A DNA stretch of 64,000 nt, taken from IMG/VR virus record IMGVR_UViG_3300037722_001090. The stretch is one strand, 5' to 3'. The translations under genes were made by a program, and so were the position numbers. The stretch is from a virus. Lineage: Duplodnaviria > Caudoviricetes. Shown here in pieces: positions 1-64,000 of the stretch (within the stretch, counting starts at the first letter, position 1; each line of letters opens with the position of its first letter). The notes below the pieces were generated by a model. That model was not told where the DNA came from. It ran no database searches and worked only from the letters and a program-made list of their open reading frames with translations.

Positions 1-5
1 AACTT

Positions 6-78
6 TGGTACCGCTGCAGGGAGTTGATACCCCGATTTCCTAGTGGTGTACTAATGGTATTGCTTATACGACAGCGAT
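6..78 (-). tRNA. atypical tRNA-like gene (CCA end, non-canonical T loop, anticodon loop TACACCA)
   Basis: Acceptor ATCGCTG/CAGCGGT + A-CCA, D stem GTAT/ATAC; T loop TATCAAC lacks TTC; anticodon stem imperfect. Confidence 0.5.
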
Positions 79-84
79 AAATTT

Positions 85-162
85 TGGTGCCAGGTATCGG
101 AATTTAACCGTTTTTCGAAGACATAGGTAATGATCCTAATCCCCAGTGCTGCATAACCAGAC
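85..162 (-). tRNA. atypical tRNA-like gene (loop ATCATTA, CAT-like)
   Basis: Acceptor GTCTGGT/ACCTGGC + A-CCA, TAGG/CCTA stem around ATCATTA, short T arm CGG-TTAAATT-CCG. Confidence 0.45.
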
Positions 163-178
163 CCAACATGATTTCTTT

Positions 179-264
179 TGGTACCCGACCCCGGACTCGA
201 ACCGGGACGCCTTGCGGCATGGGGCCTAAACCCAACGGCTATACCATAGTTCGCCTAGCCGGGC
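179..264 (-). tRNA. tRNA-Leu(TAG)
   Basis: Full cloverleaf, long variable arm, loop TT-TAG-GC, GTTCGAGTC T arm, CCA encoded. Confidence 0.92.
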
Positions 265-271
265 ACATTGT

Positions 272-787
272 TTAACCATTATATCCTTTAAACCACTCAT
301 CAAGCTCAGGATCTTTATGTCTTTTAACTATAAACTCATAAAGCATAGGCTGATAAGGTTTATAACTTTTCTTGAAATAGCTCATTCCAGCTTCTTCAGG
401 TGTTCTATCTGCTTTTTTCTGATTACAATCATGACAAGCAGATGCTACATTGTCCCAGGTAGTCTTACCTCCCTTAGAGGAAGGAACTACGTGTTCAATT
501 TCAAGTTGTTTTATGGTCAATGATGCGCCACAATAAACACAGCGATAGCCATCTCTTTCAACCATATTTTCTTTGCTGAATCTTAGTCGCTTACCATATA
601 GCCCTTTAGCTAAATCAAACAGCTTTATCTTCTTTGGAACGAAGCTAGTCTCACGTATATTACTCAAGTCACCTTCGTAATCAACAAGAAAGGCTTTGCC
701 GTTTTCAATCATATGCTTAGCGCGTCTGGTTGAAACTTTATTGATGCATGCAAAGTCAGCGTTGAGTACTGAAACTGACCCTTTCAT
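272..787 (-). CDS. HNH endonuclease (McrA-like)
   Basis: RDGYRCVYCG...EHVVPSSKGGKTTWDNVASACHDCNQKK HNH motif. Confidence 0.9.
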   Translation of the reverse strand: MKGSVSVLNADFACINKVSTRRAKHMIENGKAFLVDYEGDLSNIRETSFVPKKIKLFDLAKGLYGKRLRFSKENMVERDGYRCVYCGASLTIKQLEIEHVVPSSKGGKTTWDNVASACHDCNQKKADRTPEEAGMSYFKKSYKPYQPMLYEFIVKRHKDPELDEWFKGYNG

Positions 788-821
788 AATACACACTAGA
801 CCTTTCTTTTTATTTTATTGT

Positions 822-899
822 TGGTGTGACCGAGGAGATTTGAACTCCCGTTCATTGATTCACAGTCAATGCGATTAGCCTAGCTATCTTACAGTCACC
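822..899 (-). tRNA. tRNA-His(GTG)
   Basis: Cloverleaf, loop CT-GTG-AA, extra 5' G, CCA encoded. Confidence 0.9.
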
Positions 900-903
900 A
901 CAT

Positions 904-986
904 TGCAGGTACATGGGGAATCGAACCCAAAAGTGAAGAGTTTTGGAGGCTCTTGCTAACCCAGCTAGCTTTACACTCACGCACCT
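904..986 (-). tRNA. tRNA-Trp(CCA), enlarged D region, no encoded CCA
   Basis: Loop CT-CCA-AA, T arm GGG-TTCGATT-CCC, acceptor AGGTGCG/TGTACCT, ends GCA. Confidence 0.75.
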
Positions 987-989
987 AAA

Positions 990-1400
990 ATCGAGCTAGT
1001 TTTGTACATCGGAAACTAGCAACCTTCTGCTTACTTATCGTGTAAGTGTCCCAGACAATAAACATACAAATAAAGGGCAGGGTTTTTACCTGCATCAATA
1101 GACAATCCTTTCTTAAGGGACTGACCCTCACTAAAGAAGGTTACATATTTATATGCTTATTTTCATATAATGAGTTCTCTCCACTCAATAAGTCAAGCCT
1201 TGAAGCTACATGCAAGTCGCTATGCTTCTTACATATACCTTACCGTCAATACGGAGTATGCCGGCTTTCACCACTTTAATCAATAATCCACTCTTGGCGT
1301 TCCTTCCAAGCGATATCTGTCAATTCAGATCTAAATGGTGCGCATTCATTTTTATGGTACTCTTAGAGGGCTCGTAAGCCAAAACCATGCTATTATTGTT
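990..1400 (-). ncRNA. candidate structured ncRNA
   Basis: About 400 nt with no credible ORF inside the tRNA cluster; serial hairpins (gctagttt/aaactagc, gcagg/cctgc, ccgt/acgg, cttgg/ccaag). Confidence 0.35.
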
Positions 1401-1423
1401 CAGCGTTTAGGAAATATTATTTT

Positions 1424-1469
1424 TGGTTGGGATAACTGGATTTGAACCAGTGACCCCCGAGTTATCAGC
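1424..1469 (-). pseudogene. 3' half of split tRNA-Ile(GAT)
   Basis: GCTGATAA loop, T arm ACTGG-TTCAAAT-CCAGT, TATCCCA-A-CCA; the matching 5' half lies at 2077-2096. Confidence 0.8.
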
Positions 1470-1472
1470 TTT

Positions 1473-1546
1473 TGGTACGCTCACTAAGAATTGAACTTAG
1501 ATGGTCCGGTTATCAGCCGAATCCTCTACCGTTGAGGTATGAGCGT
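1473..1546 (-). tRNA. tRNA-Ile(GAT)
   Basis: Cloverleaf, loop CT-GAT-AA, acceptor ACGCTCA/TGAGCGT, CCA. Confidence 0.88.
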
Positions 1547-1599
1547 ATAGTTTCGAATTTAGTTATTAACACTTATCACATATTGATAAGGAGTTAATA

Positions 1600-2085
1600 A
1601 TGAATTCATGCTTAAATTGTAGTAAAGAAACACTTAATCCAGTATTTTGTTCACGCTCATGTTCTGCTTCCTATGCTAATAAAATAAAGCCAAAACGTAA
1701 GAAAGAGGGTAAATGTGCAATCTGTAATGAAATAATCTCTGCTTCAAGGGCTTATTGTTCAGATATTTGTCGTGGTAAAGCTAGATCTATTGCCCGTAAA
1801 AATTCTAAAGCAAAAACGGGATATGAAAATATAAAAACCCACCGGCAAAAAGTCAAATTAAGAGCCGTACAATATAAAGGAGATAAATGTCAAATATGTA
1901 ATTATGATAAAACACCAGTTAATCTATCATTTCATCATTTAAATCCAGGTAAAAAAGATTTTAACCTTAGTGGTAATTATCACTTAACCTGGGAGACAAT
2001 ACAGGCTGAACTTGATAAATGTATTTTATTATGTATGAATTGTCATGGAGAAGTTCATGTAGGAATTATAAAAATTCCAGACTGA
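1600..2085 (+). CDS. HNH homing endonuclease with N-terminal Cys-rich zinc fingers
   Basis: CxxC...CSxxC repeats, then CQICNYDK...HHLNP...KCILLCMNCHGEVH; antisense to the tRNA cluster. Confidence 0.88.
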   Translation: MNSCLNCSKETLNPVFCSRSCSASYANKIKPKRKKEGKCAICNEIISASRAYCSDICRGKARSIARKNSKAKTGYENIKTHRQKVKLRAVQYKGDKCQICNYDKTPVNLSFHHLNPGKKDFNLSGNYHLTWETIQAELDKCILLCMNCHGEVHVGIIKIPD

Positions 2086-2096
2086 GCTATACCCCA
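2077..2096 (-). pseudogene. 5' half of split tRNA-Ile
   Basis: TGGGGTA-TA-GCTC-AGTCTGG; TGGGGTA pairs with TATCCCA of the 3' half at 1424-1469. Confidence 0.7.
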
Positions 2097-2102
2097 ATAA
2101 AC

Positions 2103-2170
2103 TGTGGAAGAACTGACGAGTCATCGTCAACAGGATATCACTTGCAACCCTACAGGAGGGAAATTCTTCC
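2103..2170 (-). tRNA. degenerate tRNA-like gene
   Basis: Perfect acceptor GGAAGAA/TTCTTCC, T-like arm TGACG/CGTCA, no canonical D/T loop consensus. Confidence 0.4.
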
Positions 2171-2218
2171 ATAACTTTTTTTTAACTGGAGCGGGTAATC
2201 GGGCTACCTGCTTTTTAT

Positions 2219-2293
2219 TAGAGCGGATGGTCGGGATCGAACCGACGACAAACAGTTTGGAAAACTGCAATTCTACCACTGAATTACACCCGC
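2219..2293 (-). tRNA. tRNA-Gly(TCC)
   Basis: Cloverleaf, loop TT-TCC-AA; ends CTA instead of CCA. Confidence 0.92.
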
Positions 2294-2308
2294 ATTGAAC
2301 TTTTTAAC

Positions 2309-2393
2309 TAGTGGGACGGATAGGACTCGAACCTATGAAACCCGAAGGTGGAAGATTTACAGTCTTCTGCAATTGCCACTATGCGACTGTCCC
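2309..2393 (-). tRNA. tRNA-Tyr(GTA)
   Basis: Cloverleaf with long variable arm, loop CT-GTA-AA; ends CTA. Confidence 0.92.
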
Positions 2394-2424
2394 ATGATGC
2401 CACCCATAGGTGGACTTTTATTTA

Positions 2425-2760
2425 TTGATTGGCCCCCTTCTGATCTAAAGAGCATTTAATCAAATCCGCTTGAACCAATCTTCTAGATATAATTGAGGAT
2501 TTTCTTTATAGACGTGAACTCATCCTCTGCAAACATGTCTTTCCGATAAGAGTGTAGGATTATTTTATCTTACGGGAGCTTACTCCGCTACTTCAATACC
2601 GCTAGGCTTCACCTGATTGCTTATGTCAGTCACGCCATCACCGCACATAAGGCGTGCGTCCCAGTTTCCTCTTATCTAGCAACTCAAGCCATAGACGCCT
2701 GATCCGTTCAGGTCAATTAAGAACACGATATCACAATCGGCCCTCTATGGGTTTCGTATT
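2425..2760 (-). ncRNA. candidate structured ncRNA
   Basis: About 330 nt ORF-free; helices GATAAGAG/CTCTTATC, CACGCC/GGCGTG, CCTGA/TCAGG, GGAG/CTCC. Confidence 0.4.
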
Positions 2761-2814
2761 TGGTGCCAGACCAGCTGCAACCATGAATCACAGCTCTCTC
2801 GAGATCCGTCTGGC
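2761..2814 (-). ncRNA. miniature tRNA-like RNA with CCA end
   Basis: Perfect 7-bp GCCAGAC/GTCTGGC + A-CCA, internal AGCTG/CAGCT stem, only 54 nt. Confidence 0.55.
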
Positions 2815-2830
2815 TTTTTGTTAAACTAAT

Positions 2831-2905
2831 TGTGGACCCTATCGGGCTCGAACCGATAACCTCCTAAGTGCAAGTCAGGTGCTCCCCCAGTTGAGCTAAG
2901 GGCCC
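2831..2905 (-). tRNA. tRNA-Ala(TGC)
   Basis: Cloverleaf, loop CT-TGC-AC, G3:T70 pair; CCA not encoded. Confidence 0.92.
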
Positions 2906-2916
2906 ATTGTAAAATT

Positions 2917-2990
2917 TGGTCGAAAGTGATGGACTTTAACCACCGGCCTCCTCCACCCAAGGAGGTGCCCCTTCACCGGGCCGACTTTCG
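2917..2990 (-). tRNA. atypical tRNA-Pro-like gene with 6-nt anticodon loop
   Basis: C1:G72, A73, CCA; stem CCTCC/GGAGG closes TTGGGT; T loop TTAAAGT. Confidence 0.65.
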
Positions 2991-2997
2991 AAATTTT

Positions 2998-3076
2998 TGG
3001 ATGCGGATGCTAGATTTGAACTAGCGATCTTTTGGTTATGAGCCAAATGGGATAGGCCAGACTTCCCCAATCCGCA
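2998..3076 (-). tRNA. tRNA-Met(CAT)
   Basis: Cloverleaf, loop CT-CAT-AA, CCA. Confidence 0.88.
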
Positions 3077-3102
3077 AAACCATGTAGTTTTTTTTATGAA
3101 AC

Positions 3103-3600
3103 TTAAGAAAGCAAGTTCATTGCTTTAACAAACTTTGAAGCTCCAATGATTTCAGCAGCATCATAAAAAGCATTTACTTCTTCCTGCGTTGCAATACGCA
3201 TATTCTCTTCAGTAAAATGAGGAAGATTATTGCCTACAGCACCACCAATATCGACAGCATTCTTGCCTTGATATACAGCAATAAGCTCTCCAATAGCATA
3301 GCTATGACTGTTAGTATTGTCAAGAAGAAGAATCATAGCACCTTTGGGTGCTCCAAGGACAGAAGGCAGCAAAATATCTTTGGATTTAGTAGTGATCTTT
3401 TCACCAATAAGTTCTCCTACAATACCAATAATATCTCTTTTGCCACCAGAGCAAAAGTTACCCGATCCATTGATAAGAGCTAGAAGCTTTTTAGCCTTCT
3501 CACTAGGCTCTTTCTCTTTTTCAGTATAAGCTTTTTCAAGAATAGCAGACAATTGCTTTGTTGCTTCTAGAGACATTGCTCTAAGTTCTTTCAGATCCAT
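3103..3600 (-). CDS. hypothetical protein
   Basis: ORF; start moved to MDLKEL, which has a purine-rich RBS. Confidence 0.7.
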   Translation of the reverse strand: MDLKELRAMSLEATKQLSAILEKAYTEKEKEPSEKAKKLLALINGSGNFCSGGKRDIIGIVGELIGEKITTKSKDILLPSVLGAPKGAMILLLDNTNSHSYAIGELIAVYQGKNAVDIGGAVGNNLPHFTEENMRIATQEEVNAFYDAAEIIGASKFVKAMNLLS

Positions 3601-3637
3601 TTTAAAATTTCCTAAAAAGTTGTTTAAAGATACGGTG

Positions 3638-3988
3638 TTACATTTCAGAAATAAAACAATGACCATCATGTTCAACGGCCACACGAGTAGCAGGACCTAA
3701 AAGGTCACTATATTTACGAAGCCATAAACTGATTGTTGGTTGTGCTACACCAGTACTGAGAACGGCATTATAAAGCTCCTTGAACTTAATGGGAGCAGAA
3801 AATCTCCCACTTCTTCCACGGCCTAAGCGATAGTTAGGTCCAGCAGCAGCTTCAAGCTCTTTCGCAATAATACGGCGGGCTTTATATCCATATTGAGCAC
3901 CATGTGTAGGTACTCCTGGGATTTCTGCTTGTTGACGAAATTTCACTGCACGACAATCATTAAGCGCTTGTAAAAATTCCTTAGTCAT
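3638..3988 (-). CDS. hypothetical protein
   Basis: ORF with GAGG RBS, co-oriented with neighbours. Confidence 0.65.
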   Translation of the reverse strand: MTKEFLQALNDCRAVKFRQQAEIPGVPTHGAQYGYKARRIIAKELEAAAGPNYRLGRGRSGRFSAPIKFKELYNAVLSTGVAQPTISLWLRKYSDLLGPATRVAVEHDGHCFISEM

Positions 3989-4010
3989 ACTAAAAATTCC
4001 TCAAAAATGT

Positions 4011-4085
4011 TGGCGGCATAGACCGGGATTGAACCGGCAACTTCCTATTCGACAGACAGGCACTCTACCATTGAGTTACTACGCC
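4011..4085 (-). tRNA. tRNA-Asp(GTC)
   Basis: Cloverleaf, loop CT-GTC-GA, G73, CCA. Confidence 0.92.
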
Positions 4086-4094
4086 AGTTAATTT

Positions 4095-4177
4095 TGGCTC
4101 TGAGAGTTGGATTTGAACCAACGACCTCGCTTTTTAAAGGCGGCCACCTACGCGCTCTACCACTGAGCTATCTCAGA
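4095..4177 (-). tRNA. atypical tRNA with about 10 extra nt in the anticodon arm (loop CTTTAAA, possible TTA anticodon)
   Basis: Perfect acceptor TCTGAGA/TCTCAGA, canonical D and T arms, G-CCA; anticodon arm distorted. Confidence 0.7.
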
Positions 4178-4191
4178 ACACTATTCAGTTT

Positions 4192-4270
4192 TGGTTACCA
4201 GGACCGGAGTTGCACCGATGACCACCTACCCGTGTAGATAAGTAGCTCTTTTACTGAGTCTTACCCGGCA
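4192..4270 (-). tRNA. atypical tRNA, 8-nt anticodon loop ATCTACAC (TAC- or CTA-like)
   Basis: Acceptor TGCCGGG/CCTGGTA, T loop TGCAACT, CCA. Confidence 0.6.
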
Positions 4271-4284
4271 ACATAATTTTTTAT

Positions 4285-4360
4285 TAGCAGTCGCACCGAG
4301 GATCGAACTCGGCTCTCAATCTTGAAAGGATTGCGTCCTGGCCTACTAGACGATGCAACC
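4285..4360 (-). tRNA. tRNA-Glu(TTC)
   Basis: Cloverleaf, loop CT-TTC-AA; ends CTA. Confidence 0.92.
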
Positions 4361-4375
4361 AAAAACCTTAAGTAA

Positions 4376-4453
4376 TGGAGCCCACTATCGGATTCGAACC
4401 GATGACCTACGGGTTACAAATCCGTTGCTCTGGCCGAACTGAGCTAAGCGGGC
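4376..4453 (-). tRNA. tRNA-Thr(TGT)
   Basis: Cloverleaf, loop TT-TGT-AA, CCA. Confidence 0.93.
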
Positions 4454-4460
4454 AATTAAT

Positions 4461-4534
4461 TGGTGGGCCTTATCAGACGTTACCCTGATCCAACTGCATG
4501 TACTGTGCAGCTGAGCAACTTACACTATCGTCCC
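4461..4534 (-). tRNA. degenerate tRNA-like gene
   Basis: CCA end, GCTGC/GCAGT stem with 9-nt loop, ATCAG/CTGAT T-like stem, weak acceptor. Confidence 0.4.
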
Positions 4535-4560
4535 ATATTAAATTTTTTATTACTACTTAT

Positions 4561-4652
4561 TGGCTCCCCAGAGTGGGCTCGAACCACTATACCGCTCTCG
4601 CGGAATACACTTGATTAACAGTCAAGCCTCTTACCAATTAGAGTACCGAGGA
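4561..4652 (-). tRNA. tRNA-Asn(GTT) with long variable arm
   Basis: Loop CT-GTT-AA, G73, CCA; extra CCGC-GAGA-GCGG hairpin in the variable region. Confidence 0.88.
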
Positions 4653-5189
4653 ATGGTATTTTTTATATCTTTTTCTTACAGCAGCTTCAGAAATATCTAG
4701 TATCTCTGAAATTTGTACATTAGTCATGGTCTTTTTTAGTTCTGTTAAATCTATTTTATCCCAATTGACTTTTCCTGATAGCTTAGCTGCACAATTATGA
4801 GAACAAGTTTTATTATACATTGGTTTTGAAGCACCACAAACAGGACACTCATTAATTTTAACAGTTATCATCTTGTATTCAGCATATTTTTCATTAAAAT
4901 ATTGTTTAACTTCAGGACTAGTTCTTATTCCTGAATGTATTTCGCAATGACAATTATGACATAAAAGAATACATTTTCTTAATTCTATAATAATTTTTTC
5001 CCAAGCCTTAGGATTACCTCTTATTGCTCCAAGAGTAAATTCTTTTTTACTAGGATCAAGATGGTGCAAAGCTAACGCGTCATTACACTTATCATATCCA
5101 CAACAAGAGCATTTACCTCCCATTGATAATACAATTCTTTCTTTTGTTTTTTTACGCCACTCTTTAACACGCTCAGAACCTTCACTCAT
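4638..5189 (-). CDS. HNH homing endonuclease with C-terminal zinc finger and HTH
   Basis: CSCCGYDK...HHLDP...KCILLCHNCHCEIH, then CPVCG...CSHNC and an HTH-like C-terminus; stop codon lies inside tRNA-Asn. Confidence 0.88.
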   Translation of the reverse strand: MSEGSERVKEWRKKTKERIVLSMGGKCSCCGYDKCNDALALHHLDPSKKEFTLGAIRGNPKAWEKIIIELRKCILLCHNCHCEIHSGIRTSPEVKQYFNEKYAEYKMITVKINECPVCGASKPMYNKTCSHNCAAKLSGKVNWDKIDLTELKKTMTNVQISEILDISEAAVRKRYKKYHSSVL

Positions 5190-5279
5190 AGAACCTCCAA
5201 CATAATTATTAACTATACATGTTAATAACTACATTATGGTTCTAAGAGTTTTACATTTTTAAAACGAGCACTGGGAGCT

Positions 5280-5334
5280 TGGTACTCTCTATCACGATCA
5301 AGTCGTGCTTCGCCTACCAGTTTTATCTAGTACT
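5280..5334 (-). ncRNA. miniature tRNA-like RNA candidate
   Basis: CCA end, CACGA/TCGTG hairpin, short terminal GTACT/AGTAC pairing. Confidence 0.3.
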
Positions 5335-5356
5335 TAGACTCATTTTAATAATTTAT

Positions 5357-5429
5357 TACCCAAGAACAAACGAAAACAGTGTTGGTTTCAATTCAAAGGT
5401 GAAGTAACTGTTTTCTAACACTATGGGTA
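5357..5429 (-). ncRNA. short Y-RNA-like hairpin RNA (paralogue of 6131-6284)
   Basis: TACCCA/TGGGTA and GAAAACAG/CTGTTTTC stems; shares TAGTGnTAGA...AGTTACTTC and TCG..TGTTCT with 6131-6284. Confidence 0.6.
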
Positions 5430-5448
5430 TATTTTTAACTTTTTCTTA

Positions 5449-5525
5449 TGGTCGGAATAGCAAGAATCGAACTTGCGACCTCTCCCTCCCAAGGGGAGCG
5501 CTCTACCAGGCTGAGCCATATTCCG
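5449..5525 (-). tRNA. tRNA-Pro(TGG)
   Basis: Cloverleaf, loop CT-TGG-GA, CCA. Confidence 0.93.
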
Positions 5526-6130
5526 AAAATATAATTAGTCTATACATGTTTGTCTTTTTAGGAGACTGGTTATAACCCAGTATAGTAGGTATCTGCCTAT
5601 TGACAGAATTTTGCCACACTAATTTAATACATTATTTAATTGTCAATGAACTTAATCAACACTACGAAATAGATTAGTTGAAAGCTTAATCATATCATTC
5701 GATATATTGATTTCAAATTTTTTAAAAAGAACAACTACAAAAATAGCAAAAATTAAACATAAATACCAAAACATAGCGTATCCTTAAATTAAAAAACCGC
5801 AGGGATTATCTCCGCTGCGGCTAAAATAAGAATATGTATTATATTACTTAAGTAGTTACGCAGCTAGTATTAGTTGCCCAGAGATTGCCTAGATTCTTAT
5901 TATCATGGCTAGCAAAGGCTGGTATAAATGGGCGCTCAATAATTTGATACACGGGTACATTCATCTCAAGAGGTTTAAGTCTTGAATTGCATGAATAGCA
6001 CGCTTGTGTTTGAGCTAAAGAGCAACAACAGATCATTTTACTAATACTTCCTTTTCAAAAATAGCACGACTTGTGTGCTTATGTTTGTTAATAACTGGTT
6101 ATGTTTTTTTACGGAAAACTTTATTTAAGA

Positions 6131-6284
6131 TGCTAGAGAACATGCGATAAGAGAGATGGCCGAAGCCGTTCATACCGGTGCGTTTACCAATTTCGCCACC
6201 CCTCCATAAAAGTGGAGGACGCAGGACTCGAACCTGCAAATATCCGGTCCCAATAGAAGTAACTCTTATCTATCACTACTAGCA
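6131..6284 (-). ncRNA. YrlA-like Y RNA (circularly permuted tRNA mimic)
   Basis: Order is T arm (GCAGG-TTCGAGT-CCTGC), loop-closed acceptor stem (TCCTCCA/TGGAGGG), D arm (TGGCGAAATTGGTAAACGC), carried on ACCGG/CCGGT, GATAAGAG/CTCTTATC and TGCTAG/CTAGCA stems; 1.2 kb downstream of Ro60. Confidence 0.82.
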
Positions 6285-6289
6285 ATCAA

Positions 6290-6652
6290 TTAATTTTTAC
6301 GATCGACTTTGACGAAGATCTCATTAGGTGCTTCAGGAAAGTATTTAAAAAGAGCAGGACAAAGCCATCCTTCAATTCCAATTACATCCTTAACAACACA
6401 GTCCGTAATAGTATACCAGTTGCCGCCCCACTCTTCGCGTGTACGAACGAGAGAGATTTGGCTACCAGGGAAATTACTAGCAGAGAAGGTAAGAGCAACA
6501 CCTTTCTCTGCTTCAGGAATATCACCAGTAAGTGCATCAATCATAAAATTGATTGCACCAACAAAAGGTTCACGAACAAGACCAACTTTGTCATCATCAA
6601 ACGCCCAGATGCCACCGTTCCTGTACGGATAGATAACCATCAGTGCATTCAT
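6290..6652 (-). CDS. DUF6717-like conserved phage protein
   Basis: IYPY...WAFDD...L.REPFV.G...GWLCPALFKYF pattern (recalled family). Confidence 0.7.
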   Translation of the reverse strand: MNALMVIYPYRNGGIWAFDDDKVGLVREPFVGAINFMIDALTGDIPEAEKGVALTFSASNFPGSQISLVRTREEWGGNWYTITDCVVKDVIGIEGWLCPALFKYFPEAPNEIFVKVDRKN

Positions 6653-6656
6653 ATGA

Positions 6657-7394
6657 TTAACGAGTCACAGCACGAATAGGAGTACGCAGCCAATCAGCTT
6701 CGCCACAGAAATCTGCAGCACGAGCCATAAGACCATTGAACTTATTGCCGAGGCCAGGATTAGTAATCTGGAACTCAAGCGTAAACGGCTTGAATCCAGC
6801 AGTAGGAAGGCTCACCTTCTGAACAACCATGCCATCGGGGGTAGTAGCAGAGCTAAGTACCGTAGCTACACCAGCACAACCGCACTGCGCATCAATGGCA
6901 GTAACAAGAGGTCCAAAAAGCCAGTCCTGACGATGATTAAATTCACGAGCAGCATGGTTAAAGGTATTTTTCAGCTTGTCAGCTACAGCTGCAGTACGAA
7001 GAGTGAATACAATGGAGTAGGGCTGAAAACCAGCAGCCACTTCATTAAGTGCAGTTTTAATAACACGAAGGCCATCAGCTGCAGCAATAACAGCACAAGT
7101 ATTGTCTTCGACAGTAGCGGCAGCAGTAGCAGGACCGGTAATACGAGCAGTAGCTTCAGCTGTGAAAAAGCGGAGAGTACGCTCGGCAGCAATAATGCGT
7201 CCAATGTTCTGAACCTTGCTGTAAGAACGGACATTGGTAAGATTAAGACGCTGAGCAACATCTTCAATTACCCAGTAATTGTCAGTTGAGCGCTTTCCAC
7301 CAGTAACGCGAGCGCCGGTTTCATCACGCACAACACATCTGTTACGAAGCTCTTGTTCAAATGCGGCAAGAGTAGGACGAATAACATCAGTCAT
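6657..7394 (-). CDS. hypothetical protein between Ro60 and the Y RNA
   Basis: ORF; start at MTDVIRP with AAGGA RBS. Confidence 0.75.
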   Translation of the reverse strand: MTDVIRPTLAAFEQELRNRCVVRDETGARVTGGKRSTDNYWVIEDVAQRLNLTNVRSYSKVQNIGRIIAAERTLRFFTAEATARITGPATAAATVEDNTCAVIAAADGLRVIKTALNEVAAGFQPYSIVFTLRTAAVADKLKNTFNHAAREFNHRQDWLFGPLVTAIDAQCGCAGVATVLSSATTPDGMVVQKVSLPTAGFKPFTLEFQITNPGLGNKFNGLMARAADFCGEADWLRTPIRAVTR

Positions 7395-7455
7395 TTTTGA
7401 TTCCTTTAAAATAGTTGTTTTAAAAAGGGGCCACACTATGTGACCCCACAGTTAA

Positions 7456-8883
7456 TTAAGCAGCATGAATAGCAAGAGACTTTTCATACTCACGAACATA
7501 GTCAATAGTTGCTTCAGAGAAGCCGTTGACATGAGTCCATTTGGAATTGTAGCCAACACCATTTTCATAGCTAGCAACATTGATAATATAGCCAAGCCCA
7601 TTAGGCTGTGCAATGCCAGTTTGGCTCTGTTCGTCAGTAAAGACGATGATACGGTCATACTTGCCATTAGTCTTGTTAATATACTCAACAGCACGATGAA
7701 GATCAGTACCGCCAAATCGCTGACTGTTCTTAATAGCCTCACGAAGAGCAAATCCACGACGAGGAGCAATCTGCTTAACGTCAGTAGAAAAGCTATAGAC
7801 ATCAACTTCTTCGCAAACTTCACGAGCAAGCATAGCAATGCCAAAGGCTGCATCCATACGAGTCATTTCGCTTTTGTCAGACATCTTAGCGCACATGGAA
7901 CCAGAGACGTCAACAAGAAGGATAGTCTTACCAGCAATCTTCTCTTGTACATCAAGACATTTCAGCATACCAGTTTCAAGAGCATCTTCATACTGAGGAG
8001 CATAGTTCGCAGCAGTAATGAAGCGATAAGGAAGAACACGTTCAGGGTTCATGCTACGAAGCGCATTCTTGATTAAGGCAGGATCAACGCCAGCTTCAGT
8101 CATTCCGCGCAAGTTACGAAGAAGTGCCAACGCACCAAGAAGATTTTTTTGCTCAGGATCAAGATTAGCATTCAGCATACGAGTGAACGTATCCTTTTTA
8201 TTCTCACCAGCGGACAGATTAGTTTCCCAGGTATCAGGAGTTGCAAGAGTGTCAGCTGCCAACTTTGCCCAGAGTGCAGCCTGAGCAGCATCCTTAGGTT
8301 TAGCGTGGCACAAGAATAGCACGTCGCGGAGCTTAATGGCACTGTTGCGATTGTATTTCGCAAGAGAATACTCATCAAACTTAGTGAACGCACGAGCAAG
8401 ACCCTTTTTCACGGAAGCTGCAATAGGAGTCTTCTTGAATACGCGCTCAGTAGTAAGCCGCATGCTGTCATAGTAGCCGTATCCTTTAGTAGCCTTTGTC
8501 TCAGTTTCCGTCCAATACATAGCAAGAAACTCAGCAAGCTCATCAGGACGCTGAATAACAGCCTCAAGAGCATCAGCGACAATATGACGATGAGTCGGAA
8601 TGCGAGCAGCCTCACGAACTAGCATGAGAGGGGCATGCCGCAGTTTAAAAGCAGTACGAGCCTCAAGCGCAAGAGCAGCAACAGTTTCCGGAGGAACAGT
8701 TGCTACCAAATTTTTGATACGCTCAGACACAGAAATACCATCTTCGTAAAAGTTATCCTCAAACAGAAGACAACCAAGAATAGTACGACGAAGCATCTCT
8801 TCGTTTTTTGCTACAACCACACTTGCGCCTGCATGATTGAGGGATCGGATAGCACGAGGTGCTGGTTTATTTGTTTTCGCCAT
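7456..8883 (-). CDS. rsr: Ro60/Rsr RNA-binding protein (TROVE + vWA)
   Basis: TROVE signature (LRHAPL, IQRPDELAEFLA, FDEYSLAKY, LRDVLFLCHAKP, ALLRNLR, VLPYRFITA) and vWA MIDAS DVSGS...FTDEQ. Confidence 0.95.
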   Translation of the reverse strand: MAKTNKPAPRAIRSLNHAGASVVVAKNEEMLRRTILGCLLFEDNFYEDGISVSERIKNLVATVPPETVAALALEARTAFKLRHAPLMLVREAARIPTHRHIVADALEAVIQRPDELAEFLAMYWTETETKATKGYGYYDSMRLTTERVFKKTPIAASVKKGLARAFTKFDEYSLAKYNRNSAIKLRDVLFLCHAKPKDAAQAALWAKLAADTLATPDTWETNLSAGENKKDTFTRMLNANLDPEQKNLLGALALLRNLRGMTEAGVDPALIKNALRSMNPERVLPYRFITAANYAPQYEDALETGMLKCLDVQEKIAGKTILLVDVSGSMCAKMSDKSEMTRMDAAFGIAMLAREVCEEVDVYSFSTDVKQIAPRRGFALREAIKNSQRFGGTDLHRAVEYINKTNGKYDRIIVFTDEQSQTGIAQPNGLGYIINVASYENGVGYNSKWTHVNGFSEATIDYVREYEKSLAIHAA

Positions 8884-8898
8884 CGGTATATTCCTTTA

Positions 8899-9081
8899 TT
8901 ATTTATTAATTAAAGCTTGTGTGAATAGAACTGCTTCATCATGACCAAAATCCTCTTTACGCAAAGCATTATATTGCTTACGTGTCATTTTTGCATTAAG
9001 GTCAAATATGGCATCACGTTCACATAGCAATTTAGCAGCTTGCTCTGTCTGGTCAATAATATGCTTAATATCGTTATTCAT
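8899..9081 (-). CDS. hypothetical protein
   Basis: Short ORF between rsr and the nucleotidyltransferase, AGGT RBS. Confidence 0.6.
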   Translation of the reverse strand: MNNDIKHIIDQTEQAAKLLCERDAIFDLNAKMTRKQYNALRKEDFGHDEAVLFTQALINK

Positions 9082-9094
9082 AATTACCTTTTTA

Positions 9095-10105
9095 CTAAAT
9101 GTTATTTAAGATTTCGCCAAATACTTCACGTTGGATAAGACGGACAAGCCAGTCTTCCCAGCGCTTACGATTTACTTCACTGGGATACTCAGAAATAGCA
9201 GTAAGCTTTTCACAAGTATCAATTAGAGATTCCATTAAGGGAAGAACTTCCGTTAAATAATCCATCTCTCCGTTTTTAATTTTTCGTAGCGTAGAGCCAC
9301 AGCTTAATGGATACTGTATAGTACCAACAGTCATTATGGAGATAAGCTGAAAAGCAGCACGAATAGCATGACTTATCGCTTTCCAATCAATACCTTCATT
9401 AGCTTCTGCCTTCTTAGCTCTAGCGCCATATTCATCATACTTCTTTTTTATGCCATCACGCATATATTCAAGAGTAACAGTTTCCTGAAACTTCTGACCA
9501 CATACTTGATACATACGATATTGGTTCTTATCTCCAGCATCAGGAGACAGTTTATGGATATGTTCACCGGCAGGCAAACAGTCCCAAGTACCATCTAGCT
9601 TAATGCTAATGTTACGATCCACAACAAAATCAAGAACCGCTTTCATTGCAATAAGACGAGAGCCTTTAACTCCATATTTAGCAGCTTGTGAGCGAGCATA
9701 TCCAATAAATGATTTTAATTCGCTTGTATAAAACTCTGATCTAGAAGCAGTCATCTCGTCCCAGATTACAGAAGTAGCAAATATTTTATCTTTAGGAATA
9801 TGCAACATATCAAGAGCAGCAGTATCGCCGTCCATAGCAAGTTTAAGGAAATAATTAAGAGAATAGAATTCAATATCTACATCATCTTTACTGTTCTTCC
9901 CATCTGTTTCTTTTGTCTTAAAATGAATAGATTTTGGATAAAGACCAAGATAAACTTCTCTTTTTGTAGGCATATAAATGCCTTTAAAGTCCCAGTCTGA
10001 ATCTTCAGTATTTGCACCATAAAGACGAGAGCCAAATACTCCAAACATTAAAACATTCAAGTTTCCTATTTCAGGAAACATTTTTAATACTTTTTGATAA
10101 TTCAT
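9095..10105 (-). CDS. RlaP/NrdC.11-like Pol-beta nucleotidyltransferase
   Basis: FGSRLYG.NTEDSDWDFKGIY motif, GYARSQAAKY, DWKAISHAIR. Confidence 0.88.
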   Translation of the reverse strand: MNYQKVLKMFPEIGNLNVLMFGVFGSRLYGANTEDSDWDFKGIYMPTKREVYLGLYPKSIHFKTKETDGKNSKDDVDIEFYSLNYFLKLAMDGDTAALDMLHIPKDKIFATSVIWDEMTASRSEFYTSELKSFIGYARSQAAKYGVKGSRLIAMKAVLDFVVDRNISIKLDGTWDCLPAGEHIHKLSPDAGDKNQYRMYQVCGQKFQETVTLEYMRDGIKKKYDEYGARAKKAEANEGIDWKAISHAIRAAFQLISIMTVGTIQYPLSCGSTLRKIKNGEMDYLTEVLPLMESLIDTCEKLTAISEYPSEVNRKRWEDWLVRLIQREVFGEILNNI

Positions 10106-10154
10106 ATATTCCTAACTAATATTTACTAGTTTAACAACCTTACTTTGATTACTG

Positions 10155-10295
10155 TCATGATAGATCGTCTGATTTAATTTGTTTTCTACAACCTTTTTTA
10201 CTTTGATCTTTCTTTTTATCAGGAACAGTAGTGTTAGGAGGTAGAATAACCCTAGGGGCAACCTTCTTCCATAAAGGTGTCTTATTGCATTTCAT
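10155..10295 (-). CDS. small basic hypothetical protein
   Basis: GGAG RBS before MKCNKT. Confidence 0.5.
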   Translation of the reverse strand: MKCNKTPLWKKVAPRVILPPNTTVPDKKKDQSKKGCRKQIKSDDLS

Positions 10296-10400
10296 GTTTA
10301 CATCTCCGACAAGCATGATATTTAGTAAGTTTGTATCCGTCAATAATATTGCCGGTAATTTCAAAATACCTATGTCCTAAAATTTTACAAATAAAACTAA

Positions 10401-10592
10401 TCATTTTGATTCTGTTCCATCAGGCATAGGGACATGAAGAGTATTAGAAAAGTGTTTAATATAATTCAGATAAAAAATAACCGAATCAAACTCTTCTTTC
10501 TTCAATGTAATACGATCAACAGGAATATCATTGCCGCTTTTAGCTTTCAACTGGATCGTATCTATCAGTGTATCAACTGCAATCATATTCAT
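10401..10592 (-). CDS. hypothetical protein
   Basis: ORF in tight operon spacing. Confidence 0.55.
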   Translation of the reverse strand: MNMIAVDTLIDTIQLKAKSGNDIPVDRITLKKEEFDSVIFYLNYIKHFSNTLHVPMPDGTESK

Positions 10593-10594
10593 TG

Positions 10595-10873
10595 TTAAGT
10601 TTCCTGTTTTATTAGTGGCTCATAAAGGAATTTTGTTTTACATCGCCTGCATTTCCATTCAGCAGGGACATTACTATATCCAATAAGTTGAATTTGCTCA
10701 TCGCCACACCTAGGACAATAAGGTGTATGATGACTAAGATGTTCACGCCTATCTGTCAACTCAAAAGTTTTTTCTAACCAACCAGGAGGTAAAGACCATT
10801 CTTCTTCATGATAAGTCTTATCGGATTGTTTCATTACTGCTCTCCAATAGGATTCAGTATTGTTATACGACAA
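10595..10873 (-). CDS. zinc-ribbon protein
   Basis: CPRCG...WKCRRC; true start may be downstream. Confidence 0.6.
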   Translation of the reverse strand: MSYNNTESYWRAVMKQSDKTYHEEEWSLPPGWLEKTFELTDRREHLSHHTPYCPRCGDEQIQLIGYSNVPAEWKCRRCKTKFLYEPLIKQET

Positions 10874-11115
10874 TTAAGCTTACCAAGTTTAGCAAAGTCA
10901 GAAAACCCAGCAGGAATTTCACCGTCTGTTTTCTTCCAATTCTTACGAGCTTGTCCTTTAGAAGGAAAGATACCAGAACAAACAAGAATATCAAACATAT
11001 CCCATTTAGAATCGATAGGAACTTGAACTACTTCTTCTTTAGGGCAACCAAAGAAAAGTTCACAATCACCTTCTTTTTCATTCCCATTTAAGATAAGAAA
11101 ATTAAATTCACTCAT
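10834..11115 (-). CDS. small protein with S4-like RNA-binding motif
   Basis: DILVCSGIFPSKGQARKNW resembles the S4 motif L...G...S.SEARR. Confidence 0.45.
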   Translation of the reverse strand: MSEFNFLILNGNEKEGDCELFFGCPKEEVVQVPIDSKWDMFDILVCSGIFPSKGQARKNWKKTDGEIPAGFSDFAKLGKLNCRITILNPIGEQ

Positions 11116-11116
11116 A

Positions 11117-11503
11117 TTATTTACACACTTTAAGCATTATAGACATAAAAAACCCTATAAACGCCATTGCACCAGAAGTGCTAAGAAGTAAAATAGGAAA
11201 GAAAACAAAAAATACATTACTAAAAAAATTTTGTTTTATATCAAAATCACGGAGAGAAATAGTTACTTTATCTCCTTCTTTGATTTGTGAAAGATATGAA
11301 TAAGAAATGTGTTGATCAATTCTCAGGCCATCACTAAATTCATAAACAGCAACAGGATGAGATGACTGTTTATATCCAGCAGGCTCGATATATAATTTTA
11401 CAATAGTTACATCTCTTGGTTTAAGTTTGTTATATTCCGGTAAATACATTAAAGAAAAACCTATAACAGTAACAATAAGCCAAACAATAAATATATTACG
11501 CAT
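11117..11503 (-). CDS. membrane protein
   Basis: N- and C-terminal hydrophobic helices. Confidence 0.65.
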   Translation of the reverse strand: MRNIFIVWLIVTVIGFSLMYLPEYNKLKPRDVTIVKLYIEPAGYKQSSHPVAVYEFSDGLRIDQHISYSYLSQIKEGDKVTISLRDFDIKQNFFSNVFFVFFPILLLSTSGAMAFIGFFMSIMLKVCK

Positions 11504-11599
11504 TACAAATGCTCCTTAATAGTTAATAGCAATACTTACAAGACAGTAAGTTCTCCTATTAAATATTAAAGACTGGGCCCTTCGGGGGCCCAGCCTTAA

Positions 11600-11800
11600 T
11601 TATATAAATCCTACAACACAGCCGATAGGAGCAACCAGAATACCAATACAGCGGATAACAAGTTCTCCAGTTATAGTTGAAAAATCAGAATTCATAACTT
11701 TCATTATGTTCCAAATCCAACCCCATGCACCAAGGCAAACTATAATCGAGAAGATAAGTTCAATGGTACTCAGTCCTTTTTCATTTTCGATCAAATTCAT
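11600..11800 (-). CDS. small membrane protein with prepilin-type N-terminus
   Basis: EKG^LSTIE then a hydrophobic stretch (G-1, E+5). Confidence 0.6.
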   Translation of the reverse strand: MNLIENEKGLSTIELIFSIIVCLGAWGWIWNIMKVMNSDFSTITGELVIRCIGILVAPIGCVVGFI

Positions 11801-11811
11801 AAGAGCTTCCT

Positions 11812-12453
11812 TTATTTGTGTTGAATCTTCCCTTGATTAAAAGGCCGTATGAAGTTCACTATATGTGACCACACACTTGCTTCATAATCGTTAGGGTCAT
11901 GATTCGGTCGCTTACGTACACCGCCCGCACCTCGATTATATGACAACACGGCTTTACCCCAACCACCAGGTCCTTTAAATTGATCCAGTTGCATTTTAAA
12001 ATAACGACTCGCTAGTCTTATATTAAAGCGATCATTAGTCAGTAGTGCAACTAGAAGTTCTTCGTCGTGATTGAATCGTCCAAGATCCGGATATTGTCTT
12101 AGTATCTCTTTCGCCGTATTAATTCGGATCTGGCAGATTCCATAAGACTTATCACCAAAGGCGCGTTTATCACCCTTTTTAAATCTTCCATTTGGATCAT
12201 TATAGGCATAGCGATCATCGCCAACAATTCCGCCTGGACTTGCAACTTTGGATCCACGTAAACTTTCCTGCCATAGAATTGACTGAATAGTTTCTGGGAA
12301 TCCGATACGAGTACCTTCCTCATATGCAATTACCAGAAGATTAGCTTGTCTTTCTGTCACAACACTAGGATACTCATGTGATGCACCAAAAGAGTTACCG
12401 ACCCATACGAGTAAGAGTATCAACATCCCACTCATTAGTATCAGTTTCTTCAT
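11812..12453 (-). CDS. lytic transglycosylase (SLT) with signal peptide
   Basis: WQES catalytic Glu, SYGICQI, FNIRLASRYF, AVLSYNRG. Confidence 0.85.
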   Translation of the reverse strand: MKKLILMSGMLILLLVWVGNSFGASHEYPSVVTERQANLLVIAYEEGTRIGFPETIQSILWQESLRGSKVASPGGIVGDDRYAYNDPNGRFKKGDKRAFGDKSYGICQIRINTAKEILRQYPDLGRFNHDEELLVALLTNDRFNIRLASRYFKMQLDQFKGPGGWGKAVLSYNRGAGGVRKRPNHDPNDYEASVWSHIVNFIRPFNQGKIQHK

Positions 12454-12655
12454 TAACTTCCCCTTCGCCAGTCATTTCCATAATAAGTTCTTGTTCAATT
12501 TCAATAGCTCGCAATTCAACAATGTCAAGATCAACAATATTAAATGCTTCGCAAATCTCTATAAAAGACTGAAGCATTGCCTTAGTCTTTACAAGTTCCA
12601 TTAATAGAAACTCCTGCATTTGTTTTAATTCGTTAACTGATATGTCCATAGTCAC
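12395..12655 (-). CDS. acidic hypothetical protein
   Basis: ORF, co-oriented. Confidence 0.55.
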   Translation of the reverse strand: MTMDISVNELKQMQEFLLMELVKTKAMLQSFIEICEAFNIVDLDIVELRAIEIEQELIMEMTGEGEVNEETDTNEWDVDTLTRMGR

Positions 12656-12791
12656 CTATTAAATCATTCTCCAAATATCAGCCATCGGTTTTCCGTTCCA
12701 CGAATGACCCATTTCGCTGAATCGGCCAAAAGAAATATCGATCTCATTTAGAGTCTCGAATTCTTTAATGACTGTGCATTCTTCTTCTTTA

Positions 12792-13376
12792 TCAGTGTTT
12801 AGTTTCTTTTCCATCATCAGGCTCCAAGCCTGAAGGGTTGTCAAGTTTTACAAGAAATTTTTGCATATAAGGAAACTCATTACCTTTAGATTTTAGTGCT
12901 GCCATTTCTGCAGCAATAGAACCTTTAAGCTTACTATGATGTTTTTCACCAGCAATTAAAATTGTACCAAGACTTCCATCAGAATTCAGTAGAAGCCATG
13001 CAATACAAAAATCTTTGCGTGACATATCACATGCATAACGAGCAACATTAAACAAGGTAGAAAGAGACTCATATAGCATAATCTGTTTAGTAAAACGGAC
13101 AGTCTCATTCAGGTCTTTACTAAGATATATATCCTTTACTTCTACATCTAGAAACTTAGCAACAGTTTCCGTTTCATATTTATCTGCATAGCTAGAACAA
13201 AAAACACCGTCAAACAAATTATCATCCGTAAGAATGATAGAGTTCATAACATTGTTAAAGTCTTTCATTTTTCGATTAACAACATTAGCAGTTTTTGCTA
13301 AGTTACTAGGATTACTAGAAACCTCTTCTTCTAGACTACACATTTCATTGTACATTCTTTGCGCTTCGGGGGTCAT
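12792..13376 (-). CDS. hypothetical protein
   Basis: 194-aa ORF with AAAGG RBS. Confidence 0.7.
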   Translation of the reverse strand: MTPEAQRMYNEMCSLEEEVSSNPSNLAKTANVVNRKMKDFNNVMNSIILTDDNLFDGVFCSSYADKYETETVAKFLDVEVKDIYLSKDLNETVRFTKQIMLYESLSTLFNVARYACDMSRKDFCIAWLLLNSDGSLGTILIAGEKHHSKLKGSIAAEMAALKSKGNEFPYMQKFLVKLDNPSGLEPDDGKETKH

Positions 13377-13761
13377 ATTTAACCTTTACGAAAGAATAGG
13401 CCTTTAATGAGATAATACCCAACAAAGGCAACACCCAGGGCCATAAAGACAAAGGCGAGTTTAAAAACGATATTGGCCAGAAAAAAACCAAGACCAACAA
13501 GTGCAATAAGACCAAACACAATACCAAGTTTAAAATTAGTCGGCATTTTACTTTCCTTTAATCCGAGAAGTTACAGTCAGTACAAGCAAGCATCCCTGAA
13601 GAAATTTCTTCAAGTTCACCAGTATTACAGACAGGACATTTTTTACCACTTTCAATCTTTGCTGCAGCACCATCTTCTACAATATCACGCTTACGACCAA
13701 AAAAACCTTCCATTGAATACCTCTGTATAAGAATTTTTAAAATACCCTAAGAATAGCATGA

Positions 13762-13944
13762 CTAATTATCAGCAAGTTTCCTGATAACGTCAGCAATAGA
13801 CAAGCCACTGATAGCATCAGCCCCAAAGCGTAAAAGTGCTTTTTCTCTAATTTCACCTTCAGTTAAACCATCAAGAAAATCAAGACCATTACAGATAGGA
13901 CTAATCACAACATCCATAGCTGCGCCTAAGAGTTTTCCAAACAT
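13762..13944 (-). CDS. hypothetical protein
   Basis: AAAGG RBS, 60 aa. Confidence 0.55.
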   Translation of the reverse strand: MFGKLLGAAMDVVISPICNGLDFLDGLTEGEIREKALLRFGADAISGLSIADVIRKLADN

Positions 13945-14076
13945 ATAAGTTAACCTTTTCTTAAAAAAAAGAGGGACTGCGTGCCATTACCTATACTGAC
14001 ATACTCGGTTTCCCGTCATTGTCATCATAAGTTAGACATACAATCCCTCTTGACCTTTTCAGTCTTTCACTGGGAA

Positions 14077-14286
14077 TTACTTGGGAGCAAGAATAGCAGC
14101 CTGTTCATTGCTGACCATGTATTTGTGGTTGTTTTTGAGGTAATCAATTGCACCCCAAGAAACAAGGCTGACCCTGGCTTCTTTGGTGATCTTGATAACC
14201 CTGGTACCAGCACCAATGGTAACACCAGAAACGCCTTTGAGTTTCTTCAGTGCATCAACAGCCTCATTATACTTCTGCTCTGCCAT
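14077..14286 (-). CDS. hypothetical protein
   Basis: AAGGA RBS, followed by a terminator-like region. Confidence 0.65.
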   Translation of the reverse strand: MAEQKYNEAVDALKKLKGVSGVTIGAGTRVIKITKEARVSLVSWGAIDYLKNNHKYMVSNEQAAILAPK

Positions 14287-14510
14287 TTTACATTCCTTTT
14301 AATGACGGGTTATTTTTCTTTAGTGGAAATTTCTTTCTCACCAACATAAAGTTCGTGAGCTTTTTCCTGAATCGTGTTAATTTTGCTTTTAACACTGACG
14401 AGCTTATCGGTTGTATATTCACAACCAAGATAAAACCCAAGCGTAAAAAACATCAAAGCAATGATAAGTGATTTCATTGTACGTCTCCTGAAGTTGATAC
14501 TTAAAAAAAT

Positions 14511-14653
14511 CTATTCACAGCGGATTTGCACCTATATCTATTGACTTATGTTCTCCTGTGTATCTCACAGTTAACATTACGCTAAGAATAGCAAAAGACT
14601 TCCTGCTGTCTCCTCCTTTAAAGGGAGGCGCTCTCCTACTAAGCTAGTGAATA
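14511..14653 (-). tRNA. tRNA (anticodon TTA) interrupted by a 72-nt insertion in the T arm
   Basis: Acceptor TATTCAC/GTGAATA, D GCTT/GAGC, CCTCC-CTTTAAA-GGAGG; T stem AGC|GG-TGCAAAT-CCGCT split by 14533-14604. Confidence 0.7.
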
Positions 14654-14836
14654 GAAAATCTGAGTTTATCCTACGGCTCCACATGCTATAACTCTAGGTT
14701 ACATGTTTCACTGCCGGTAAATGATAATTGCCACTAAGTCTCTTATCTCAGAATGGAAACGCAGCCGATCTCTATGTATCGGCTCGATTTTCTTGGCAAT
14801 AAAACAATTAAAATCTTTTTCATACTTCTTCTAAAA

Positions 14837-14895
14837 TGGAGCCGGGGCATGGGTGCTACCCATTACGGCAACTAGTATTTTATCCGATTCCCGGC
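14837..14895 (-). ncRNA. miniature tRNA-like RNA with CCA end
   Basis: GCCGGG/CCCGGC + T-CCA, ATGGG/CCCAT T-like hairpin, no D or anticodon arms. Confidence 0.5.
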
Positions 14896-15014
14896 ATAAA
14901 CGTATTTGATAATTCAAAGAATAGCTCGGAGACACGCATGTCATTCTCCCATTTCGCCATAGTTGCCCGATAGTTTTTAGCTGGACACTATTCTTTATTA
15001 ATACTGATTGGTCA

Positions 15015-15299
15015 CTTGCTCCTTAAAGCACACAAAACCAAGCTCATTTACTGTTCTTGTCGACAGAACAGATAGCCTCGTTTGTCTATGACAATTCTAA
15101 ATTACTAGCGTCACCATTAACCTATCCAAGAGGCGGTGTGGTTTTTGGTTGCGGGAAGAGCAGCTAGTTTATAATATAAACTCCCTCACTCTTATCCATG
15201 GATCTTGCTGCGCGCATTACACCTATAACCTGCTTGAGAGCAGGCTTCAAGGTCGCAACCAGTGACGGTAACTCAGCTTTGTGTGCTTTAAGCAGCAAG
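15015..15299 (-). ncRNA. candidate structured RNA closed by a 22-bp inverted repeat
   Basis: cttgctccttaaagcacacaaa (15015-36) vs tttgtgtgctttaagcagcaag (15278-99); nested cgtcac/gtgacg and tggttgcg/cgcaacca. Confidence 0.55.
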
Positions 15300-15454
15300 C
15301 GTCCACCTATTTCGTAGTTCAGTGGACGCTTACTACCTCTTCAGAGATCAAACAGTAGTCTTGATAGACTTATAACCATTTCCGGCCATTAGCAGGATGG
15401 TATCTATCGTGAAAGTCGTATAAATTTTCACTTAAAAAATGATCTTACTTGAGC

Positions 15455-15907
15455 TTAGAGCTCGAAGGTGCTCGGACGAAGACCGAGTTTGTTGCAAATT
15501 TCGCGAACAACCTTCTTTTCGTTGTCATCGAAATCGCCATCAGCTCCACCGATCAGGATGCCGACGCGGACAACCAGAGTGCGAGCTTCTTCGGGTGCGG
15601 CAACGATCTTGGCAATAGCCTTCATGGCCTCGTCACGGCCCATCGAAGTGTCGAGCTGGAAGATGCCGTCATATTTCTCGAAAGCTTTCTTGACAGCTTC
15701 GGGCGTATGCCCGGCCATGGTCGGATGATTCTGAACGAACTGGAGAGCTTTCAGCTTTTCCGAAGCATCGAACGAGCCATCAGCCCAACCGACCATCACG
15801 ACGGTAGCCATGGCAGCGTCGAAGATGTCGCCGGTCATGAATTTCTTTGCTTCACCGACAATTTGCCCAAGCATTTCTTTGAGCTTGGAAATAAATCCCC
15901 ATGCCAT
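15455..15907 (-). CDS. terB: TerB-family protein
   Basis: WADGSFDASEK...VGILIGGADGDFDDNEKKVVREIC..LGL. Confidence 0.92.
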   Translation of the reverse strand: MAWGFISKLKEMLGQIVGEAKKFMTGDIFDAAMATVVMVGWADGSFDASEKLKALQFVQNHPTMAGHTPEAVKKAFEKYDGIFQLDTSMGRDEAMKAIAKIVAAPEEARTLVVRVGILIGGADGDFDDNEKKVVREICNKLGLRPSTFEL

Positions 15908-15956
15908 AATCTGTACTCCTTTGTTGGTTGTTTAAAAAAGAATTAACTAAAAAGCT

Positions 15957-17077
15957 CCAGCTTTGCACTGGTAAGTCGGGGCCTTAACTTAATACAATAG
16001 GCTTCTCCATATGCATTAACCAGTTTTCTCGAAATAAAATTAGCTGATTTCACAGGCAGCCGTACTAGGCTCTTTAAATAATTCCCGTTTCTTCACTTAG
16101 CCGGATAATTATACGGCACCAATAATTCGATAACCACAATAGGTATACATACTTCAGTCTTTGTCTAACCATCGTTGTTCCTGCCACCACTAGCTTACGG
16201 TTCTCAGATGGATTGCAAGAAAGATTTTAGGTGGATATCTCCCATATGCAATGACTAGACTCCTCTCACGAACGTCTTATTTGAGTATTATTAGACGTTA
16301 TCTTGCTCCTTATCACCGAACACAGCAGCAGCTTTATTATACCGTCCTCAATAGTGAGGGTTTCAGTGGCGCTGAACTAATCAACTGTGAACCAATTACG
16401 ACAATAAGGCAACGTTTCTCAACTCGACAAGATTTGGGGCCTTAGAATTTTGTATCTAGATAAATCAAGCGCTCTTCAGCATACCCCTTTTCAGTTACTT
16501 GGTTTATTGTCCCAAGCAAGTATACACCGCGTCATTGATTCCATATCCACGTCAGGACTTAGGAGTGCTTTTCGCACTAATCTATTACAGTCTCCCACAC
16601 TTTTTAGTTAAACTAAAAATATAAATACACTAGGTCAAAGGGAACGGCTACCTAGTATTGCCCGTCAAAGATATTTAGGCTCTATGATATACCCCTATTT
16701 GAAATCATAGACAGTCCATTGATCTTACGCTCAGTGTCAAGGACAAATTAAGCCAGATTTTCATCACTGTCCATTCAGTCACAGTCAACTCGTTAGTTAG
16801 TCGGACGTCTGTCATAGCTGGATACCAAATAAGACATCAATACTCGCCAGACAAAGTAAAGATGAATACTTACTCTTAAAAGCACCTTATTCCTATATTC
16901 GGTACAATCCTAAGACATTATCCCTCAAGTGGCCGGTTTATCCACGCTTCCCAGGTCATTCGTTATTGGAAGTATCCACTAGGATTGAGTAAGCACCAGT
17001 TGTTAGTCGGGAGATTGCACCATATCAGGCTACCCATAAATTTCTGCGAATTACAGCAGCAGGGACTAACAAGCTGG
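15957..17077 (-). ncRNA. candidate 1.1-kb large structured ncRNA
   Basis: No sense-strand ORF of 60 aa or more; ends CCAGCTT/AAGCTGG are complementary; many hairpins, including GTGC-GAAAA-GCAC. Confidence 0.5.
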
Positions 17078-18043
17078 TTAGTTGCTTGGTTTTTCAGGCC
17101 AAGCAAGGCTGGCAAGAACTCCACCAGTCAGCAGGGCGCCAACAATGGCGAGTGATGCCAGAGCAGAAATGTGAAACAGGTTAAAGGTACCAAAAATCAT
17201 CTTGGCACCGATAAAAACGAGTATGAAAATGATAGCCGTTTCCAAGTGACAGAGATAGCGCTTAGCGGCTGTCAGAAGAAAATACATGGACCGTAGTCCA
17301 AGAATGGCAAAGATGTTCGAGGTATAGACCAGGAACGGTTCACGAGTAACAGCGATAACAGCAGGTACGCTATCAAACGCAAACATAACATCACTTACTT
17401 CCAGACAAACAAGGCAGAGAAACAATGGTGTCACAGTCCATTTGCCGGAAACGTGAGTCAAAAAATTGTGTCCATCGAGATATGGATGAACCGGAAAGAT
17501 CTTTTTGGTCCACCGCACAACAGCATGGTTTGTATAGTCAATTTCCTCATCATCATCAGATGAAGAAGACGATTTCCACATTGCATAAGCCGTATAAAGC
17601 ACGATTACGCCAAATGCAAGAAGAACCCACTCACTCATGAGTGCGAGACTAGTACCAAGCCCGATAAACAAAAAACGCAACACCAGTGCTCCGATAATAC
17701 CATAGTACAGAACACGATGCTGATAGGCGTCTTTAACGCCAAAGGAGGCAAAGATTGCCATGAAGACAAACAAATTGTCAACTGCAAGGCTTTTCTCAAG
17801 CAGATATCCAGCAAGAAAAAGTGAAGACTTTTCCATGCCATGAAACACACCGAGATAGCCAGCAAAGGCAAGAGATACGGCAATCCAAATACCAGACCAG
17901 ATTGCAGCATTCTTAACACTGATAGGCTTGTCATCACCATGCGCCTTAAGATCGACGATCAACGCAGTAACGATAACAATTGCAAAAATAGCAACACTCC
18001 AGAGAGAGTAGCCACCAACAACACTCGCCAAATAGGCTTGCAT
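17078..18043 (-). CDS. terC: TerC/Alx-family integral membrane protein
   Basis: YLLEKSLAVDNLFVF, QHRVLYYGIIGALVLR, DVMFAFDSVPAVIAVT, VYTSNIFAILGLRSMYF. Confidence 0.95.
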   Translation of the reverse strand: MQAYLASVVGGYSLWSVAIFAIVIVTALIVDLKAHGDDKPISVKNAAIWSGIWIAVSLAFAGYLGVFHGMEKSSLFLAGYLLEKSLAVDNLFVFMAIFASFGVKDAYQHRVLYYGIIGALVLRFLFIGLGTSLALMSEWVLLAFGVIVLYTAYAMWKSSSSSDDDEEIDYTNHAVVRWTKKIFPVHPYLDGHNFLTHVSGKWTVTPLFLCLVCLEVSDVMFAFDSVPAVIAVTREPFLVYTSNIFAILGLRSMYFLLTAAKRYLCHLETAIIFILVFIGAKMIFGTFNLFHISALASLAIVGALLTGGVLASLAWPEKPSN

Positions 18044-18103
18044 CTGTGATTGTACCTTTCTAAAGAACTAGGGGCCCGTAGGCCCCCAGTAACTGTGCCG
18101 GGA

Positions 18104-18502
18104 TTAAATACCCAGCTCGACCATTTTGGACACGAGAGCGGCGTCCATGGAGACGGCGTTGGCCTTGATACCGGCGAGAAGAGCCCGCTCAACATCATCG
18201 ACCTGGCCATCGCTCATGATGGCTTTGATCAGATAGGACGCTTCGGCGGCATCCACGACACCGGGGGTTTTTTCGTCGTTGAGGCAGAAGGACGTGCCGG
18301 CCTTGACAACCAGGGAAGTGAACTCGGGGCATTTGGTTTTGGCGGACTCGTTCAGGTCGAAGAGGAAATCCATTTCCTCCTGATCGATCTTGCCATCGGC
18401 GAAGATGATGTCGCTGATTTTGGTGACTTCTTCGGCGTCAATTGCGCCATCGGCGAGGATGAGGGCTTTCAGTTCTTTGAGATCCATTTTTTTGTTCTCC
18501 AT
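18104..18502 (-). CDS. TerB-like protein
   Basis: LADGAIDAEE...FADGKIDQEE..FLFDL...SDGQVDDVER acidic repeats. Confidence 0.75.
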   Translation of the reverse strand: MENKKMDLKELKALILADGAIDAEEVTKISDIIFADGKIDQEEMDFLFDLNESAKTKCPEFTSLVVKAGTSFCLNDEKTPGVVDAAEASYLIKAIMSDGQVDDVERALLAGIKANAVSMDAALVSKMVELGI

Positions 18503-18543
18503 GTAAGAGGTTATTGATCGAATGGCTCATTGGCCACAATAAA

Positions 18544-18711
18544 CTACTGTGCGTTGATGCGAGACTGGATTTTGGCGCGTTGTTTTGCAGCGCCGATGCC
18601 CACACCGAGACGGCGGTCCAGATCAGCAAGCTGTTGCTGAGGAGTGAGGGAGTTCCATGCATTATTTCTTTCCACGGCTTCCCGTTTCTTCAAGCTTTCA
18701 TTATGCAGCAT
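18544..18711 (-). CDS. small conserved phage protein
   Basis: GGAG RBS before MLHNES; LTPQQQLADLDRRLG pattern. Confidence 0.6.
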   Translation of the reverse strand: MLHNESLKKREAVERNNAWNSLTPQQQLADLDRRLGVGIGAAKQRAKIQSRINAQ

Positions 18712-18826
18712 AATACTCCTTTTTGATGTTGATGGTTTAAAAAATCCACATATTTGAAATAAACCAAAAAGCACAAGCAAAGATAGTAAGAATAGTCTTC
18801 ATTTTAACTCCAAGATAGCATGATCA

Positions 18827-20236
18827 CTAATCTCCGGATGAAGCACCATCTCTACCTTCAGCGCCAATAGCATATCTTTTAGTAAACCCGATTAACTCAT
18901 CAACAGTGTTGTGGTTTGGGTTCATAGTGACATGTTCAAGCAGTGCCTTCAGTATTTCTCCGATAAGTGGTCCACGTTTCTTACCAACAATTGCCATAAC
19001 ATCATGGCCATTAATAGCAAGATCCTTCACTGATAGCGGATCTCCTGCTTCAATAATAGCAAGACATCGTGCTCTAAATTTAAAGAAATCCTCCATATTA
19101 AATGGAGGTCGACTTGAAACTGAATCTGCAAACTGAAGGCAGAACAGATTTTCAAGATTGTCAACACCTACTCGGCGGATGAACTTACGTGCACCACTAT
19201 CAGGCATTGTATGATGTCGGTTCATATGTTCACGAATGATAATACAAACCCGATCCCGAAGATGGCACGGATAATTTAACCGATCCTGCCCAAGAATAGC
19301 AAATGCCATTGTCTCACTCTTCAATTGATGCATATAGTAATGACCAACACCATCATCACCAAAGCTTTGAGTGTGTACCTTACCGATATCATGTAACAGA
19401 CCACCTAAACGCTGTTCTATTACCTTATCAGTCATCTCCATTGCACGGAGAGAATGCTCAAGAAGATCCCATCTGTGATGAGGATTCTTTTGATCATACT
19501 TGTACATAGCAGCAACTTCAGGAAGGATCTCCTTACAGAGCCCTGTCTTAAGAAGCAAGCGCATGCCTTCAGCACAATGATCAGAAAGTAATATTTGATC
19601 GAGTTCCATGCGAATAGCATCACCAGAACAATGCGTAACTAGGCTTGCATGATCACAGAGCGCATCGAAGGTCACTTTATCAATGCTAAATTGCTTTGTA
19701 GTCGCCTGCCTTACTGCTCGCATCATACGTAGCTTATCTTGCTTGAATCGATCTGCTGGGTTACCAATAGCACGAATGACTTTTTTCTCACAGTCATCTA
19801 TGCCACCAACCCAGTCCAGTATTACACCTTCAATGTCCATAAATAGCCCATTGACAGTAAAATCCCTACGAATAACATCGTCATAAGGATTGAGTGAAAA
19901 CGTTACAGCTTCTGGCCTACGACCATCGCCTTCTTCGCTATCTAGCCTGAATGTTGTAACTTCACACTCCTGCGTAACAGCAAGGCGAATAGTAATAGTA
20001 CCATACTTACCACCAGTGTCATATGCGAGATTGCCAAACATATTCATGACTTCTTTTGGAGTTGCACTTGTAGCAACATCCCAGTCATGAGGCTCAAGAT
20101 TAAGCAGAAGGTCACGAATAGCACCTCCTGCCACAAAAGCAAGATGATCTTGTTTGTGAAGATGTTCAAGAATAGCACGTACATGACTTGGTATTAAAGA
20201 TGGGTTTATTTGCATCATATCTGGTTCAGGAATCAT
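18827..20236 (-). CDS. cca: CCA-adding tRNA nucleotidyltransferase with HD domain
   Basis: GGAIRD...DWDVAT, VTTFR, RRDFTVNG, DKLRMMRAVR, LLHDIGK. Confidence 0.93.
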   Translation of the reverse strand: MIPEPDMMQINPSLIPSHVRAILEHLHKQDHLAFVAGGAIRDLLLNLEPHDWDVATSATPKEVMNMFGNLAYDTGGKYGTITIRLAVTQECEVTTFRLDSEEGDGRRPEAVTFSLNPYDDVIRRDFTVNGLFMDIEGVILDWVGGIDDCEKKVIRAIGNPADRFKQDKLRMMRAVRQATTKQFSIDKVTFDALCDHASLVTHCSGDAIRMELDQILLSDHCAEGMRLLLKTGLCKEILPEVAAMYKYDQKNPHHRWDLLEHSLRAMEMTDKVIEQRLGGLLHDIGKVHTQSFGDDGVGHYYMHQLKSETMAFAILGQDRLNYPCHLRDRVCIIIREHMNRHHTMPDSGARKFIRRVGVDNLENLFCLQFADSVSSRPPFNMEDFFKFRARCLAIIEAGDPLSVKDLAINGHDVMAIVGKKRGPLIGEILKALLEHVTMNPNHNTVDELIGFTKRYAIGAEGRDGASSGD

Positions 20237-20670
20237 CAGTTTTTCTTCCTTAATGGCAAAACTTTAGCATCAGCTTCGCCAAGATCAAATGGCCACTGAT
20301 CTCTTGATGTTATACTAAGCATTGAAAGGCATTTTCTTGCTACACGAAGCCAGTATCCCTCTTCTGTCTCCCAAGAAGTAGCACGATCTGCAAGCTTAGA
20401 ACCGGCCTTCCAAGTATTCCTTGGATGAATATCACTAACAAACTCGATAAACATACGATCATCAGAGCAGGCAGCAATGTGAGTATAAGTCATCTCAAGA
20501 AGCTTGACGACAATACATTCATCTTCAAGATGCTCAGCACTTACTGCACACCACTGACTATGAATCTGTTTCAGGTCGTCAAAGATGTTTTCAGACCGAT
20601 GATAGTGACCCTTGGCATACAGATAGTAATGACGCAAAGGGTTGAGCTTACTCGTATCCATAAAAATCAT
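20236..20670 (-). CDS. hypothetical protein
   Basis: ORF abutting the cca start (translational coupling). Confidence 0.7.
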   Translation of the reverse strand: MIFMDTSKLNPLRHYYLYAKGHYHRSENIFDDLKQIHSQWCAVSAEHLEDECIVVKLLEMTYTHIAACSDDRMFIEFVSDIHPRNTWKAGSKLADRATSWETEEGYWLRVARKCLSMLSITSRDQWPFDLGEADAKVLPLRKKN

Positions 20671-21385
20671 CTCCTAGCTTAATAATTGAATTATACAAGC
20701 CAATGAATTTCGAATGCATTTGACAGTCTACATGCATATGCCCATGGTACCATTTTTTAAAACGTAAAACTTGTGACATATCGCGTAAGTGCAAAGATAC
20801 AAAATCTATATCTGCCTTACTATGATGTGACAGTCCTAGATAATAATCAAGAATATGCTCAGGAGCCGTATGTGAAATAACATAATCAACACTTTCGTGT
20901 TTCATAATGTTCTTCCATGCAAGATCAAGCTCCTCTGCGCTAGGATATTCCCTAGCCCACCATCCCTTATTACCTGATTTCTTTTCAAACGCTAACCTAT
21001 TTTCTTTATCGATTGAAAGTCCACCACCAAAGGTGAATATACGATCACCGTTAATAGTATAAATACGACCACGACGAAGATGAAGAACTGATTCACGAAC
21101 CACGCCAACATCAGAACCGTAACGCTCTTCAGTTGGTAAGGCATCTAGCAAATCATAGTTTTCATGATTACCATCGATATAAAGCAATGTAAATGGCAAG
21201 TCATTCATCCAGTCCAGCCACCATTTCTCTGATCTATCATTACACCACAGCCACCCGAAATCTCCTGCTATTATAACAGTATCTTTCTTCGTAAAGCCTT
21301 TGCCATGGTGAAACTTAGATCCTAACTTTTGTGTATCCTGGACAATACCATGTGTATCACCAGTAATCATATTGATACCATTCAT
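20648..21385 (-). CDS. calcineurin-like metallophosphoesterase
   Basis: GDTHG, GDFG, DGNHEN, SHTAP, HGHMH motifs. Confidence 0.92.
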   Translation of the reverse strand: MNGINMITGDTHGIVQDTQKLGSKFHHGKGFTKKDTVIIAGDFGWLWCNDRSEKWWLDWMNDLPFTLLYIDGNHENYDLLDALPTEERYGSDVGVVRESVLHLRRGRIYTINGDRIFTFGGGLSIDKENRLAFEKKSGNKGWWAREYPSAEELDLAWKNIMKHESVDYVISHTAPEHILDYYLGLSHHSKADIDFVSLHLRDMSQVLRFKKWYHGHMHVDCQMHSKFIGLYNSIIKLGDDFYGYE

Positions 21386-21401
21386 GGTAATCTCCTAAAA
21401 T

Positions 21402-21531
21402 TGGGAGGGGGAGGTAGGAATCGAACCTACAATCTCAGCCTTTACATGTTCTCAACGCATGTGGGATACTACTAGGCACTCATGATTACCTATTTTCACC
21501 AGCTGGGCTTTACCAATTAAGCTACTCCCCC
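21402..21531 (-). tRNA. tRNA with about 60 nt inserted in the anticodon loop
   Basis: GGGGGAG/CTCCCCC acceptor, GCTT-AATTGGTA-AAGC D arm, GTAGG-TTCGATT-CCTAC T arm; CAGCT/GGCTG stem encloses about 60 nt. Confidence 0.75.
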
Positions 21532-21563
21532 ATAAATGTACGGGGTCCGAAGACCCCTTTTTT

Positions 21564-21704
21564 TTAAAGCCCGAAATCAAACCTGTCATCGATATGCTCA
21601 ACTTCAGCAACCTGCTTATCCAAAGAGAGCCTCTCTTTAGTATCACGAACAGCTGCTTTGATATGATCCTCAGTTTCACCATCGATTCCAAAAGACGTTT
21701 GCAT
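21564..21704 (-). CDS. 46-aa hypothetical protein (below ORF-track cutoff)
   Basis: AGGAGG RBS, MQTSFGIDGETEDHIK... Confidence 0.6.
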   Translation of the reverse strand: MQTSFGIDGETEDHIKAAVRDTKERLSLDKQVAEVEHIDDRFDFGL

Positions 21705-21764
21705 GCCAACCTCCTTGTAAAGTTGATCTTCCGGGAGTGGAAGCCGAACAAGAATAGCAAGAGC

Positions 21765-21902
21765 TTAACTTGTGAGAAATTTCAGAAGCGCACAGATAAG
21801 CAGATACGCAATATATCCTCCAAAACTCAAAAAGCAGAGAACAACGATCACAATGATCAGTTCAATGATAGTATAGCCTTTTTCGCTTTTAACAAGATCC
21901 AT
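21765..21902 (-). CDS. 45-aa type IV pilin-like peptide (below ORF-track cutoff)
   Basis: AGGAG RBS; MDLVKSEKG^YTIIELIIVIVVLCFL... class III signal-peptide pattern. Confidence 0.7.
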   Translation of the reverse strand: MDLVKSEKGYTIIELIIVIVVLCFLSFGGYIAYLLICALLKFLTS

Positions 21903-22042
21903 CTTTAATCTCCTTAAAGAAACATGATTGTTACATCTTCGCCACTAAGCTCTTCCTCGATTATTGATTTAACGATAGAAAAATCACCACCAGCAAGTCC
22001 GCAGTCACTAGTTATTAACATGCATACACTGGAGGTGTTAAT

Positions 22043-22816
22043 ATGACAACATTTATTTATGCATTAAAAGATCCTCTTACTGATAAAGTTAGATATATTG
22101 GGAAGTCCAATAATCCAAAATTAAGATATTATGCTCACTTATCTCATGCTAAAAAAACAAGAAACAAAACTCATAGAGATTCATGGATTATTTCTTTACT
22201 TAATCAAAATCTTAAACCAATTTTATTTGTAATAGAGGAAACTACAGATGAGCTTTGGAAAGAACGTGAACGTTATTACATTTCTCGATATTCAAATTTA
22301 ACTAATCATACTATTGGTGGCGAAGGAGCAGAAGGATTTAAGCATAGTAAAGAAACAAGAATTTTATTCTCTAAAATTAGAACTGGTTCACGAAATTCTT
22401 TCTATGGTAAATCACATACAAAAGAAGCTAAAGAGCTATTTTCTAAAAACAGAGTAGGCAAACGACTTGGAGCTGAGAATTCTTTTTATGGAAAGGGACA
22501 CACAAAAGAAACCAAGCAAAAACTTTCAGAAATAGGGTATAAAAGATGGACAGAAGGAAGTATACACTTACCGCCAGTAATGAAAGGAGAAAATAATTAT
22601 TTTTCATTACATAGAATTTTTATATCCCCAAACGGAGAAATATATAACGTTTATACATTTAGGAAATTTTGCAAAGAGCATGATCTTTCTGATATGATAT
22701 GTAGGGAAAATATTAATAAAGGTAAGATATTTTTAATATCTTCTGAATTATATCAAAAAACAAAATCAAAAAGAAAATGTAATAATTGTATTGGATGGGA
22801 AATTATAGAACCATAA
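22043..22816 (+). CDS. GIY-YIG homing endonuclease with NUMOD3 repeats
   Basis: FIYALKDP...RYIGKS, YISRY..LTN...GGEG, HSKETR/HTKEAK/HTKETK repeats, NSFYGK. Confidence 0.9.
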   Translation: MTTFIYALKDPLTDKVRYIGKSNNPKLRYYAHLSHAKKTRNKTHRDSWIISLLNQNLKPILFVIEETTDELWKERERYYISRYSNLTNHTIGGEGAEGFKHSKETRILFSKIRTGSRNSFYGKSHTKEAKELFSKNRVGKRLGAENSFYGKGHTKETKQKLSEIGYKRWTEGSIHLPPVMKGENNYFSLHRIFISPNGEIYNVYTFRKFCKEHDLSDMICRENINKGKIFLISSELYQKTKSKRKCNNCIGWEIIEP

Positions 22817-22926
22817 TAGTAATGTTTTCATTTCCTTGTTTCATTTTAATACTCATATATTCTCCTATTTTTATTTCTAGTATTTAATAATACACTTAAT
22901 AATAACTATTAAGTGCACTAAAAGTA

Positions 22927-23469
22927 CTAGACAGGAAGGTGATGATCGGCCATGAGATTGCAGACTTCATCTTTGAGATTGACAATCTCAAAATTCTGAA
23001 GAATATCGAAGAATGATTCGATCTCTTCAATACTTGCCAGCCGAAGATTGGCGTGTTCTGTCTCGTCGAGATAGGTATGTTTGCCATACGCCAACAATAT
23101 TTCAGCATCACCATCTCTGTGATCCGAAACATACATGCAGACCTTGGCATTGCAATTACATTCGGTATTATACAGGTCATCGAAAGAGAAAAGAGTTCCA
23201 TATTCATATGGAAACTTCTTCTTCTCTTTCTTTTTGGTGCCACTAACCGAAATCGGCATACCAGTCACGACAGTCAGGAGATCTGCAACATCCTGTCTTG
23301 CTCCGGAGCAAAGATTGCTCATTCCGCAAATGGCATCACCAATAGCAACAGCCAAAAGCTGGTGTTCATCAGCTTTAATCATAACCTCTTCAGGCTCAGA
23401 AGCTTTCACCCTTGCAGCATGAGTAACCTTCATGCCAGTCTCTTTAAGAAATTTTTGATCGATACTCAT
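22927..23469 (-). CDS. hypothetical protein
   Basis: GGAG RBS, 180 aa. Confidence 0.7.
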   Translation of the reverse strand: MSIDQKFLKETGMKVTHAARVKASEPEEVMIKADEHQLLAVAIGDAICGMSNLCSGARQDVADLLTVVTGMPISVSGTKKKEKKKFPYEYGTLFSFDDLYNTECNCNAKVCMYVSDHRDGDAEILLAYGKHTYLDETEHANLRLASIEEIESFFDILQNFEIVNLKDEVCNLMADHHLPV

Positions 23470-23481
23470 TGTATCTTCTCC

Positions 23482-23838
23482 TTAGTTAGTGTTACTAGCC
23501 TTAATAATCAATATGGGGCACCAATTAGGCACAGGTTTCATGTCACGAGCACCTTCAACATATCCCATAATTTTTTTTCTACCAATATCCGTATGTATAC
23601 AGAAATGATCTGTTGCATACCCAGCATTAGGAGTGGCCTGTTCATTTTCAAATGGACAAGAAAATCTTCCTCCATAGTTACGCCCATCAATAGATGTGCA
23701 CGTAACACGAGTGATTACTGTTGCTGTAGCTTCAATTATCTTTTCTTTCATTAGCATATGCTCCTGGGCAAAAGAGGAATTCACGAGCAGGACAGCCTTT
23801 ATCGTGATCAGATTGTTCAATAGAGCACTCTTCTCCAC
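23482..23838 (-). CDS. Cys-rich hypothetical protein
   Basis: ORF, co-oriented. Confidence 0.55.
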   Translation of the reverse strand: MEKSALLNNLITIKAVLLVNSSFAQEHMLMKEKIIEATATVITRVTCTSIDGRNYGGRFSCPFENEQATPNAGYATDHFCIHTDIGRKKIMGYVEGARDMKPVPNWCPILIIKASNTN

Positions 23839-24129
23839 ACGTACAAAGCTTCTCTACTGTATCTTCAATGTAGCGTTTCATTAATCCCATTTTATACCTC
23901 CTATTCAATCCATTTCATTATTAAATGAAAAAGAGAATCTGCGAATAGTGTTGCACCAACTATAAACACTATACCCTCATGGGATGTTTTTTTATAATAA
24001 CTAACACCTATAAAGGCAAGTATTACACAGACAATAATGATAATGATTTCATGTAACGGCATATATTAACTCCTTTTCAATTTAAACACTTAAGATACCA
24101 CTCTGTTAATAGAGTAGTATATTAAACAT

Positions 24130-24393
24130 TTAAGAAGGAGTACTGAGTCCATACTGCAATTCGAGCAGCTTATTATCAGCAACAGGATCACAGGTAATGT
24201 TAAGGCTTTCGCTCATGCCATGGCAATAACCTGTACCATTATCAATGGTAACAAATCCAGCGCTTGTCACAACTTTCCAAGGACTAGCTCCACGGCTTCT
24301 TCTATTAATAGAAGCAACTTCTTTATGAATGATTGACATGGGGAACAAGAGCATTTCGCACTTGTCGAATACGATATATTTAACTCGCTTCAT
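24130..24393 (-). CDS. hypothetical protein
   Basis: Start at MKRVKY, coupled to the upstream gene. Confidence 0.55.
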   Translation of the reverse strand: MKRVKYIVFDKCEMLLFPMSIIHKEVASINRRSRGASPWKVVTSAGFVTIDNGTGYCHGMSESLNITCDPVADNKLLELQYGLSTPS

Positions 24394-24893
24394 CTGGAAT
24401 CCCTTTCTATTGCTGGGCACTGCTGTAAGCGGTAACACCGGCAACCAAGATGATTACTATCTTTTGTCCAATAATAACATTGAAGACAATCATTCTTAAC
24501 AAGTGAGTTTGCACGCAATGTACGCAATTCATCCAAAGCATGTAAGCAGTGATGAAAATTACCAGCATCAGTGAATGCACGACGATGATCTCTATCGTAT
24601 TTTACATCATACTTCTTAAACCATTCTTCAATCATTAGATGATCAACAAGCTGAGAACACCCATGATAGAAGCCAACTCGAACGTTATCGATATAAAACC
24701 AGGACACTGAAATAACCACAGAACGATCATTAACATGACCAACAGTTATATTTAGCCCTGTAAGAATTTGCTTCCAGACATAATCTTTATGAAACTTAGC
24801 CCATAACTCATGTCTTGAGAATGAGTCAGCTTCAACCCAGAATTGAGTATTGGTAAAGCATTCTTCACCCGAATACGGATCTGTTATTTGCAT
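24390..24893 (-). CDS. hypothetical protein
   Basis: AAGGA RBS, 167 aa. Confidence 0.7.
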   Translation of the reverse strand: MQITDPYSGEECFTNTQFWVEADSFSRHELWAKFHKDYVWKQILTGLNITVGHVNDRSVVISVSWFYIDNVRVGFYHGCSQLVDHLMIEEWFKKYDVKYDRDHRRAFTDAGNFHHCLHALDELRTLRANSLVKNDCLQCYYWTKDSNHLGCRCYRLQQCPAIERDSR

Positions 24894-24897
24894 AGCA

Positions 24898-25254
24898 TTA
24901 TCCTTTTATTGACTGAAAAGCTTGCTTTCTTGCAGCAGCAGCCATGGCATCATCAGCTGCCTTTTTCAGGTAATCCTTGTAGTTGTCTTCGATATACTGC
25001 TCGAGAAACAACTTTGCTTCGGCAGAGAGAAGAGCACTGTCTACCGCGTCGGTTACCATGTCATTAAGCATGCCAGCATCAGGATCGACGGTCCAACCAC
25101 GATCCTTATTAGACTGTCTTTCACGCTTTGACATGGAGTAAAGACGGAGAGTATTATGAATTACCTCCATGCCAGTATCCGAAAGCTTCCTGAATGCGAG
25201 CTTTGTAAGCTCATCTTTAACTTTTGTGAAATCGATATCAAGACGAACGCTCAT
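24898..25254 (-). CDS. hypothetical protein
   Basis: AAGGAG RBS. Confidence 0.7.
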   Translation of the reverse strand: MSVRLDIDFTKVKDELTKLAFRKLSDTGMEVIHNTLRLYSMSKRERQSNKDRGWTVDPDAGMLNDMVTDAVDSALLSAEAKLFLEQYIEDNYKDYLKKAADDAMAAAARKQAFQSIKG

Positions 25255-25263
25255 AACTACTCC

Positions 25264-25572
25264 TTATAGTTTTTTACCAAGCTTCTCATCAAGCTCTTTG
25301 TGGAAATCAGCAAACATCTTATCGATAGTTGCTGCTCCATCAATCATAACCCGAATAAGAGGATCGATAGTTTTGTCAGAAGAACTATCTACTGCTTCTT
25401 CCAAAGGACAGAATTCCGGGAAGCTCAAGTAGTTATTGCAAGTCTTCTCCTCATCAGGCACGCCAGCAAGAGCATCATGCATACATACGTCAAGTCGACG
25501 AAAACGCTCTTCACGACAATAAGGACATGTATCACTACATGCCTCAATTTCAACAACTCTCTTACTTGCCAT
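25264..25572 (-). CDS. Cys-rich hypothetical protein
   Basis: AGGAG RBS; C..CPYC...C...C..FPEFCPL. Confidence 0.65.
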   Translation of the reverse strand: MASKRVVEIEACSDTCPYCREERFRRLDVCMHDALAGVPDEEKTCNNYLSFPEFCPLEEAVDSSSDKTIDPLIRVMIDGAATIDKMFADFHKELDEKLGKKL

Positions 25573-25577
25573 ATAAG

Positions 25578-25760
25578 CTACTCCTTTACAGGCAATCGAC
25601 GAAGTCGATTCTTACAGTTATCAAGACACTCAAGAGCATATTCATCTTGAGTATTCTTATCACCAACACCATTCTTACGGAGAGTATGGATAATATCACC
25701 AATCTCCATAACAATAAGCTCAAGCTCAGTCTTACCCTCGAGCCTCTTAAGTAAGCCCAT
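25578..25760 (-). CDS. hypothetical protein
   Basis: AAGGAG RBS. Confidence 0.6.
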   Translation of the reverse strand: MGLLKRLEGKTELELIVMEIGDIIHTLRKNGVGDKNTQDEYALECLDNCKNRLRRLPVKE

Positions 25761-25764
25761 TCAA

Positions 25765-26025
25765 CTACTCCTTATCAGAGCAAGGAATTAAAGGCAATGC
25801 ACTCTCAGGGATAAAGACAATGTCTCCACCCTTAGCTTCAACATACACGCCTTTACCTTCAACTCGAAGAACAGAACGCATCATCATGTTATCAATACGA
25901 GCTACATTATGTATATCCATAACTTTCCCGAAAAGAATACTCAACATAAAGCCAAGTGCAACGATAAGAACAGCAATAGCTGCAGAGATACCAACCGCAG
26001 CAAAAATCTCTTCAGATCTTTCCAT
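25765..26025 (-). CDS. membrane protein
   Basis: GGAAGG RBS, one TM helix. Confidence 0.6.
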   Translation of the reverse strand: MERSEEIFAAVGISAAIAVLIVALGFMLSILFGKVMDIHNVARIDNMMMRSVLRVEGKGVYVEAKGGDIVFIPESALPLIPCSDKE

Positions 26026-26254
26026 ATATAACTACCTTCCACTCCTGTTAGCAGAATGACATTCTTTGCATGAGCTATAATCAACTATGTGCTTGAATCG
26101 ATCATAGTTATACATAGCACAGCAAACAAAGAAGATAACTCCGCAAATCAAAACAACTCCTTCAAACGTTTTCACCTAGTCAATCCTTTCTTAAGAATAA
26201 AAACAAGAAAGAATACGGTAGCCTGAAACAGGCCGGCAAGGAGAAGAGTAAGAC

Positions 26255-26659
26255 TCACGATTCCTCACTATTAATAGATACAATATCAATACGATACGTA
26301 TCAAACAGTTTAGGCCTACAAGGAGGTAATCCTAATTCGCGCATCTGATGATTCATTAAACGAACATCATCCTCACCATTAGTAAATCCCCAAGTAGGAC
26401 AAAATGTCCCATAACTCAAGTACAACTCACCATCATTGCAATAAGTAGAAGGAACAAGATTGAGTTTAACAATGCATTTTTTCTCACAATCATGTGAAGA
26501 AAGAATACCTGATACTATCCAGGAAGCACTGATACACATTGTAAACTTCAATTTATTATTTAAATCGTATACTTGCACATAACTACGACTTATAACATTG
26601 AATATGAATTCTAATTCAATAGTTTCCATACCAAGTATACGAAAGATAAAACTTAACAA
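26255..26659 (-). CDS. paralogous family member 1
   Basis: C-terminal LGLPPCRPKLFDTYRI, shared with the next two ORFs. Confidence 0.7.
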   Translation of the reverse strand: MLSFIFRILGMETIELEFIFNVISRSYVQVYDLNNKLKFTMCISASWIVSGILSSHDCEKKCIVKLNLVPSTYCNDGELYLSYGTFCPTWGFTNGEDDVRLMNHQMRELGLPPCRPKLFDTYRIDIVSINSEES

Positions 26660-26683
26660 AATATACTCCTTTGAATAGGCGAT

Positions 26684-27097
26684 TTATAATTCAACGGCTA
26701 CAGCTTCAATCAAGTATGTGTTGAACATGAAAGGCTTTTTAATTGGCAGTCCAAGAGCTTCCATTTGATGGTCTGCAACACAAGTGCTCAGAGAGCCACG
26801 AATAAGACTCCATCCATCGAAATTATTTGCCCAGCAGATATAGGTAGCAGTTTTACTCTTGGGTGTAAAAGCATGCGGTATCACCTTAAGCTTGACAGCA
26901 TAATCTTCCTTACACGTAACATGCCCTACATGTCCTATATGCAAAAAGAAAATCTTACATGCAGTAGAACACATACCAAACATAAAACGAAAAGATGAAT
27001 CATGCACGGTAATATTATGTATGTTTCGAATCTTAAACCCAAGATCACATACAATGGGCTTAACACAAAAAAGCCACGACAAAGTCATATTAAACAT
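26684..27097 (-). CDS. paralogous family member 2
   Basis: AAGGAG RBS before MFNMTLSW; LGLPIKKPFMFNTYLI. Confidence 0.7.
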   Translation of the reverse strand: MFNMTLSWLFCVKPIVCDLGFKIRNIHNITVHDSSFRFMFGMCSTACKIFFLHIGHVGHVTCKEDYAVKLKVIPHAFTPKSKTATYICWANNFDGWSLIRGSLSTCVADHQMEALGLPIKKPFMFNTYLIEAVAVEL

Positions 27098-27137
27098 AGA
27101 AGAACAAAGCTCCTTAAATTCAAACAGCAATAACAGC

Positions 27138-27554
27138 TTACTCAGCCTCAGCAGTCTCCATATCCAAACCTTCAATCAGGTACACCTTATTTAACAAAGG
27201 TGCACACTTAGGCAAACCAAGAGCCTTAGCTTGAGATTTCAAGATAAGAGTCTCATCATAACCGTCAGTAAGACACCAGCGGTCACGCTTACTATCCCAA
27301 TATATATACGCACCCTCAACAGTAACAGGCTTACGCACAGAAGGAGTAAGAGTAAACATAACGTTCAGAAGATCACTACCCTTATGCCATTGAGGAAGAG
27401 CTCTACGGATAATACGAGCAGCTACAGCACAAGCATGGAACAGATATTCTCCACCAGCACTGTAAACGTCAACATGAGAATAATACCTCATATCAAACCC
27501 AAACTCGCAACCAATAGGCTTAACACCAAACCAAGACAACACTTTATCAAACAT
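27138..27554 (-). CDS. paralogous family member 3
   Basis: AAGGAG RBS before MFDKVLSW; LGLPKCAPLLNKVYLI. Confidence 0.7.
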   Translation of the reverse strand: MFDKVLSWFGVKPIGCEFGFDMRYYSHVDVYSAGGEYLFHACAVAARIIRRALPQWHKGSDLLNVMFTLTPSVRKPVTVEGAYIYWDSKRDRWCLTDGYDETLILKSQAKALGLPKCAPLLNKVYLIEGLDMETAEAE

Positions 27555-27639
27555 AAAAGACAAGCTCCTTATAAGTAGAAGAACAAACAAAAATAGACCC
27601 AAAGACTAGCACGATATGTAGATTACGTAAGAGGAGACG

Positions 27640-27682
27640 AGAATAGCATGAGAGGGAGAGAGTAGAACCATCGAGAATAGCA
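27640..27682 (-). promoter_or_regulatory. tandem TGCTATTCT motifs (extended -10-like promoter candidates)
   Basis: Copies at 27640-48 and 27674-82; the 16-mer TGCTATTCTCGATGGT recurs exactly at 32438-53. Confidence 0.5.
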
Positions 27683-27799
27683 TATGGGGTTTATGTACAG
27701 GTTATAAGGGTTTAGTGGGCAGAGTAGAGATTGAATAGAGAATGAGTAGATAACATACACAGTTATATATAGACAAAATAAGAATAAAATGTCTGTAAA

Positions 27800-28420
27800 G
27801 CCGCAAAGCGACTGAGTTTCCGTATTAAAATGTTTCCGTTTCCGTACTATAAGAACCAAAAATATAAAAAAGTACTGTAAGTATACGTACTATAAACATT
27901 AATTATTCATTTAAATTAAAATTAATATGTTTCCGTTATTAAAATAACATATATTAAGATAACTATTAAAATTGGAATAAGTGGAAGAAGGAGGAATAGT
28001 CCCTTTCTCCATACTATTTCTCTCAAAATAATAGCTCTTTATTAACATGTTTCCGTCAATAAGTTAAACATTAAGTAAATACTGAGTAAATTACTTACTC
28101 ACTATGTACTTTACGTACTTTACACACTTACGTTCTTCTAGTCTTATTCATTTAGTTAATCTAAATTTTAATTAATACTTGTCTTACACTTTCAAATTGG
28201 ATTTTTTGAACAGATACTTTACGTCAATAGACGTAAGAGTCTTACAGGAGGGAATTACATGAACGAGGGTTTTAAAACATTTCATCTTTACTCTCCTTGA
28301 TAATACAATAATAAATTAAAAGAAATAGATCAAAAATAGCAAAAGCTTTACTTATAATTATTTATTTCTATTTAAACAAGACTAGGCATTTTTTCTTACT
28401 TACGCCAACAAGTTTTATTA
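27800..28420. repeat. AT-rich non-coding region with five GTTTCCGT repeats (candidate replication origin)
   Basis: GTTTCCGT at 27816, 27832, 27838, 27929, 28049; TACTTTAC repeats; very AT-rich; no credible ORF. Confidence 0.5.
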
Positions 28421-28517
28421 ATTTGTGTGTTGTAAGTCTAATACAAAAAAGGGGGAGAGGTTTTACCCTCTCCCAATTCTAAGGAGGTGTGTAGGTTTTA
28501 CGTGTTTCTCTTGTTGT

Positions 28518-28916
28518 TCATTTTTCTTTTTTGGTTTCGATGTCGTTGTCGGTTTTGTGGCTGGCGTTGATTGCCTCGCGGATATCGTGTTCAGACATGC
28601 CGGTACGTTCGACGATGCTTTTGACCAGGGCTTCGGTTTCTTCAGCGTGGCTGGCGATAGCGTTGAGACGTTGGTTCATGTCACGCATTTCGCCGTCACG
28701 TTTGATGTTGTCGAAGCCGTCGCCGATGGCATGAAGAGTATTGCGGGTTCTGCGGGCAACACGTTCGGTCAGGCCTTTGGAGAAGGCGGCAATGGTGCCG
28801 ATGGATTTTTTGGTGTCTTTAATCGAGACGGCGTCTTCGAAGTCTTTGGTCAGGTCGGCGAGACGTTTTTGGAGTTCACGAATCTTTTTTGTTTCGTTGG
28901 TTTCGGGAGTTGCCAT
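28518..28916 (-). CDS. GC-rich coiled-coil hypothetical protein
   Basis: AAGGAG RBS, terminator downstream at about 28445-28475. Confidence 0.75.
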   Translation of the reverse strand: MATPETNETKKIRELQKRLADLTKDFEDAVSIKDTKKSIGTIAAFSKGLTERVARRTRNTLHAIGDGFDNIKRDGEMRDMNQRLNAIASHAEETEALVKSIVERTGMSEHDIREAINASHKTDNDIETKKEK

Positions 28917-29054
28917 GATTGTTCTCCTTTAGGTAAATGATTGGTATAATGAAGATTGTGAATAATACTGCTATGAAAGAAAGGAAAGCAAGGTAATATT
29001 GTTGTGTAAAAAGATGTACAATGATAGATCCTATTCCTAGTATTAGAAGTTGGA

Positions 29055-29246
29055 TCATACTTTTTTCCTTTTCATGAGTCCGAAGAGAGTCCATCCTAAC
29101 CAGACTGTGAATCCGAAAGGTAGTAAGAAAGCAATGTGTCCGAAAATGCTTAAAATGAATGAGATCCAAATATATACTGGACCACAAATGAGATAAGCAA
29201 CAAAGAGTGTACCGATGAAAGTAAATACTTGTTTGAATTTTTTCAT
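29055..29246 (-). CDS. membrane protein
   Basis: GAGG RBS, hydrophobic. Confidence 0.6.
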   Translation of the reverse strand: MKKFKQVFTFIGTLFVAYLICGPVYIWISFILSIFGHIAFLLPFGFTVWLGWTLFGLMKRKKV

Positions 29247-29255
29247 GGTAACCTC

Positions 29256-29573
29256 TTAGTGATAAACTGGTTTACTTGTGAACATGTTAATACATTTCTT
29301 TTTAGTCCACATGTATACCATTAAAAGACTTGAACTTCCAAAGCAAGCAAACATAAGTACGAATGTACCGATGCCTGCTGTAACGGTTCCTGATGCTTGA
29401 TTTATAATTCTATTGCCAAGGAAGGTTATTATGATATCAAGGGCAATAATACGCCATTTTTTATTGAGTACCCATGTTTTAATCCAACTGGGCAAATAGA
29501 CGAGGAAGTAACCGAACCATAGAGCCCACAATCCTAGGCCCCATATTGCACCTACAATTGCTAGATCTTGCAT
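29256..29573 (-). CDS. membrane protein
   Basis: AGGAG RBS, three hydrophobic segments. Confidence 0.65.
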   Translation of the reverse strand: MQDLAIVGAIWGLGLWALWFGYFLVYLPSWIKTWVLNKKWRIIALDIIITFLGNRIINQASGTVTAGIGTFVLMFACFGSSSLLMVYMWTKKKCINMFTSKPVYH

Positions 29574-29575
29574 GG

Positions 29576-29860
29576 TTAGTCTCCTATATTTTTAAGTTCG
29601 TTGTATGATTTTTCACCGAGTGCATCTATTAATCGTTTTTTACTTAACTTAAACCTATTGTTCTCATTCATGTTGATTTTGATTTTTTTATCGAGATCAT
29701 CACGAATCTTTTTCATTATGATTGTTTCTTTATCTTTAGCTTTTGTATCTGAGCAGTTGGCAAGTACTAATTGTTCAAAGAGTTGATGGCTGACGTACAT
29801 TAGTCCTATTGCTCCGAAGATACATATAGTGACTATGAATATAACGTATAACATAGGCAT
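29576..29860 (-). CDS. membrane-anchored hypothetical protein
   Basis: AGGAG RBS. Confidence 0.6.
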   Translation of the reverse strand: MPMLYVIFIVTICIFGAIGLMYVSHQLFEQLVLANCSDTKAKDKETIIMKKIRDDLDKKIKINMNENNRFKLSKKRLIDALGEKSYNELKNIGD

Positions 29861-30052
29861 CTCCTGTTTAAAAAAAGTGAGGGGATTGTATACTGGCCAT
29901 TATTAAATGGACCATTTCGCGCTAACCTTTCAGCCGCTAAGCCTATAGTTAGTTCCCCTCATGCTTCTGCCTGTTGCCCTATCCTCTGTGGAATCGGGCT
30001 TCATCCCCCCAGGTGTCTCAAAGGATTATGTTTATCTTCTCAAGAATAGCAA

Positions 30053-30394
30053 TCAAGGTTTGATATGGGGTTCCATTGCTTTTCTGAGAATGATACTGAA
30101 GATGTTGTCTTCGATGCGTTCGCAATACCAGTCGAGGAAAGACTGTGCTTCATTGTATGCAATGAGGGCGGGTACGTTAATGCTCCAAGCGAGTTTGATG
30201 CTGTCTTCAGTAACAATAAGTGCGCGTGGGGTAATTCTTTTTTTTACGGTGCTTATGTTCATGGCGATGAGAAGCCATTCGCTGAATGTTTTGAAACTGA
30301 TGTTGTGTCTGGTGCACCACAGTGTGATTTCTGTGGTAAGATCAACGGTGGTTTTTCCGTTAATGGTAGTGATTCCGAAATTACTTTTACTCAT
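30053..30394 (-). CDS. hypothetical protein
   Basis: AGGAG RBS. Confidence 0.65.
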   Translation of the reverse strand: MSKSNFGITTINGKTTVDLTTEITLWCTRHNISFKTFSEWLLIAMNISTVKKRITPRALIVTEDSIKLAWSINVPALIAYNEAQSFLDWYCERIEDNIFSIILRKAMEPHIKP

Positions 30395-30442
30395 TCTTAT
30401 CTCCTTAAGAGAGATGGTAAAAGTCTCTCCCGGTTATTATTG

Positions 30443-30856
30443 TCAGTCGATGGTTGCGCCGAGTTTTTTGTTCTCGAGCTTTTCCATGAAAGCGTGAATT
30501 TTGGTGGCACATTCGATGCCGGCGTCGGTGAGTGCGATCATGGCGTTGGGAATTTGTTCGAGGATTTCAACACCATGTTTGGAGAGTTCCATATACTCTC
30601 CTTCTTCGTAGGTTGATTCGCTGGCCACTTCCTTGATATCGACACTGATATGGGAAGAGCCGATTTCCTTGGCAACTTCTTTGGTGGGAGTGAAATTGAT
30701 GGTGATGCCACCGAATTTGGTTACGATTTTCATACCTGTTGCTCCTTGTAGTTTGGAGTTAAGTGTTTTTGTAATAATGTAGGTAATCAGTTGAACATTT
30801 TGTTTGAAGTACCAGATGGATATATTAAATAAAAATTTATTGATTTGTTTTTTCAT
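30443..30856 (-). CDS. hypothetical protein
   Basis: AGGAG RBS; alternative start at 30733. Confidence 0.6.
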   Translation of the reverse strand: MKKQINKFLFNISIWYFKQNVQLITYIITKTLNSKLQGATGMKIVTKFGGITINFTPTKEVAKEIGSSHISVDIKEVASESTYEEGEYMELSKHGVEILEQIPNAMIALTDAGIECATKIHAFMEKLENKKLGATID

Positions 30857-30868
30857 TGGTGGTGTCTC

Positions 30869-31189
30869 CTATTTTTTTGTTTTGTGGAGACTTTTCCCAT
30901 GTTTTTTAGTTATGTCTTCTTCGAACATGAATTCCATGTAGGCATGTTTTCCTACAAGTTTTTTAAATCTCCACTTAGTTAGTGGTTTGCTTTTTTTGAG
31001 TAGTTTTTGTATTTCTTCTTCGTAATATAGTGTTTCTTTAATATGGAATTTAATGCTACTGAAATCTTTGTGTCTATAAATAGCACGAGTTCCAGTATAT
31101 ATAACCATGCCCATAAGAAAGAATGTTGAGAAAATGGTTGGGTATCCGCCGATGAAAGCCATCCATTCATAGAATGATAGTCCAAACAT
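30869..31189 (-). CDS. membrane protein
   Basis: AAGGA RBS, one TM helix. Confidence 0.6.
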   Translation of the reverse strand: MFGLSFYEWMAFIGGYPTIFSTFFLMGMVIYTGTRAIYRHKDFSSIKFHIKETLYYEEEIQKLLKKSKPLTKWRFKKLVGKHAYMEFMFEEDITKKHGKSLHKTKK

Positions 31190-31344
31190 GATGAGTTCCT
31201 TTTAAAAGAGAGGTTCCTTGGGCATCTTTATTGAACCATGGTGGTCCATTGTGCCTAGTCATTGAGAGTGCGGAGACGCTCAAGCTTACACGCATTCAGT
31301 AAAGTTTTGTAGCCCAAGGATACCATGAAAACTGTGTGTAATAT

Positions 31345-31989
31345 TTATATGTTTTGTCGCTTGTGAGGTTGATTGTAATCTTCATGTGATAGGATTTTTC
31401 TTGGTTCAACGGATCTTCCTTCAATGCGTTTGCAGAGGAGTCTCCATTTTCTGCCAAGAGGGATACTGATGATGTCATGGTTGTGACGTAGGGCTTTCCC
31501 TCCGAGCTTGCCGTAACATTCACCTTCATTCATTTTTTGTATGATGGTGGCTGCCATTTCGACAATGTCGATGGGTATACCTTTTGTATCAATTTTGATA
31601 CTAGCAATTAACTTGTCTTCTTTTTTCTTTCTTTTTTTCGGTACTTTTTCTTCTGTAACATGAACAACTTCTGCTTCAACCGTTGGTACGATTAAATCTT
31701 CTGGATATAATTCTTTCCAGGCAGCGTCAATTACATCGAAACCTTTGTTTGTAATGAGCCAGTTGTTTCTTTTGATCTCTTCGAGGAGTCTCGCTACTTC
31801 AAGTGCACGAAATGCGGTGTGTAGTCTTGAGTATCCCCAGTTGAGAATTTTTTTGATTTTGTATTTTGTTATTGGTTCACTCATGTTGATACATAGAGCG
31901 AATACCATTGTTTCATCTCTTGAAGGAATGACACTTGTTGCTTCGAGAATGTGGAACTGTAGAACTTCTAGAGGTTTCATGTAAACCAC
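31345..31989 (-). CDS. winged-HTH protein fused to a ParE/RelE-like domain
   Basis: N-terminal wHTH-like segment ending W.IT.KG; C-terminal GKAL...IISIPLGRKWRLL...LSHEDYN. Confidence 0.6.
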   Translation of the reverse strand: MVYMKPLEVLQFHILEATSVIPSRDETMVFALCINMSEPITKYKIKKILNWGYSRLHTAFRALEVARLLEEIKRNNWLITNKGFDVIDAAWKELYPEDLIVPTVEAEVVHVTEEKVPKKRKKKEDKLIASIKIDTKGIPIDIVEMAATIIQKMNEGECYGKLGGKALRHNHDIISIPLGRKWRLLCKRIEGRSVEPRKILSHEDYNQPHKRQNI

Positions 31990-32249
31990 CTTTCACTTCC
32001 TTTAACGAATCCTCGTATCCAGAGTTTAGTTAGAATACCTGATTTACGCATAATTACATGAGCTGCCATCATGTTATACTCATACATGACAAACAACTTA
32101 CGTAACATACGATACTCACGATGACTATAGATCCAATTAAAGAACACAAGTGCAAGAATAGCAAGTATGTTCCAGAACCAGAACTCGCTGAATATATGTA
32201 AGTAAGGATTTATATATGCAACGGCTTTATCGAACCATTCTCTAAACAT
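31977..32249 (-). CDS. membrane protein
   Basis: AAGGAG RBS. Confidence 0.6.
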   Translation of the reverse strand: MFREWFDKAVAYINPYLHIFSEFWFWNILAILALVFFNWIYSHREYRMLRKLFVMYEYNMMAAHVIMRKSGILTKLWIRGFVKGSERWFT

Positions 32250-32258
32250 GGCATCTCC

Positions 32259-32411
32259 TTAAATAGTTATCCATCCAGCTGCTTGAGCTTTAGCACCCAA
32301 GAAGGCAAAGACAGTTCCTTCAACAGTCAGGTGCAGTAAGTAACCGACAAGCACCCACATTGCCGTAGCAAGTTTGTGATGTCTGCGCATGAAGCGTCTG
32401 AAGTTTTGCAT
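32259..32411 (-). CDS. small membrane peptide
   Basis: AGGAGG RBS before MQNFRRF. Confidence 0.55.
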   Translation of the reverse strand: MQNFRRFMRRHHKLATAMWVLVGYLLHLTVEGTVFAFLGAKAQAAGWITI

Positions 32412-32496
32412 ATAGTGCCTCCTGCATAGGTTAAGGGACCATCGAGAATAGCAAGTGAATAAAAAAATAGGGGACCCGAAGATCCCCCATTCTTGT

Positions 32497-33066
32497 TTAC
32501 TTCTGCAGCTTGGCCGCTTCTTCCGCCTGCTTGCGGAGCGCGAATGCCGAGAGGCCGCCTTCTTCGCCGGTACCAGCGGTGGTCGACTCATCTTCGAGCC
32601 GGTTCGTGGTTTTGGCCTTGGGCTGCTTCAAACAGCTCAGGTCGATGTCTTCCGGGGCGATGAACGAGGGGAGCGTGGCAGCACTGCCTTTGAACCGATC
32701 GAGCAGCGTGCATTTGCTGTACTCCTGATACTCCACGACGTATTCGCCGCCGGTAGCCGTTTCGCCCCGGTATTCGCCGTGTTTTTCCGACTTGAACGCG
32801 AAGGCAATGCGGTCGCCCTCCAAAACCGACAGCCAGGCCTTGTCACGGGCATTTTCGAGCGATCCGTAGATCACGGCACGATTGCCCGAAGCCAGACCGA
32901 CGTTGACGATGAAGTCACTGCCGGATTTTTCGTTCCCACGGAGATCTGTTTTGCTGATCCGGGCGACTTCTTCGTCCAGGACCAAACAGATTTTCCCACG
33001 CGCTCCGGAGAGCAACTCGGTGAGTTCTTTGGTGAACTGTTTCTTTTCCATAACGTACTCCTTCAA
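32497..33066 (-). CDS. GC-rich hypothetical protein
   Basis: 189-aa ORF, terminator downstream at about 32458-32490. Confidence 0.75.
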   Translation of the reverse strand: MKEYVMEKKQFTKELTELLSGARGKICLVLDEEVARISKTDLRGNEKSGSDFIVNVGLASGNRAVIYGSLENARDKAWLSVLEGDRIAFAFKSEKHGEYRGETATGGEYVVEYQEYSKCTLLDRFKGSAATLPSFIAPEDIDLSCLKQPKAKTTNRLEDESTTAGTGEEGGLSAFALRKQAEEAAKLQK

Positions 33067-33084
33067 AAAGTGTAAAAAGGTTCA

Positions 33085-33174
33085 AGAATAGCACGTACTC
33101 ACACACCCATAGTGTAAGTCAGTAGCTCTTTTTTCTCATAGATAGCACAGGACACGCACTCTCGTAGATAGCAC
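33085..33174 (-). promoter_or_regulatory. cluster of GTGCTAT motifs upstream of a gene
   Basis: GTGCTATTCT at 33085-94 and GTGCTATCTA at 33139-48 and 33165-74. Confidence 0.45.
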
Positions 33175-33384
33175 GAATCTACGCATACGTACACTGTATT
33201 AGATATATAGACCTTAGGCCCTTCGTGTGATACCAGGCCCGTCGTAAGTGTAGAAGCGTCAAGGCTTCAATAGCTATACTCTGCTTGCTGGCTCCAGGTC
33301 AACGGTGGAGCACCATACCGTACAGCTCGCATTATATAGCTAATAAAAAAAGGGAGCCCGTTAGGACCCCCTTTTAATTACATA

Positions 33385-33654
33385 CTAATACCTACGCCAA
33401 TAACAACCCTCACCTATTGATATTCCATGAGACGTTGGCCCACAATAATGACCATCAGTAATAGACGAAGCTCTACTCCCTGTAGGAAGAGGATCCTTAC
33501 CAACTAAGAACTTATTCATTCTTAGTCTACCAATCTCCTTATCAATAGCGTTCATTCTATTCTTCACCTTCTGTCTATCTTCTTTACTGATGGGACGACC
33601 AAGTCTTAATTCAAGATCAGCACTCTCCATAAACAACGCATCTACTCTGTGCAT
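33385..33654 (-). CDS. hypothetical protein
   Basis: ORF directly downstream of the RNAP gene, terminator after it. Confidence 0.6.
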   Translation of the reverse strand: MHRVDALFMESADLELRLGRPISKEDRQKVKNRMNAIDKEIGRLRMNKFLVGKDPLPTGSRASSITDGHYCGPTSHGISIGEGCYWRRY

Positions 33655-33710
33655 GATATAAACCTTTCTAGGCAGTTTAACGACATGCCCAGGTCAGTAA
33701 GAGTTAACTA

Positions 33711-36700
33711 TTAGAGATCGCCTTCACCCTGAGCCATGATACGATCCATGTACTCAGTAGCCTCACGCTCGATACGTTTACGGATATTCTCCGCCACAGC
33801 AATCTCAACATCCTTAATGTACGGATTGTCAGGATTCACACGCTTAGCAAGAGGAATGATGAACTTATCCGCATCGAACAGCCAGAACAAGCTGCCAGGC
33901 TTACTGGTAATCTTATCCGCACCAGTATCCCTGTCCTGACCAGACCAAGTGCCGAAAGACTGAACACCAATCGACAACATGAGCTGCTCCTTAAACTCAT
34001 CCATGAAGAAGCGATAATCAGGCTTACCGAAATACTTCTTACAAGCAAACTCAGCAATGATATCAATGTAACCGCGATAATCATTGGCAAGTGCAGCCCA
34101 GGCAATACGACGAGCCCTCTTGTCCACAATGAGAGACTTGTCATCCTGCAGAATCCTGGAATGCAGAGAATACCCCTCAATGATGGTACCATAAAGATTA
34201 CCACCATTAATGAGCAGGCTAGTAGCATTCAATACGAACTGAGGAGTCCAAGGAAGCTCAGCTTTGAGCTGCCTGAATTCACTATGAAGTGCTACCTTCT
34301 TTGCCCATTCAGTACGACAAAGATTACGCATATCAGTACTGTCCGAATGACGAGTAGTACAACTCACATCACGCAGAACATTAAGGACATGGCGGTAAGG
34401 GTTATATTCACTGCACTTGATATCCTGCAACTTACGGATAATCGCCTTCATGCAAAGATGCGGAATACCCTTAACGCTACTGTTCCCTCCATCCTTACGG
34501 AGAGCGCAGTAATCCTGAGGAGCAGAACGCAGCGGCATAACACGGCCATTAACACCATAAAGGCGAGTAATGGTTGCTGCAGCATCTTCCTCAGCAGAAA
34601 TGTCATGATGCTTCATGCCATCAATTGCAAGCTGGACAATCTCACCCATATGCATGATCTGAGCAGGAGTGAGAGGAGTACCATTCCACCAATTCTCGAA
34701 GATGATCTGCCGAGACAGGTTATCCAGAGAGCCAGTATCAATAGCACTCTGAGCAATAGCCAAGTAAGCCCTATAGGTCTGAGTGACAAATGCTTCTTCA
34801 CTCATAAGGCCTTTGGCTTTAGCCTTCTTCTCCTTAACAGGAGGGAGAGGACGCTCAGTTACAGGGAATGCGATGTCAGGATGAGGGAATACAATACAAG
34901 TATCCCCATCGACATCACCGAACATAGTCCAGAGAGCCCTTGCGCTAAGCTCAATGCAATCCGTAGTACCATTCAACTTGTGATGATGAAACTCCATGAA
35001 GTTACCATCACCAACAACCGGATTACGACCAATGTTCCATTTAGTATCGGGCCCAAGAAGCTTCGTGAACTTCTTCTTGCTGGGACCGTTGAACATATAG
35101 ACCTTCTCATTAGTCTCCAGAAAATGCTTATACTCGAGCAGGTCAAGCTCTTCATTAACCTCCAAGTAGAAGGCCAAATCAGACAGCCGCACCTTATACA
35201 CATTCTGGATCAAGTAAGTCCAAATACGAGCCATCATAACAGTAATGCGACTCGTATACATAGGAACACGCCAATCACCAAGCTCTTCGTCATATTTAGT
35301 GAAGAGGAAAGCCTTAAGTGGCTCACTAATAGCATCGTCCATAGTGGCTTCAGCATCCGACTTCAAGATACTGAGATAGCCACTAGCCTTACCTGCCAAT
35401 GCATCAACTACGATCTGCGCATTAGGAATCGCAGTCTCCACAATACGAGACACAAGCTCACTGTCCAAACGAACAGACTGAACACCAAGCGACGACTTTC
35501 CATCACTAACCTTGATTGCAACAATACGCAATGCAGGTTTCTCAGGAGTAATGGGAATAAGCACGATATCACCATGCTTGAGCCGGCCCTTCTGCGTTTT
35601 AAAGTTACCAAGACCCATGATAGCATCCTGATCCTCAAGATTGAAGCCATACTCTTCAACCTTCTCCTCATACCTGTTCACATGAAACATACACTTGCCC
35701 TTGAAGCTAGGCATCACATCACCAACCTTGAATTGGTAGATAGAAGGATTGGTCACGGCCAACTCAGCCATTACCTTAACATCAGCCTCATCAAATACAT
35801 GATAGCTCCTCGCCTGAGCATTTCCGTTAACACGCTCCTCTTTAGGAGGCTTAGGCACAGTCACTTCCTTGCCAGCAGTAACTGCAGCATTATACTCCTC
35901 CATCTGCTTAGCAAACCTCTTAAGCTCACTGACAGGAGTGTACCACATGCTAAGACAAGTAAGCATGTTACCATCGTTAAGAGGGTGTCCGCCCCAACCA
36001 GTCATATGTTCGGTGCGAGGAGTGTGACCAACAATCTCATCATTAATAACGCGCACACGAAGATACTGAGCATTCTCCGTACTTGCGATCTGATAAGGAT
36101 TGGGCGTCATGAACGTACCAGTAGGCTTAAACGGATTGTCATGATTACGAGGATCGTCACCCATCAACTCTGTCCAATCCTCAAGATATGCCTTACCAAG
36201 CAAAGGTTCACTCTTCTTAGCATTACCAAGTACGTGCTTGGCTTCACTAGCGGCTACATCCTGCATACGCTTGAAGATCTTAACCCTGTTGTTAGAGTCG
36301 TGCTCTTCAATAGACATAGGGATAACCTTGCCTCCCTTGCACCACTCATAGAATGGCGAGTTCGAGGCAATCTCAATCATGGCATCAGTACCATTAATGA
36401 CAAAGTCCGTACCGATAACCACCTCCTTTTGTACCGGATCACCATGCTCATCAATGCCTGCTTGCGTTTCAGTGATCTCAATCACCGCACCAGTATAGAC
36501 AATGCCCTTAACTTTCTCAAGCGTAGGGCTAAGTCCATGCAACCTGATCTTCGGATCATTCTCCGAGACAGGGTTAACTGCACCACTATACTCTTTAGGC
36601 TTAGTGGCGATAAGGCTGAGCTTCCTGTTCTTCATGGCATCTCCCTTGTTGTGGGCCTCCAGTTTGTCTTTGAACAGTTGCACCTGCTCTTTAACGGTGC

Positions 36701-37322
36701 CCTGTTTGACGAAGGCCGAAATTTCAATCTCTTTGAATCCAGCCAATTTGAGAATCTGCTGGTCCGACTTACCCCTGATGAGTGCTTCGGTTGCGCGACG
36801 GGCCTTTCTTCCCTGAGCAACAAACATGTCCTGAATGATCCTGTTCATATCTGCCAATTTGTCATTGCGCTCCACCTTGGAACGGACATCTTTGAGCTGG
36901 AACTCATAAATAGAGTTAACCAACTCCATGCCTTCGAGCTTTCTGAACTCAGACCGATGCATACCGATCTTATAGGCAATGAGACGTAAGTCGTCATCGC
37001 CACCCTCTTTGTTGAGGATGTTGATCAGCGTGGTCTTGTTCTTGAACCCTTCCGGATCCTCGAATTCCTCAGGCAGCAGAGAACGGCTCATGAACTCATA
37101 AATCACGATGCGCAGACGATCAGCAGTTGCCGCATTGTACGTGGTGTACAAAGGAACGCCGAGGTCCTTCGCGATCTCCTTGAGGGCAGTGATACCCTTT
37201 TCATCAAGACCCTTCTTCTTGATGATGACTTTAATCTGCGTCTGGTTCATGTGTACCTCCTTGTGGTTAGATTTCTTGCCATTAACGCCATTGCCATTGG
37301 TGTTACCGTTGTGCTGTGTCAT
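33711..37322 (-). CDS. single-subunit two-barrel (DPBB) RNA polymerase, YonO/cellular-RdRP-like
   Basis: GRNP...IEL...GDVDGD (34902-34919), matching beta' R.P...ADFDGD; plus NDG, AQAR, FKGK, QLAIDGMKH in RdRP order; GGAGG RBS before MTQHNG. Confidence 0.85.
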   Translation of the reverse strand: MTQHNGNTNGNGVNGKKSNHKEVHMNQTQIKVIIKKKGLDEKGITALKEIAKDLGVPLYTTYNAATADRLRIVIYEFMSRSLLPEEFEDPEGFKNKTTLINILNKEGGDDDLRLIAYKIGMHRSEFRKLEGMELVNSIYEFQLKDVRSKVERNDKLADMNRIIQDMFVAQGRKARRATEALIRGKSDQQILKLAGFKEIEISAFVKQGTVKEQVQLFKDKLEAHNKGDAMKNRKLSLIATKPKEYSGAVNPVSENDPKIRLHGLSPTLEKVKGIVYTGAVIEITETQAGIDEHGDPVQKEVVIGTDFVINGTDAMIEIASNSPFYEWCKGGKVIPMSIEEHDSNNRVKIFKRMQDVAASEAKHVLGNAKKSEPLLGKAYLEDWTELMGDDPRNHDNPFKPTGTFMTPNPYQIASTENAQYLRVRVINDEIVGHTPRTEHMTGWGGHPLNDGNMLTCLSMWYTPVSELKRFAKQMEEYNAAVTAGKEVTVPKPPKEERVNGNAQARSYHVFDEADVKVMAELAVTNPSIYQFKVGDVMPSFKGKCMFHVNRYEEKVEEYGFNLEDQDAIMGLGNFKTQKGRLKHGDIVLIPITPEKPALRIVAIKVSDGKSSLGVQSVRLDSELVSRIVETAIPNAQIVVDALAGKASGYLSILKSDAEATMDDAISEPLKAFLFTKYDEELGDWRVPMYTSRITVMMARIWTYLIQNVYKVRLSDLAFYLEVNEELDLLEYKHFLETNEKVYMFNGPSKKKFTKLLGPDTKWNIGRNPVVGDGNFMEFHHHKLNGTTDCIELSARALWTMFGDVDGDTCIVFPHPDIAFPVTERPLPPVKEKKAKAKGLMSEEAFVTQTYRAYLAIAQSAIDTGSLDNLSRQIIFENWWNGTPLTPAQIMHMGEIVQLAIDGMKHHDISAEEDAAATITRLYGVNGRVMPLRSAPQDYCALRKDGGNSSVKGIPHLCMKAIIRKLQDIKCSEYNPYRHVLNVLRDVSCTTRHSDSTDMRNLCRTEWAKKVALHSEFRQLKAELPWTPQFVLNATSLLINGGNLYGTIIEGYSLHSRILQDDKSLIVDKRARRIAWAALANDYRGYIDIIAEFACKKYFGKPDYRFFMDEFKEQLMLSIGVQSFGTWSGQDRDTGADKITSKPGSLFWLFDADKFIIPLAKRVNPDNPYIKDVEIAVAENIRKRIEREATEYMDRIMAQGEGDL

Positions 37323-37401
37323 AGACACCTCCAAAGAATGAATATGCGATATGCATACTACGTTAAAAAAAAGGGCAGACCCGAAGGCCCACCCTTTAAT
37401 T

Positions 37402-37617
37402 TTACTTCTTCAGCATTTGTCTTTGCAGATCAATACCGATCTGTGCTGCAAGATCGAAGTATTGGATCATCCTAGCATACCTATGCATATGCCTTTCATA
37501 TCCTTCCTTGTCGCCAATCTGAAGCGACAGCAATGCTGCTTCCAGATGAATCCTGGCATTCCTATGGTACCAGATGCCAATTCTAATGTACCGCCTCTTC
37601 TTCTTATGGTTCTTCAT
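37402..37617 (-). CDS. small basic protein
   Basis: AAGGAG RBS, terminator downstream at 37364-37397. Confidence 0.6.
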   Translation of the reverse strand: MKNHKKKRRYIRIGIWYHRNARIHLEAALLSLQIGDKEGYERHMHRYARMIQYFDLAAQIGIDLQRQMLKK

Positions 37618-37867
37618 GACAAGCTCCTTTCTCTTCATCAAGGCGAGTATAAATCTCAATCACTGTCAATCTAGACTGACCAGTGATAGCCATAGCGTAC
37701 AATACACTATAGCCGTTTTCATAACACTGCTCCACACTCATTTGCATAAGACCTCCTTTCATAATGCGAATAAGCCCCTGACTACACTTAGGACACAGAT
37801 CGTCCGCGACATCATACGTATTAAGTTCCATCACACTATAACACGTACTGCAAACAAACTTAGCCAT
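37604..37867 (-). CDS. zinc-ribbon protein
   Basis: AGGAG RBS; CSTC...CPKC. Confidence 0.65.
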   Translation of the reverse strand: MAKFVCSTCYSVMELNTYDVADDLCPKCSQGLIRIMKGGLMQMSVEQCYENGYSVLYAMAITGQSRLTVIEIYTRLDEEKGACHEEP

Positions 37868-38030
37868 CACACCACTCCTTTCTTCCCCTACACCCACTAT
37901 AAAACCTACACTTGTTTCTTTTGCACATACGCTTATTCCTCCTCTTCCTCTTCGTGGCAGCACTCACAGGTAAAGCCAGTAATCTCACCAATACACCAGT
38001 ATTTATCTTCTTCACACAGTTAGTTAATTG

Positions 38031-38174
38031 TTAGATCCAGCTGTTAAAGGTAGCAGTAGCAGCACTACTACCCATTTTAAGCGACAAGTAACGCACAGCT
38101 TGCACATTACTAATGGCTCCAGCTTTGAATAGCAACTGGACACGGAAGATACGACGGCCTGCATGCTTGCCCAT
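38031..38174 (-). CDS. 47-aa hypothetical protein
   Basis: AAGGAG RBS, MGKHAGRRIFRVQ... Confidence 0.55.
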   Translation of the reverse strand: MGKHAGRRIFRVQLLFKAGAISNVQAVRYLSLKMGSSAATATFNSWI

Positions 38175-38325
38175 ACTCACACTCCTTTCAGTTCAGGTAC
38201 AAATACAATAGCCATCCAGAACGACACCCACACTAATGCAACAATAGTCATGGCTCTTCTCCTTAGATATATGTGCATAATTGCACCTAATAAAAAAAGG
38301 GGCTAAAGAACAGCCCCTTTAATTA

Positions 38326-38583
38326 CTACCCGATCATTCTAAGTCCTCTAGCGTGAGGAACAATCTTGACAGTCGCACTTTCATACTTGCCAAGGACCTC
38401 ATACAGCTCCTCCAGATGATCGAAATCACCCTTAAGAGTACGATTAATTACCTTTTTGCAAGCCCCATCCTTAGCAAGGCTTCTCCAAGAGGAAGTTATC
38501 CTTCTTTCCAGTTGCCCAATCTTCTGATCAAGGATATTGAGCTCGTCTTCAACAACCATTTTGTTCGCTGCGATAACCATCAT
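38326..38583 (-). CDS. hypothetical protein
   Basis: GGAGG RBS, own terminator at 38291-38320. Confidence 0.65.
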   Translation of the reverse strand: MMVIAANKMVVEDELNILDQKIGQLERRITSSWRSLAKDGACKKVINRTLKGDFDHLEELYEVLGKYESATVKIVPHARGLRMIG

Positions 38584-38663
38584 GTTACACCTCCAAGGAA
38601 TTTGATATCACCGATATGGCGATATACCTATTAAAAAAAAAGGGACCCGAAGGCCCCTTGATT

Positions 38664-38873
38664 TTATATAACTCTTAGCATCATCACATAAGTGCCTCCA
38701 ATTACATTATAGTTTTTAATAACTATATTTACCTCTTCGCATAACTTTAATTCCCTTTTGACCTTTTCGCCTAATATAATACCATCATATTTAGCACCAA
38801 AATCTACAACAACATAAGCACCAGTCTGCACAACAACACCTCTCTTTACAGCACCTAACATAACTACCTCCAA
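38664..38873 (-). CDS. hypothetical protein (OB-like)
   Basis: Own terminator at 38633-38660; beta-rich, VDFGAKYDGII resembles the S1 motif. Confidence 0.5.
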   Translation of the reverse strand: MEVVMLGAVKRGVVVQTGAYVVVDFGAKYDGIILGEKVKRELKLCEEVNIVIKNYNVIGGTYVMMLRVI

Positions 38874-39176
38874 GTATAAGAATTAAACTTACGCACACAT
38901 ACTATATATGTACATATCTAATAAAAAAGGGCCTATTGTAGCGCCCCACATTATTACTTGTACTGAGTATCGCGATAATGCTTCCAAGTACGAAGATCAT
39001 GATTATAATTATGATTTACGCGCAGACGACGCACACGCACTTGAAGTGCCTCTTTACGTAAATTCCAACCACCACATACTGGACAAGTATGAGCCATAAT
39101 AGTTCTCCTTGTTATGGTACATTATTGTACCTAATAAAAAAGCGGGGCAATATGCACCCCGCCTCTATATAACCCC

Positions 39177-39350
39177 CTATGCCATGCATCTACCAGCATA
39201 GAGCTGCATGAAGACATCTCTCGGCATGAGATCTCCGCCTATGTATGTGCCCATATCTTGCACTATGCATGCCTCAGGTAGGAAGGCCTCTGCAGCCTCC
39301 CTATCGCATCTCTCGATAGCTTCTTCAATGGACCTACAGATGATAGTCAT
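39177..39350 (-). CDS. 57-aa hypothetical protein
   Basis: AAGGAG RBS, own terminator at 39134-39163. Confidence 0.55.
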   Translation of the reverse strand: MTIICRSIEEAIERCDREAAEAFLPEACIVQDMGTYIGGDLMPRDVFMQLYAGRCMA

Positions 39351-39575
39351 GGTATCTCTCCTTTAGTTAATGGTTAATAGTTAGATATATAGGCATAGTG
39401 CGACAAGCACCATACCCACAACGAACGGGTACAACTCTTGGGCCATGATACGCCCCTTCCCAACCTTACTCTTACCCTGATACATACGCATAGTACACCT
39501 CCACTATATAGGCATGATTGCCTAATAAAAAAAACGGGGGTTATTAGCCCCCGCCTCTATATAAGCCCCTTAGTA

Positions 39576-39854
39576 CTACATGCTTATTAGGTTCTCGCGT
39601 AAACAGCCTAACCTACATGCTGCTTGATATAGTAATCCTCTATCTACAAGATCACTAACCTTCTCCAATTCAAACATACATCCAGTAATAGCCAGCTTAT
39701 ATACTGGTCTAATCTTAGTAGCACCACTTAAGGACACACAATACATGGTACTGTTATCGCCCTTATATGCACACCTACTGTGCCTATTAACCTCATCACT
39801 AAGAACAACAAACTCGCCTACTACATTGTCATATGTTACGCTCAACATTGTCAT
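39576..39854 (-). CDS. hypothetical protein (first gene of the left arm)
   Basis: GGGAG RBS, own terminator at 39525-39553. Confidence 0.6.
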   Translation of the reverse strand: MTMLSVTYDNVVGEFVVLSDEVNRHSRCAYKGDNSTMYCVSLSGATKIRPVYKLAITGCMFELEKVSDLVDRGLLYQAACRLGCLRENLISM

Positions 39855-40270
39855 GATGATTCTCCCTGTTAATTGTTAGAAGTCGACCCCGGGGTTGCAA
39901 ATAGTCCATACCGACCTACATCTATATACCTACAGTCCTTTAATCACTCCAGCCCATTTCAATCTCATATCTAGGCTTTTTAGATCATCACTTCACTCCA
40001 GCCCATTTCAAATCCACTATAGACTTAAGCTTTTTACTCCACTCCTTTACACGAAACCTTTAATAAGACTTTTCCTTATTAAAACTTTCCCCATATTCGA
40101 TGCCGGGGTCTGTGACAAAAATCTTTTCCATTTTCCCCTATACGTTTCCCTCATATAGGACCAAAGTCATTTTGATTTCATATTTGACCTTTCTAATATG
40201 CACACTTAGCCTATTTCCCTTATTAACATACTGTACATAGATATGTACTTATTTTTTTTAGGAGAACATA

Positions 40271-40912
40271 ATGTCAACATTATACAATGCAGCTACAAAT
40301 AAAATCCCATCTCTTACATCGCCAGAACTTCCAAAAGAAGAAGCACTTAACAGTGTAGGTCCTTGGAAGCAAATCAAGGTCGTAACATTGCAAGATAATG
40401 AACTATCTGTTTCAGGTGCAATTTTACCAGAGAAAGCTTCAGACTTAAAAATACATCTTAAATATGCAAACGATGGTAGCACTAATAATGTTTGGCCATA
40501 TCTAAAGATAAATGAAGGAGTTCCTGGAGATACTATTGAGATAGTAGACCCAAAACACTGGGATCAAATACGCTGTAGTGGATCTTTATGGGATCCAGCA
40601 GGCGTTAAGACAGCGTGGAGCCAGACATCTGATGAGCTTCTTCCATCAGATAATTTACAAGGATATGAAGTAGACATTATTGTTTCTGCTGAACTGGGAA
40701 GAATATACGTTCATGGATTCGGTACTTTATGGAAATATTTAGCAGGCGAATATATTCCATACAAAGTAAATATTTACGGAGAAGATTACGTCAATACCCT
40801 ATATCCTATTTCACTAGATAGTATTTCTAAGTTTGGTATATATAATTGGGAAAACTCAACAGTCAATCTGCATGCTTGTGAACAAATTTCTGCCTGGTAT
40901 AAACCACAATAA
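40271..40912 (+). CDS. hypothetical protein
   Basis: AGGAG RBS, terminator at 40925-40947. Confidence 0.75.
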   Translation: MSTLYNAATNKIPSLTSPELPKEEALNSVGPWKQIKVVTLQDNELSVSGAILPEKASDLKIHLKYANDGSTNNVWPYLKINEGVPGDTIEIVDPKHWDQIRCSGSLWDPAGVKTAWSQTSDELLPSDNLQGYEVDIIVSAELGRIYVHGFGTLWKYLAGEYIPYKVNIYGEDYVNTLYPISLDSISKFGIYNWENSTVNLHACEQISAWYKPQ

Positions 40913-41230
40913 AATTAAACATGAAGGCCCTCTTCGGAGGGCTTTTTACAGAAACACAATGCCTTTTATATACCATTTAGAGCCCCATACTTAACCCACA
41001 ATCGCACTTCTCCCCATACATGACACATTATATAGATACGACATAAATACAAATAGTTACCTCTTAACCTTTTCCTCTTTCCCTACTTCCTTACTACTAA
41101 GCTCGAACTAACAATAAGCCACCTATATTAGAGTATTTAACTAACCGACATGCTCATTCTTCGTTAATAACACATAGTAAAAGCTAGTTACATACTAGCT
41201 ATTAACTTAAGAGAGGACAATGGAGGAATA

Positions 41231-41848
41231 ATGACATCACCACTTATGCGTCCTATGTATAAGCATATGGACAGAACCACAGCTACACCATCACTAGTAC
41301 TAGATTATAGGCTTGACAATCCTGGTTATTTTGGAGCATCAGAAATCTCTACGGAATTTCGAAATAACTTTGCTTGCGATTGGCAGAAGAAATTAGAGAT
41401 AAAAGGTAAGACATTGGATGATGTTATCTTAATTATCGGTTTCGATGCAACAGGTTTTGTTACAGCAACATATGGTACAGAAGGTTCACGAATTGATATT
41501 AAATATCCAATTACTGCCATTACAGTCAAAGGCGTAGATAGTAACATGTTATCATATACAGTTCCTGGAATAGACCTGTATGATAGCGTTAATAATCCTA
41601 CTGGACGTGAAATTGTTGTTAACTTCTATGACCCAGACGATAATGGGCCAGCCTGGTTTGACACAGACCTTATTGTTACTGGACCAGATACATTCGACAT
41701 GGCAGTAAGTCATAGCCATGGAGCAGTAGATGGAACTATAGTTCCTGTTGATGAAACCCATTATATGCATATTGATGGTTTCTGGAATAATATATGGCAA
41801 TTAACTTCACTTGGAGCAACTAAAATTATTGCGCTTTATGTAGCTTAA
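41231..41848 (+). CDS. hypothetical (possibly virion) protein
   Basis: GGAGG RBS, terminator at 41858-41885. Confidence 0.75.
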   Translation: MTSPLMRPMYKHMDRTTATPSLVLDYRLDNPGYFGASEISTEFRNNFACDWQKKLEIKGKTLDDVILIIGFDATGFVTATYGTEGSRIDIKYPITAITVKGVDSNMLSYTVPGIDLYDSVNNPTGREIVVNFYDPDDNGPAWFDTDLIVTGPDTFDMAVSHSHGAVDGTIVPVDETHYMHIDGFWNNIWQLTSLGATKIIALYVA

Positions 41849-42000
41849 AAACACATTAGGCCTCTCTTAATCGGGAGGCTTTTTTGTATCTAAAATCTAT
41901 ACCAGCTTTTCATAATATATTTATTTAAGGGAACGTGTAACAGTAGTTATTAACATAAAGGACAGTATCGTTACTGCCTATAAACATTGGAGTATATAAT

Positions 42001-42162
42001 ATGAGCAATAAGAAGATAGCTAAAAAAACAGTAGATATTCCTAGTGATCTATTTGAAAAGATTATGACTTATTCACATGAGAATAAGATATATAAGTTTA
42101 GTCCTGCAGTTATTCAATTAATTGAAATTGCACTAAAGAGCCTTGAGGAAGGAGATGGATAA
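42001..42162 (+). CDS. 53-aa ribbon-helix-helix DNA-binding protein (below ORF-track cutoff)
   Basis: GGAG RBS; KKTVDIPSDLFEKI...FSPAVIQLIEIAL; stop overlaps the next ATG. Confidence 0.65.
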   Translation: MSNKKIAKKTVDIPSDLFEKIMTYSHENKIYKFSPAVIQLIEIALKSLEEGDG

Positions 42163-42581
42163 TGGAAATGGAAACTATTGATGCACTAAGCTTCGATAAA
42201 GAAATGTCTTATGATAGAGTTGTAGGATGTACATTTAAGGACTATAAAGGTGAAATATGGGACCTTAACCATTCTCTAATTAGATCGCCTGTTTCTGTCA
42301 TCGACAATAAGCTTACTATTAGCTTAGATATTAAGAATGGTATCGACAACCTTATATCTTTTGCTACACAAAAAATGAGAATGAGAGACAAAGATAATGA
42401 ACTAGAGATCGCAATGAGTAATGATCAGTTATCTCTATGTTTCTTTAACTTTAAATGTATCTCTCAAACTAGTATTGGAATCCACGATGGTACTATAGAT
42501 CTTACATTTGATATTGGAAGATTTACTACTACAGTACAAAGCAATTATTCAGAAACAGAATATGTAAAGAAAAGAGACTAG
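42162..42581 (+). CDS. hypothetical protein
   Basis: Translationally coupled ORF. Confidence 0.7.
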   Translation: MEMETIDALSFDKEMSYDRVVGCTFKDYKGEIWDLNHSLIRSPVSVIDNKLTISLDIKNGIDNLISFATQKMRMRDKDNELEIAMSNDQLSLCFFNFKCISQTSIGIHDGTIDLTFDIGRFTTTVQSNYSETEYVKKRD

Positions 42582-42599
42582 ACATGAAAGGAGACTACC

Positions 42600-42899
42600 A
42601 TGAACCCGACAGGTCAAATTATAACCTACAGAAAAAAGAGACTGTTTGGTCTTATAGTCTCAAACCTACTAGCAATAAGGTACGATAGAGATAATTTTAT
42701 TGTGCTTGATAATGATGGAAAGCCGTATAAAGAAAAAGCCTCTACTTTACAGGATAGCATTGAAACATCTTACACTGTAAGATCTGGCATGTTTAAGTTA
42801 ATGCAAGGCAGAAGATTCTTAGAAAAAGCTATATTTAATAGCGAAACATGGGATAAAGATAAGTTTCTCCGGGCTTATCTTAATATTGTAGGAGAATAA
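42600..42899 (+). CDS. hypothetical protein
   Basis: AAGGAG RBS. Confidence 0.7.
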   Translation: MNPTGQIITYRKKRLFGLIVSNLLAIRYDRDNFIVLDNDGKPYKEKASTLQDSIETSYTVRSGMFKLMQGRRFLEKAIFNSETWDKDKFLRAYLNIVGE

Positions 42900-42909
42900 G
42901 GGTAGATTT

Positions 42910-43686
42910 ATGAGTGACAAATTTAAAGACATCGCTGCGCCAGCAGGCTCGTTAGCTGATGTTATGCATGAACTAAAAGTAATTAATGCTCCTAAAGGGA
43001 TTGATCGAATTAGAAATGTTCTTGCAATGAGAATGAATCAGTATTCAAACATAAATCTTACACCTAGTGAAGTAAGAAACATTGCTACTTCGTTTGCTAA
43101 TATAGAGACGGGATCATCTACAAATCTTGTAGTTATATGTAGTAAAAAAGGGTGCTTATATAAAGGTAGATGTGCTTTATTTGTTGCAGATAAGGCTCCT
43201 GAAGGTAAAGAATGTTTACATGAAAATAAGGTTCTTATGGATGCTATGGACCGATATATTGAATCTCTAGAGATAGAGACTGACAATTATGCTGAAATGG
43301 TAATGGTTAACCAGTTAGTTGAATATGAGCTTATTGAGTTCAGGTGTAATACGATCTTATCTTATGACCATCAGAATATGAAGATGGAGATAGTAGTAGG
43401 CGTAGATGATAATGGCCAATTAGTTACTAAAGAAGACATTTCTCATGCCTTACAGATTAAACTGCAGATATTTAAAAATAAAATGGTACTTCTACAAGAA
43501 CTAACAGCTACTCGTAAAGAGATTTATAAGAAGCAAGCCGCTCTTAAAGAAGGTAAAGATGGACCTACTAAGGTTATTTCCGGAATGAAAGCTCAGCTTG
43601 AGAAGATGAAGAGAGACGCTGTAAATGCAGAAGAAGTTCATTATGAACTTAATGCTTTGGCAGATGATGATTTAATAAATGAGTAA
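42910..43686 (+). CDS. putative terminase small subunit
   Basis: Helical/coiled-coil protein upstream of TerL; positional inference. Confidence 0.4.
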   Translation: MSDKFKDIAAPAGSLADVMHELKVINAPKGIDRIRNVLAMRMNQYSNINLTPSEVRNIATSFANIETGSSTNLVVICSKKGCLYKGRCALFVADKAPEGKECLHENKVLMDAMDRYIESLEIETDNYAEMVMVNQLVEYELIEFRCNTILSYDHQNMKMEIVVGVDDNGQLVTKEDISHALQIKLQIFKNKMVLLQELTATRKEIYKKQAALKEGKDGPTKVISGMKAQLEKMKRDAVNAEEVHYELNALADDDLINE

Positions 43687-43712
43687 GATAATTAAACTTA
43701 AAGGAACAAATA

Positions 43713-44720
43713 ATGAAATACACTGAAGACCAGTTAACTGAACTCTTTAATAAAGTATGCAATGAGAACGTCTTATTTACAATGAGCGACGAAGAAGGAT
43801 ATATTGGTAATGTACTCGACTTATCTTTAGTAAAATACCCTACAGACCCTAAAGCTATACTTAAAGAAACTGTTTTGCCAGATAACTTTGAAGATTCCCT
43901 TATGGAAGAAGAAAGGCTTAGTGAAGACCAGTTAGATGCTATTATTCATCAATTAGATGGTCATTATAAGTGTAGTGGAAATATCTATAAAAGTGAGAGT
44001 GATGATGAGAAATATGTGGTCATTAATGATCTACATATTCCTTTCCATAGGAAAGAAGTAATCGAAGCTCTTGAGAAGGCATATGGAAATAAGGGGTACA
44101 ATTTAGTGCTTGGCGGCGATATTCTTGACTGCTACGACATATCTACTTTTCCTAAGGCTTATGCTGTAGGACTAGGAACAGAAATTAAGACTGCTAAAGA
44201 ATATATTAAGCGCTGGTCTGGCTTATTCAAAAAAGTCTTTGTAGTATCTGGTAACCATGAAGGCAGGCTAGCCTCTTACTTACGCAAAAGAATCTCTCCT
44301 GAGGTCGTACAGTTCCTTCCAGACGATATTTTAGAGAACATTGTAAACGATTTGAAGCTAGATAACATTAAGTATGTACCTGGAGATACATATAACTGGT
44401 TTGTACAGATTGATAATGTAATTATATGTCACCCTAAAAGCTTTGCTAAATCATCTTTAGGTACTGCTGCTCGAGTACAAGAGTTCTTTACTACAAGAGG
44501 ATTTACTGCAGATGTCTTTATTGTTGCTCATACACACAAGCTAGGACAAGCTATTAGGAACGGTGGAACTATTGTAGAGTCTGGATCACTATGCATGCCT
44601 CAAGACTATGCAATGGATGGTAAAGTCTCTTATACGCCTGAAGCTTCTGGATTTGTAGTATTTAAGTCTAGAAACAACAAAGTAGGGTTCAATGACGTAA
44701 GACTTCATTACGTAGGATAA
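43713..44720 (+). CDS. calcineurin-like metallophosphoesterase
   Basis: NDLHIP, GGDILD, GNHE, CHP, AHTH motifs. Confidence 0.9.
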   Translation: MKYTEDQLTELFNKVCNENVLFTMSDEEGYIGNVLDLSLVKYPTDPKAILKETVLPDNFEDSLMEEERLSEDQLDAIIHQLDGHYKCSGNIYKSESDDEKYVVINDLHIPFHRKEVIEALEKAYGNKGYNLVLGGDILDCYDISTFPKAYAVGLGTEIKTAKEYIKRWSGLFKKVFVVSGNHEGRLASYLRKRISPEVVQFLPDDILENIVNDLKLDNIKYVPGDTYNWFVQIDNVIICHPKSFAKSSLGTAARVQEFFTTRGFTADVFIVAHTHKLGQAIRNGGTIVESGSLCMPQDYAMDGKVSYTPEASGFVVFKSRNNKVGFNDVRLHYVG

Positions 44721-44723
44721 TAT

Positions 44724-44966
44724 ATGATAGATTTTAATACACTATCTAAAGCAATGGATCTTCGGAAGAAGCGCGAAGAAAAAGAACAACTATTAGAGCC
44801 CAAGGTGTTTTTAGAGACACATGGAAGGACATATGACTATTTTGTAGATAAATCTTTCTTTAATGTACTAGATTTACTAGATACTATAGAAGTATATGAT
44901 AAAGATGTAGATTTTAGTGAAGCTACATTCGCAATGACTGTAGTCGAAATGCTTAAGGAGGAATAA
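44724..44966 (+). CDS. hypothetical protein
   Basis: Operonic ORF. Confidence 0.65.
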   Translation: MIDFNTLSKAMDLRKKREEKEQLLEPKVFLETHGRTYDYFVDKSFFNVLDLLDTIEVYDKDVDFSEATFAMTVVEMLKEE

Positions 44967-44967
44967 T

Positions 44968-45654
44968 ATGCGAGCAGTTTTACCAGTTAAGGGAGACCTA
45001 ACTAAAGCAAAAGTATATAGAAATATGTTCCAAGGTTTTGGTTTAAGTAGATATTTTGCCTTATCATCTATAATTGCAACCGCAGCTACCGCTGGTAATA
45101 CAGCAGTACAGTTTGCTCAAGATGCATCTTCTGGTAGCGAGAATACGTTTGAAAACCTAGGCTATGGAGTTGGTGGCGTTGCAATGGAAGCAGGTTTTGC
45201 TATGTCTGCCATGCAGGTTGCACGTGATCAATGGAAGCAAAACACTACACCAAGTAGAACTATGTATGAGGCTACTAGATCTAAGAATTCAATATACTTA
45301 GCACCAGATGAAAAACTTGGTGGTAAATGGAGAGCACCTAAAGGCACAAAGATGCAAAAAGGATCCTATAATGCTGCAACAGGAGAATTCTTTAAGCATG
45401 GATGGAAAAAAGATATACTATTTGCAGGAGCAGCTATAGGGGCAGGAATGGCTGTATCATGGGCTGCTTCTACTGCTGGTAGAATGGTAGATAACCATAC
45501 AAAAGATGTTAAGTCTAGGTCACAGCTTAACTATGATACTCGTTTCTTTAATACGCAAATGTATGATCAAATGGCATATCAGCAGGCAGGACAATCAATG
45601 GGTGACTATAGTGACCGAATAGTTAGTGTAGCAAGAATTTATCACAAGACGTAA
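44968..45654 (+). CDS. Ala/Gly-rich protein with hydrophobic segments
   Basis: GAAIGAGMAVSWAA etc. Confidence 0.7.
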   Translation: MRAVLPVKGDLTKAKVYRNMFQGFGLSRYFALSSIIATAATAGNTAVQFAQDASSGSENTFENLGYGVGGVAMEAGFAMSAMQVARDQWKQNTTPSRTMYEATRSKNSIYLAPDEKLGGKWRAPKGTKMQKGSYNAATGEFFKHGWKKDILFAGAAIGAGMAVSWAASTAGRMVDNHTKDVKSRSQLNYDTRFFNTQMYDQMAYQQAGQSMGDYSDRIVSVARIYHKT

Positions 45655-45668
45655 CTTAGGAGAAGATA

Positions 45669-46415
45669 ATGGCATATATTCCAAAGAAATTTGCTCCAGG
45701 TGCTGTAAGCGCATTTAATGAAAATAGAGCGGTATTTAAAGGTATGGGCATTAACGACATGTCCCAATTAAATGCAAAATATTTCTCACACGTAAAACCA
45801 GTTAAAGAAAATACCGGAGCTATAGGTGCAGACAGATTACTAAATATTATTAATGGATCATCGCATACTAATGCATCTGGTGCGGCATCAACAGTAGCTC
45901 CAGTTAATGCACCTCGCGTAAATAAGTTTCTAGGCGATAAAGCTAAGAATGTTACAGGCCCAAGGTCACTTGGTGGCTATGCAAGATTAGCTAAGTCAGC
46001 TTTTGGTAAAAGCTTTAAAGGCGGCACTAGTGCAACTCCATTCAATAGTGCATTTACAGGACGCGTATGGATGGGTGCTGCAGCAGGGGCAATAGGTTCA
46101 ATGACGTACTCGGCTGCTGGCATGGGAGTTGGTCGAGAATACTCAGAAGGAAATGGAGTTATTAAGTCTGCCGCTAGAGGAGCAATGCTTGGTGCTACAT
46201 TTGGAGCGATGGGTGTAATGGGTAAAACTATTAGTAATAGCCCACAACTTAGAAAAGCTGGCTATGGCTCAGTTGGTGCAGCCGGTAGAATGACTAGAAG
46301 CTGGGCTGATAGTAGTGTTATGTCTGGAATGATGTATGGATATATTGGACTTACATCTGGTCAGTCTTCATTTACATCTGCAGTAAATAAAGTGAATAAA
46401 AGCGGGAACTATTAA
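45669..46415 (+). CDS. Gly/Ala-rich basic protein with glycine-zipper segments
   Basis: GAAAGAIG, GAMLGATFGAMG. Confidence 0.7.
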   Translation: MAYIPKKFAPGAVSAFNENRAVFKGMGINDMSQLNAKYFSHVKPVKENTGAIGADRLLNIINGSSHTNASGAASTVAPVNAPRVNKFLGDKAKNVTGPRSLGGYARLAKSAFGKSFKGGTSATPFNSAFTGRVWMGAAAGAIGSMTYSAAGMGVGREYSEGNGVIKSAARGAMLGATFGAMGVMGKTISNSPQLRKAGYGSVGAAGRMTRSWADSSVMSGMMYGYIGLTSGQSSFTSAVNKVNKSGNY

Positions 46416-46417
46416 TT

Positions 46418-48247
46418 ATGAGATTAGACCATCCCAGATTTAAAGATCCTCAATGCCAAGCATGTATCGCTAGAGCTAAGAAGAAATATGGTAAGTTTGC
46501 TATACCATGTAGTGGTATAACTATCGATAAGGACGTTGCTTTTGCTATTAAGAATGGTATGTCTGAAGAAGACGCTAGATATATGTACGACCCTTCTTAT
46601 TTCTTTAAAGAAAGTTATAGATCTGAAGCCAGAGAGTATCAGATACCAATATTAAGGTGTACTAGCCGAAACTTAGTAGCAAGACAATGTAGGCAGACAG
46701 GTAAGACACTAGCTTTTGTAAATAAGATCCTACATTATGTAGGTACTAATGATGATAAGACAGTTCTTATTATTACTCCGCAAGAGAAGCAGATTAAAAA
46801 AATCTGGGATGAGTATATTTTCCGTGATGGTATTGACAAAAATAAAAAATTAAAAGACTCAGTAGTTAGTAAAAGAGAGAAACCATACTATCAAGTAACT
46901 TTTGATAATGGATCTAGAATCTTGCTAATGATCGCCGGCCCAGGTGTCCGTGGACAGACTGCTGACTGGATTTATATTGATGAAGCTGCAATAGTACCAA
47001 ATGATACACTAAAAGATATTTTAATGACAATTGCATCTAGAGGTGATGATGCTACTATCCTTCTAACCTCCACACCTAAAGGTAGAGGTAATGTGTTTTA
47101 TGATGCATGTAAAGAAGATCCATCATTTAATGAGTATCACGTATCAATTGACGATGTACCTGAAATGCATGGACAGATATCTAGATTTAAGAAGCTATTA
47201 GGTGAAACAGGATATATACAAGAAGCACTTGCTGAATTTCCTGCTACCTCAGGTGGTCCATTTAACTTAAATGGTATTACCTTAGCTAAAGATGAGTACG
47301 AATATGAAGACTGCTTTAGAGAACCGGGGTTAATTTACTTTGGTGGCGTAGACTGGAACGGACCAGGTATTGGTACGTATTTCTACATAATTGCATTTGA
47401 TCCTAATCGTACAACACTTAAAATAGTAGACAAGCAAGTAGTTGCTTCTGCTAACTGGAATAGTACAGTAGCAAAGAATTGTTTAATTGAACTTAATAGG
47501 AAATGGGAACCAAAGCACTGGATGTGTGACTACGGATATTCTCAATCACTAATTGAAGAGATTAGACGATACTCAATGCAAGTACAGGCACCAAAAGGAC
47601 ACCCAGATCTAGTAATTAAGCATATTATAGAGACTGTTGCCTTCGGATCAACACTATTAGTAGAGGATCCATTTACTAAAGAAGAAGTTAAGAAAACAGC
47701 AAGGTCATTCATAGTATCACAGGTTGCAAGACTATTTGAACCAAGAGGTGCTGAAGGTGAAGAATGGGTACCATTACGCTTCTCAGCTAGTGATAGTGAG
47801 CTAATTAAATCACTAGAAGTATATAAGTTGTTGCAGATTACTACTACAGGACAAGATAAGTACGGAATAGACCCAAAAGATGGAGTAGAAGACCATGCAG
47901 TTGACGCCTTTATTCTTGCTTGTTATGGTGTAATAAAGTACTATAATGAGTTATTTAAAAGAATAATATATGCATCTGTAGGCTTTAATGCAGAGTCTAT
48001 TTTAGTGCCTCCTCCAGAACCTGAACATGATAATAAAATCATAGCAGGAGGAATCATTTTATTAACAGATAATAGTCCAGAACTGATATACTTGGATGAT
48101 AGTAAAATTAAAGATCCAACTGAAATTAGAGAAATAATTATCTCTAGAACATTTTCAAAGAGCATGAAAAAAAGGTGCTATACCCAAGGAAACTTTTCTG
48201 GTATTATGAAGGGTAGAGGCGGATTAGTTAGAAGAACTAATTTCTAA
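46418..48247 (+). CDS. terL: terminase large subunit
   Basis: CRQTGKT Walker A, PGVRGQTAD.IYIDEAA Walker B, STPKG, GVDWN nuclease, DHAVDA. Confidence 0.93.
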   Translation: MRLDHPRFKDPQCQACIARAKKKYGKFAIPCSGITIDKDVAFAIKNGMSEEDARYMYDPSYFFKESYRSEAREYQIPILRCTSRNLVARQCRQTGKTLAFVNKILHYVGTNDDKTVLIITPQEKQIKKIWDEYIFRDGIDKNKKLKDSVVSKREKPYYQVTFDNGSRILLMIAGPGVRGQTADWIYIDEAAIVPNDTLKDILMTIASRGDDATILLTSTPKGRGNVFYDACKEDPSFNEYHVSIDDVPEMHGQISRFKKLLGETGYIQEALAEFPATSGGPFNLNGITLAKDEYEYEDCFREPGLIYFGGVDWNGPGIGTYFYIIAFDPNRTTLKIVDKQVVASANWNSTVAKNCLIELNRKWEPKHWMCDYGYSQSLIEEIRRYSMQVQAPKGHPDLVIKHIIETVAFGSTLLVEDPFTKEEVKKTARSFIVSQVARLFEPRGAEGEEWVPLRFSASDSELIKSLEVYKLLQITTTGQDKYGIDPKDGVEDHAVDAFILACYGVIKYYNELFKRIIYASVGFNAESILVPPPEPEHDNKIIAGGIILLTDNSPELIYLDDSKIKDPTEIREIIISRTFSKSMKKRCYTQGNFSGIMKGRGGLVRRTNF

Positions 48248-48260
48248 GGAAGAGGTTATA

Positions 48261-49283
48261 ATGAGTACACTTGAACTGTATCAGGAACAAGTACCATTCT
48301 CAAACAAGAGACTGGACAGAAAGATTAGCGCTAATAACGCATACACAAACCCGGTAGTAATACCATTCGCATTTGATTTTACATCTGCGCTTAATACTCT
48401 AGAATGTGTTATTTATGTTAAAAACACATCTCTTGAATATAGATATGAGAATATTGTAGTATCTTTAATCGAAGACGAAGGAAATGGTACGTTGCCAGCA
48501 CATGCAACTATTTCTGATAGTACAATCGTATTACTTGATCAACTAATAACAGATACTATATCTGATACAATTATACCATTAGGCAATATAGACGCTTTTT
48601 TTTATACATCTAAGTTCATTGACCTAGGTGGAGTATTAGATGTCGGTAGAAATAATATTTTAGTTAAGCATATATCAGATGTATTCTGGAGCATTATAGG
48701 TAAATATACTTCAGTATCCTATTTCGATGGAATCGCCACGTCATATACATATGGTCCTGGGTATCCTTCAGTTTTAAACACATTGAATTCTATCGATATG
48801 CAAGCAGTGAATAGTCAATTAACTATAAAAGCTATTGCTCCAGGAAGACTTGTGCTTTCTGAGAATGGAGAAGGTAGAACTAATATAACTATTAATGACA
48901 CAGTCGTAACAGCATCTTACCCTGATCATCAAGTAGGTTTAAATTACGGTGAGTCAGCTATTCTTATTAGTGACCCTGAAGTGTCACAGAACGGATATTA
49001 CGATAGCTATAAGCCTATTAATAGCGATAATACTAAACTAGACGTAAGATTTAGTTATGGATATGACGAAATAAGCAGTGTTGAGTGGGAATCTAAAGGA
49101 AATGCTCTTATTATACCTTATATTGGGAAAGGACCTGTAGATGGAGCACTAACTGGTACCCCTGATACAGCATACCACCCAATAAGAATGCGCATTACAT
49201 GGAAAGACAGAACAGAGCTTTTTACGGTAAGAGATTACTTTATTGATGTATCTTATCAGAGCAAACTAGATATTGGAGCTTAA
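48261..49283 (+). CDS. putative virion structural protein
   Basis: Beta-rich, in the morphogenesis operon. Confidence 0.6.
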   Translation: MSTLELYQEQVPFSNKRLDRKISANNAYTNPVVIPFAFDFTSALNTLECVIYVKNTSLEYRYENIVVSLIEDEGNGTLPAHATISDSTIVLLDQLITDTISDTIIPLGNIDAFFYTSKFIDLGGVLDVGRNNILVKHISDVFWSIIGKYTSVSYFDGIATSYTYGPGYPSVLNTLNSIDMQAVNSQLTIKAIAPGRLVLSENGEGRTNITINDTVVTASYPDHQVGLNYGESAILISDPEVSQNGYYDSYKPINSDNTKLDVRFSYGYDEISSVEWESKGNALIIPYIGKGPVDGALTGTPDTAYHPIRMRITWKDRTELFTVRDYFIDVSYQSKLDIGA

Positions 49284-49285
49284 TA

Positions 49286-49663
49286 ATGAGTCAGTTCAAT
49301 AGACAGTCAGTAGACTATAGGCCAAAACCTATTACATCTGCAGATATATCACTACTTAAAAATCCTGTATCTAAATCAATGGAGTCATCAGTTGCTATTG
49401 CAAAGAAATTCATTAAGCACTTAGATGCAGTTAAGGAATATAGAGATAGAATTGATGCAGTTAACTATCTAATTGATCAAGCAGAGCAACTTGCAGGTAA
49501 TGTGAGAATTGATGTTAAGGATGAGTCTATTCAGACTGCCATTAAGGCACTTGGTGGATCAGGCAAGTATATTGATTTTGACTTATTTAAAAAAGCTGTA
49601 GAGGTCATGGATACTGCCTATGCAGAGCTAGCACTTATAGAGTTTACGGGAGTAAGAAAATGA
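49286..49663 (+). CDS. hypothetical protein
   Basis: Operonic ORF. Confidence 0.7.
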   Translation: MSQFNRQSVDYRPKPITSADISLLKNPVSKSMESSVAIAKKFIKHLDAVKEYRDRIDAVNYLIDQAEQLAGNVRIDVKDESIQTAIKALGGSGKYIDFDLFKKAVEVMDTAYAELALIEFTGVRK

Positions 49664-50031
49664 GTATAGATATGGCCAGTGCAACACAGTCAGCTACAGC
49701 TCTTCTTGCCAATAGTAGTCTTGCAGGAAGTGCACCAGGCATACCAAGTAAGGCTAGTTGGCGTACACAGATTATTGGTGCATATGACTTAATGTTTCCT
49801 AGTATGCATTTAGATATACCTACGAGAGATGAGGTATTAGTAGCAATTCAAAGTACAATATCTGTACATCATGCTACTACTCCACATTTTGGCTCAGGTA
49901 GCTTCCCTGGTGGCGCAACAAATGCAATACCAACTATTATAAGCCCAGTAACAGCACCTGGTGGCCCTGCTCTTGTAAGGGCTATAGGTGATAATGTTAT
50001 GACTAGCGGATATGGAATAGGAGGCATCTAA
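49660..50031 (+). CDS. hypothetical protein
   Basis: Operonic ORF. Confidence 0.7.
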   Translation: MSIDMASATQSATALLANSSLAGSAPGIPSKASWRTQIIGAYDLMFPSMHLDIPTRDEVLVAIQSTISVHHATTPHFGSGSFPGGATNAIPTIISPVTAPGGPALVRAIGDNVMTSGYGIGGI

Positions 50032-50219
50032 TGTTAAGCGAAAAGGTAATTAGTGCAAAAAAGGTAATGGAACACTATATTGACAAGATGCATGACATGG
50101 GAACAAAAGAATCTGTTTTTTCTGCTCAATATGCTAATTTACATGTATTACGATTTAGAATTCAGAGTGTTTTAAATTCACTAGAGAGTTATAATCTAGA
50201 GGTTAAAGTTAATGAGTAA
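50031..50219 (+). CDS. hypothetical protein
   Basis: Coupled ORF. Confidence 0.6.
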   Translation: MLSEKVISAKKVMEHYIDKMHDMGTKESVFSAQYANLHVLRFRIQSVLNSLESYNLEVKVNE

Positions 50220-51783
50220 TATATCAGACTTTACAAGTAAACAATCCTATACAACCGTATTAGATCAAATAAGCGGTGGATGGAATATTGACTTAATAAT
50301 TAATGAAAACAATCTAGAGCTAAGAGATGCTACAGCTCAGTTTAGTGGTACTGATGAAAGAGCTAGCTTAAAAGTAGTTGAGGTTACAGGCACAGATAGT
50401 ACTGGTAGAGAAATAATTAGAGATGCTGCATTCCCTGCCTCAGGGATAACAACTGCAATTAGAGAGGCAGCAGGATCAATAGACAGTACAGTTGTAAGCA
50501 TGCTAACTAAGGAAGATGGCTTTATTCAAGTAGTAAATGCTCCTAGAGTTGAGGTTAAGTCTTATTTAGCTGCAACGACAATTGCATTAGACAGTATGTT
50601 AGATATTGGTAAAGAATTTGATGATCTAATTAAAGATAATGTAATTATGCAGCAATTCCATATAAAAGGCTCTGATATTCTTTGTTCTTTATTTTGTGTT
50701 ATAGTAAGTCAATTAGAATGTGAAACAAGAAACAATTTATATAAAAGTATTAACAGTACTCAAAATAGACTATATGGTCTTGAAAAAATGGCAGCTGCAA
50801 CCAATGAATATGTTAATACTGCAAATTCGACACTTGTAGGCTTAGACACAATAGCTTTTGCAACAAAACAATTATTTACAAGCAATCCTATTAATACAGT
50901 ATTTGGCCAGCAAGATACAGGAATAAGTGCCTTAGCAGGAGGTGCGATACTAGCATCAGCCAAGAATAGTATAGAAAATATTACAGTAGTTTTTGAAAAT
51001 TGCATCAAAGTAATCAATAGCGGTAAGATATCTGGTAGCTTAAATGTAAGTAGTAGTATTTGGGACCTAGCTAAGAATATTATATTTGCCTTACAATCAC
51101 AAGCAGTACAACTAGCAGATGAGACACTTAGTAAAGTAATTGACCCTATAGAAGAGCAAATTAAGGACTGGGTGCCAACAGAATGTGGAACTAGGGGTTA
51201 TGCTTGGCAATTCTTTAAAAAGATAATAGACGGACTATCTAGAGAGAAACAATGGATACTACAGCAAATACAAGATCTATTTACTTCTGGTACAGATTTT
51301 GCTGATAACCATCGTAATTTTACAGCAGGGTCTATGAGCATACTAGAGATAGAGGCATTTTTACTAGCTTTGAAAATGATTTCTTTTAGATTTGGAGATT
51401 TAGCTATAGCATGCGGAATTCAGCCATGTAGTGAAGATGCATTAACGGCACAAGGAACAAGAGTTGCACAGGCGATTAAGACGGGGAATACTACATCTTC
51501 TCCTCCTCTTGGATCATTATCCGTAATTAACACTATACCTACTAGACAAAACACAACAAATATTGATGAGATTGCAGATTCTTTTGCAGGAATCATAGAC
51601 TTAAGTAAAGATAATGTGATAGTTGATAAAAATTCTATATCGACCGTATACTCTTTAGGTAATATGCCTGTAAAAATTAAAGAACTTATGGACCTGAATT
51701 CTCTTGGATCAAATTATGGCGTTTTCGATGATGGCAATGAGACAAAAGTAGTATATACATTTAATCGCATGTGCGGAGTATAA
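50212..51783 (+). CDS. putative virion protein
   Basis: 523 aa, directly upstream of the portal. Confidence 0.6.
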   Translation: MSNISDFTSKQSYTTVLDQISGGWNIDLIINENNLELRDATAQFSGTDERASLKVVEVTGTDSTGREIIRDAAFPASGITTAIREAAGSIDSTVVSMLTKEDGFIQVVNAPRVEVKSYLAATTIALDSMLDIGKEFDDLIKDNVIMQQFHIKGSDILCSLFCVIVSQLECETRNNLYKSINSTQNRLYGLEKMAAATNEYVNTANSTLVGLDTIAFATKQLFTSNPINTVFGQQDTGISALAGGAILASAKNSIENITVVFENCIKVINSGKISGSLNVSSSIWDLAKNIIFALQSQAVQLADETLSKVIDPIEEQIKDWVPTECGTRGYAWQFFKKIIDGLSREKQWILQQIQDLFTSGTDFADNHRNFTAGSMSILEIEAFLLALKMISFRFGDLAIACGIQPCSEDALTAQGTRVAQAIKTGNTTSSPPLGSLSVINTIPTRQNTTNIDEIADSFAGIIDLSKDNVIVDKNSISTVYSLGNMPVKIKELMDLNSLGSNYGVFDDGNETKVVYTFNRMCGV

Positions 51784-53966
51784 TAATGAATGGACTAAAT
51801 ATAAGCCCTACAAGACAGCAATTCAGAACAGCTTCTAGATTTCTTAATTTAGTAGATGAGACTAAATCAATTGTCCCTGTAACAGGTGCAGCTGTGATGG
51901 TATCTAGATTAGCTAAGAACATTAAAACAATAAAAGCACCAGTAACTAGATTCTTTGAATCTCCCTCACAAATACATAGCCCCATAGCTGCTGAATATGA
52001 CTTAATTTCAGTATTTAAACTATTGAAATACGAGCCTTACTTTTTAAAGTCAGCACAAAAAAAACAAGGACTTCTTGTTAAGTCCGGCTTCGCTATCAGT
52101 AGTGATAGCGATAAGGTTAAGGAGTATTTTGATTCAAGATTTAAATACATGTTTCTTCAAACTGGCAAGTCATTAAGAGAGATTATACACCAACTAGCAT
52201 ATTATTTAATTGTATGTAGTAATGCATTCTTAGTTAAGGTAAGAGACAAAGATTTTGAACATGCTCAGTCATATAGTCTAGATGGACGAGAAATGCATCC
52301 TGTTGTAGGACTATTTCTGGCTCATCCAACAAGCATGAAGCCTAGGTTTAAGACCGTTAAGACTAAAAAGAACTATATGCTTGTTATAGATAAATGGGTT
52401 CATTTTAACTCTAGAGGAGAAGTAGCAGAGTTTGATCCAAAAGATGTTGCTCACTTTACTTTATATAAAGAGGACGGCATGATATTTGGAATGCCTGAAG
52501 TACATCCAGTTATTGACGACATTAGAACCTTAAGAAAAATTGAAGAGGACGTACAGCTACTAATATATAGAGACTTATTTCCTATTATACATTATACAAT
52601 TGAAAACCCTGTATCTATAGACCATAAAAACGGTGAGACAGAACTTGATAGAGCAAGGTATGATATGGAAAAGATCATACAAGATGGCGGAATTGCAACT
52701 GATGCTAGACATGAAATTAAGTTTGTAGGTAATGAACATAAGGGTATTGATGCTAAACCTTACTTAGAATACTTCCAGTCACGTGTATTTACTGGATTAG
52801 GAGTATCTATGGCAGACATGGGTATGGGACAAGACATTAGCGGATCTACAGCATCATCTATGTCTAAGCAACTAACAGACGCAGTAAGGTATGTACAACA
52901 GGAACTTGCTCAGCAGTTTAACGAAATGGTTCTAACTGAAATGGCATTACAGTCACCTTTCGGTATAGATATTATGCGAGATGAAGAAATTCCTACTCTT
53001 GAGTTTAATGAAACTGACATTGAATGGAAGATTAGACAAGAAAACCATGAAGCTGATCTTTTTACTAAGAACGTTATTACTATTGACGAAGCAAGATATA
53101 AGCTTGGCAAGAATGAGTTATCAGACGAACAACTTAAGCGCACATATCAGGGTCTTGTTGGTCAGATGGAAATTGATCAACAAACAGAATCTGGTGAGCA
53201 TATGGCTAAGGTTTCTGCTTCTGCAGCTCCACAAACAGTTAAGACGTCTACTGGTGGCACCAAGGTAATTAAAGGAGTGCAACCATCAGGGACTTGGAAC
53301 AATCCTACATCTACCGGTATCAATAAAGGAAAGAGTGCTGCAGATAGAGATCCTATTAAGTCAGCTAAGTCTAACTCTAATATAGTTAAGTCAGTTAGAG
53401 ATGCCGAAGATGGCATTTCAACACAAGATATGTTCCGAGAGGCTATTGGCTCTATTTTATCTAATGAGAATAAGAGCAAGAAGAAGTTAGACTTAATATT
53501 TGCAACAAAAGCTGTATATGACTCCATTAAGAGCGATATGGTGGACTCATTTCATGAAGGAGTACGTACAGCAATGAGTGACATGAAGTCTATACTTACA
53601 GATAATTACAAGCCAGATATGCATATAGCTCATAATATATTTGAGAAGATTGACAGATTACGCGATCAGATCGTTGATAAGCTTAGTAAGAATCATGATT
53701 ACCTTAACATTGCTGCTGCTCGTGTAGCCTCTGCTGAAAAGACAGAGAAAACTAGAGCATATAATTACGGATATATGCTTACTTGCGTTAATAACAATAA
53801 GAATGAGTTTGTAATCTACTCTGAATACGAAGACGTTGCACTTGATAGCATAGAACATATTGGTAGAGAAGTTACTATAGATAAGAAGATAGTGCTTAGT
53901 GCTATTCCTCCATTTAGATCAAATTCCAGATTAAAGCTTAAAATTAAGGAGACGGTAAATGTCTGA
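51771..53966 (+). CDS. portal protein
   Basis: DVAHFTL...FGMPEVHPVIDD, F.GLGVS...MG pattern; position between terL and protease/capsid. Confidence 0.8.
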   Translation: MRSIIMNGLNISPTRQQFRTASRFLNLVDETKSIVPVTGAAVMVSRLAKNIKTIKAPVTRFFESPSQIHSPIAAEYDLISVFKLLKYEPYFLKSAQKKQGLLVKSGFAISSDSDKVKEYFDSRFKYMFLQTGKSLREIIHQLAYYLIVCSNAFLVKVRDKDFEHAQSYSLDGREMHPVVGLFLAHPTSMKPRFKTVKTKKNYMLVIDKWVHFNSRGEVAEFDPKDVAHFTLYKEDGMIFGMPEVHPVIDDIRTLRKIEEDVQLLIYRDLFPIIHYTIENPVSIDHKNGETELDRARYDMEKIIQDGGIATDARHEIKFVGNEHKGIDAKPYLEYFQSRVFTGLGVSMADMGMGQDISGSTASSMSKQLTDAVRYVQQELAQQFNEMVLTEMALQSPFGIDIMRDEEIPTLEFNETDIEWKIRQENHEADLFTKNVITIDEARYKLGKNELSDEQLKRTYQGLVGQMEIDQQTESGEHMAKVSASAAPQTVKTSTGGTKVIKGVQPSGTWNNPTSTGINKGKSAADRDPIKSAKSNSNIVKSVRDAEDGISTQDMFREAIGSILSNENKSKKKLDLIFATKAVYDSIKSDMVDSFHEGVRTAMSDMKSILTDNYKPDMHIAHNIFEKIDRLRDQIVDKLSKNHDYLNIAAARVASAEKTEKTRAYNYGYMLTCVNNNKNEFVIYSEYEDVALDSIEHIGREVTIDKKIVLSAIPPFRSNSRLKLKIKETVNV

Positions 53967-54327
53967 AAAGAAGAAGCGTGTAAGTAAAAAATTAAAAGAA
54001 TCTCAACCAGAAGAGGTAGTTATTGCACTAGAATCTACTGAGATGCTTGTACTTGACGAAGTTGTCGTAGTAGAAGAGGAAGTAATTGCTGAAGCTATTG
54101 AGTCTCTAGTTATTACTGAGCCTGAAGTTATTATTTCTACTATTAAAGAGACAGTACAAAGAGTATTTAGCAGAGGAGATGTTGTTACATTAAAAGATCT
54201 TCAGGGACACTTTGTAGGGCTTAATGGTAAAAGTGCAAGAATCCTTGCAATTAAAGACAATGCAGTTACGGTATCATCTAATGGACGTAGATATGCTGTG
54301 TCTAAAGTTAATTTAGAGGTTAAGTAA
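53959..54327 (+). CDS. hypothetical protein with acidic N-terminus and SH3/KOW-like C-terminus
   Basis: FSRGDVVTL...GKSARILAI. Confidence 0.6.
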   Translation: MSEKKKRVSKKLKESQPEEVVIALESTEMLVLDEVVVVEEEVIAEAIESLVITEPEVIISTIKETVQRVFSRGDVVTLKDLQGHFVGLNGKSARILAIKDNAVTVSSNGRRYAVSKVNLEVK

Positions 54328-56330
54328 TGATACTAAGTAAGGATGCGATTGTACTATTTGAGCAATATCAGATAAACCTAACAGAATCCGTCCTTATTAA
54401 GATGGAAGATGCAATTAGGAAAGATCATGAACTGATCTTAACTATTGATGCTAGTCATTATGGTTTCCGTAACAACAATGGTACTGTTTATCGTCACGAC
54501 ACCATGATGAATGATGTGCAGTCTTTTGTATATCCTTCACCAAAACCCATTATCGAAAGACATAGGCCTGAAACATCGGCAATATTTGGTAATGTTATTG
54601 CTGCAGACTACAAACTTACCAAGTATCATAGTGATCTTTTATTAGATATTGATCTTGACGGACTAACCACTAACGAGTATATTGAGATGTGTAAGGATGA
54701 TATTCTTCCTCTTCAAAAAAGAGATAAGAAATTTAATGGACTTGCATATGTTCAAGTAATTGGTAAGCTAACTCACAAAGACGGAATACAAAAAGTACTT
54801 GATGGAGAGTTCCTTAGTGTATCTATTGGAGCTGCACCTAAAAGACTTATATGCTCTGAATGCTTACAGGATCAAGTACAAGGTATTTGTGAGCACTTTG
54901 TACATAAAGTAAGTGGTAGATTTATGCTTGCTGAATCTATTGAATATGAAGAGTTGTCATTTGTACCTAGACCAGCAGATCCTTTTGGTCGGGTTGTAAG
55001 AATCCATGATGGATTAATGGAAACACAGACTGTTGAACATGATATTAATATTTTAAATTCAGATATTGATGTAATGTATATCAAAGACTTCTTTAAAGAA
55101 GCCGAAGGTAAAACAATCGTATGTGTAGATAATATCTGCACAATAATTAACGAGGAGGAACAAGAAATGAAGAGAAAGAACCTTTCTCTTGCTGACGAGT
55201 TCTCTGCCGAGATCCTTAAGGTAGCACTTGAGAATGTTAAGCTTGAAGATGAAGAAAAGGATGTACTAGAGGAACTAAAACTTACTGATGATGTTGATGA
55301 GTGGACTTCTATGAAGTTTGCTATCGTTCAAAAGACTCAGGATGGTGAAGTTCGTCGCTTCCCACTTCATACCAAAACTAGCGTTCAGGCAGGACTAGCA
55401 CTTATCGACAAGGCAGAAGATCTAACTGAAGCAGAAATGAAAAAGGCAGTTTCTAAACTAGGTAAAGCAGCTAAGAAATTTGGCATTGAACTTGCAGACG
55501 AAACTACAGAAACACAAGAAACTACAGAAGAAGTAGTTGTAGATAAGGTAGCAGATACCGATTCCACCACTGAGGAGAGCACAGATGCTAGCGGGGGCTC
55601 AAAGCTTGATGCTCTCTTGGATGAATTGAAAGCTGAGCTTGTAAAAGAGCCAGTTGAAAACCTAGAAGACTCTGTTCCTGATCCTGCAAACCCTAAAAAA
55701 GATGCAGTAACTAGAATTTTTGACCTACTTAAATGGTATTCAGTTGATCAAGCTGTTGCAGCAAAATCTCTTAACTCTGGTATTTCTAGTTTTCTAGAAG
55801 AAGCAGGTAAGGAAGCAATCAGCAAAGGTCAGTATGACGAACTACAAGTTAAAGCATCAGGACTTGAAGACAGTGTTAAGTCACTAGAAGATGGCAAGGC
55901 TGATCTTGAAACTAAGTTCACGGAACTTACTAGTGAGGTAGAATCTTTAAGAGATGAATGTGAAATCCTAGAAGAAGCTAATAAAGATCTTAACTTTGAA
56001 CTACGTGCACATCTAGTAGATGAATTAGTAGCTAATAAGATCTCTCTTGGTATTCTTGAAGATGCAGAAGTTGAAACTACTAAAGCTGAACTTGCAAGAA
56101 TGCCTTACAGTGCAATTAAAATGCAAGTAGGTGATTCACGTAAACTTACAGCAAAACTTAAAGGTACAGTTAATAACACAATAGGTATCAAAACAGTAAC
56201 AGACCCCACACTTCAGGACCAAGATAATTCGGATAAAGGACAGTCGCCCACTGTTCTTAAAGATGAAGAAGCACCTAGGTTGTCTGAAGAACAAATAGCA
56301 AAAGGCATTGCTCGTCTCTTTTCGAGATAA
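54327..56330 (+). CDS. prohead protease fused to acidic coiled-coil scaffold
   Basis: IIERH, FLSVSIG, EELSFVPRPAD; coiled-coil C-terminus; between portal and capsid. Confidence 0.75.
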   Translation: MILSKDAIVLFEQYQINLTESVLIKMEDAIRKDHELILTIDASHYGFRNNNGTVYRHDTMMNDVQSFVYPSPKPIIERHRPETSAIFGNVIAADYKLTKYHSDLLLDIDLDGLTTNEYIEMCKDDILPLQKRDKKFNGLAYVQVIGKLTHKDGIQKVLDGEFLSVSIGAAPKRLICSECLQDQVQGICEHFVHKVSGRFMLAESIEYEELSFVPRPADPFGRVVRIHDGLMETQTVEHDINILNSDIDVMYIKDFFKEAEGKTIVCVDNICTIINEEEQEMKRKNLSLADEFSAEILKVALENVKLEDEEKDVLEELKLTDDVDEWTSMKFAIVQKTQDGEVRRFPLHTKTSVQAGLALIDKAEDLTEAEMKKAVSKLGKAAKKFGIELADETTETQETTEEVVVDKVADTDSTTEESTDASGGSKLDALLDELKAELVKEPVENLEDSVPDPANPKKDAVTRIFDLLKWYSVDQAVAAKSLNSGISSFLEEAGKEAISKGQYDELQVKASGLEDSVKSLEDGKADLETKFTELTSEVESLRDECEILEEANKDLNFELRAHLVDELVANKISLGILEDAEVETTKAELARMPYSAIKMQVGDSRKLTAKLKGTVNNTIGIKTVTDPTLQDQDNSDKGQSPTVLKDEEAPRLSEEQIAKGIARLFSR

Positions 56331-56358
56331 GCATAAATTTAACGGAGGTTAAATCACA

Positions 56359-57543
56359 ATGAGTGTAAATGGACAAAACTACTTTGCAAATATGGTCGCA
56401 GCACCCCAGATTCTTCAGGGCGCTCCTTCTTATAATGTAGAAGTTTCTGAGGGACAAACCCCTCCTGGTGAGTTTTATCCTGCTCAATACCTACCAATCG
56501 TACAAGATGAAGAGCGTATTGCAGGATCTGGCTTTGTACTTATGCCAGGTAAAGTTGTTGCTTATGATAGCAACAAGCGTCTTATCCCTGCTGGTCTAGG
56601 ACAAGACTTCACAAACGAGGTTGCATTAGCAACTTCTGGCGTGATTAAATATGGTGCACTTGACACCAAGCATGGCGTTGTTGCTCCTGATAATGCATAT
56701 GCACAAGCTGACGACTTTGTAGCTCCTGCTATGATCGCTGCTGGAATTACAGTAACCAACCCTGTTGGTATTATGCGCTATGCCGCACTAATGGCTCCAG
56801 GATCTAACCCTTCTAACCCTACCACATTCACTAAGCATGCTTATGATACAGGTGGAGCTAGAGCATATAGCCGTTGGTGCTATATTCAGGTTCCTGTTGT
56901 TGAGATTAATACTCGCCGTGAGGCTTGTGTTGTTGGAGATAACAAACATCGTATGCGTCTATATGCAGACGAATCTGCTACAAAAATCGCAATTCTTGAT
57001 GCAGGTAATCTAGCTGTTGCTACCTGTGTTCGTGTAGCTAGCCTTAATGGAGTTGATGGAGTAGCTGGAGATCCTACTTTCTTTACTGTTCAGGGTCGTA
57101 CCGTTCTATTTAACGGTGTTCTTCCTGCTGACTGGAAAGTTGAGTATGAGCCTAAAGTTGATCTTCCTTTTACTTGTATTAAGTATGCAGGCGGATCTGA
57201 TCCTGTTACCACATATGACAGTGCTATCCTAAACCCTAACACCGTTCTTCTTGGACAAGATGTTTGTTTTGATATTGAATCAAACTTCAAAATTCAAGGT
57301 GCAACTATCGACGCTAACGGATATAACATGACCGTTGGTCGTATTCTTGACTACAAGAATGGATCTAATGACGACCTTAAGCTTGTACGTACCTATTTCC
57401 GTGACTCCGGTCTATGGCAAGAACAGCCTGGTTCGGCTACAGACGGACGTAATACTCAGCTAAGCATTGTTAACGCTCCTAAGTGGATCGCAAGAATCGC
57501 TGTGAACTTTGAATCTAGCTTTAGCAAACTACCTACAGCATAA
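56359..57543 (+). CDS. putative capsid decoration/minor head protein
   Basis: Immediately upstream of the MCP; positional. Confidence 0.55.
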   Translation: MSVNGQNYFANMVAAPQILQGAPSYNVEVSEGQTPPGEFYPAQYLPIVQDEERIAGSGFVLMPGKVVAYDSNKRLIPAGLGQDFTNEVALATSGVIKYGALDTKHGVVAPDNAYAQADDFVAPAMIAAGITVTNPVGIMRYAALMAPGSNPSNPTTFTKHAYDTGGARAYSRWCYIQVPVVEINTRREACVVGDNKHRMRLYADESATKIAILDAGNLAVATCVRVASLNGVDGVAGDPTFFTVQGRTVLFNGVLPADWKVEYEPKVDLPFTCIKYAGGSDPVTTYDSAILNPNTVLLGQDVCFDIESNFKIQGATIDANGYNMTVGRILDYKNGSNDDLKLVRTYFRDSGLWQEQPGSATDGRNTQLSIVNAPKWIARIAVNFESSFSKLPTA

Positions 57544-57573
57544 GCAGTAGAAATTTAATGGAGGAATAAACAA

Positions 57574-58779
57574 ATGAATTTAGCAGCAAAACTACTACAG
57601 TTTGCAAAAGCTAATAAACTGATTGACTCAGAGACAAACATGAAGGGCGACATTAAACTTCGTGACATTCTTAATAAAGAAGATCTGTCACGTCTTGTCC
57701 CAATCGCAATCTCTGAAGTTGTAAGAGAAGCATCTGAATTTGAGCTTCTAGCTACCAAACTGTTTAAGAAAATTAACCAAAAAGAAGGTATCTATATTCA
57801 GCTACCTGCAATCGGCGCAATGGATACCATTGAAGAAGTTGCACCTGGCGCTGAGTACGGCACCGAAGAAATCACCCTTGGTGGTGGACAGGCTATTCGT
57901 GTTGACATCCGTAAATACGGTATCAAGCTTGCTCTTACTGAGGAAATGGTTGAACAGTCCCAGTGGGATGTTATCGGTGAATGGCTCAAAGCAGCTGGTA
58001 AGGCTTTCGCCCGTAAGAAAAACTGGATTCAGTTCCAGATGTTTGAAAGACAGGGACTAACCCTTGTTGACAACAAAAACCCTAACCATACTGTTCTTGG
58101 TCGTCCTCTTTCTGGTAAAGATGGCGTGGGTAACTTCAACTATTCGTTCACTGCAGAAGACTTCTTTGATATCTATGCTGCAATGCTTCAAGAAGGATTC
58201 GCTCCTGATGTAGTTGTTGTTCATCCTATGACCTGGGCAATCTGGGTTAAAGACCCTATCCTTCGTGCGTTTGCTATGACCAATGCTTCCGGTCCTATGT
58301 TTAACCAGTATGAAATGGGTAGTGTTAATCGTGAGCAGTACTTCGGTGGTCTTGGTAAATCTACCGGTGGAGCTGAACTAGGTGAAGATATGGCACCTGA
58401 CTATAAAGGTCGCCCTATTCTTCCTCCTTACCTTAATGTTCCTCTGAGCATTCTGGTATCGAAACAAGTTCCTTTTGATCCAGTTAATAAGCTTACCAGC
58501 ATGTATTTTGTAAATACTGAAAATGCTGGAGCTATTGTACAGGGCGAGGAAATCAACCATCACTCTTGGGCAGATCCCGAGCGTGACATCCAGATGATCA
58601 AACTTCGTGAGAAGTATGGTATCTCGATGCTTAACGAAGGTCGCGGAGTTGGAGTTGTTAAAAACATTCCTATCGTACCTAACCGTTGGGTTGATGGTCA
58701 GGTTCAGCCTACAATGGCAGTAGATGCTAACTCGAAGATGTTCCCTGAGGACATGACTGCTGCTGACGCAATGGTTTAA
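57574..58779 (+). CDS. major capsid protein (HK97-type)
   Basis: EVAPGAEY, IRKYGIKLALTEEM...QWDVI, PD.VVVHP.TW; strong codon bias; strong terminator follows. Confidence 0.9.
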   Translation: MNLAAKLLQFAKANKLIDSETNMKGDIKLRDILNKEDLSRLVPIAISEVVREASEFELLATKLFKKINQKEGIYIQLPAIGAMDTIEEVAPGAEYGTEEITLGGGQAIRVDIRKYGIKLALTEEMVEQSQWDVIGEWLKAAGKAFARKKNWIQFQMFERQGLTLVDNKNPNHTVLGRPLSGKDGVGNFNYSFTAEDFFDIYAAMLQEGFAPDVVVVHPMTWAIWVKDPILRAFAMTNASGPMFNQYEMGSVNREQYFGGLGKSTGGAELGEDMAPDYKGRPILPPYLNVPLSILVSKQVPFDPVNKLTSMYFVNTENAGAIVQGEEINHHSWADPERDIQMIKLREKYGISMLNEGRGVGVVKNIPIVPNRWVDGQVQPTMAVDANSKMFPEDMTAADAMV

Positions 58780-58806
58780 GTCGTTAATGGTTAGTTAGCA
58801 ATATAA

Positions 58807-58847
58807 AGAAAGGGTAGTCAGAGAAATCTGGCTACCCTTTTCTTTTT
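58807..58847 (+). terminator. intrinsic terminator after the capsid gene
   Basis: agaaagggtagtcaga-gaaa-tctggctaccctttct plus T run. Confidence 0.8.
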
Positions 58848-58894
58848 CTCTACAAGCCGTTAATAACAACTATCAAATATATATTCGAGGTTTT

Positions 58895-59233
58895 ATGGTA
58901 TTTACAGTTAACATCAAATGGCTTTCGTTTAAGCAAAATATTTCTAGCTTAAATCTCTTACTAAAAGATCAAATATCTACATACGCAATACTTCGCTACG
59001 CGCATGACATCCCAACTAGTGCATATAAACAGTCAATGAATCTGCTACTGGCAAATACTGATCAACTTTCTTATAAGAAACTAAAGACTCTTGTCGAAAA
59101 GTATGGTAAGGTTAATAATGTTGGCATCTTTATGAGCGATGAGCTAGAAGAGACAATTGACGTACACGTAGGTTTTAACCCAAACAGCGACATCATTATT
59201 AAAGATGGCGTATCAATGACAATGGAGTTCTAG
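58895..59233 (+). CDS. hypothetical protein
   Basis: GAGG RBS. Confidence 0.65.
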   Translation: MVFTVNIKWLSFKQNISSLNLLLKDQISTYAILRYAHDIPTSAYKQSMNLLLANTDQLSYKKLKTLVEKYGKVNNVGIFMSDELEETIDVHVGFNPNSDIIIKDGVSMTMEF

Positions 59234-59234
59234 T

Positions 59235-60263
59235 ATGGCGCTACATATTATATCAGCAGATCCTTATGATCTACAACAAAGCGTAGTAACAGACTCAAAA
59301 GTAGTTATTAGATTTGATGGTCCTATTGATCCATTTACAGTAAGTAATGGACTTAGTTTATATACACCATCCCCCGGACTTTGGACTGGACCAGATCTAG
59401 CAATACTAGATACCAAATACGCTGACGTTTTAGATGTGACACAAGAGTATACATATTTTCAGTACTCATACACAATAGACAATTACGTTAATGATGGTGG
59501 AGCTACCATTACTAATGGTCAGTTAACAGTTACCCCACTATTACCTTTCTTACCAGATAGAGATTATTATTTTGCAATCTATCCAGGTAATGATGCTAGT
59601 AGATATATATCTAAGCAAACATTTTCAGAGCCAGTATATACATTAGATCAGGCATCAACATCTCTAAATACAATATCAGTAAACTCAGCTTTTAGTGGCG
59701 ATGTAGCTGGAACATATAGTCTTGTAGTTACAGATGTAAATGGTACAGTAATAGGGATATCATCCACACTAAATGGGGTCACAGATTATCGAAGTGTCGA
59801 TATATCAAGTAATGTATTATTAGATTTAACAAAAATCAAACTATCCTTTAGTAGTCTTGATATAAATGGAGATCCTGTTATTTGGACAGTACTAGATCAA
59901 GTTGAGATTGATGTATTTCCAGCAGAAGGTATAGATGTTATAGCTAAAAATAAGTTTACTACTACGCATGTAGCACAAGGAAATTTTCCAAGTTCCACTA
60001 AGATCAACACACTTAGCAGTATAGGTAAAGACGCATCAACACTTAGGTTAATTAGCTCTATACCTGCTAATTTAACTTTAAATAATGTACGATATAATCC
60101 GATAACACTTAAGTTTAATCAAAACATAGATGCTATACAAGATATTGCTAGTAGAATTATGGTTAAAAGAAGAGATATGAATACTGGTGTCGTAAGAGCA
60201 GTTAAGTACTACTATAAGATTACCGACTCTACGGTAAAGCTTTATCTTACATCGCTCCAGTAA
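59235..60263 (+). CDS. virion protein with Ig-like repeats
   Basis: DPYDLQQSV...VVIRFDGPIDP...LTVTP..P...YY and PANLTLNN...ITLKFNQNID. Confidence 0.6.
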   Translation: MALHIISADPYDLQQSVVTDSKVVIRFDGPIDPFTVSNGLSLYTPSPGLWTGPDLAILDTKYADVLDVTQEYTYFQYSYTIDNYVNDGGATITNGQLTVTPLLPFLPDRDYYFAIYPGNDASRYISKQTFSEPVYTLDQASTSLNTISVNSAFSGDVAGTYSLVVTDVNGTVIGISSTLNGVTDYRSVDISSNVLLDLTKIKLSFSSLDINGDPVIWTVLDQVEIDVFPAEGIDVIAKNKFTTTHVAQGNFPSSTKINTLSSIGKDASTLRLISSIPANLTLNNVRYNPITLKFNQNIDAIQDIASRIMVKRRDMNTGVVRAVKYYYKITDSTVKLYLTSLQ

Positions 60264-60277
60264 AAGAAGGGGGTAGT

Positions 60278-60481
60278 ATGGCGAAGAAGGAAGATAAGTG
60301 GATTCAGAAGGCTATTAAGAAGCCTGGAGCACTAAGAAAGACTGCCGAGCGTCATGGCGCACTAAAGAATGGTATTGATCCAGCATGGCTTGATAAAGCA
60401 GCTTCTGGTGAAGGAGTAAGTAAGAAAACTGCTCAGCGAGCACGTTTAGCTAAAACACTAAAAAAAGTAAGGAGAAAGTAA
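60278..60481 (+). CDS. small basic phage protein
   Basis: WIQKAIKKPGALR...RARLAKTLKK, K/R-rich. Confidence 0.75.
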   Translation: MAKKEDKWIQKAIKKPGALRKTAERHGALKNGIDPAWLDKAASGEGVSKKTAQRARLAKTLKKVRRK

Positions 60482-60482
60482 C

Positions 60483-60623
60483 ATGGCATCGAAAGGTAAA
60501 GCAATGAGCGGTACTGTTCCTACTAAGAAGACTGGTAAGCCTTCTACTAAAGGATCTAAGACTGCAGTAGCGAATACAAGCAAGAAGTCTTTCCCATCAA
60601 AAGGGCGTAAGACTAGTAAGTAA
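60483..60623 (+). CDS. 46-aa Lys/Ser/Thr-rich basic peptide
   Basis: MASKGKAMSGTVPTKKTGK..., AGGAG upstream. Confidence 0.55.
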   Translation: MASKGKAMSGTVPTKKTGKPSTKGSKTAVANTSKKSFPSKGRKTSK

Positions 60624-60669
60624 TTTTTAGGGCTGTGAAAACAGCCCGCACAGCTTATAGGAGATACAA

Positions 60670-61902
60670 ATGGCAAGATTAACATTACCGAGAGTAGCAC
60701 CACCATCCATTGGTGCAACTATGCATGTCTATGCAGCAGGAACTGAAAATGAAGTTCAGCTATACAGTGATAGTGCATTTACTGTACCAGTAGCGCAACC
60801 TGTTACTTTAGGCATTAGTAATATAGATTTCTATACTAATGGAAATGTTAGAGTAGATATTAAGTTTATAGATACCATTTATAATGGTGGGTTTACTCTT
60901 ATTCCCGACCAGATTTTATTTGACTATAATGAAGCAATAGACCAAGGCCTATCTACTACAGACTCGCCTACATTCAACAATCTAACACTAACTAATGGCT
61001 ACCTAGGACATAAGATACAATCTAACAGCATCGATTTAAATGATAAGGCTAAGATTAACTTTATTGATTTTGATGTGGCAGAAGGTGCTGATGTTATTAA
61101 TGTGACTCCAAAAGGAGTTGGTACTTTTAATATTATCGAAATAAGCCCATCTGCTGGTCAAGTTGTATATACTGATACTAGATTTATTCCCGGTGTATAT
61201 GAGGTATTAATAGATGGGGCGCAAGTAGAACCATCTGCAATTGATACTTCTATTATAGGACAATTTACTCTGCTAGTAGATCCATCCTATATTACCTCTG
61301 ATAAGACAATACTTGTAAGAATATATACAAAAATTATAACATTAACTGAAGCAGAAATACGATTAGAATATATAGCATCACAGGGACAAACAGATTTCGT
61401 TAATTCTAATATTTTAGCTAATAAATGTAAAGTATCAGTTAATGGTAATATATTACCTACATCCGATTATATTGCAATCGATGGCACTCTAACTATATTT
61501 GATGGACTTAATCTTAATGATGAAGTATCTATTTTTGTTTTAACTGGAGAAGTTGCTAGTATTGAAGACTTAAAAGTAAGTGGTGTTAGAAGTGAATTAA
61601 TATCTTATTCTGCCAATGATACTCAAAATATATTGATTGATTATAGGAATGGTAACGTACTAATTAATTTTACTGCTGATATGGTTACATATAATGTATC
61701 GCCTGTTAATGGACCAGTCGGAGAAGAAGTAGAAATTATAGTATATGCTAAAAGTATTGGTAGTGCTTGGATTCCACAATGGTCAAATATATTATGGGAA
61801 AATGCTACTGAGCCTACTTTAGATGCTGACCTAACATATATAATCTGGTTAGGATGGAATGGAAGTCAATGGCTAGGTAAATTAGCAGGAGGGCCGTTCT
61901 AA
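60670..61902 (+). CDS. virion structural/tail-associated protein
   Basis: DQGLSTTDSPTFNNLTL tail-fibre-type motif, SQGQTDF...VSVNG..L...DY repeats. Confidence 0.65.
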   Translation: MARLTLPRVAPPSIGATMHVYAAGTENEVQLYSDSAFTVPVAQPVTLGISNIDFYTNGNVRVDIKFIDTIYNGGFTLIPDQILFDYNEAIDQGLSTTDSPTFNNLTLTNGYLGHKIQSNSIDLNDKAKINFIDFDVAEGADVINVTPKGVGTFNIIEISPSAGQVVYTDTRFIPGVYEVLIDGAQVEPSAIDTSIIGQFTLLVDPSYITSDKTILVRIYTKIITLTEAEIRLEYIASQGQTDFVNSNILANKCKVSVNGNILPTSDYIAIDGTLTIFDGLNLNDEVSIFVLTGEVASIEDLKVSGVRSELISYSANDTQNILIDYRNGNVLINFTADMVTYNVSPVNGPVGEEVEIIVYAKSIGSAWIPQWSNILWENATEPTLDADLTYIIWLGWNGSQWLGKLAGGPF

Positions 61903-62534
61903 TGTCTTTACTTAATACTAGAAGTGGAATTAATATACATGATACAGGACCAGTAATAGCAACTCCTAAAACATATGCATCATTTGATCCTGAATTTACA
62001 CCTGAACAATTTACTTTATATAATGATAACTATAGCATATCAACAGATACGGCTTCATGGAATACAGCATATCTTAAAAATGTACCAATTTCAGGAATGT
62101 GGGCGATGGAGGTAACACCACACCAGACACTACAGTCATTTTACCCACATAGAGGATATTTTATGGGGATATCGGCGTTTAAAACCCTCTCAACATATAT
62201 AGGTGGGTTTTTCTATTCTACAGGATATATACCATATTTAGGTAGGCAGTATCTCAATAATACATATCAGGCAAACTACTGGAAAATAAATATAACACCA
62301 AATATTCCTATACTTATGGTTATAGATTTTGATTATACTCGAATAGGGATACAGCAAGGCACTGAATTAAGGTGGAGTAATACTAATAATACTTTATGTA
62401 AATATGTTGGATTAAGCCTTTATGATATACAAGATGGAATATTCCAATTAACAATAAATACAGGACAGCAGCCTTTTTCACCAGAGAATAAAACATTATT
62501 ACCAGAAGGGTGTAATGAGGGATTATGGATTTAA
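61902..62534 (+). CDS. SPRY-like domain virion protein
   Basis: FDP..T...FTLYNDN......W.......SGMWAMEV. Confidence 0.5.
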   Translation: MSLLNTRSGINIHDTGPVIATPKTYASFDPEFTPEQFTLYNDNYSISTDTASWNTAYLKNVPISGMWAMEVTPHQTLQSFYPHRGYFMGISAFKTLSTYIGGFFYSTGYIPYLGRQYLNNTYQANYWKINITPNIPILMVIDFDYTRIGIQQGTELRWSNTNNTLCKYVGLSLYDIQDGIFQLTINTGQQPFSPENKTLLPEGCNEGLWI

Positions 62535-62561
62535 TAAGATATTTAAAGGATATATATATAA

Positions 62562-62984
62562 ATGGGTATTTTAAATAGACTAAATAAAAGAGGAACCGTA
62601 GCTGAATTTCTCTCTAATATAACTGAAAATAGATGGTTCTCCCCTTCTATTATGACCTCGTGGATACGTACTGTATTATCAACCCATACTGAACTTGGAA
62701 CAGTTGGAGCTACTGCTATTCTTGATATGGGTGGTGCTTATTCAAAAAGCTTTTCTGTTACGTTACCAGAAGCAACTGACGTGTCATTTAGTATTATAAA
62801 TACACCAGTAGGGATTAGAAGTGATGTGCTTATCATATTAACTTCTGGAGCGACCCTTGGTGTTTTAGATGTAACAGGATTCAATGGCTGGACAGATCCC
62901 AATCCATCAGTAGTAACTGAATATAGCTTATTAACAATTGATGATGGTGCTACTTGGGAGGTTGTTAGTCGTGAACGAGCGTAG
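62562..62984 (+). CDS. putative virion protein
   Basis: YSLLTIDDGATW motif, structural context. Confidence 0.6.
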   Translation: MGILNRLNKRGTVAEFLSNITENRWFSPSIMTSWIRTVLSTHTELGTVGATAILDMGGAYSKSFSVTLPEATDVSFSIINTPVGIRSDVLIILTSGATLGVLDVTGFNGWTDPNPSVVTEYSLLTIDDGATWEVVSRERA

Positions 62985-62986
62985 AT

Positions 62987-63727
62987 ATGAATAACAGACG
63001 CAGAGCATTATATACAGCCAGAACACAGCCAAAATTTCTTTTTAGAGGCGATTGGACAAATGCTGTTGATCGCGCACTAGTGTCTGGGGAGACACTAACA
63101 ACTAATTCGGATGGAATTTTTGATGGATATGCTACTATAAGAGAGAGTAATGCCAATACATTAAATATTCAAAGTGGATTTGTGAAATGGATTTTTAATA
63201 CTACCTCTAATACAGATATGGCAGGTATTTATAGTCAATTTGTACCTATGATTAATGGACTTGGGTTTTTTTGTGATGTATCCCCATATCAAATGCAACC
63301 TAATGATGGTTTGCGTTTCTTGATTCAAAATACTTCATCTTTTGATATTAATTCTCCTACTAATGTATGGTGTGCTTTATATAATGGCAATGGTGGTAAA
63401 AAACTAACAGTATCAGGAACTAATCAACTAACACAACATTTATTTGAATATGCAGCTTTACATTTAGAAAGAATTCAAATAGGTATAATTGTAACCACTA
63501 CACTATATTATTTTTTTGTTAAAATTCCTTCAGTTGCACCAACATGGACTTTAAGTGCAACCCTCCCGGTTATTACATTAATGGGAAGTGTTAGATTATG
63601 TATTACTCATTACACAGGAGCTAACCAGCTTTATAAAGCAAGTATTCCAGATTATGATTATACAAATCAAGTAGTTGGTGCAACTCTCGGTGATAGTGGG
63701 TTTGTATTTCCATATATAGATTATTAA
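62987..63727 (+). CDS. putative virion protein (beta-rich)
   Basis: Structural context. Confidence 0.6.
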   Translation: MNNRRRALYTARTQPKFLFRGDWTNAVDRALVSGETLTTNSDGIFDGYATIRESNANTLNIQSGFVKWIFNTTSNTDMAGIYSQFVPMINGLGFFCDVSPYQMQPNDGLRFLIQNTSSFDINSPTNVWCALYNGNGGKKLTVSGTNQLTQHLFEYAALHLERIQIGIIVTTTLYYFFVKIPSVAPTWTLSATLPVITLMGSVRLCITHYTGANQLYKASIPDYDYTNQVVGATLGDSGFVFPYIDY

Positions 63728-63788
63728 CAATATATCACCCAATTGATAGTATCAGAATTAATATGTCATAATATACAAGGAGACTCAT

Positions 63789-64000
63789 ATGAGCTACCCA
63801 CTTTTTTCAAGAATAGAAAATAACATAATCACAACTCCATCTAGACTACCATTAAAATATGAATATATTGTAGATGGAGTAACAAGAACAGCAAGCAACT
63901 TTAGAGCATTAGAATCTAGACCAGCAGATGCAGTTAAGTATGGATTTTACGAATATGTAACACCTGCTTATGATACAGTAACACAAAAGCTAGATGGATT
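63789..64000 (+). CDS. partial ORF running off the window
   Basis: AGGAG RBS, MSYPLFSRIENN..., no stop before the window end. Confidence 0.6.
   Translation, partial: MSYPLFSRIENNIITTPSRLPLKYEYIVDGVTRTASNFRALESRPADAVKYGFYEYVTPAYDTVTQKLDG

What the first reader, a model, noticed from the sequence alone, without database searches (positions are those of the whole stretch)
1424..2096. tRNA-Ile split by an HNH endonuclease cassette that carries a replacement tRNA-Ile
The 3' half (1424-1469) and 5' half (2077-2096) of one tRNA-Ile(GAT) have complementary acceptor strands (TGGGGTA/TATCCCA). They are separated by about 600 bp holding an intact, divergent tRNA-Ile(GAT) and an antisense HNH gene whose stop codon lies in the 5' half. 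This looks like a homing element that destroys its target tRNA and supplies a cleavage-resistant substitute.
Basis: partly seen in the sequence, partly recalled or inferred. Interest (0 to 1): 0.7.

Follow-up and report, generated by a model that had tools for sequence, protein, structure and literature searches.

The report
Nuclease-plus-spare-tRNA cassette splitting tRNA-Ile
In this large uncultured phage a selfish DNA-cutting-enzyme gene that travels with its own isoleucine tRNA gene sits inside, and has broken, the phage's resident isoleucine tRNA gene; lab-grown Felix O1-type phages carry the same enzyme-plus-tRNA unit, so the idea can be tested directly.

Summary
On the minus strand lie, in order:
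- a 20-nt 5' piece of a tRNA (2096-2077);
- an antisense HNH gene with its leader (2085-1551);
- an intact tRNA-Ile(GAT) (1546-1473);
- a 46-nt 3' piece of a tRNA-Ile(GAT) (1469-1424).

The two pieces have complementary acceptor strands. About 10 nt of the broken gene (roughly positions 20-30) are missing, so it is dead. It is neither an intron-containing nor a functional split tRNA.

A collinear relative (L004) has one unbroken tRNA-Ile at this place. Two other phages (L026, L027) have the same nested layout around HNH homologues (65% and 52% identical). Their resident alleles differ from the window's by compensated stem changes.

In cultured Felixounaviruses the homologous HNH (43% identical) plus a divergent tRNA-Ile allele cleanly replaces the resident allele between near-identical flanks.

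Best reading: a free-standing homing endonuclease inherited together with a presumably cleavage-resistant tRNA-Ile. It works like a natural cleave-and-rescue element. Cleavage specificity is inferred, not shown.

This scan has noted the same design on other DNA (55 notes, at least 48 genomes, one in this same phage). I found no paper describing it. I class it as a new variant of intronless homing.

The parts
2077..2096 (-). 5' remnant of the resident tRNA-Ile gene ('A'): acceptor strand TGGGGTA, TA, D-stem strand GCTC, start of the D loop
   Evidence: Read. The only TAGCTCAGT.TGG in the window, directly after the 7-mer that pairs with the acceptor strand at 1428-1434. Its nearest match among 33 phage tRNA-Ile genes is the syntenic tRNA-Ile of L004.
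1600..2085 (+). HNH endonuclease gene (161 aa), antisense to the tRNA array. Two N-terminal Cys4 knuckles and a C-terminal HNH domain. The stop codon and last three codons are read from the tRNA remnant.
   Evidence: PHROG 2255 'HNH endonuclease' E 7e-25. Pfam AI2M-like_HNH 18.4 bits, below the 23-bit cut-off. Invariant C97, C100, H112, H113, N147, C145, C148, H149 and H153 in 16 homologues. AF2 pLDDT 91.9. Residues 78-161 align weakly to HNH domains of Cap5, IscB, T4 endonuclease VII and McrA (Z up to 5.0).
1551..1599 (+). Leader of the HNH gene. The hairpin CTTATCA (1572-1578) / TGATAAG (1584-1590) overlaps the Shine-Dalgarno AAGGAG (1588-1593).
   Evidence: 87.8% identical to the L026 leader, against 66.6% in the ORF. 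Hairpin predicted in both.
1473..1546 (-). Intact replacement tRNA-Ile(GAT) ('B'), CCA encoded, 4-nt variable region
   Evidence: ARAGORN. Rfam tRNA 62.4 bits. Against its L026 counterpart, 21 of 21 pairs are kept and 9 show compensatory double changes.
1470..1472 (-). AAA spacer between tRNA B and the 3' remnant
   Evidence: Read.
1424..1469 (-). 3' remnant of the resident tRNA-Ile gene ('A'): from nt 30/31 through the anticodon loop (GAT), variable region, T arm, acceptor strand TATCCCA and ACCA
   Evidence: Rfam tRNA positions 30-71, 27.4 bits, E 1.7e-4 when searched as a cut-off stretch.

Best explanation
A free-standing HNH homing endonuclease gene is inherited as one cassette with its own divergent tRNA-Ile(GAT) gene. 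In this phage the cassette lies inside the resident tRNA-Ile(GAT) gene, at about nt 29-31, on the 5' side of the anticodon loop.

Proposed cycle:
1. In a mixed infection the enzyme cuts the resident-type tRNA-Ile gene of a phage that lacks the cassette.
2. The break is repaired from the cassette-bearing genome, which copies in the nuclease gene and the companion tRNA.
3. The companion tRNA keeps tRNA-Ile function. Because its stems differ, it is presumably not cut.

Where the flanks are homologous, the resident gene is replaced cleanly (Felix O1 type). In the window, L026 and L027 both ends of the resident gene were left behind as dead remnants. Those remnants then serve, together with the flanks, as homology for further homing into similar alleles.

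Shown here: the anatomy, an intact nuclease motif, a functional-looking companion tRNA, an unbroken gene in a collinear relative, recurrence of the layout, and allele replacement in cultured relatives.

Inferred: the cleavage site and specificity, resistance of the companion allele, and the repair route.
For: 1. Anatomy and statistics of the remnants.

2. L004 is collinear with the window (RlaP, TROVE, a 116-aa gene, tRNA-Tyr, DUF7022, NUDIX). It has one intact tRNA-Ile after tRNA-Tyr. Its 5' end is the best match to the window's 5' remnant.

3. The same nesting occurs elsewhere.
- L026 (HNH 65% identical): 5' remnant, HNH, tRNA-Ile, 3' remnant.
- L027 (HNH 52% identical): 5' remnant keeping nt 1-29, antisense HNH, a GAT tRNA-like gene, 3' remnant from about nt 32.
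- The breakpoints of L027 and the window bracket nt 29-31.

4. The remnants' acceptor stems pair 7 of 7 in all three phages although their sequences differ, with pairs 1 and 4 changed on both sides. Two T-stem pairs are also compensated between the window and L026 (sequences). So the resident alleles diverged while functional and were hit separately, or were refreshed by recombination.

5. The companion tRNA keeps 21 of 21 pairs, with 9 compensatory changes against L026's. L026's is also its nearest relative among 33 tRNA-Ile genes. It therefore co-diverges with the HNH.

6. Family habit: homologues sit in phage tRNA arrays. 23 of 80 loci have a tRNA abutting the ORF's 3' end. Examples are Felix O1 (tRNA-Ile), and KVP40-like Vibrio and Hafnia phages (tRNA-Asn).

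7. Of 263 Felixounavirus-like records only 11 hold the HNH. HNH-plus phages (Felix O1, garuso) carry a tRNA-Ile allele 49/77 identical to that of HNH-less phages (CL1, D4, pinkbiff). The flanks match 75/77 and 99/100.

8. The leader hairpin over the ribosome-binding site resembles the control of T4 segB and Aeh1 mobE (PMC2988022).

9. The cassette is identical in contigs from three JGI samples.
Against: - No cleavage data exist for any member of this HNH family, so 'homing' rests on comparative genomics.
- No cassette-free variant of this same phage was found. All near-identical contigs carry it, and the closest empty-site relative is distant (TROVE 67% identical).
- The anticodon arm of the window's companion tRNA (TTCGG/CCGGA) equals that of the broken resident allele in L027. 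Recoding of that arm alone therefore cannot explain immunity across the family.
- The HNH module (leader plus ORF) is inverted in the window and L027 relative to L026 and to the usual HNH-then-tRNA order. I cannot explain this.
- Pfam's HNH match is below its cut-off, and the structural matches are weak (Z 5.0 or less).
Confidence: 0.8

Rival explanations
1. The two pieces are still a working gene. Either it is a tRNA-Ile with a very large intron (group I or protein-spliced), or it is a split tRNA whose halves are joined or paired after transcription, with the inner tRNA cut out by RNase P and RNase Z.
For: The acceptor strands stay complementary in three diverged phages. Phage tRNA genes with group I-like inserts in the anticodon loop do occur in related arrays (L076, L078, L108, L059). 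The phage encodes RNA-repair-type proteins nearby (RlaP, a CCA-adding enzyme).
Against: About 10 nt needed for the D stem and the anticodon stem are absent. The joined halves give no tRNA with ARAGORN, and their predicted fold is not a cloverleaf. There is no group I intron or other ribozyme match in 1-7000 at E up to 10. L026's 3' remnant lacks the anticodon loop altogether. No complementary leader or trailer was seen that could splint the halves.
Confidence: 0.03
2. Local rearrangement rather than insertion. Nuclease-provoked breaks and microhomology repair within one genome shuffled two neighbouring tRNA-Ile paralogues. This would resemble the SegB-driven segmental amplification of tRNA-plus-nuclease units in T6. 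The remnants would be debris of that process and the cassette not a mobile unit.
For: SegB produces tandem tRNA-plus-truncated-nuclease repeats through microhomology (PMC13096335). The HNH module is inverted between phages. tRNA arrays around these HNH genes hold many orphan T arms. Tandem tRNA-Ile(GAT) pairs exist in L006 and L105.
Against: The remnants flank the cassette in the order expected for an insertion into one gene. The resident and companion genes are too diverged to be a recent duplication. The companion groups with L026's companion, not with the resident type. The Felixounavirus comparison shows transfer of HNH plus allele as a unit between otherwise near-identical genomes.
Confidence: 0.1
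3. The association is kept mainly for the phage's benefit. The companion tRNA would be a variant that escapes a host tRNA-cutting defence. The nuclease, possibly no longer site-specific, would merely help such tRNA genes spread or amplify.
For: Phage tRNAs counter tRNA-targeting defences, and SegB aids this (PMC13096335). The companion differs from the resident type in the stems and the variable region, where such nucleases act. One companion (L027) has an unusual shape.
Against: Nothing here links this tRNA to a defence system. The anticodon loop is identical in the resident and companion genes. The presence/absence pattern and the broken target are what a selfish element predicts. This rival is compatible with the main reading rather than exclusive of it.
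Confidence: 0.07

Closest known systems
T4/T6 SegB, a free-standing GIY-YIG homing endonuclease in the tRNA gene cluster (PMC2330249; PMC13096335)
   Same: A free-standing nuclease gene inside a phage tRNA array. It cuts tRNA gene DNA of related phages (major site in T2L tRNA-Asn), is inherited at nearly 100% in crosses together with the surrounding tRNA genes, and has a hairpin over its ribosome-binding site.
   Different: A different nuclease fold (GIY-YIG, not HNH). SegB lies between genes and recognises the shared T-arm motif. No broken target gene with a same-anticodon replacement nested in it has been described for it.
Intronless homing by other free-standing T-even endonucleases (SegE, SegF, SegG, MobE; review PMC2988022)
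   Same: The donor genome is protected by sequence differences in its own copy of the target gene. That copy is co-converted into the recipient along with the nuclease gene.
   Different: In those cases the resistant allele simply replaces the sensitive one. Here nuclease plus allele sit inside the remains of the sensitive allele, and the unit is only about 610 bp.
Genes split by homing endonuclease genes: mobE in nrdA of Aeromonas phage Aeh1, mobA in T4 gene 39/60, seg in gene 43 of phage 25 (PMC2988022)
   Same: An endonuclease gene has landed inside a functional gene without an intron or intein.
   Different: There both gene pieces still make a working enzyme. Here the pieces are dead and function is supplied by a spare gene carried on the insert.
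Group I introns with endonuclease ORFs in tRNA anticodon loops (bacterial and phage; PMC3984707 listed; examples L076, L078, L108, L059)
   Same: The insertion point is in the anticodon arm of a tRNA gene.
   Different: No ribozyme here and the exons are incomplete. Harm to the host gene is avoided by replacement, not by splicing.
Felix O1 ORF44 HNH (NP_944863.2) with its downstream tRNA-Ile, and the same unit in E. coli phage garuso
   Same: Nearest cultured homologue (43% identical). Same HNH-plus-tRNA-Ile(GAT) unit, present in few and absent in most close relatives, and tied to a divergent tRNA-Ile allele.
   Different: Clean replacement with no remnants. The HNH is on the same strand as, and directly upstream of, its tRNA. 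The Felix O1 genome paper does not discuss it as such (PMC3185647).
Synthetic 'cleave and rescue' (ClvR) gene drives (from my own knowledge, not checked here)
   Same: The logic is the same: a nuclease that destroys a needed gene is linked to a recoded copy that the nuclease cannot cut.
   Different: ClvR is engineered, uses Cas9, and spreads by killing non-carriers rather than by copying itself into the break.

Membership tests
HNH (beta-beta-alpha-metal) endonucleases | Catalytic His, Asn and His residues, with zinc-binding Cys pairs framing the motif | tested here: met
   C97/C100, H112-H113, N147, C145/C148-H149 and H153 are invariant in 16 homologues. PHROG 2255 E 7e-25.
HNH (beta-beta-alpha-metal) endonucleases | Match to a curated HNH profile above its threshold | tested here: inconclusive
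   Pfam AI2M-like_HNH 18.4 bits against a cut-off of 23. A PDB profile search gave only a group II intron maturase HNH at E 0.0078.
HNH (beta-beta-alpha-metal) endonucleases | HNH fold | tested here: inconclusive
   AF2 model pLDDT 91.9. Residues 78-161 align to HNH domains at Z 3-5, rmsd 2.7-4 A, 56-67 residues. No Foldseek match at E 0.001 or better.
Free-standing homing endonuclease (intronless homing) | Gene present in some and absent from other closely related genomes at the same locus | tested here: met
   For the Felix O1 homologue, 11 of 263 related records hold it. For the window, L004 lacks it at the collinear site, but no near-identical empty-site phage was found.
Free-standing homing endonuclease (intronless homing) | Site-specific cleavage of the allele that lacks the gene | not testable with these tools
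   Needs enzyme assays. Breakpoints in the window and L027 only suggest a site near tRNA nt 29-31.
Free-standing homing endonuclease (intronless homing) | The donor's own allele differs at the target and is co-inherited | tested here: met
   HNH-plus and HNH-less Felixounaviruses differ in tRNA-Ile (49/77) between flanks that are 97-99% identical. In the window the companion differs from the resident remnant in all stems. Resistance itself is untested.
Group I intron in a tRNA gene | Ribozyme core, and two exons that join into a complete tRNA | tested here: not met
   No intron family match in 1-7000 at E up to 10. About 10 nt of the tRNA are missing, and ARAGORN finds no gene in the joined pieces.
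Split tRNA genes (Nanoarchaeum type) | The halves together hold every tRNA part and carry complementary extensions for pairing | tested here: not met
   The D-stem 3' strand and the anticodon-stem 5' strand are absent. The cofold shows no splint helix. L026's 3' piece lacks the anticodon loop.
tRNA (the inner gene, 1473-1546) | Cloverleaf with conserved D and T loops, 7-nt anticodon loop and acceptor stem | tested here: met
   Rfam RF00005 62.4 bits against a gathering score of 29. ARAGORN tRNA-Ile(gat). 21 of 21 pairs are kept with 9 compensatory changes against L026.

The most novel reading that the evidence does not exclude
These cassettes are a widespread natural class of 'cleave-and-rescue' mobile elements in phage tRNA arrays. 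A small HNH family cuts a tRNA gene near the anticodon arm and always carries a recoded tRNA of the same anticodon. It has retargeted among isotypes: Ile(GAT) and Asn(GTT) in the closest relatives, others further out. It invades without introns, and is a main driver of tRNA allele turnover and of the many tRNA fragments in phage arrays.
Probability: 0.5. Interest if true: 0.7.

Novelty: new variant of a known kind. Interest (0 to 1): 0.55.

Why it matters
Homing endonuclease genes are thought to survive inside genes only by hiding in self-splicing introns or inteins, or by sitting between genes. This would be a third solution: break the gene and bring a spare.

- It would explain the broken tRNA pieces, duplicate isoacceptors and fast allele turnover seen in phage tRNA arrays.
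- It affects tRNA annotation, since fragments and odd replacement tRNAs are missed or miscalled.
- It gives a natural counterpart to engineered cleave-and-rescue drives.
- E. coli K-12 phages garuso (with the unit) and pinkbiff (without) are in culture, so the claim can be tested at once.

Tried and rejected
- Exact-pattern scans for the two remnants found nothing in viral contigs or metagenome contigs. No closer empty-site relative could be found this way.
- Megablast of window 1-6000 against GenBank phages gave only a tRNA-Tyr match.
Population variants and expression could not be checked.
- No whole genome is held for this window.
- Look-ups by the HNH and by a neighbouring 116-aa protein returned only contigs identical in the cassette.
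- The search for related loci with the 116-aa neighbour found no relatives.
- Idea that the conserved HNH leader is a decayed antisense tRNA remnant: no Rfam match for 1547-1581. Dropped.
- Search for inverted repeats that could explain the inversion of the HNH module: nothing convincing.
- Foldseek against the PDB gave no significant match.
- Gene-free tracts 981-1423 and 2394-2831, considered as candidate Y-like RNAs for the nearby Ro60 homologue, fold no better than shuffles.
- Literature searches for a described equivalent found none: 'split tRNA' with bacteriophage and homing; 'replacement tRNA'; interrupted tRNA gene with HNH.

Full report
**Setting.** The window comes from a large uncultured tailed phage. 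The longest contig carrying the same HNH protein is 205 kb. Terminase, portal and major head protein genes lie at 46-59 kb. There is no close GenBank relative.

Positions 179-5525 hold an array of at least 14 tRNA genes on the minus strand (12 of them reach the Rfam tRNA threshold). Three HNH genes are interspersed at 272-796, 1600-2085 and 4638-5189. A Ro60/TROVE homologue, an RlaP-family protein and a CCA-adding enzyme follow.

**Observation.** Reading the minus strand:
- 2096-2077 is TGGGGTA TA GCTC AGTCTGG: acceptor strand, nt 8-9, D-stem strand and the start of the D loop.
- 2085-1600 is the antisense of a 161-codon HNH ORF. Its TGA stop (2083-2085) lies in the remnant.
- 1599-1551 is the ORF's leader.
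- 1546-1473 is a canonical tRNA-Ile(GAT) with CCA (62.4 bits).
- AAA follows as a spacer.
- 1469-1424 runs from the last base of an anticodon stem through CTGATAA, CTCGG, GGGTC, a T arm and TATCCCA to ACCA.

Searched as a cut-off stretch, the 3' piece matches tRNA model positions 30-71 (27.4 bits, E 1.7e-4). The 5' piece is too short for the model. A pairing 7-mer alone is expected 0.47 times in 2.5 kb. However, the D-arm motif that follows it is unique in both strands of the window.

The pieces lack about positions 20-30, and the joined pieces are not a tRNA. No intron family matches.

**Relatives.** A Ro60-anchored search gave 22 related viral contigs. The closest, L004, is collinear with the window across RlaP, TROVE, a 116-aa gene, tRNA-Tyr, a DUF7022 gene and a NUDIX gene. 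It has a single intact tRNA-Ile(GAT) after tRNA-Tyr. Among 33 phage tRNA-Ile genes, that gene is the best match to the window's 5' remnant.

**Recurrence.** Homologues of the HNH were placed in their contigs.
- L026 (65% identical) has the 5' remnant AGGCGTA TA GTTC AGGGG.., the same leader and HNH in sense orientation, an intact tRNA-Ile(GAT), ATCA, and then a 3' remnant ending TACGCCT ACCA.
- L027 (52% identical) has a 5' remnant that keeps nt 1-29, an antisense HNH, a GAT tRNA-like gene of unusual shape, and a 3' remnant from about nt 32 ending TAGACCA.
- The L027 and window breakpoints bracket nt 29-31. This suggests one insertion point, with later or concomitant loss on one side in the window (nt 20-30) and in L026 (through the anticodon loop).
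- The same design with other isotypes appears in L030 (split tRNA-Asn with an intact tRNA-Asn and a family HNH) and L072 (split tRNA-Pro with an intact tRNA-Pro and a different HNH).

**Are the remnants selected?** In all three Ile cases the acceptor strands pair 7 of 7 although they differ, with pairs 1 and 4 changed on both sides. The T stems of the window and L026 also differ by two compensated pairs.

Dead DNA inherited from one old insertion would not keep this pairing. Either separate resident alleles were invaded independently, or the recipient's own gene ends survive each homing event because repair tracts are short.

The missing parts, and the absent anticodon loop in L026, argue against a working split tRNA.

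**The companion tRNA.** Against L026's companion it keeps 21 of 21 pairs, with 9 compensatory double changes. The two are each other's nearest relatives, as are their HNH proteins. The companion is therefore a functional tRNA that co-diverges with the nuclease.

**The nuclease.**
- The HNH residues and Cys pairs are invariant in 16 homologues.
- PHROGs call it an HNH endonuclease. Pfam is below threshold.
- The AF2 model is confident. Its C-terminal half aligns weakly to HNH domains.
- The 49-nt leader is better conserved than the ORF (87.8% against 66.6%). It folds into a hairpin that covers the Shine-Dalgarno sequence, as described for T4 segB and Aeh1 mobE (PMC2988022).
- The module of leader plus ORF is inverted in the window and L027 relative to L026. 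No flanking inverted repeat explains this.

**Cultured relatives.**
- tblastn found 167 GenBank phage records. Felix O1 ORF44 (43% identical) lies directly upstream of tRNA-Ile. KVP40-like Vibrio and Hafnia phages have the HNH upstream of tRNA-Asn, as does the window's own second copy at 4638-5189.
- Of 80 viral loci, 23 have a tRNA abutting the ORF end.
- Of 263 Felixounavirus-like records with the locus, only 11 hold the HNH.
- HNH-less CL1, D4 and pinkbiff have tRNA-Met followed directly by a tRNA-Ile allele that is 49/77 identical to the allele of Felix O1 and garuso. The flanks match 75/77 and 99/100.

Nuclease and allele thus move as one unit and replace the resident allele. This is the clean version of what the window shows.

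**Comparison with known systems.** The closest known system is SegB of T4/T6, a GIY-YIG enzyme in the tRNA cluster. It cuts tRNA genes and drives inheritance of neighbouring tRNA genes (PMC2330249; PMC13096335). Intronless homing in general, and endonuclease-split genes (PMC2988022), are also close.

What differs here is the compact pairing of nuclease and same-anticodon tRNA, and its nesting in the broken target. I found no paper describing this.

Notes of this scan report the same design on other DNA, including an Arg cassette elsewhere in this phage. I did not test those notes.

**Verdict.** I class it as a new variant of intronless homing. Cleavage specificity and immunity remain to be shown.

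Noticed in passing
window 4638-5189 (-) with tRNA-Asn 4561-4652 (-): A second HNH gene (183 aa) with the domain order swapped (HNH first, treble-clef zinc ribbon last) overlaps the 5' end of tRNA-Asn(GTT). This is the usual 'HNH then tRNA' unit also seen in KVP40-like and Hafnia phages. I saw no flanking Asn remnants.
   Followed up: partly
window 7456-8883 (-), 9095-10105 (-), 18827-20236 (-): A Ro60/TROVE-vWA homologue, an RlaP-family nucleotidyltransferase and a CCA-adding enzyme sit beside the tRNA array. Only a weak YrlA-like match was found (2242-2379, 24 bits, overlapping tRNA-Gly and tRNA-Tyr). Gene-free tracts 981-1423 and 2394-2831 fold no better than shuffled sequence.
   Followed up: partly
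window 905-980 (-), 2917-2990 (-), 4095-4177 (-): tRNA-like genes that standard tools call oddly. One matches only the tRNA-Sec model weakly (28.5 bits). ARAGORN gives the other two 2-nt anticodons; of these, 2917-2990 has no Rfam tRNA match.
   Followed up: no
L027 5000-4924 (-); also before orphan T arms in L047, L058, L062, L066, L102: The replacement gene in L027 has a GAT anticodon loop, a good acceptor stem and a good T arm. It has no normal D arm and a ~21-nt variable region with the recurring motif GTAGAAAGG..AAT.GGT.ACAT. ARAGORN misses it. It may belong to a recurrent non-cloverleaf phage tRNA shape.
   Followed up: partly
L076 869-1191, L078 834-1118, L108 859-1145, L059 174-869: Phage tRNA genes interrupted in the anticodon loop by 190-620-nt inserts with group I intron-like motifs. 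The L059 insert carries a 161-aa ORF.
   Followed up: no
window 1551-1599 and L026 4952-5000: The HNH leader is more conserved than the coding sequence. Both arms of its hairpin carry the tRNA-Ile anticodon-loop word (TGATAAG and its complement). Whether this reflects autoregulation by the enzyme is unknown.
   Followed up: partly
L110 and L112 compared with window 4638-5189: In two near-identical contigs from other samples the 183-aa HNH gene is not called, although the spacing of its neighbours is unchanged. It may be disrupted there.
   Followed up: no

What the first reader, a model, noticed from the sequence alone, without database searches (positions are those of the whole stretch)
5357..6284. 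Phage-encoded Y RNA pair: a permuted tRNA mimic and a truncated paralogue
6131-6284 has the T arm / loop-closed acceptor stem / D arm order established for bacterial YrlA RNAs. 5357-5429 keeps the same terminal motifs (TAGTGnTAGA-n4-AGTTACTTC ... CT-n4-TCG..TGTTCT, with compensatory stem changes) but lacks the tRNA module. I do not see the usual bacterial GNCGAA Ro-binding motif, so this may be a divergent Ro60/Y RNA pair with two effector variants.
Basis: partly seen in the sequence, partly recalled or inferred. Interest (0 to 1): 0.8.

Follow-up and report, generated by a model that had tools for sequence, protein, structure and literature searches.

The report
Phage Y RNAs beside a Ro60 gene
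Two small RNA genes downstream of a phage Ro60 gene are real Y RNAs, one a circularly permuted tRNA mimic and one a short hairpin; they belong to a known RNA class (YrlA-type) and are two of seven copies in this phage.

Summary
On the minus strand, Y1 (6283-6131) and Y2 (5428-5357) share a two-helix terminal module. The module's stems covary across relatives.

- **Detection.** A covariance model built without any sequence of this phage finds exactly these two sites in the 64 kb window. E-values are 1e-7 for Y1 and 2.5e-13 for Y2.
- **Y1 structure.** Y1 carries a T arm, a loop-closed acceptor stem and a D arm. ARAGORN calls its circular permutation a complete cloverleaf.
- **Neighbours.** Ro60 (TROVE plus vWA) lies 1.2 kb upstream on the same strand, next to an RlaP nucleotidyltransferase.
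- **Distribution.** The module occurs next to Ro60 in 21 of 22 related viral contigs, in cultured phages (Tenjo, CcrColossus) and in about 80 bacterial loci, always on the Ro60 strand.
- **Link to YrlA.** In Tenjo and CcrColossus the module flanks sequences that Rfam YrlA scores at 30-56 bits. Y1 itself scores only 13 bits against a threshold of 69.
- **The "missing" motif.** The GNCGAA motif is degenerate in the window (AGUGAUAG). The first-base change is compensated by UGUUCC becoming UGUUCU. The motif is exact in a sister copy just outside the window.
- **Copy number.** The phage has seven such genes interleaved with tRNAs, not a pair.

Phage Ro60 and Y RNAs are already published (2014, 2025). 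This is a new, divergent member of a known kind. Ro60 binding is inferred, not shown.

The parts
6131..6283 (-). Y1: a YrlA-type Y RNA gene (terminal Ro module plus permuted tRNA-like module)
   Evidence: R1 42.7 bits, E 7.6e-8, full model, not in the training set. R2 40.3 bits. Sequence.
6263..6283 (-). Y1 5' strand of the terminal module: outer helix GCUAG-U-AG, loop UGAUA, second helix GAUAAGAG
   Evidence: cmsearch alignment to R1. Pairs covary in A1 and A4.
6256..6262 (-). UUACUUC, with the YUAY element (UUAC) at nt 22-25 of the RNA
   Evidence: Near-invariant in 67 aligned elements. YUAY is described in PMC4201824.
6174..6248 (-). tRNA-like module: ACCGG / variable loop / T arm 6237-6221 / acceptor hairpin 6220-6199 / D arm 6196-6180 / CCGGU
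   Evidence: ARAGORN on the circular permutation. Rfam YrlA partial alignment over model positions 29-81. T and D arms covary in A2.
6158..6167 (-). Extra GGC-UUCG-GCC hairpin between the tRNA module and the 3' strand of the second helix
   Evidence: Read from the sequence. The L001 orthologue has GGG-UUUAA-CCC at the same place.
6132..6153 (-). Y1 3' strand of the terminal module: CUCUUAUC, loop GCAUGUU, outer helix CU-CUAGC
   Evidence: cmsearch alignment.
5357..5428 (-). Y2: a short Y RNA with the same terminal module around a 21-nt loop and no tRNA module
   Evidence: R2 63 bits, E 2.5e-13, from a model built without this phage. Sequence.
7456..8883 (-). Ro60 orthologue (475 aa)
   Evidence: Pfam TROVE 4.7e-13 and vWA_Ro60 3.2e-11. 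PHROG 850 RNA-binding protein 3e-44. PDB 9KOP/9L5Y phiLo Ro60 2.5e-13.
9095..10105 (-). RlaP-family nucleotidyltransferase directly upstream of Ro60
   Evidence: Pfam RlaP 2e-17. PHROG 388 9e-85. The RlaP-Ro60 order is kept in L001 at 63% identity.
6063..6079 (-). Terminator-like hairpin plus U run about 50 nt after Y1
   Evidence: Consensus scan.
5449..5525 (-). tRNA-Pro(UGG) ending 20 nt before Y2
   Evidence: ARAGORN. Rfam tRNA 67.9 bits.

Best explanation
Y1 and Y2 are Y RNAs, the small noncoding RNAs that partner the ring-shaped RNA-binding protein Ro60. They are encoded by an uncultured tailed phage from sediment and soil, together with its own Ro60.

Both RNAs pair their 5' and 3' ends into a conserved module:
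- an outer helix;
- an asymmetric internal loop (5' U-R-G-Y-G-N-A, 3' G-N-U-U-G-U-U);
- an 8-bp second helix;
- then UUACUUC.

By analogy with frog, Deinococcus, Salmonella and Thermus-phage Y RNAs, this module is the Ro60 docking site (inferred). The part enclosed by the module is the effector end.

- In Y1 it is a complete tRNA-shaped domain in permuted order (YrlA class). It is expected to engage proteins that recognise the tRNA elbow, or to be handled by tRNA enzymes.
- In Y2 it is a 21-nt open loop (YrlB-like class). This is the kind of single-stranded region that tethers PNPase in Deinococcus.

The RNAs would gate Ro60 and tether it to different partners during infection, most likely in RNA degradation or repair. 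The neighbouring RlaP enzyme, a CCA-adding enzyme and a large tRNA set fit that role.

Shown here: the structures, their conservation and covariation, and their linkage to Ro60. Inferred: expression, Ro60 binding and the partners.
For: Structure and statistics:
- The shared motif occurs twice against 0.06 expected.
- The terminal module is 95% paired across 14 elements, and 13 of 15 pairs show changes on both sides. Slid controls give 37-50%. The result repeats on 19 other elements.
- A model built without this phage finds only Y1 and Y2 in 64 kb. With filters off there is no third hit.
- The permuted Y1 is called a cloverleaf by ARAGORN. T and D arms covary in 19 tRNA-type relatives.

Linkage to Ro60:
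- Ro60 lies on the same strand, 1.2 kb (Y1) and 2.0 kb (Y2) upstream.
- There are 63 module hits in 21 of 22 viral Ro60 loci, all on the Ro60 strand.
- At least 300 hits lie next to Ro60, nearly all upstream, in 80 bacterial loci, all on the Ro60 strand.

Link to the published family:
- In Xanthomonas phage Tenjo and Caulobacter phage CcrColossus the module brackets the stretches that Rfam YrlA scores at 55.9, 42.3 and 38.8 bits.
- CcrColossus is named as a phage reported with Y-RNA-like ncRNAs and a Ro60 homolog (PMC12135203).
- A phage Ro60 has been shown to bind two phage-encoded Y-like RNAs and host PNPase (PMC12135203).
- The published anatomy is a motif near the 5' end, YUAY at nt 22-25 and T/acceptor/D order (PMC4201824). 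Y1 matches it.
Against: - Rfam YrlA does not recognise Y1: 13.2 bits, E 3.9, against a gathering score of 69. No Y_RNA family hit was found.
- The literal GNCGAA motif thought to contact Ro60 is changed at three positions in both window copies.
- The genes lie downstream of Ro60, separated from it by two ORFs and a terminator-like site. Most relatives have them directly upstream.
- No expression or binding data exist for this phage.
- A few module copies in related phage genomes lie far from Ro60.
Confidence: 0.85

Rival explanations
1. The elements are Ro60-recognition sites that act in cis on the long tRNA-cluster transcript. They would mark or chaperone the polycistronic precursor for processing or protection. 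They would not be released as free adaptor RNAs.
For: All seven copies are interleaved with tRNA genes on one strand. Y2 starts 20 nt after tRNA-Pro. Only weak promoter-like sites were found.
Against: - In most relatives the elements form tight arrays in front of Ro60 with no tRNAs between them.
- M. smegmatis YrlA and YrlB are cut from one precursor yet act as free Ro-bound RNAs (PMC4201824).
- Closed terminal helices are typical of stable released RNAs.
Confidence: 0.07
2. Y1 is a decayed or rearranged tRNA gene, or the junction of two former tRNAs. The flanking motifs would be processing signals of the tRNA cluster unrelated to Ro60.
For: - Tandem tRNAs can mimic the T-acceptor-D order, and the YrlA model gives sub-threshold hits in 13 of 14 control genomes (caveat in PMC4201824).
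- Y1's arms share 11-13 nt with the T arms of the phage's own tRNAs.
Against: - There is no anticodon arm or second half-tRNA on either side.
- The acceptor strands pair with each other across a 7-8 nt loop.
- The same terminal module encloses non-tRNA loops in Y2 and in many relatives.
- The module tracks Ro60 across phages and bacteria that have no tRNA cluster there.
Confidence: 0.04
3. The repeats are a small mobile or homing-associated DNA element that spreads within the tRNA region. The terminal helices would be DNA inverted repeats.
For: Seven dispersed copies lie among tRNAs. HNH endonuclease genes sit in the same region.
Against: - Helix positions change by compensatory, including G-U, substitutions while the loop letters stay fixed. 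That is the signature of selection on RNA.
- All copies are on one strand.
- There are no target-site duplications or near-identical copies. The copies within one phage differ widely in their enclosed modules.
Confidence: 0.03

Closest known systems
YrlA (Y RNA-like A; Rfam RF02553; Chen et al. [quoted passage not shown]
   Same: - Encoded within 4 kb of Ro60 on the same strand.
- The 5' and 3' ends pair into a two-helix module with an internal loop.
- YUAY at nt 22-25.
- An enclosed T arm, loop-closed acceptor stem and D arm.
- Relatives that carry the same terminal module are scored by the YrlA model at E down to 6e-12.
   Different: - Y1 fails the Rfam model: 13 bits against 69.
- Its 5' motif reads AGUGAUAG rather than GNCGAA(N)G.
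- The 3' strand of the module (CG-N-UUGUUCC) is conserved in this lineage. The literature says only the 5' strand is conserved across bacteria.
- Y1 has an added UUCG hairpin.
- It lies downstream of Ro60 inside a tRNA cluster.
YrlB / Yrn2-type short bacterial Y RNAs (Salmonella, M. smegmatis, D. radiodurans)
   Same: Y2 is a second, shorter Ro-site-bearing RNA encoded beside a tRNA-like Y RNA. Every bacterium studied so far has such a pair.
   Different: There is no sequence family to test against. The published short Y RNAs are long hairpins with small pyrimidine-rich loops. Y2 has a 21-nt mixed loop and shares its whole terminal module with the tRNA-type copies.
Thermus phage phiLo Ro60 with Yrl1 and Yrl2 (PMC12135203)
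   Same: A phage-encoded Ro60 with two or more phage-encoded Y-like RNAs nearby, having a stem-bulge-stem layout around a CGAA-type motif. The phiLo protein is the nearest solved structure to this Ro60.
   Different: In phiLo the RNAs lie upstream of Ro60 and keep CGAA. Binding and PNPase recruitment were shown there, whereas here nothing is shown. The paper's text does not use the term 'tRNA-like' (0 occurrences).
Metazoan Y RNAs (Rfam RF00019)
   Same: The same modular logic: a terminal helix with a conserved bulged region that binds Ro60, plus a variable effector loop.
   Different: No Rfam match. The sequences differ, and there is no oligo-U/La tail.

Membership tests
YrlA (RF02553 / Chen 2014) | Encoded within about 4 kb of a Ro60 orthologue, on the same strand | tested here: met
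   Ro60 is at 7456-8883(-). Y1 starts 1.17 kb and Y2 2.03 kb downstream, on the same strand.
YrlA (RF02553 / Chen 2014) | tRNA-like domain in the order T arm, loop-closed acceptor stem, D arm | tested here: met
   Y1 only. ARAGORN calls the permuted sequence a cloverleaf. The Rfam YrlA alignment places the three hairpins in register. The arms covary in relatives. Y2 lacks the domain.
YrlA (RF02553 / Chen 2014) | GNCGAAN0-1G motif near the 5' end | tested here: not met
   Y1 has AGUGAUAG and Y2 has AGUGUUAG at the homologous place. The exact GGCGAAG occurs in sister copy Y6 of the same phage and in relatives such as L009. The G-to-A change pairs with the C-to-U change in UGUUCU (G-C 15, A-U 4).
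YrlA (RF02553 / Chen 2014) | Conserved YUAY at the start of the variable region (nt 22-25 in Salmonella) | tested here: met
   UUAC lies at nt 22-25 of both Y1 and Y2, within the near-invariant GUUACUUC.
YrlA (RF02553 / Chen 2014) | Score at or above the Rfam gathering threshold (69 bits) | tested here: not met
   Y1 scores 13.2 bits, E 3.9, over model positions 29-81 only. There is no hit at E<=10 in the 1.2 kb scan. Relatives with the same terminal module reach 30-56 bits, also below threshold.
YrlA (RF02553 / Chen 2014) | tRNA tertiary pairs such as the Levitt pair 15:48 | tested here: inconclusive
   By inspection, A at the position after A14 in the D loop and U at the end of the variable loop could form A15:U48. 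G18 G19, the T-loop UUCGA and G53:C61 are present. No 3D test was made.
Y RNA in general | Bound by Ro60 and stabilised by it | not testable with these tools
   Needs immunoprecipitation or a gel-shift assay. No RNA runs hold this DNA.
Metazoan Y_RNA (RF00019) | Match to the Rfam model | tested here: not met
   No hit at gathering or at E<=10.
Ro60 (TROVE) protein, for the neighbouring gene | TROVE/HEAT ring domain followed by a vWA domain | tested here: met
   Pfam TROVE and vWA_Ro60 are above their cut-offs. The match to PDB 9KOP covers residues 37-464.

The most novel reading that the evidence does not exclude
The seven Y RNAs may be a panel of different tRNA look-alikes and open-loop adaptors. 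The phage Ro60 would use them to intercept or recruit several host tRNA-directed enzymes at once, as a counter-defence layer working with the phage's own tRNA set, RlaP and CCA-adding enzyme.

Some copies encode ACCA right after the acceptor 3' strand (Y3 of this phage, and the Y1 orthologue in L001). RNase P could cut these into two-piece tRNA-like RNAs with a free CCA end.
Probability: 0.12. Interest if true: 0.75.

Novelty: new member of a known kind. Interest (0 to 1): 0.4.

Why it matters
**Where it falls short of new.** Phage Ro60 with Y RNAs has been known since 2014. It was shown biochemically for one Thermus phage in 2025, so the core idea is not new.

**What this case adds:**
- **A detection gap.** The curated Rfam YrlA model misses this lineage entirely at its threshold, in phages and in Acidobacteriota. 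Y RNAs are therefore under-annotated.
- **A usable signature.** The terminal module is conserved on both strands (UGGYGNAG ... GUUACUUC ... CGNUUGUUCC) and finds these RNAs sensitively. Its G-C to A-U covariation suggests that the first base of the 'Ro motif' is paired.
- **Copy number.** One phage can carry seven Y RNAs with five different tRNA-like heads scattered through its tRNA cluster, CcrColossus carries eight, and some soil bacteria carry five or more listed hits at one locus.

That multiplicity gives a concrete way to ask what the effector ends do.

Tried and rejected
- **Rfam.** At gathering threshold the window and 22 viral loci gave only tRNAs and one tmRNA, and 15 bacterial loci gave only tRNAs and one HEARO RNA. 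At E<=10 on 1.2 kb there was no YrlA hit.
- **Cultured phages.** Megablast of 3.8 kb against cultured phages found no match.
- **Whole genome.** None is held for this window.
- **Extending the window.** Exact-match scans with the window's first 40 bases found nothing in metagenome or viral contigs. The extension was reached instead through a protein look-up.
- **Sequencing runs.** Only DNA holders from sediment and soil were listed, with no RNA holder. No reads were laid.
- **Possible third element.** The region 5235-5350(-) contains GGCGAAG and folds somewhat better than shuffles (z -2.2). It does not match the module even with filters off, so it was rejected as a family member.
- **Origin of Y1's tRNA head.** A comparison with the phage's own tRNAs gave only generic 11-19 nt arm matches.
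- **The 259-aa ORF between Ro60 and Y1.** No Pfam, PHROG or Atlas lead was found, and it is not clearly conserved in L001.
- **Extra pairs inside the internal loop.** Y11-G and G12-U are compatible, but they change on one side only or not at all, so they show no covariation. N14-U is not supported.
- **Whole-record search.** The first-look filter of this search misses copies with large inserts, so its counts were not used.
- **Papers not held.** The supplement tables of PMC4201824 and the review PMC10870794 are not held.

Full report
**What is there**

All genes in this part of the window run on the minus strand. A 475-aa Ro60 orthologue lies at 7456-8883. Pfam finds TROVE and the Ro60-type vWA domain, PHROG 850 matches it, and the nearest solved structure is the Ro60 of Thermus phage phiLo. 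An RlaP-family nucleotidyltransferase lies directly upstream at 9095-10105.

Downstream come a 259-aa ORF with no family, a DUF6717 ORF, and then the first element, Y1, at 6283-6131. A terminator-like hairpin follows at 6079-6063. After it come a short ORF-poor stretch and tRNA-Pro (5525-5449). Twenty bases later comes the second element, Y2, at 5428-5357.

The window also holds 13 further tRNAs, two HNH endonuclease genes, a CCA-adding enzyme (18827-20236) and a T4-type large terminase (46418-48247). It is therefore a tailed phage. The same DNA is held by sediment and soil metagenome runs. No cultured phage is close at the DNA level, and the best Ro60 identity among cultured phages is 47%.

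**Checking the observation**

The expectation from shuffles is 0.06.

Y1 reads, 5' to 3':
- outer helix GCUAG-U-AG;
- loop UGAUA;
- second helix GAUAAGAG;
- UUACUUC and a short linker;
- ACCGG and a 6-nt variable loop;
- T arm GCAGG-UUCGAGU-CCUGC;
- acceptor 3' strand GUCCUCC, then A and a 7-nt loop;
- acceptor 5' strand GGAGGGG, then UG;
- a D arm with the GG-containing loop, then A and CCGGU;
- a GGC-UUCG-GCC hairpin;
- the return strands CUCUUAUC, GCAUGUU and CU-CUAGC.

ARAGORN finds no tRNA in the native order. When the sequence is rotated at the acceptor loop, it reports a 75-nt cloverleaf whose anticodon loop is interrupted by a 71-nt insert, which is the terminal module.

Y2 has the same outer helix, loop motifs, second helix and UUACUUC, but they surround a 21-nt loop. 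The second helices of Y1 and Y2 differ by compensatory changes. The description is therefore accurate.

**Is it more than chance, and is it conserved?**

Using the Ro60 protein I fetched 22 viral contigs. A simple scan showed T arms preceded by GUUACUUC and followed by CGCUUGUUCC next to Ro60 in nearly all of them.

*Covariation in the short elements.* Fourteen short elements aligned cleanly. For the two-helix structure:
- 95% of cells are paired.
- 13 of 15 pairs show changes on both sides.
- Sliding the partner by one to three columns drops pairing to 37-50%.

*Model R1.* A covariance model of this module found 63 sites in 21 of the 22 loci, all on the Ro60 strand. The one locus without a hit lacks upstream DNA. 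In the window, R1 found only Y2 and Y1, and Y1 was not in the training set (42.7 bits, E 7.6e-8). With filters off over 22 kb the next best score was 9.2 bits.

*Model R2.* This second model was built from 19 elements of other phages only. It scored Y2 at 63 bits and Y1 at 40.3 bits, again with no other hit in the window.

*The tRNA-type elements.* Nineteen of them aligned with Y1. RNAalifold recovered both terminal helices, the T arm and the D stem, and 21 of 23 pairs showed compensatory changes.

**Link to the known family**

Chen et al. (PMC4201824) defined YrlA RNAs by four features:
- they are encoded within 4 kb of Ro60 on the same strand;
- they have a GNCGAAN0-1G motif near the 5' end;
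- they have a YUAY at about nt 22-25;
- they have a domain in the order T arm, acceptor-like stem-loop, D arm.

They reported such RNAs in 22 phages.

Rfam holds this family as RF02553 (114 positions, gathering score 69). It does not reach threshold on Y1, on any of the 22 viral loci, or on 15 bacterial loci. On Y1 alone it gives 13.2 bits (E 3.9). That alignment covers only the three tRNA-like hairpins, though in the right register.

The bridge to YrlA comes from cultured phages:
- In Xanthomonas phage Tenjo and Caulobacter phage CcrColossus my module hits bracket, by about 12 nt on each side, the same stretches that RF02553 scores at 55.9, 42.3, 38.8 and about 30 bits. The E-value reaches 6e-12 in a small search.
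- CcrColossus is one of the phages cited as previously reported to have Y-RNA-like ncRNAs and a Ro60 homolog.
- The Rfam consensus has the same layout as my module: helix, asymmetric internal loop, helix, CUA, then the anticodon-like stem.

The module is not universal. In a Rhizobium phage, the YrlA-like hits are not matched by it.

**The 'missing' Ro motif**

At the 5' internal loop the family consensus is U-G-G-Y-G-(N)-N-A-G. Many members read GGCGAAG or GGUGAAG, which is the published motif or one transition away from it.

Y1 and Y2 read AGUGAUAG and AGUGUUAG. The first position (G or A) pairs with the last base of UGUUCC or UGUUCU. Across 19 independent elements the pair is G-C 15 times and A-U 4 times, and never mismatched. 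Both window copies are of the A-U kind.

The window therefore carries a degenerate but homologous version of the motif. A sister copy of the same phage carries the exact GGCGAAG. Two further pairs inside the loop (Y-G and G-U, leaving a UU bulge) are compatible but do not covary.

**Not a pair but seven**

I tested that claim.

A metagenome contig, L118, is 100% identical to window 1-4930 and continues 4.7 kb further. Both models find five more elements there, at 37-49 bits. They are interleaved with tRNA-Leu, Arg, Lys, Phe, Val and Gln.

Four of the five have T, acceptor and D modules that differ from one another. One is short and has the exact motif. One tRNA-type copy, and the Y1 orthologue in the nearest relative L001, encode ACCA directly after the acceptor 3' strand. 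This recalls the M. smegmatis YrlA, which is cut by RNase P and carries CCA.

L001 is syntenic with the window. Its RlaP is 63% identical and sits next to Ro60. It has two tRNA-type elements, then tRNA-Pro, and later a short element.

**How it most likely works**

Established knowledge on Y RNAs:
- They dock on the outer surface of the Ro60 ring through the terminal helix, and they use the enclosed part to gate the ring or tether a partner.
- The partner is PNPase in Deinococcus and Salmonella.
- The partner of the tRNA-like elbow is unknown.
- A phage Ro60 binds two phage Y-like RNAs and host PNPase in vitro.

From this I infer that all seven RNAs share one Ro60 docking module and present different heads. 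The neighbouring RlaP, the CCA-adding enzyme and the tRNA set point to RNA repair or turnover during infection. I did not test this. Expression, ends, binding and partners are all inferred.

**Rivals**

- *Cis-acting Ro sites on the tRNA precursor.* This reading fits the interleaving. It does not fit relatives whose arrays have no tRNAs between them.
- *A decayed tRNA or tRNA junction.* This reading does not explain why the same module surrounds non-tRNA loops, nor its linkage to Ro60.
- *A mobile DNA repeat.* This reading is contradicted by G-U-tolerant compensatory changes, by the single-strand orientation, and by the lack of near-identical copies.

**Verdict**

This is a new and divergent member of the known YrlA/Y RNA kind. 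It is of moderate interest for three reasons:
- the conserved two-strand module;
- the failure of the curated model on this lineage;
- the high copy numbers.

Noticed in passing
L118:4940-6871 (same genome, just before window position 1): Five further Y RNA genes, four tRNA-type and one short with the exact GGCGAAG. They are interleaved with tRNA-Leu, Arg, Lys, Phe, Val and Gln. L118 is 100% identical to window 1-4930.
   Followed up: yes
L031-L110 (mostly Acidobacteriota MAGs; also Granulicella rosea L062 and Thiofilum flexile L092): At least 300 module hits lie next to bacterial Ro60 genes (nearly all upstream), all on the Ro60 strand, with five or more listed hits at several loci. Rfam YrlA reached threshold on none of the 15 loci tested.
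   Followed up: partly
L111:2763-3955 (Caulobacter phage CcrColossus) and L113:2349-2943 (Xanthomonas phage Tenjo): There are eight and five tandem module-bearing elements, respectively, in the unannotated gap before the Ro60 gene. In CcrColossus an annotated 'tRNA-Gln' (3173-3240) lies inside one of them.
   Followed up: partly
L118:4940-5082 and L001:8768-8939: The acceptor 3' strand is followed directly by ACCA before the closing loop, with a 7-bp acceptor stem. This is the configuration that RNase P cuts in M. smegmatis YrlA.
   Followed up: no
window 21406-21531 (-): An Rfam tRNA match (51.4 bits) spans 126 nt, so this is a tRNA with an insert of about 55 nt. ARAGORN does not call it. It lies next to a metallophosphoesterase and near the CCA-adding enzyme.
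   Followed up: no
window 2917-2990 and 4095-4177 (-): ARAGORN reports two tRNAs with undetermined anticodons (odd anticodon loops). The second also matches Rfam tRNA at 51.7 bits.
   Followed up: no
window 5235-5350 (-): A structured stretch after Y2 contains GGCGAAG and folds better than shuffles (z -2.2). It does not match the Y RNA module.
   Followed up: partly
window 272-796 and 4638-5189 (-): HNH endonuclease genes are embedded in the tRNA and Y RNA cluster.
   Followed up: no
window 6056-6080 and 5988-6010 (-): The terminator-like hairpin after Y1 shares an approximate direct repeat (ACACAAG-CGUGCUAUU) with a site about 70 nt further on. Seen by eye only.
   Followed up: no
L114:7793-8048 (Brevundimonas phage Papperlapapp); L003:4696-5089; L098:2852-3089: A permuted tmRNA lies near the phage Ro60 locus in L114. 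A tmRNA is present in viral contig L003. A HEARO RNA lies about 1 kb upstream of Ro60 in a Dehalococcoidia MAG (L098).
   Followed up: no

What the first reader, a model, noticed from the sequence alone, without database searches (positions are those of the whole stretch)
6131..21531. Dispersed phage RNA repair/tRNA-protection system
Ro60, Y RNAs and the RlaP-like nucleotidyltransferase are clustered. A CCA-adding enzyme with HD domain and a metallophosphoesterase lie further along, next to an interrupted tRNA. Ro, RlaP and end-healing enzymes are established partners in RNA-repair neighbourhoods, usually with RtcB, which is absent from this window. With the many atypical tRNAs, this suggests a counter-defence against host tRNA-cleaving immunity, possibly working by 3' trimming and re-tailing rather than ligation (inference).
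Basis: partly seen in the sequence, partly recalled or inferred. Interest (0 to 1): 0.8.

Follow-up and report, generated by a model that had tools for sequence, protein, structure and literature searches.

The report
Phage Ro60–Y RNA module plus tRNA-tail enzymes
A large uncultured phage carries a Ro60 protein with its small Y RNAs, an RlaP nucleotidyltransferase and a CCA-adding enzyme; all are real, but they form separate units of a known phage RNA-maintenance toolkit rather than one new system.

Summary
- Ro60, 7456-8883
- RlaP, 9095-10105
- a YrlA-type Y RNA, 6125-6289
- a CCA-adding enzyme with an HD domain, 18827-20236
- a metallophosphoesterase (MPE), 20648-21385
- a tRNA with about 62 nt in place of its anticodon loop, 21406-21531

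A second, short Y RNA lies at 5351-5434, outside the stated span. RtcB, Rnl1, Rnl2 and Pnk-like genes are absent from the window.

The "one dispersed system" reading is only partly supported. RlaP-g60-Ro60 looks like one operon, and Ro60 and RlaP lie within about 15 kb in two unrelated large phages. However, 19 of 19 other Ro60 phages carry Ro60 and Y RNAs with no RlaP, CCA enzyme, Rnl2 or RtcB.

The MPE family sits in DNA-replication modules elsewhere. Its nearest solved relative is the lariat-debranching enzyme Dbr1, not an RNA end-healing phosphatase.

Five tRNA genes lack an encoded CCA, which gives the CCA enzyme an ordinary job.

The rest of the genome could not be fetched, so "no ligase" is untested. 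Other first-stage notes of this scan on overlapping windows of this same genome describe the Y RNAs and report an RNA ligase upstream.

Verdict: a new member of a kind already described for large phages.

The parts
5351..5434 (-). Short Y RNA (YrlB-like). It has the Ro-binding stem only, with no tRNA-like module, and lies just downstream of tRNA-Pro.
   Evidence: Model R1 scores 43.9 bits, E 2e-11. It keeps the family 5' and 3' motifs, with compensatory changes in both stems relative to the long Y RNA.
6125..6289 (-). Long YrlA-type Y RNA. Order: Ro-binding bulged stem, T arm, loop-closed acceptor stem, D arm.
   Evidence: Read directly from the sequence and the fold. It scores 184 bits on model R1, of which it is a seed sequence. 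In the family alignment all 34 pairs covary and 94% of cells are paired, against 44-47% in slid controls. Rfam's own YrlA model does not detect it at E<=1.
6290..6652 (-). DUF6717 protein (120 aa), lying directly before the Y RNA.
   Evidence: PF20475, 9.2e-11. No homologue in the other Ro60 loci at tblastn E<=1e-4.
6657..7436 (-). Protein with no family hit. The longest ORF is 259 aa; the likely true start is the ATG after an AAGGAG site, 13 codons in.
   Evidence: No hit in Pfam, PHROGs, NCBIfam or the Atlas. The start was judged from the translation and its overlap with the terminator.
7427..7447 (-). Intrinsic-terminator-like hairpin with a T run, immediately after the Ro60 stop codon.
   Evidence: 9-bp stem with 6 GC pairs, followed by TTTTT.
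7456..8883 (-). Ro60 (TROVE plus vWA domains, with a MIDAS-type DVSGS motif).
   Evidence: Pfam; phrog_850 3e-44. It is 37-67% identical to Ro60 of more than 100 phage records and contigs.
8899..9081 (-). Small ORF (60 aa) between RlaP and Ro60.
   Evidence: Listed as an ORF. No family hit. Not conserved in the relative.
9095..10105 (-). RlaP-family Pol-beta nucleotidyltransferase. The FGS and DSDWD catalytic motifs are present.
   Evidence: PF10127 2e-17; phrog_388 9e-85. Motifs read in the translation. It is 63% identical to the copy adjacent to Ro60 in the relative.
10315..10343 (-). Sigma-70-like promoter match upstream of RlaP. This is a consensus match only.
   Evidence: TTGACG, 17 nt, TATCAT; 10 of 12 positions match.
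18827..20236 (-). Class II CCA-adding enzyme with a C-terminal HD phosphohydrolase domain.
   Evidence: Pfam; phrog_2244; NCBIfam CCA models; PDB 1MIV 8e-47. The GGAIRD, DWD and RRDFTVN motifs were read in the translation.
20236..20670 (-). Protein with no family hit (144 aa). It overlaps the end of the MPE gene and the start of the CCA gene.
   Evidence: Coordinates. No family or Atlas hit. Not conserved in the relative.
20648..21385 (-). Calcineurin-like metallophosphoesterase with all catalytic motifs intact. Dbr1 is its nearest solved relative.
   Evidence: Pfam; phrog_1649. Invariant GDxH, GD, GNHE, H and GHxH motifs. The family profile hits only Dbr1 in the PDB, 2.8e-6. Model pLDDT is 92. 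Foldseek gives Dbr1 at 4.6e-9. VIA-align gives Dbr1 Z 15.3, against 13.7 for the next generic MPE.
21406..21531 (-). tRNA-like gene with normal acceptor, D and T arms. About 62 nt replace the anticodon loop, and no CCA is encoded. It lies 20 nt upstream of the MPE gene.
   Evidence: Rfam tRNA 51.4 bits; fold; 3' end read. It is absent upstream of the MPE gene in the relative.

Best explanation
The span holds two separate transcription units of RNA-handling genes, separated by about 8.7 kb of unrelated genes (Ter proteins, a lytic transglycosylase, small membrane proteins, non-coding tracts). It is not one dedicated system.

**Unit 1: a Ro60 ribonucleoprotein module**
- It comprises RlaP-g60-Ro60, then a terminator, then two further ORFs followed by a long YrlA-type Y RNA. 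A short Y RNA follows beyond tRNA-Pro.
- By analogy with bacterial and Thermus-phage Ro60, the Ro60 ring binds the bulged stem of the Y RNAs. The tRNA-like module then recruits tRNA-handling enzymes or a host 3'-to-5' exonuclease such as PNPase to damaged or misfolded RNAs.
- RlaP is predicted to add nucleotides to RNA 3' ends. This step is inferred and has no biochemical support.

**Unit 2: tRNA-like leader, MPE, g144 and the CCA enzyme**
- The CCA enzyme completes the five phage tRNA genes that lack an encoded CCA and rebuilds damaged tails.
- Its HD domain may clear 3' or cyclic phosphates, as reported for E. coli Cca. That is from my own knowledge and was not tested here.
- The MPE is an active-looking phosphodiesterase of unknown substrate. 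It is probably not an RNA end-healing enzyme.

Together these genes belong to the tRNA supply and repair gene set already described for large phages.
For: **Gene identities:**

**Operon layout**
- Gaps of 13 and 15 nt separate RlaP, g60 and Ro60. There is a promoter match at 10315-10343 and a terminator at 7427-7447.
- The MPE, g144 and CCA genes overlap end to end.

**The Y RNAs are real**
- The model built on three copies finds 1-3 elements within 1 kb of Ro60 in almost all of 25 phage Ro60 loci.
- 94% of cells are paired, against 44-47% in slid controls, and all 34 pairs covary.

**Separate units, not one system**
- 0 of 19 other Ro60 phages have RlaP, a CCA enzyme, Rnl2 or RtcB. This set includes six records at least 90% complete and one complete GenBank genome.
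- One 100%-complete 102-kb phage has Ro60 and Y RNAs alone.
- The CCA enzyme is about 48 kb and about 105 kb from Ro60 in the two complete large phages that have both.

**Ro60-RlaP link**
- Adjacent here and in the relative.
- About 3.6 kb apart in G003 and about 13 kb apart in a 357-kb Brevundimonas phage.

**An ordinary job for the CCA enzyme:** the Gly, Tyr, Ala and Glu tRNA genes and the interrupted tRNA lack an encoded CCA; 10 of 14 canonical tRNA genes encode it.

**MPE**
- Homologues at 52% and 47% identity lie among DNA polymerase, DNA ligase, exonuclease and nucleotide-metabolism genes.
- The family is absent from four of five Ro60 phages checked genome-wide.

**Literature:** PMC7824862 (RlaP, CCA enzyme and TROVE in jumbo phages); PMC4201824 (phage Y RNAs; CCA addition to M. 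smegmatis YrlA); PMC12135203 (phage Ro60, Y RNAs and host PNPase).
Against: - Conserved order MPE, CCA enzyme, RlaP, Ro60, Y RNAs, tRNA array in the nearest relative. This could reflect selection for linkage, or simply shared ancestry, since Ro60 is 67% identical.
- The whole region sits beside the tRNA array, so a common function on tRNAs is plausible.
- No expression or binding data exist for this phage.
- RlaP has no demonstrated activity in any system known to me.
- Many of the comparison contigs are fragments, so absences there are soft.
Confidence: 0.6

Rival explanations
1. All parts form one ligase-independent counter-defence. Cleaved or blocked tRNA 3' ends are trimmed (Ro60-Y RNA with a host exonuclease), cleaned (MPE, HD domain) and re-tailed (RlaP, CCA enzyme).
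For: - No RtcB, Rnl1 or Rnl2 in the window, nor in 103.7 kb of the nearest relative.
- An HD domain is fused to the CCA enzyme.
- RlaP is adjacent to Ro60.
- tRNA-tail cleavage is now a proven immune strategy, and its authors say phages would need an unknown countermeasure (PMC12851939).
Against: - No co-occurrence of these parts in 19 of 19 other Ro60 phages.
- MPE family contexts are DNA replication.
- The relative is only 65% complete and has a Pnk-like kinase.
- Unverified scan notes report an RNA ligase and a 2H phosphoesterase upstream in this genome.
- RlaP tracks RNA ligases in jumbo phages (PMC7824862).
Confidence: 0.12
2. Classical heal-and-seal repair. RlaP, and perhaps Ro60-Y RNA, serve an ATP-dependent RNA ligase with a kinase/phosphatase encoded outside the window. 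The window shows only part of a larger toolkit.
For: - RlaP distribution mirrors RNA ligases in jumbo phages (PMC7824862).
- Three of the four large phages that have both Ro60 and RlaP also have Rnl2, two of them within about 15 kb of Ro60.
- The relative encodes an AAA_33 kinase whose solved relatives include T4 and Clostridium polynucleotide kinases.
- Scan notes mention a ligase upstream.
Against: - No Rnl1, Rnl2, RtcB or 2H family hit in 103.7 kb of the relative.
- The relative's 499-aa ligase resembles DNA ligases.
- The notes are unverified, and I could not fetch that DNA.
Confidence: 0.2
3. The Ro60-Y RNA module is not for repair. It captures host PNPase or other exonucleases to remodel host RNA decay or disturb host RNA-guided immunity. 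The CCA enzyme is pure tRNA maturation.
For: - Thermus phage Ro60 and its Y RNAs bind host PNPase, and the authors suggest immune evasion (PMC12135203).
- Most Ro60 phages carry no repair enzyme at all.
- Five tRNA genes here need CCA addition.
Against: - RlaP is adjacent to Ro60 here and lies near it in two other large phages.
- Y RNAs are interleaved with the tRNA genes.
Confidence: 0.15

Closest known systems
Jumbo-phage RNA repair gene set (Iyer et al. 2021, PMC7824862; concept from Burroughs and Aravind 2016)
   Same: RlaP, a CCA-adding enzyme, a TROVE/Ro60 protein with a tRNA-like RNA partner, and many phage tRNAs, in one large phage.
   Different: No RNA ligase, kinase or 2H enzyme is visible in the 64-kb window. 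RlaP is directly adjacent to Ro60. Y RNAs lie downstream of Ro60 and are interleaved with tRNA genes.
Salmonella rsr-yrlBA-rtcBA operon and bacterial YrlA/YrlB (PMC4201824, PMC7790460)
   Same: Ro60 with one long Y RNA that mimics tRNA (T arm, closed acceptor stem, D arm) and one short Y RNA.
   Different: No RtcB, RtcA or RtcR. The Ro-binding motif is a relaxed variant: the family consensus is GUGGYGWAG and the window reads GUAGUGAUAG, where YrlA has GNCGAAG. Rfam's YrlA model misses it.
Thermus phage phiLo Ro60 with Yrl1 and Yrl2 (PMC12135203)
   Same: Phage-encoded Ro60 with two adjacent Y-like RNAs.
   Different: In phiLo, and in most phage loci found here, the Y RNAs lie just upstream of Ro60. 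Here RlaP occupies that place. Sequence identity was not measured.
E. coli-type multifunctional CCA-adding/repair enzyme
   Same: Class II head domain plus an HD domain.
   Different: The head is closest to Bacillus-type CCA enzymes. It scores below NCBIfam equivalog cut-offs. It is phage-encoded.
Dbr1 RNA lariat debranching enzyme
   Same: Nearest solved relative of the MPE by profile, by Foldseek and by VIA-align.
   Different: The first motif has Asp (GDTHG), whereas, from memory, Dbr1 has Cys there. There is no room for the Dbr1 C-terminal domain: 245 aa against 349 residues in the solved chain. The fold score is only about 1.6 Z above generic MPEs.

Membership tests
Ro60 / TROVE | TROVE (HEAT-repeat ring) domain followed by a vWA domain | tested here: met
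   PF05731 4.7e-13; PF25045 3.2e-11
Ro60 / TROVE | MIDAS motif DxSxS in the vWA domain | tested here: met
   DVSGS read in the translation
Ro60 / TROVE | Y RNA gene nearby | tested here: met
   6125-6289 and 5351-5434
YrlA-type Y RNA (Rfam RF02553) | 5'/3' terminal stem with an internal loop, then T arm, loop-closed acceptor stem and D arm | tested here: met
   covariation
YrlA-type Y RNA (Rfam RF02553) | GNCGAA(N)G motif in the 5' strand | tested here: inconclusive
   The family consensus is GUGGYGWAG and some members read GGCGAAG exactly. The window copies read GUAGUGAUAG and AUAGUGUUAG.
YrlA-type Y RNA (Rfam RF02553) | Reaches the Rfam gathering score | tested here: not met
   No hit at E<=1 on the window copy. 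Paralogues in the relative reach 41.9 and 29.7 bits against the cut-off of 69.
YrlA-type Y RNA (Rfam RF02553) | Bound by Ro60 in vivo | not testable with these tools
   Needs immunoprecipitation
RlaP (PF10127) | Pfam model above its cut-off, with Pol-beta G[GS] and DxD motifs | tested here: met
   64.2 bits against the cut-off of 23; FGS and DSDWD
RlaP (PF10127) | Association with an RNA ligase | tested here: inconclusive
   None in the window, nor in 103.7 kb of the relative. The rest of the genome was not available.
Class II CCA-adding enzyme | Head domain with GGxVRD, DxD and RRD motifs, plus the RNA-binding body | tested here: met
   PDB ranking
Class II CCA-adding enzyme | CCA rather than poly(A) or partial addition | not testable with these tools
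   The ranking favours CCA enzymes (8e-47 against 1e-24), but an assay is needed.
RNA end-healing phosphoesterase (Pnkp-type MPE) | Linked to a polynucleotide kinase and a ligase, or closest to known healing phosphatases | tested here: inconclusive
   No kinase or ligase neighbour. Family contexts are DNA replication. The listed fold neighbours are Dbr1 and generic MPEs.
Dbr1 | Cys in the first metal motif and a C-terminal domain | tested here: not met
   GDTHG; 245 aa in total. The Cys criterion is from memory.
Rsr-RtcB-RtcA repair operon | RtcB ligase encoded with Ro60 | tested here: not met
   No RtcB in the window

The most novel reading that the evidence does not exclude
RlaP and the HD-bearing CCA enzyme form a ligase-free pathway that rebuilds tRNA 3' tails, with Ro60-Y RNA and a host exonuclease preparing the ends. 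[quoted passage not shown] This would answer immunity aimed at the acceptor end, such as Cas12a3 cleavage that removes ACCA, for which no phage countermeasure is known (PMC12851939). From memory, toxins that pyrophosphorylate the tRNA CCA end or add extra nucleotides to it could be countered the same way. The long Y RNA's tRNA-like acceptor could itself be cut and CCA-tailed, as in M. smegmatis (PMC4201824).
Probability: 0.1. Interest if true: 0.8.

Novelty: new member of a known kind. Interest (0 to 1): 0.32.

Why it matters
Phage-encoded Ro60, Y RNAs, RlaP and CCA-adding enzymes have been catalogued, but almost none has a tested function.

This locus offers a compact test set: one RlaP-Ro60 operon, two Y RNAs and one HD-bearing CCA enzyme. 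Such a set could show whether phages rebuild tRNA tails after immune attack, a question sharpened by the 2026 discovery of tail-cleaving Cas12a3.

The survey here gives two further results:
- Ro60 with Y RNAs is usually a self-sufficient phage module.
- The covariance model finds Y RNA candidates that Rfam's YrlA model does not report in the window or reports only below threshold in the relative.

Tried and rejected
- **Rfam YrlA model:** it does not report the window's Y RNA at E<=1. Its only hit in the window is a weak one across two tandem tRNAs at 2242-2379, the known false-positive type.
- **Fetching the rest of the genome failed:**
  - No genome is held.
  - No exact match in viral or metagenome contigs.
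  - Two window proteins near the start are not on record.
  - The same phage (99.99% identical) was found only as short JGI contigs lying inside the window.
- **Sequencing runs:** no RNA holder is listed.
- **g259 and g144:** no usable Atlas hits.
- **Single-sequence PDB searches:** nothing for the MPE and only marginal hits for RlaP.
- **Known RNA-healing phosphatases:** none appears among the listed fold matches of the MPE. That is an absence from a list, not an exclusion.
- **Is the interrupted tRNA a non-permuted Y RNA?** The model gives only 14 bits and the motif order is wrong for that layout. Rejected.
- **Is it a conserved leader of the MPE-CCA operon?** It is absent in the relative. 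Rejected.
- **Duplex energies** between the Y RNA and the two tRNA inserts are not better than shuffles.
- **blastn of 14400-17100 against phages:** no match.
- **No macro domain or other repair family** in the small ORFs around 21.4-23.8 kb.
- **Complex prediction was not used**, because I claim no protein-protein binding.
- **Burroughs and Aravind 2016** is not held in the library.

Full report
**What is there**

The window is part of a large, tRNA-rich, uncultured phage with about 39% GC. A terminase, a portal and a capsid gene lie at 46-59 kb. Near-identical DNA occurs in sediment and soil metagenomes. No close relative is in the GenBank phage set.

All the genes of interest are on the minus strand, downstream of a 14-gene tRNA array. 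The annotations are:

- **7456-8883:** Ro60, with TROVE and Ro60-type vWA domains.
- **9095-10105:** RlaP (phrog_388).
- **18827-20236:** class II CCA-adding enzyme with an HD domain. Its best solved relatives are bona fide CCA-adding enzymes (1MIV, 8e-47), well ahead of poly(A) polymerases at 1e-24.
- **20648-21385:** calcineurin-like metallophosphoesterase, MPE.
- **21406-21531:** a tRNA with normal acceptor, D and T arms and about 62 nt where the anticodon loop should be.

Between the RlaP and CCA genes lie unrelated genes. These include small ORFs, an SLT lytic transglycosylase, TerB, TerC and a second TerB-like gene, and about 2 kb without ORFs.

**The Y RNAs**

Directly after a DUF6717 gene, the minus strand of 6125-6289 reads, in order:

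- a long terminal stem with an internal loop;
- a T arm with GGUUCGAGUCC;
- an acceptor-like stem closed by a loop;
- a D arm.

This is the permuted tRNA-mimic layout described for bacterial YrlA (PMC4201824).

The nearest relative is an IMG/VR contig of 103.7 kb whose Ro60 is 67% identical. It has two such elements in the same place. I built a covariance model from these three copies. The model then found the following:

- 1-3 elements within 1 kb of Ro60 in almost all of 25 phage Ro60 loci, usually just upstream and on the same strand.
- On that alignment, 94% of cells form standard pairs, against 44-47% when partners are slid. All 34 pairs show compensatory changes. The alignment is fitted to the model, so this overstates somewhat.
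- A second element in the window at 5351-5434 (43.9 bits). It has the Ro-binding stem only and compensatory changes in both helices.

The family 5' motif is GUGGYGWAG followed by GUUACUUC, and the 3' motif is CGnuuGUUCC. This is a relaxed form of the published GNCGAAG motif.

Rfam's YrlA model misses the window copy. It gives sub-threshold hits to two paralogues in the relative.

Other first-stage notes of this scan describe the same two elements, plus five more upstream of my window. I verified only the two inside the window.

**Transcription units (predicted)**

*Unit 1.* RlaP, a 60-aa ORF and Ro60 are separated by 13 and 15 nt. A sigma-70-like match precedes RlaP, and a strong hairpin with a T run follows the Ro60 stop codon. 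In the relative, RlaP and Ro60 are 11 nt apart. After the terminator come two further ORFs: a protein with no detectable family, probably starting 13 codons inside the longest ORF, and the DUF6717 protein. The long Y RNA follows, with a terminator-like hairpin at 6063-6079.

*Unit 2.* The MPE, g144 and CCA genes overlap end to end. The interrupted tRNA sits 20 nt upstream of the MPE start.

**Is it one system?**

The counts below are hits per records searched.

| Set searched | RlaP | CCA enzyme | Rnl2 | Rnl1 | RtcB |
|---|---|---|---|---|---|
| Five Ro60 phage records or contigs of 97-357 kb | 4/5 | 3/5 | 3/5 | 1/5 | 1/5 |
| 19 further Ro60 phage records (six at least 90% complete, one complete GenBank genome) | 0/19 | 0/19 | 0/19 | not searched | 0/19 |

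- One 100%-complete 102-kb phage in the first set has Ro60 and Y RNAs with none of the other genes.
- Ro60 with Y RNAs is therefore normally a self-sufficient module. The other genes appear only in large genomes, where co-occurrence is expected anyway.

Ro60 and RlaP do show spatial linkage:

- adjacent in this lineage;
- about 3.6 kb apart on contig G003, with Rnl2 genes on either side;
- about 13 kb apart in a 357-kb Brevundimonas phage, with an RNA ligase and tRNAs between them.

The CCA enzyme shows no such linkage. It lies about 48 kb and about 105 kb from Ro60 in the two complete large phages that have both.

The order MPE, CCA enzyme, RlaP, Ro60, Y RNAs, tRNA array is kept only in the close relative. 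That is not independent evidence.

**The metallophosphoesterase**

- All five catalytic motifs are invariant across 30 homologues.
- A homologue at 52% identity lies between DNA polymerase A and an ATP-dependent DNA ligase, next to a 5'-3' exonuclease and SbcC.
- A homologue at 47% identity lies among DNA ligase, thymidylate synthase and dUTPase genes.
- In GenBank the family is mostly in actinophages, annotated as esterase or phosphoesterase.
- Among the five Ro60 phages checked genome-wide, only the close relative has it.
- A family profile hits only the lariat-debranching enzyme Dbr1 in the PDB (2.8e-6).
- A confident model (pLDDT 92) also ranks Dbr1 first by Foldseek (4.6e-9) and by VIA-align. 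There Dbr1 scores Z 15.3, rmsd 3.7 over 208 residues, only about 1.6 Z above generic MPEs.
- It is not a Dbr1 member. The first motif has Asp where, from memory, Dbr1 has Cys, and the Dbr1 C-terminal domain is missing.
- Nothing ties it to RNA end healing. Its substrate is open.

**The CCA enzyme and the tRNAs**

Ten of the 14 canonical tRNA genes encode CCA. The Gly, Tyr, Ala and Glu genes and the interrupted tRNA do not. A phage CCA enzyme therefore has an ordinary maturation role.

E. coli Cca's HD domain is reported to hydrolyse 2',3'-cyclic and other terminal phosphates (my own knowledge, not tested here). The fused HD domain could therefore also clean damaged ends.

The long Y RNA has a seven-position acceptor (six pairs and one G-G mismatch), then a discriminator A and a C. 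This resembles M. smegmatis YrlA, which is cut by RNase P and receives CA in vivo (PMC4201824). That is a possible second substrate, by inference only.

**Ligation or not**

The window has no RtcB, Rnl1, Rnl2 or Pnk-like gene, by Pfam scans and by six-frame search.

The relative's 103.7 kb (65% complete) also lacks RtcB, Rnl1, Rnl2 and 2H family hits. Beyond its tRNA array it does carry two relevant genes:

- an AAA_33 kinase whose solved relatives include T4 and Clostridium polynucleotide kinases;
- a T4-like DNA ligase.

Unverified first-stage notes on an overlapping window say this genome has an RNA ligase and a 2H phosphoesterase upstream. I could not retrieve that DNA. "Re-tailing instead of ligation" is therefore untested, and if those notes hold it is unlikely.

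**Comparison with what is known**

Iyer et al. (PMC7824862) already list RlaP, CCA-adding enzymes and a TROVE protein with a tRNA-like partner as RNA repair and counter-defence genes of jumbo phages. Chen et al. (PMC4201824) reported Y RNAs next to Ro60 in phages. A Thermus phage Ro60 with two Y-like RNAs has been solved and binds host PNPase (PMC12135203). The finding is a new member of this kind.

The points that differ are:

- the direct RlaP-Ro60 operon;
- Y RNAs placed downstream of Ro60 and interleaved with tRNA genes;
- a divergent Ro-binding motif.

The most interesting reading still open is that RlaP plus the HD-bearing CCA enzyme rebuild tRNA tails after acceptor-end attack. Cas12a3 removes ACCA, and its discoverers state that phages would need an unknown countermeasure (PMC12851939). 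I give this about 10%.

**Verdict**

Novelty is low to moderate, and interest is 0.32.

Noticed in passing
window 6136-6143, 14548-14555, 21446-21453: The 8-mer GAGAACAU occurs five times in the window on both strands. Three of these are in special RNAs: the inserts of both interrupted tRNAs, and, as its complement, the conserved 3' strand of the long Y RNA. In a permutation test, an 8-mer shared by both inserts that also matches a Y RNA arose in about 0.1% of shuffles.
   Followed up: partly
window 14511-14653 (-): A second interrupted tRNA-like gene. It has a UUA anticodon, which would read the UAA stop codon, and about 70 nt inserted in the T-arm region. Rfam tRNA gives 26.6 bits; the fold z-score is -3.1.
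   Followed up: partly
window 14660-15452 (-): An ORF-free tract downstream of terB that folds far better than shuffles (z -6.1, 20 shuffles). A 28-nt long-range stem (15009-15036 with 15278-15305) closes a domain of about 240 nt. No Rfam hit and no match in GenBank phages.
   Followed up: partly
window 15957-17077 (-): A 1.1-kb ORF-free tract between terC and terB. The fold z-score is only -0.6 over 16090-17077. No Rfam hit. Absent from the relative.
   Followed up: partly
window 15455-15907, 17078-18043, 18104-18502 (-): TerB, TerC and a second TerB-like gene sit between the RlaP and CCA genes. terB is richer in GC than its surroundings. No TerB or TerC match in the relative's locus L004.
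   Followed up: partly
window 2917-2990 and 4095-4177 (-): Two tRNAs that ARAGORN calls with two-base anticodons, so their anticodon loops are of irregular size. Both encode CCA.
   Followed up: no
window 99-109, 917-927, 1438-1448, 4206-4216 (-): T-loop motifs (GGTTCRANTCC, one mismatch allowed) that belong to no called tRNA. Rfam gives a weak tRNA-Sec hit at 905-980. They may be further odd tRNAs or tRNA fragments.
   Followed up: no
L004 15160-20231: The relative carries at least five more Y-RNA-like elements scattered through its tRNA array (model R1, 33-62 bits). Two of them are also seen weakly by Rfam's YrlA model.
   Followed up: partly
window 22043-22816 (+), 272-796 (-), 4638-5189 (-): Homing-endonuclease genes (GIY-YIG with NUMOD3, and two HNH types) lie beside the interrupted tRNA and inside the tRNA array.
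   Followed up: no
window 33711-37334 (-): A 1207-aa ORF with no Pfam or PHROG family and no tblastn match in 50,697 phage records.
   Followed up: no
window 31345-31989 (-): A 214-aa protein with a C-terminal ParE-like toxin domain (1.7e-19).
   Followed up: no
window 43713-44720 (+): A second, unrelated metallophosphoesterase (335 aa), lying before the terminase gene.
   Followed up: no
L073 4772-12789 (relative contig G001): Beyond its tRNA array the relative encodes a ThiF/E1, JAB and E2 set, a reverse transcriptase, a Pnk-like kinase with an upstream 187-aa ORF, a T4-like DNA ligase, NAPRTase and Nudix genes.
   Followed up: partly

Follow-up and report, generated by a model that had tools for sequence, protein, structure and literature searches.

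Here we describe an interrupted tRNA gene of 143 nt from a large tailed phage, found in a 64,000-nt stretch of DNA (hereafter the window), where it runs from 14653 to 14511 on the minus strand. The feature is real: its two parts make a complete tRNA once a 72-nt insert is taken out of the T stem. Comparison with a sister allele leads us to propose, tentatively (probability about 0.45), that a DNA insertion stopped a suppressor-type gene from acting as a decoder and that the gene has been kept as an unspliced tRNA-shaped RNA. The gene and its insert are made up as follows.

14511-14653, minus strand: whole interrupted tRNA gene, 143 nt (Rfam tRNA match 26.6 bits, below the cut-off of 29)
14605-14653, minus strand: 5' tRNA part, comprising acceptor strand, D arm, anticodon arm, 4-nt variable loop and T-stem bases 49-51
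14619-14621, minus strand: anticodon UUA (CUA in the sister strain L037)
14533-14604, minus strand: 72-nt insert between T-stem positions 51 and 52, in the register that gives a 5/5 T stem and a short variable loop
14585-14593, minus strand: TGCTATTCT motif, not conserved in L037
14536-14599, minus strand: helix of 8 bp that may close the insert (14599-14592 with 14543-14536), fully paired in L037 and with one U-U mismatch in the window
14548-14577, minus strand: inner hairpin within the insert, made of two 5-bp helices, with the same stems in both alleles
14553-14557, minus strand: Shine-Dalgarno-like AGGAG with no start codon behind it
14511-14532, minus strand: 3' tRNA part, comprising G52-G53, T loop with G55, T-stem 3' strand, acceptor 3' strand and G73
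14503-14509, minus strand: run of seven T immediately past the closing helix, a possible 3' end signal

The acceptor stem (14653-14647 with 14518-14512) has all 7 pairs, starting with U1-A72, and is followed by G73 at 14511 with no encoded CCA. The D arm spans 14644-14630, and the anticodon arm (14628-14612) has a perfectly paired 5-bp stem and a 7-nt loop. The T stem begins as AGC (14607-14605), breaks off for 72 nt and resumes as GG from 14532, with the loop TGCAAAT. As encoded, the gene lacks a continuous T arm and receives no call from ARAGORN. Once 14604-14533 is excised, the program reports a 71-nt tRNA-Stop(tta), a cloverleaf with 7/4/5/5-bp stems, 7-nt anticodon and T loops and canonical U33, A37 and A38, and it calls both excised alleles. 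Many other deletions are also accepted by ARAGORN; this one gives the 5/5 T stem and a normal short variable loop. By a rough analytic estimate, the chance of finding such a 3' tRNA half within 150 nt is about 1e-8. The initial annotation was thus right that removal of 14533-14604 restores a tRNA with a UUA anticodon, and right about T1:A72 and G73. Its label 'Gln-like' holds for 1:72 and G73 and fails for pairs 2:71 (A-U) and 3:70 (U-A), and the near-textbook tRNA that it described departs from the textbook at position 55, where the base is G, not U. G55 is a normal phage tRNA subtype rather than a sign of decay, because among the fetched loci G55 T loops go with a missing D-loop GG (25/27 versus 9/525, P 1e-33) and the D loop of the L037 allele is of this type without GG, as usual alongside G55.

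The window comes from a large tailed phage (the longest contig with the same proteins has 205,327 bp, or ~205 kb) and encodes terminase, capsid, Ro60, RlaP, TerB, TerC, a CCA-adding enzyme and a metallophosphoesterase, with 14 tRNA calls at 179-5525. Its genetic code is standard and TAA is the commonest stop, ending 46 of 70 open reading frames, which rules out a recoding of TAA. A ~1-kb non-coding tract separates terB from a 55-codon gene; the interrupted gene closes this tract and is on the transcribed strand. No sigma-70 promoter or terminator stood above chance. The sequence of the interrupted gene is identical in two other assemblies (L024 and L027), so an assembly error is excluded, and the equal distance from terB to the next gene in two further assemblies likewise argues against an artefact.

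The sister strain L037, 98% identical over 3.9 kb, carries the same insert. Over the 143 nt the two alleles differ by eight substitutions: the D loop has one, anticodon base 34 another (giving CUA, amber) and the insert six, one of which abolishes TGCTATTCT, the sister strain having TGCCATTCT there. Synonymous divergence is 10% in terB and 6% when pooled with terC. The insert has changed at about this rate (6/72, P 0.44-0.79), in contrast to the core of the neighbouring long structured RNA (0/326, P 3e-5). None of the 42 paired tRNA bases has changed (P 0.012-0.07 against 10% and 6%), and all 21 base pairs are intact in both alleles where about 3-4 changes at paired bases would be expected, although this estimate of constraint is rough, coming as it does from two alleles only and from a region of patchy divergence. 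The comparison gives modest evidence that the tRNA frame has been kept by selection and the insert sequence has not. Five of the six insert changes fall in the 25 nt adjoining the 5' junction, and those in the inner hairpin affect its loop only. There are no compensatory (two-sided) changes between the alleles, and one G-U/A-U change; where a change affects the structural model, the window allele holds the weaker state.

The anticodon of the original gene was probably CUA, as 37 of the intact tRNAs that we fetched carry CUA and one UUA (of 646, a set enriched by a search pattern that permitted both), and a model of the element finds an intact CUA tRNA as its best non-self match. The acceptor strand has a G+C count of 2, below that of every one of the 37. 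Twenty-two viral matches to this anticodon arm are intact sense tRNAs, and its single metagenome match with UUA is also interrupted (L023). That tRNA-like gene (834-945, minus strand) sits in a phage-like tRNA cluster and matches the UUA anticodon arm exactly; its D loop bears a hairpin of ~35 nt, its acceptor has two U-U mismatches, and it encodes a CCA. The one case fits the idea that UUA is tolerated only in non-decoding RNAs. Neither the 'ochre' anticodon nor the 'promoter' motif of the initial annotation is conserved, because L037 has CUA and no TGCTATTCT; UUA is not kept as it would be in an active ochre suppressor. The conditional ochre suppressor that had been suggested is weakened by this CUA, by the lack of a splice motif in any register and by the use of TAA as the main stop. 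The suggestion that the insertion neutralises a toxic tRNA fares better, in that folding predicts such an effect, but the gene that took up the insert probably had an amber anticodon, with UUA seemingly a product of later drift.

No bulge-helix-bulge (BHB) motif with three or more pairs could be placed in any register of either allele, and the single 3-nt bulge present (14535-14533) would put the cut one base off. Group I introns have a catalytic core of about 200 nt or more, a U before the 5' site and a terminal G, and group II introns have six domains, including domain V, over several hundred nt. The insert, with 72 nt, an exon ending in C, a last base A and no Rfam match, is too small for either, as the initial annotation had said. 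It also lacks the T-loop segment seen in Lak-type introns. In the thermodynamic ensemble of the unspliced RNA, the acceptor helix has a pairing probability of 0.97 and the D, anticodon and T stems of 0-0.04, against 0.6-0.9 for these three stems in the excised form; such predictions ignore tertiary contacts, penalise multi-way junctions and are suggestive only. On this footing the unspliced RNA is predicted to lose the cloverleaf. No convincing stop-gated target was found in the window.

The insert is plausibly a captured intergenic piece. It is laid out as motif, leader and Shine-Dalgarno sequence with the start codon absent, and within the window it matches the Ro60 gene end and spacer best (36/47 nt; P 0.02, or 0.05 with the common motif fixed). 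The promoter-like motif that had been pointed out does occur at 14593-14585, and the window as a whole has more copies of it than chance would give (15 TGCTATTCT versus 1.2 expected), but it is lost in L037; it is dispensable, and probably incidental, in the insert. TGCTATTC(T) is the most over-represented 8-9-mer of the window (23 versus 4.7 expected), nearly always on the transcribed strand, and 5 of the 23 sites precede a ribosome-binding site and ATG, against a background of 5.5%, so the motif may be a real signal elsewhere. GTTA(A/T)TAAC occurs 25-40 nt upstream of several nuclease-like genes. Among the other structures considered for the locus, a 43-codon open frame through the gene was rejected on inspection by eye, as there is no start behind its Shine-Dalgarno-like sites. 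A class II tRNA (long variable arm plus a 48-nt insert) was likewise rejected, as it would leave a 6-nt linker and its hairpin registers differ between the alleles, and nested tRNA, hammerhead and HDV-like folds found no match by eye or in Rfam.

No homologue was found in cultured phages and plasmids, none beyond the sister strain by IMG/VR patterns and in GTDB contigs, none by a script for T-stem-split tRNAs run over about 2 Mb of fetched loci, and no distant one with a covariance model of the element. The relatives with the same boundaries that the initial annotation had called for thus come down to the 98%-identical L037, and the uninterrupted alleles that it had also asked for were absent from the few, fragmentary relatives available. 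Among the TerB-linked related phages, the L035 group (L035 and L038) is without the tract and the L034 contig stops before the site. Two candidates were set aside: the L034 tRNA-like RNA after terB matches window 14996-14915, not the interrupted tRNA, by position and sequence, and the three Leu-like RNAs of L254-L256, which share GGAGACAGC, have an intact T arm, no match to the model and are unrelated.

In the mechanism that we propose, a 72-bp DNA segment would have entered between T-stem bases 51 and 52 of a phage amber-suppressor-type tRNA gene before the two strains split, a timing that rests on the insert they share and, for the amber ancestry, on the probable ancestral CUA. The insert would stay in the RNA, and the 143-nt RNA would be made together with the non-coding RNA cluster downstream of terB, retain its acceptor helix, bear the insert as a hairpin arm and take no part in decoding. 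Because such an RNA could not decode, a C-to-U change at base 34 would have been tolerated even though most genes end in UAA. The tRNA stems would still be under weak selection, most likely for a putative role as a scaffold in processing or stability, or as a decoy resembling a tRNA. We liken this putative role to that of other tRNA-shaped RNAs of the same phage, which have extra domains and in one case a diverged ortholog. The predicted loss of the cloverleaf speaks against a good tRNA mimic and thus against this proposal. Both anticodons can read UAG, and excision gives the perfect T stem that a spliced tRNA needs, which also count against it, as do the small number of alleles (two), the lack of compensatory change and the lack of a distant homologue.

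Much of the same evidence bears on two other explanations. Stray intergenic DNA (motif, leader and Shine-Dalgarno sequence) or the remnant of a larger cassette may have landed in a redundant amber suppressor gene and left a dead, decaying locus. The insert behaves accordingly, changing like synonymous sites and unlike the neighbouring structured RNA; the weaker state lies with the window allele, the likeness to the Ro60 gene end and spacer (P 0.02-0.05) is weak, and the whole tract is missing from L035 and L038. Yet a pseudogene should show some changes at the bases of its 21 pairs, and the perfect register fits no target-site duplication; we consider it unlikely. Conserved stems around a drifting insert are also what introns show, and a phage or host nuclease cutting at 51/52, with a ligase joining the halves, would yield a late or conditional suppressor reading UAG and, in the window strain, UAA as well. 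One excision does give a full cloverleaf with the canonical loop bases, UAG is readable by both alleles, the phage has genes for RNA handling (CCA enzyme, RlaP, Ro60 and a metallophosphoesterase), and unexplained tRNA introns exist in Lak phages (PMC6784885). Against this stand the missing BHB and tRNA-shaped (T-loop) intron fold, the clustering of insert changes beside the 5' junction, the lack of an uninterrupted allele or a second lineage with these boundaries, the read-through of the main stop that an active UUA tRNA would cause and a window without a convincing stop-gated target. Protein splicing is on balance somewhat less likely than decay, and slightly less probable still is the fuller claim that a stop-codon suppressor tRNA in a standard-code phage is gated by a protein-spliced intron whose site, the T stem, we did not find described for bacteria or phages.

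A tRNA-shaped Y RNA, with the insert as a permuted Ro60-binding arm, is very improbable. The phage encodes Ro60 (7456-8883), and 14586-14573 loosely resembles the 3' strand of the phage's Y RNA stems. However, the resemblance is weaker in L037, the insert has neither the Ro-binding motif GNCGAAN0-1G nor this phage's TAGTGWTAG variant, and there is no YrlA match. The Ro60 gene is on the same strand at a distance of 5.6 kb, the guide value for a YrlA or Y RNA being about 4 kb.

Other tRNA-shaped and structured RNAs occur in this phage and in others. On the minus strand of the window, the RNA at 21403-21531 has a tRNA body in which a 53-nt two-hairpin domain replaces the anticodon loop; it is a conserved RNA, because a diverged ortholog in a related phage (L247 2331-2458) has retained the fold together with its TCATGA loop and ATGTAAA end, whereas the T-stem-split tRNA has only the sister strain. 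Also in L247, a tRNA-like gene (1994-2072) whose D loop is enlarged and whose anticodon loop has 9 nt follows a ~600-nt non-coding tract. After terB (all minus strand) come the long structured RNA (15014-15400; no Rfam family), with no change in 326 nt between the strains and a diverged homologue with matching closing stems at about 2085-2335 in L034; directly after it, a small RNA with a 9-bp closing stem (14915-14996), whose L034 counterpart (2344-2455) has a tRNA-like T arm ending ACCA nested within; and a mini tRNA-like fold of about 60 nt (14836-14895) with a 6-bp closing stem, a small hairpin and the 3' end UCCA, the same in L037. Between terC and terB lies a 1.17-kb non-coding tract (15908-17077) without an Rfam family; it is absent from L034, where the two genes abut. 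Two non-canonical tRNA-like genes, also on the minus strand, stand at 4095-4177 (extra bases past the D arm, odd CUUUAAAAA loop) and 4190-4272 (long anticodon stem, 4-nt loop, G55 T loop). SPbeta/phi3T-like and Leuconostoc phages (L254-L256) carry an unannotated family of Leu-like tRNA-shaped RNAs without an anticodon arm, with conserved GGAGACAGC, a large variable domain and no Rfam match.

To our knowledge, nobody has shown either way whether insert-bearing tRNA genes of large phages are spliced. The present gene, which reads a stop codon and has its insert in the T stem, makes a convenient test case, with stop read-through as the read-out and two natural alleles. Splicing here would mean that a bacterial cell can splice tRNAs independently of the position of the insert, and that suppression can be timed in a new way. 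If the RNA is not spliced, it is another tRNA-shaped phage RNA or a relic, and a caution that drift in disabled amber genes can produce UUA 'ochre suppressors'.

Several known systems invite comparison. YrlA Y RNAs (Chen et al. 2014, PMC4201824) are likewise tRNA-shaped RNAs of a Ro60-encoding genome, as is this phage RNA, which is non-decoding by prediction; they carry the GNCGAAN0-1G motif and mimic the D, T and acceptor arms within a terminal stem, whereas the RNA here follows the normal order of tRNA parts, includes a full anticodon arm and lacks the Ro motif. Archaeal tRNA introns in the T arm are known at 53/54, 56/57 and 59/60 (PMC4090602), and archaeal and algal non-canonical introns share T-arm insertion with our case. 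They need a splicing endonuclease and a BHB, a 4-bp helix between two 3-nt bulges holding the cut sites (PMC4090602), or a relaxed BHB; here there is no BHB, and the phage is bacterial. The phage amber suppressor tRNAs Sup-CUA (10.1101/2021.08.26.457843) have the same D stem GCUU, loop CUCUAAA (as in the L037 allele) and short variable loop, but are uninterrupted with G+C-richer acceptor stems, in contrast to the split T stem and, in the window allele, UUA seen here. For Lak megaphages, tRNA introns termed 'enigmatic' (Devoto et al. 2019, PMC6784885) again involve a large phage and a tRNA body split by about 70-110 nt, with no Rfam match and no known splicing route. The Lak inserts that are readable in that source lie in the anticodon loop, contain a T-loop-like segment and are identical across cohorts, one having intronless alleles (PMC6784885); compared with these, the present insert lies in the T stem, is without a T loop, drifts and splits a stop-reading tRNA. 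In the literature searched, we came across no phage tRNA described as having an insert in the T stem, and on that basis the present gene would stand apart among insert-bearing phage tRNA genes by where its insert lies.
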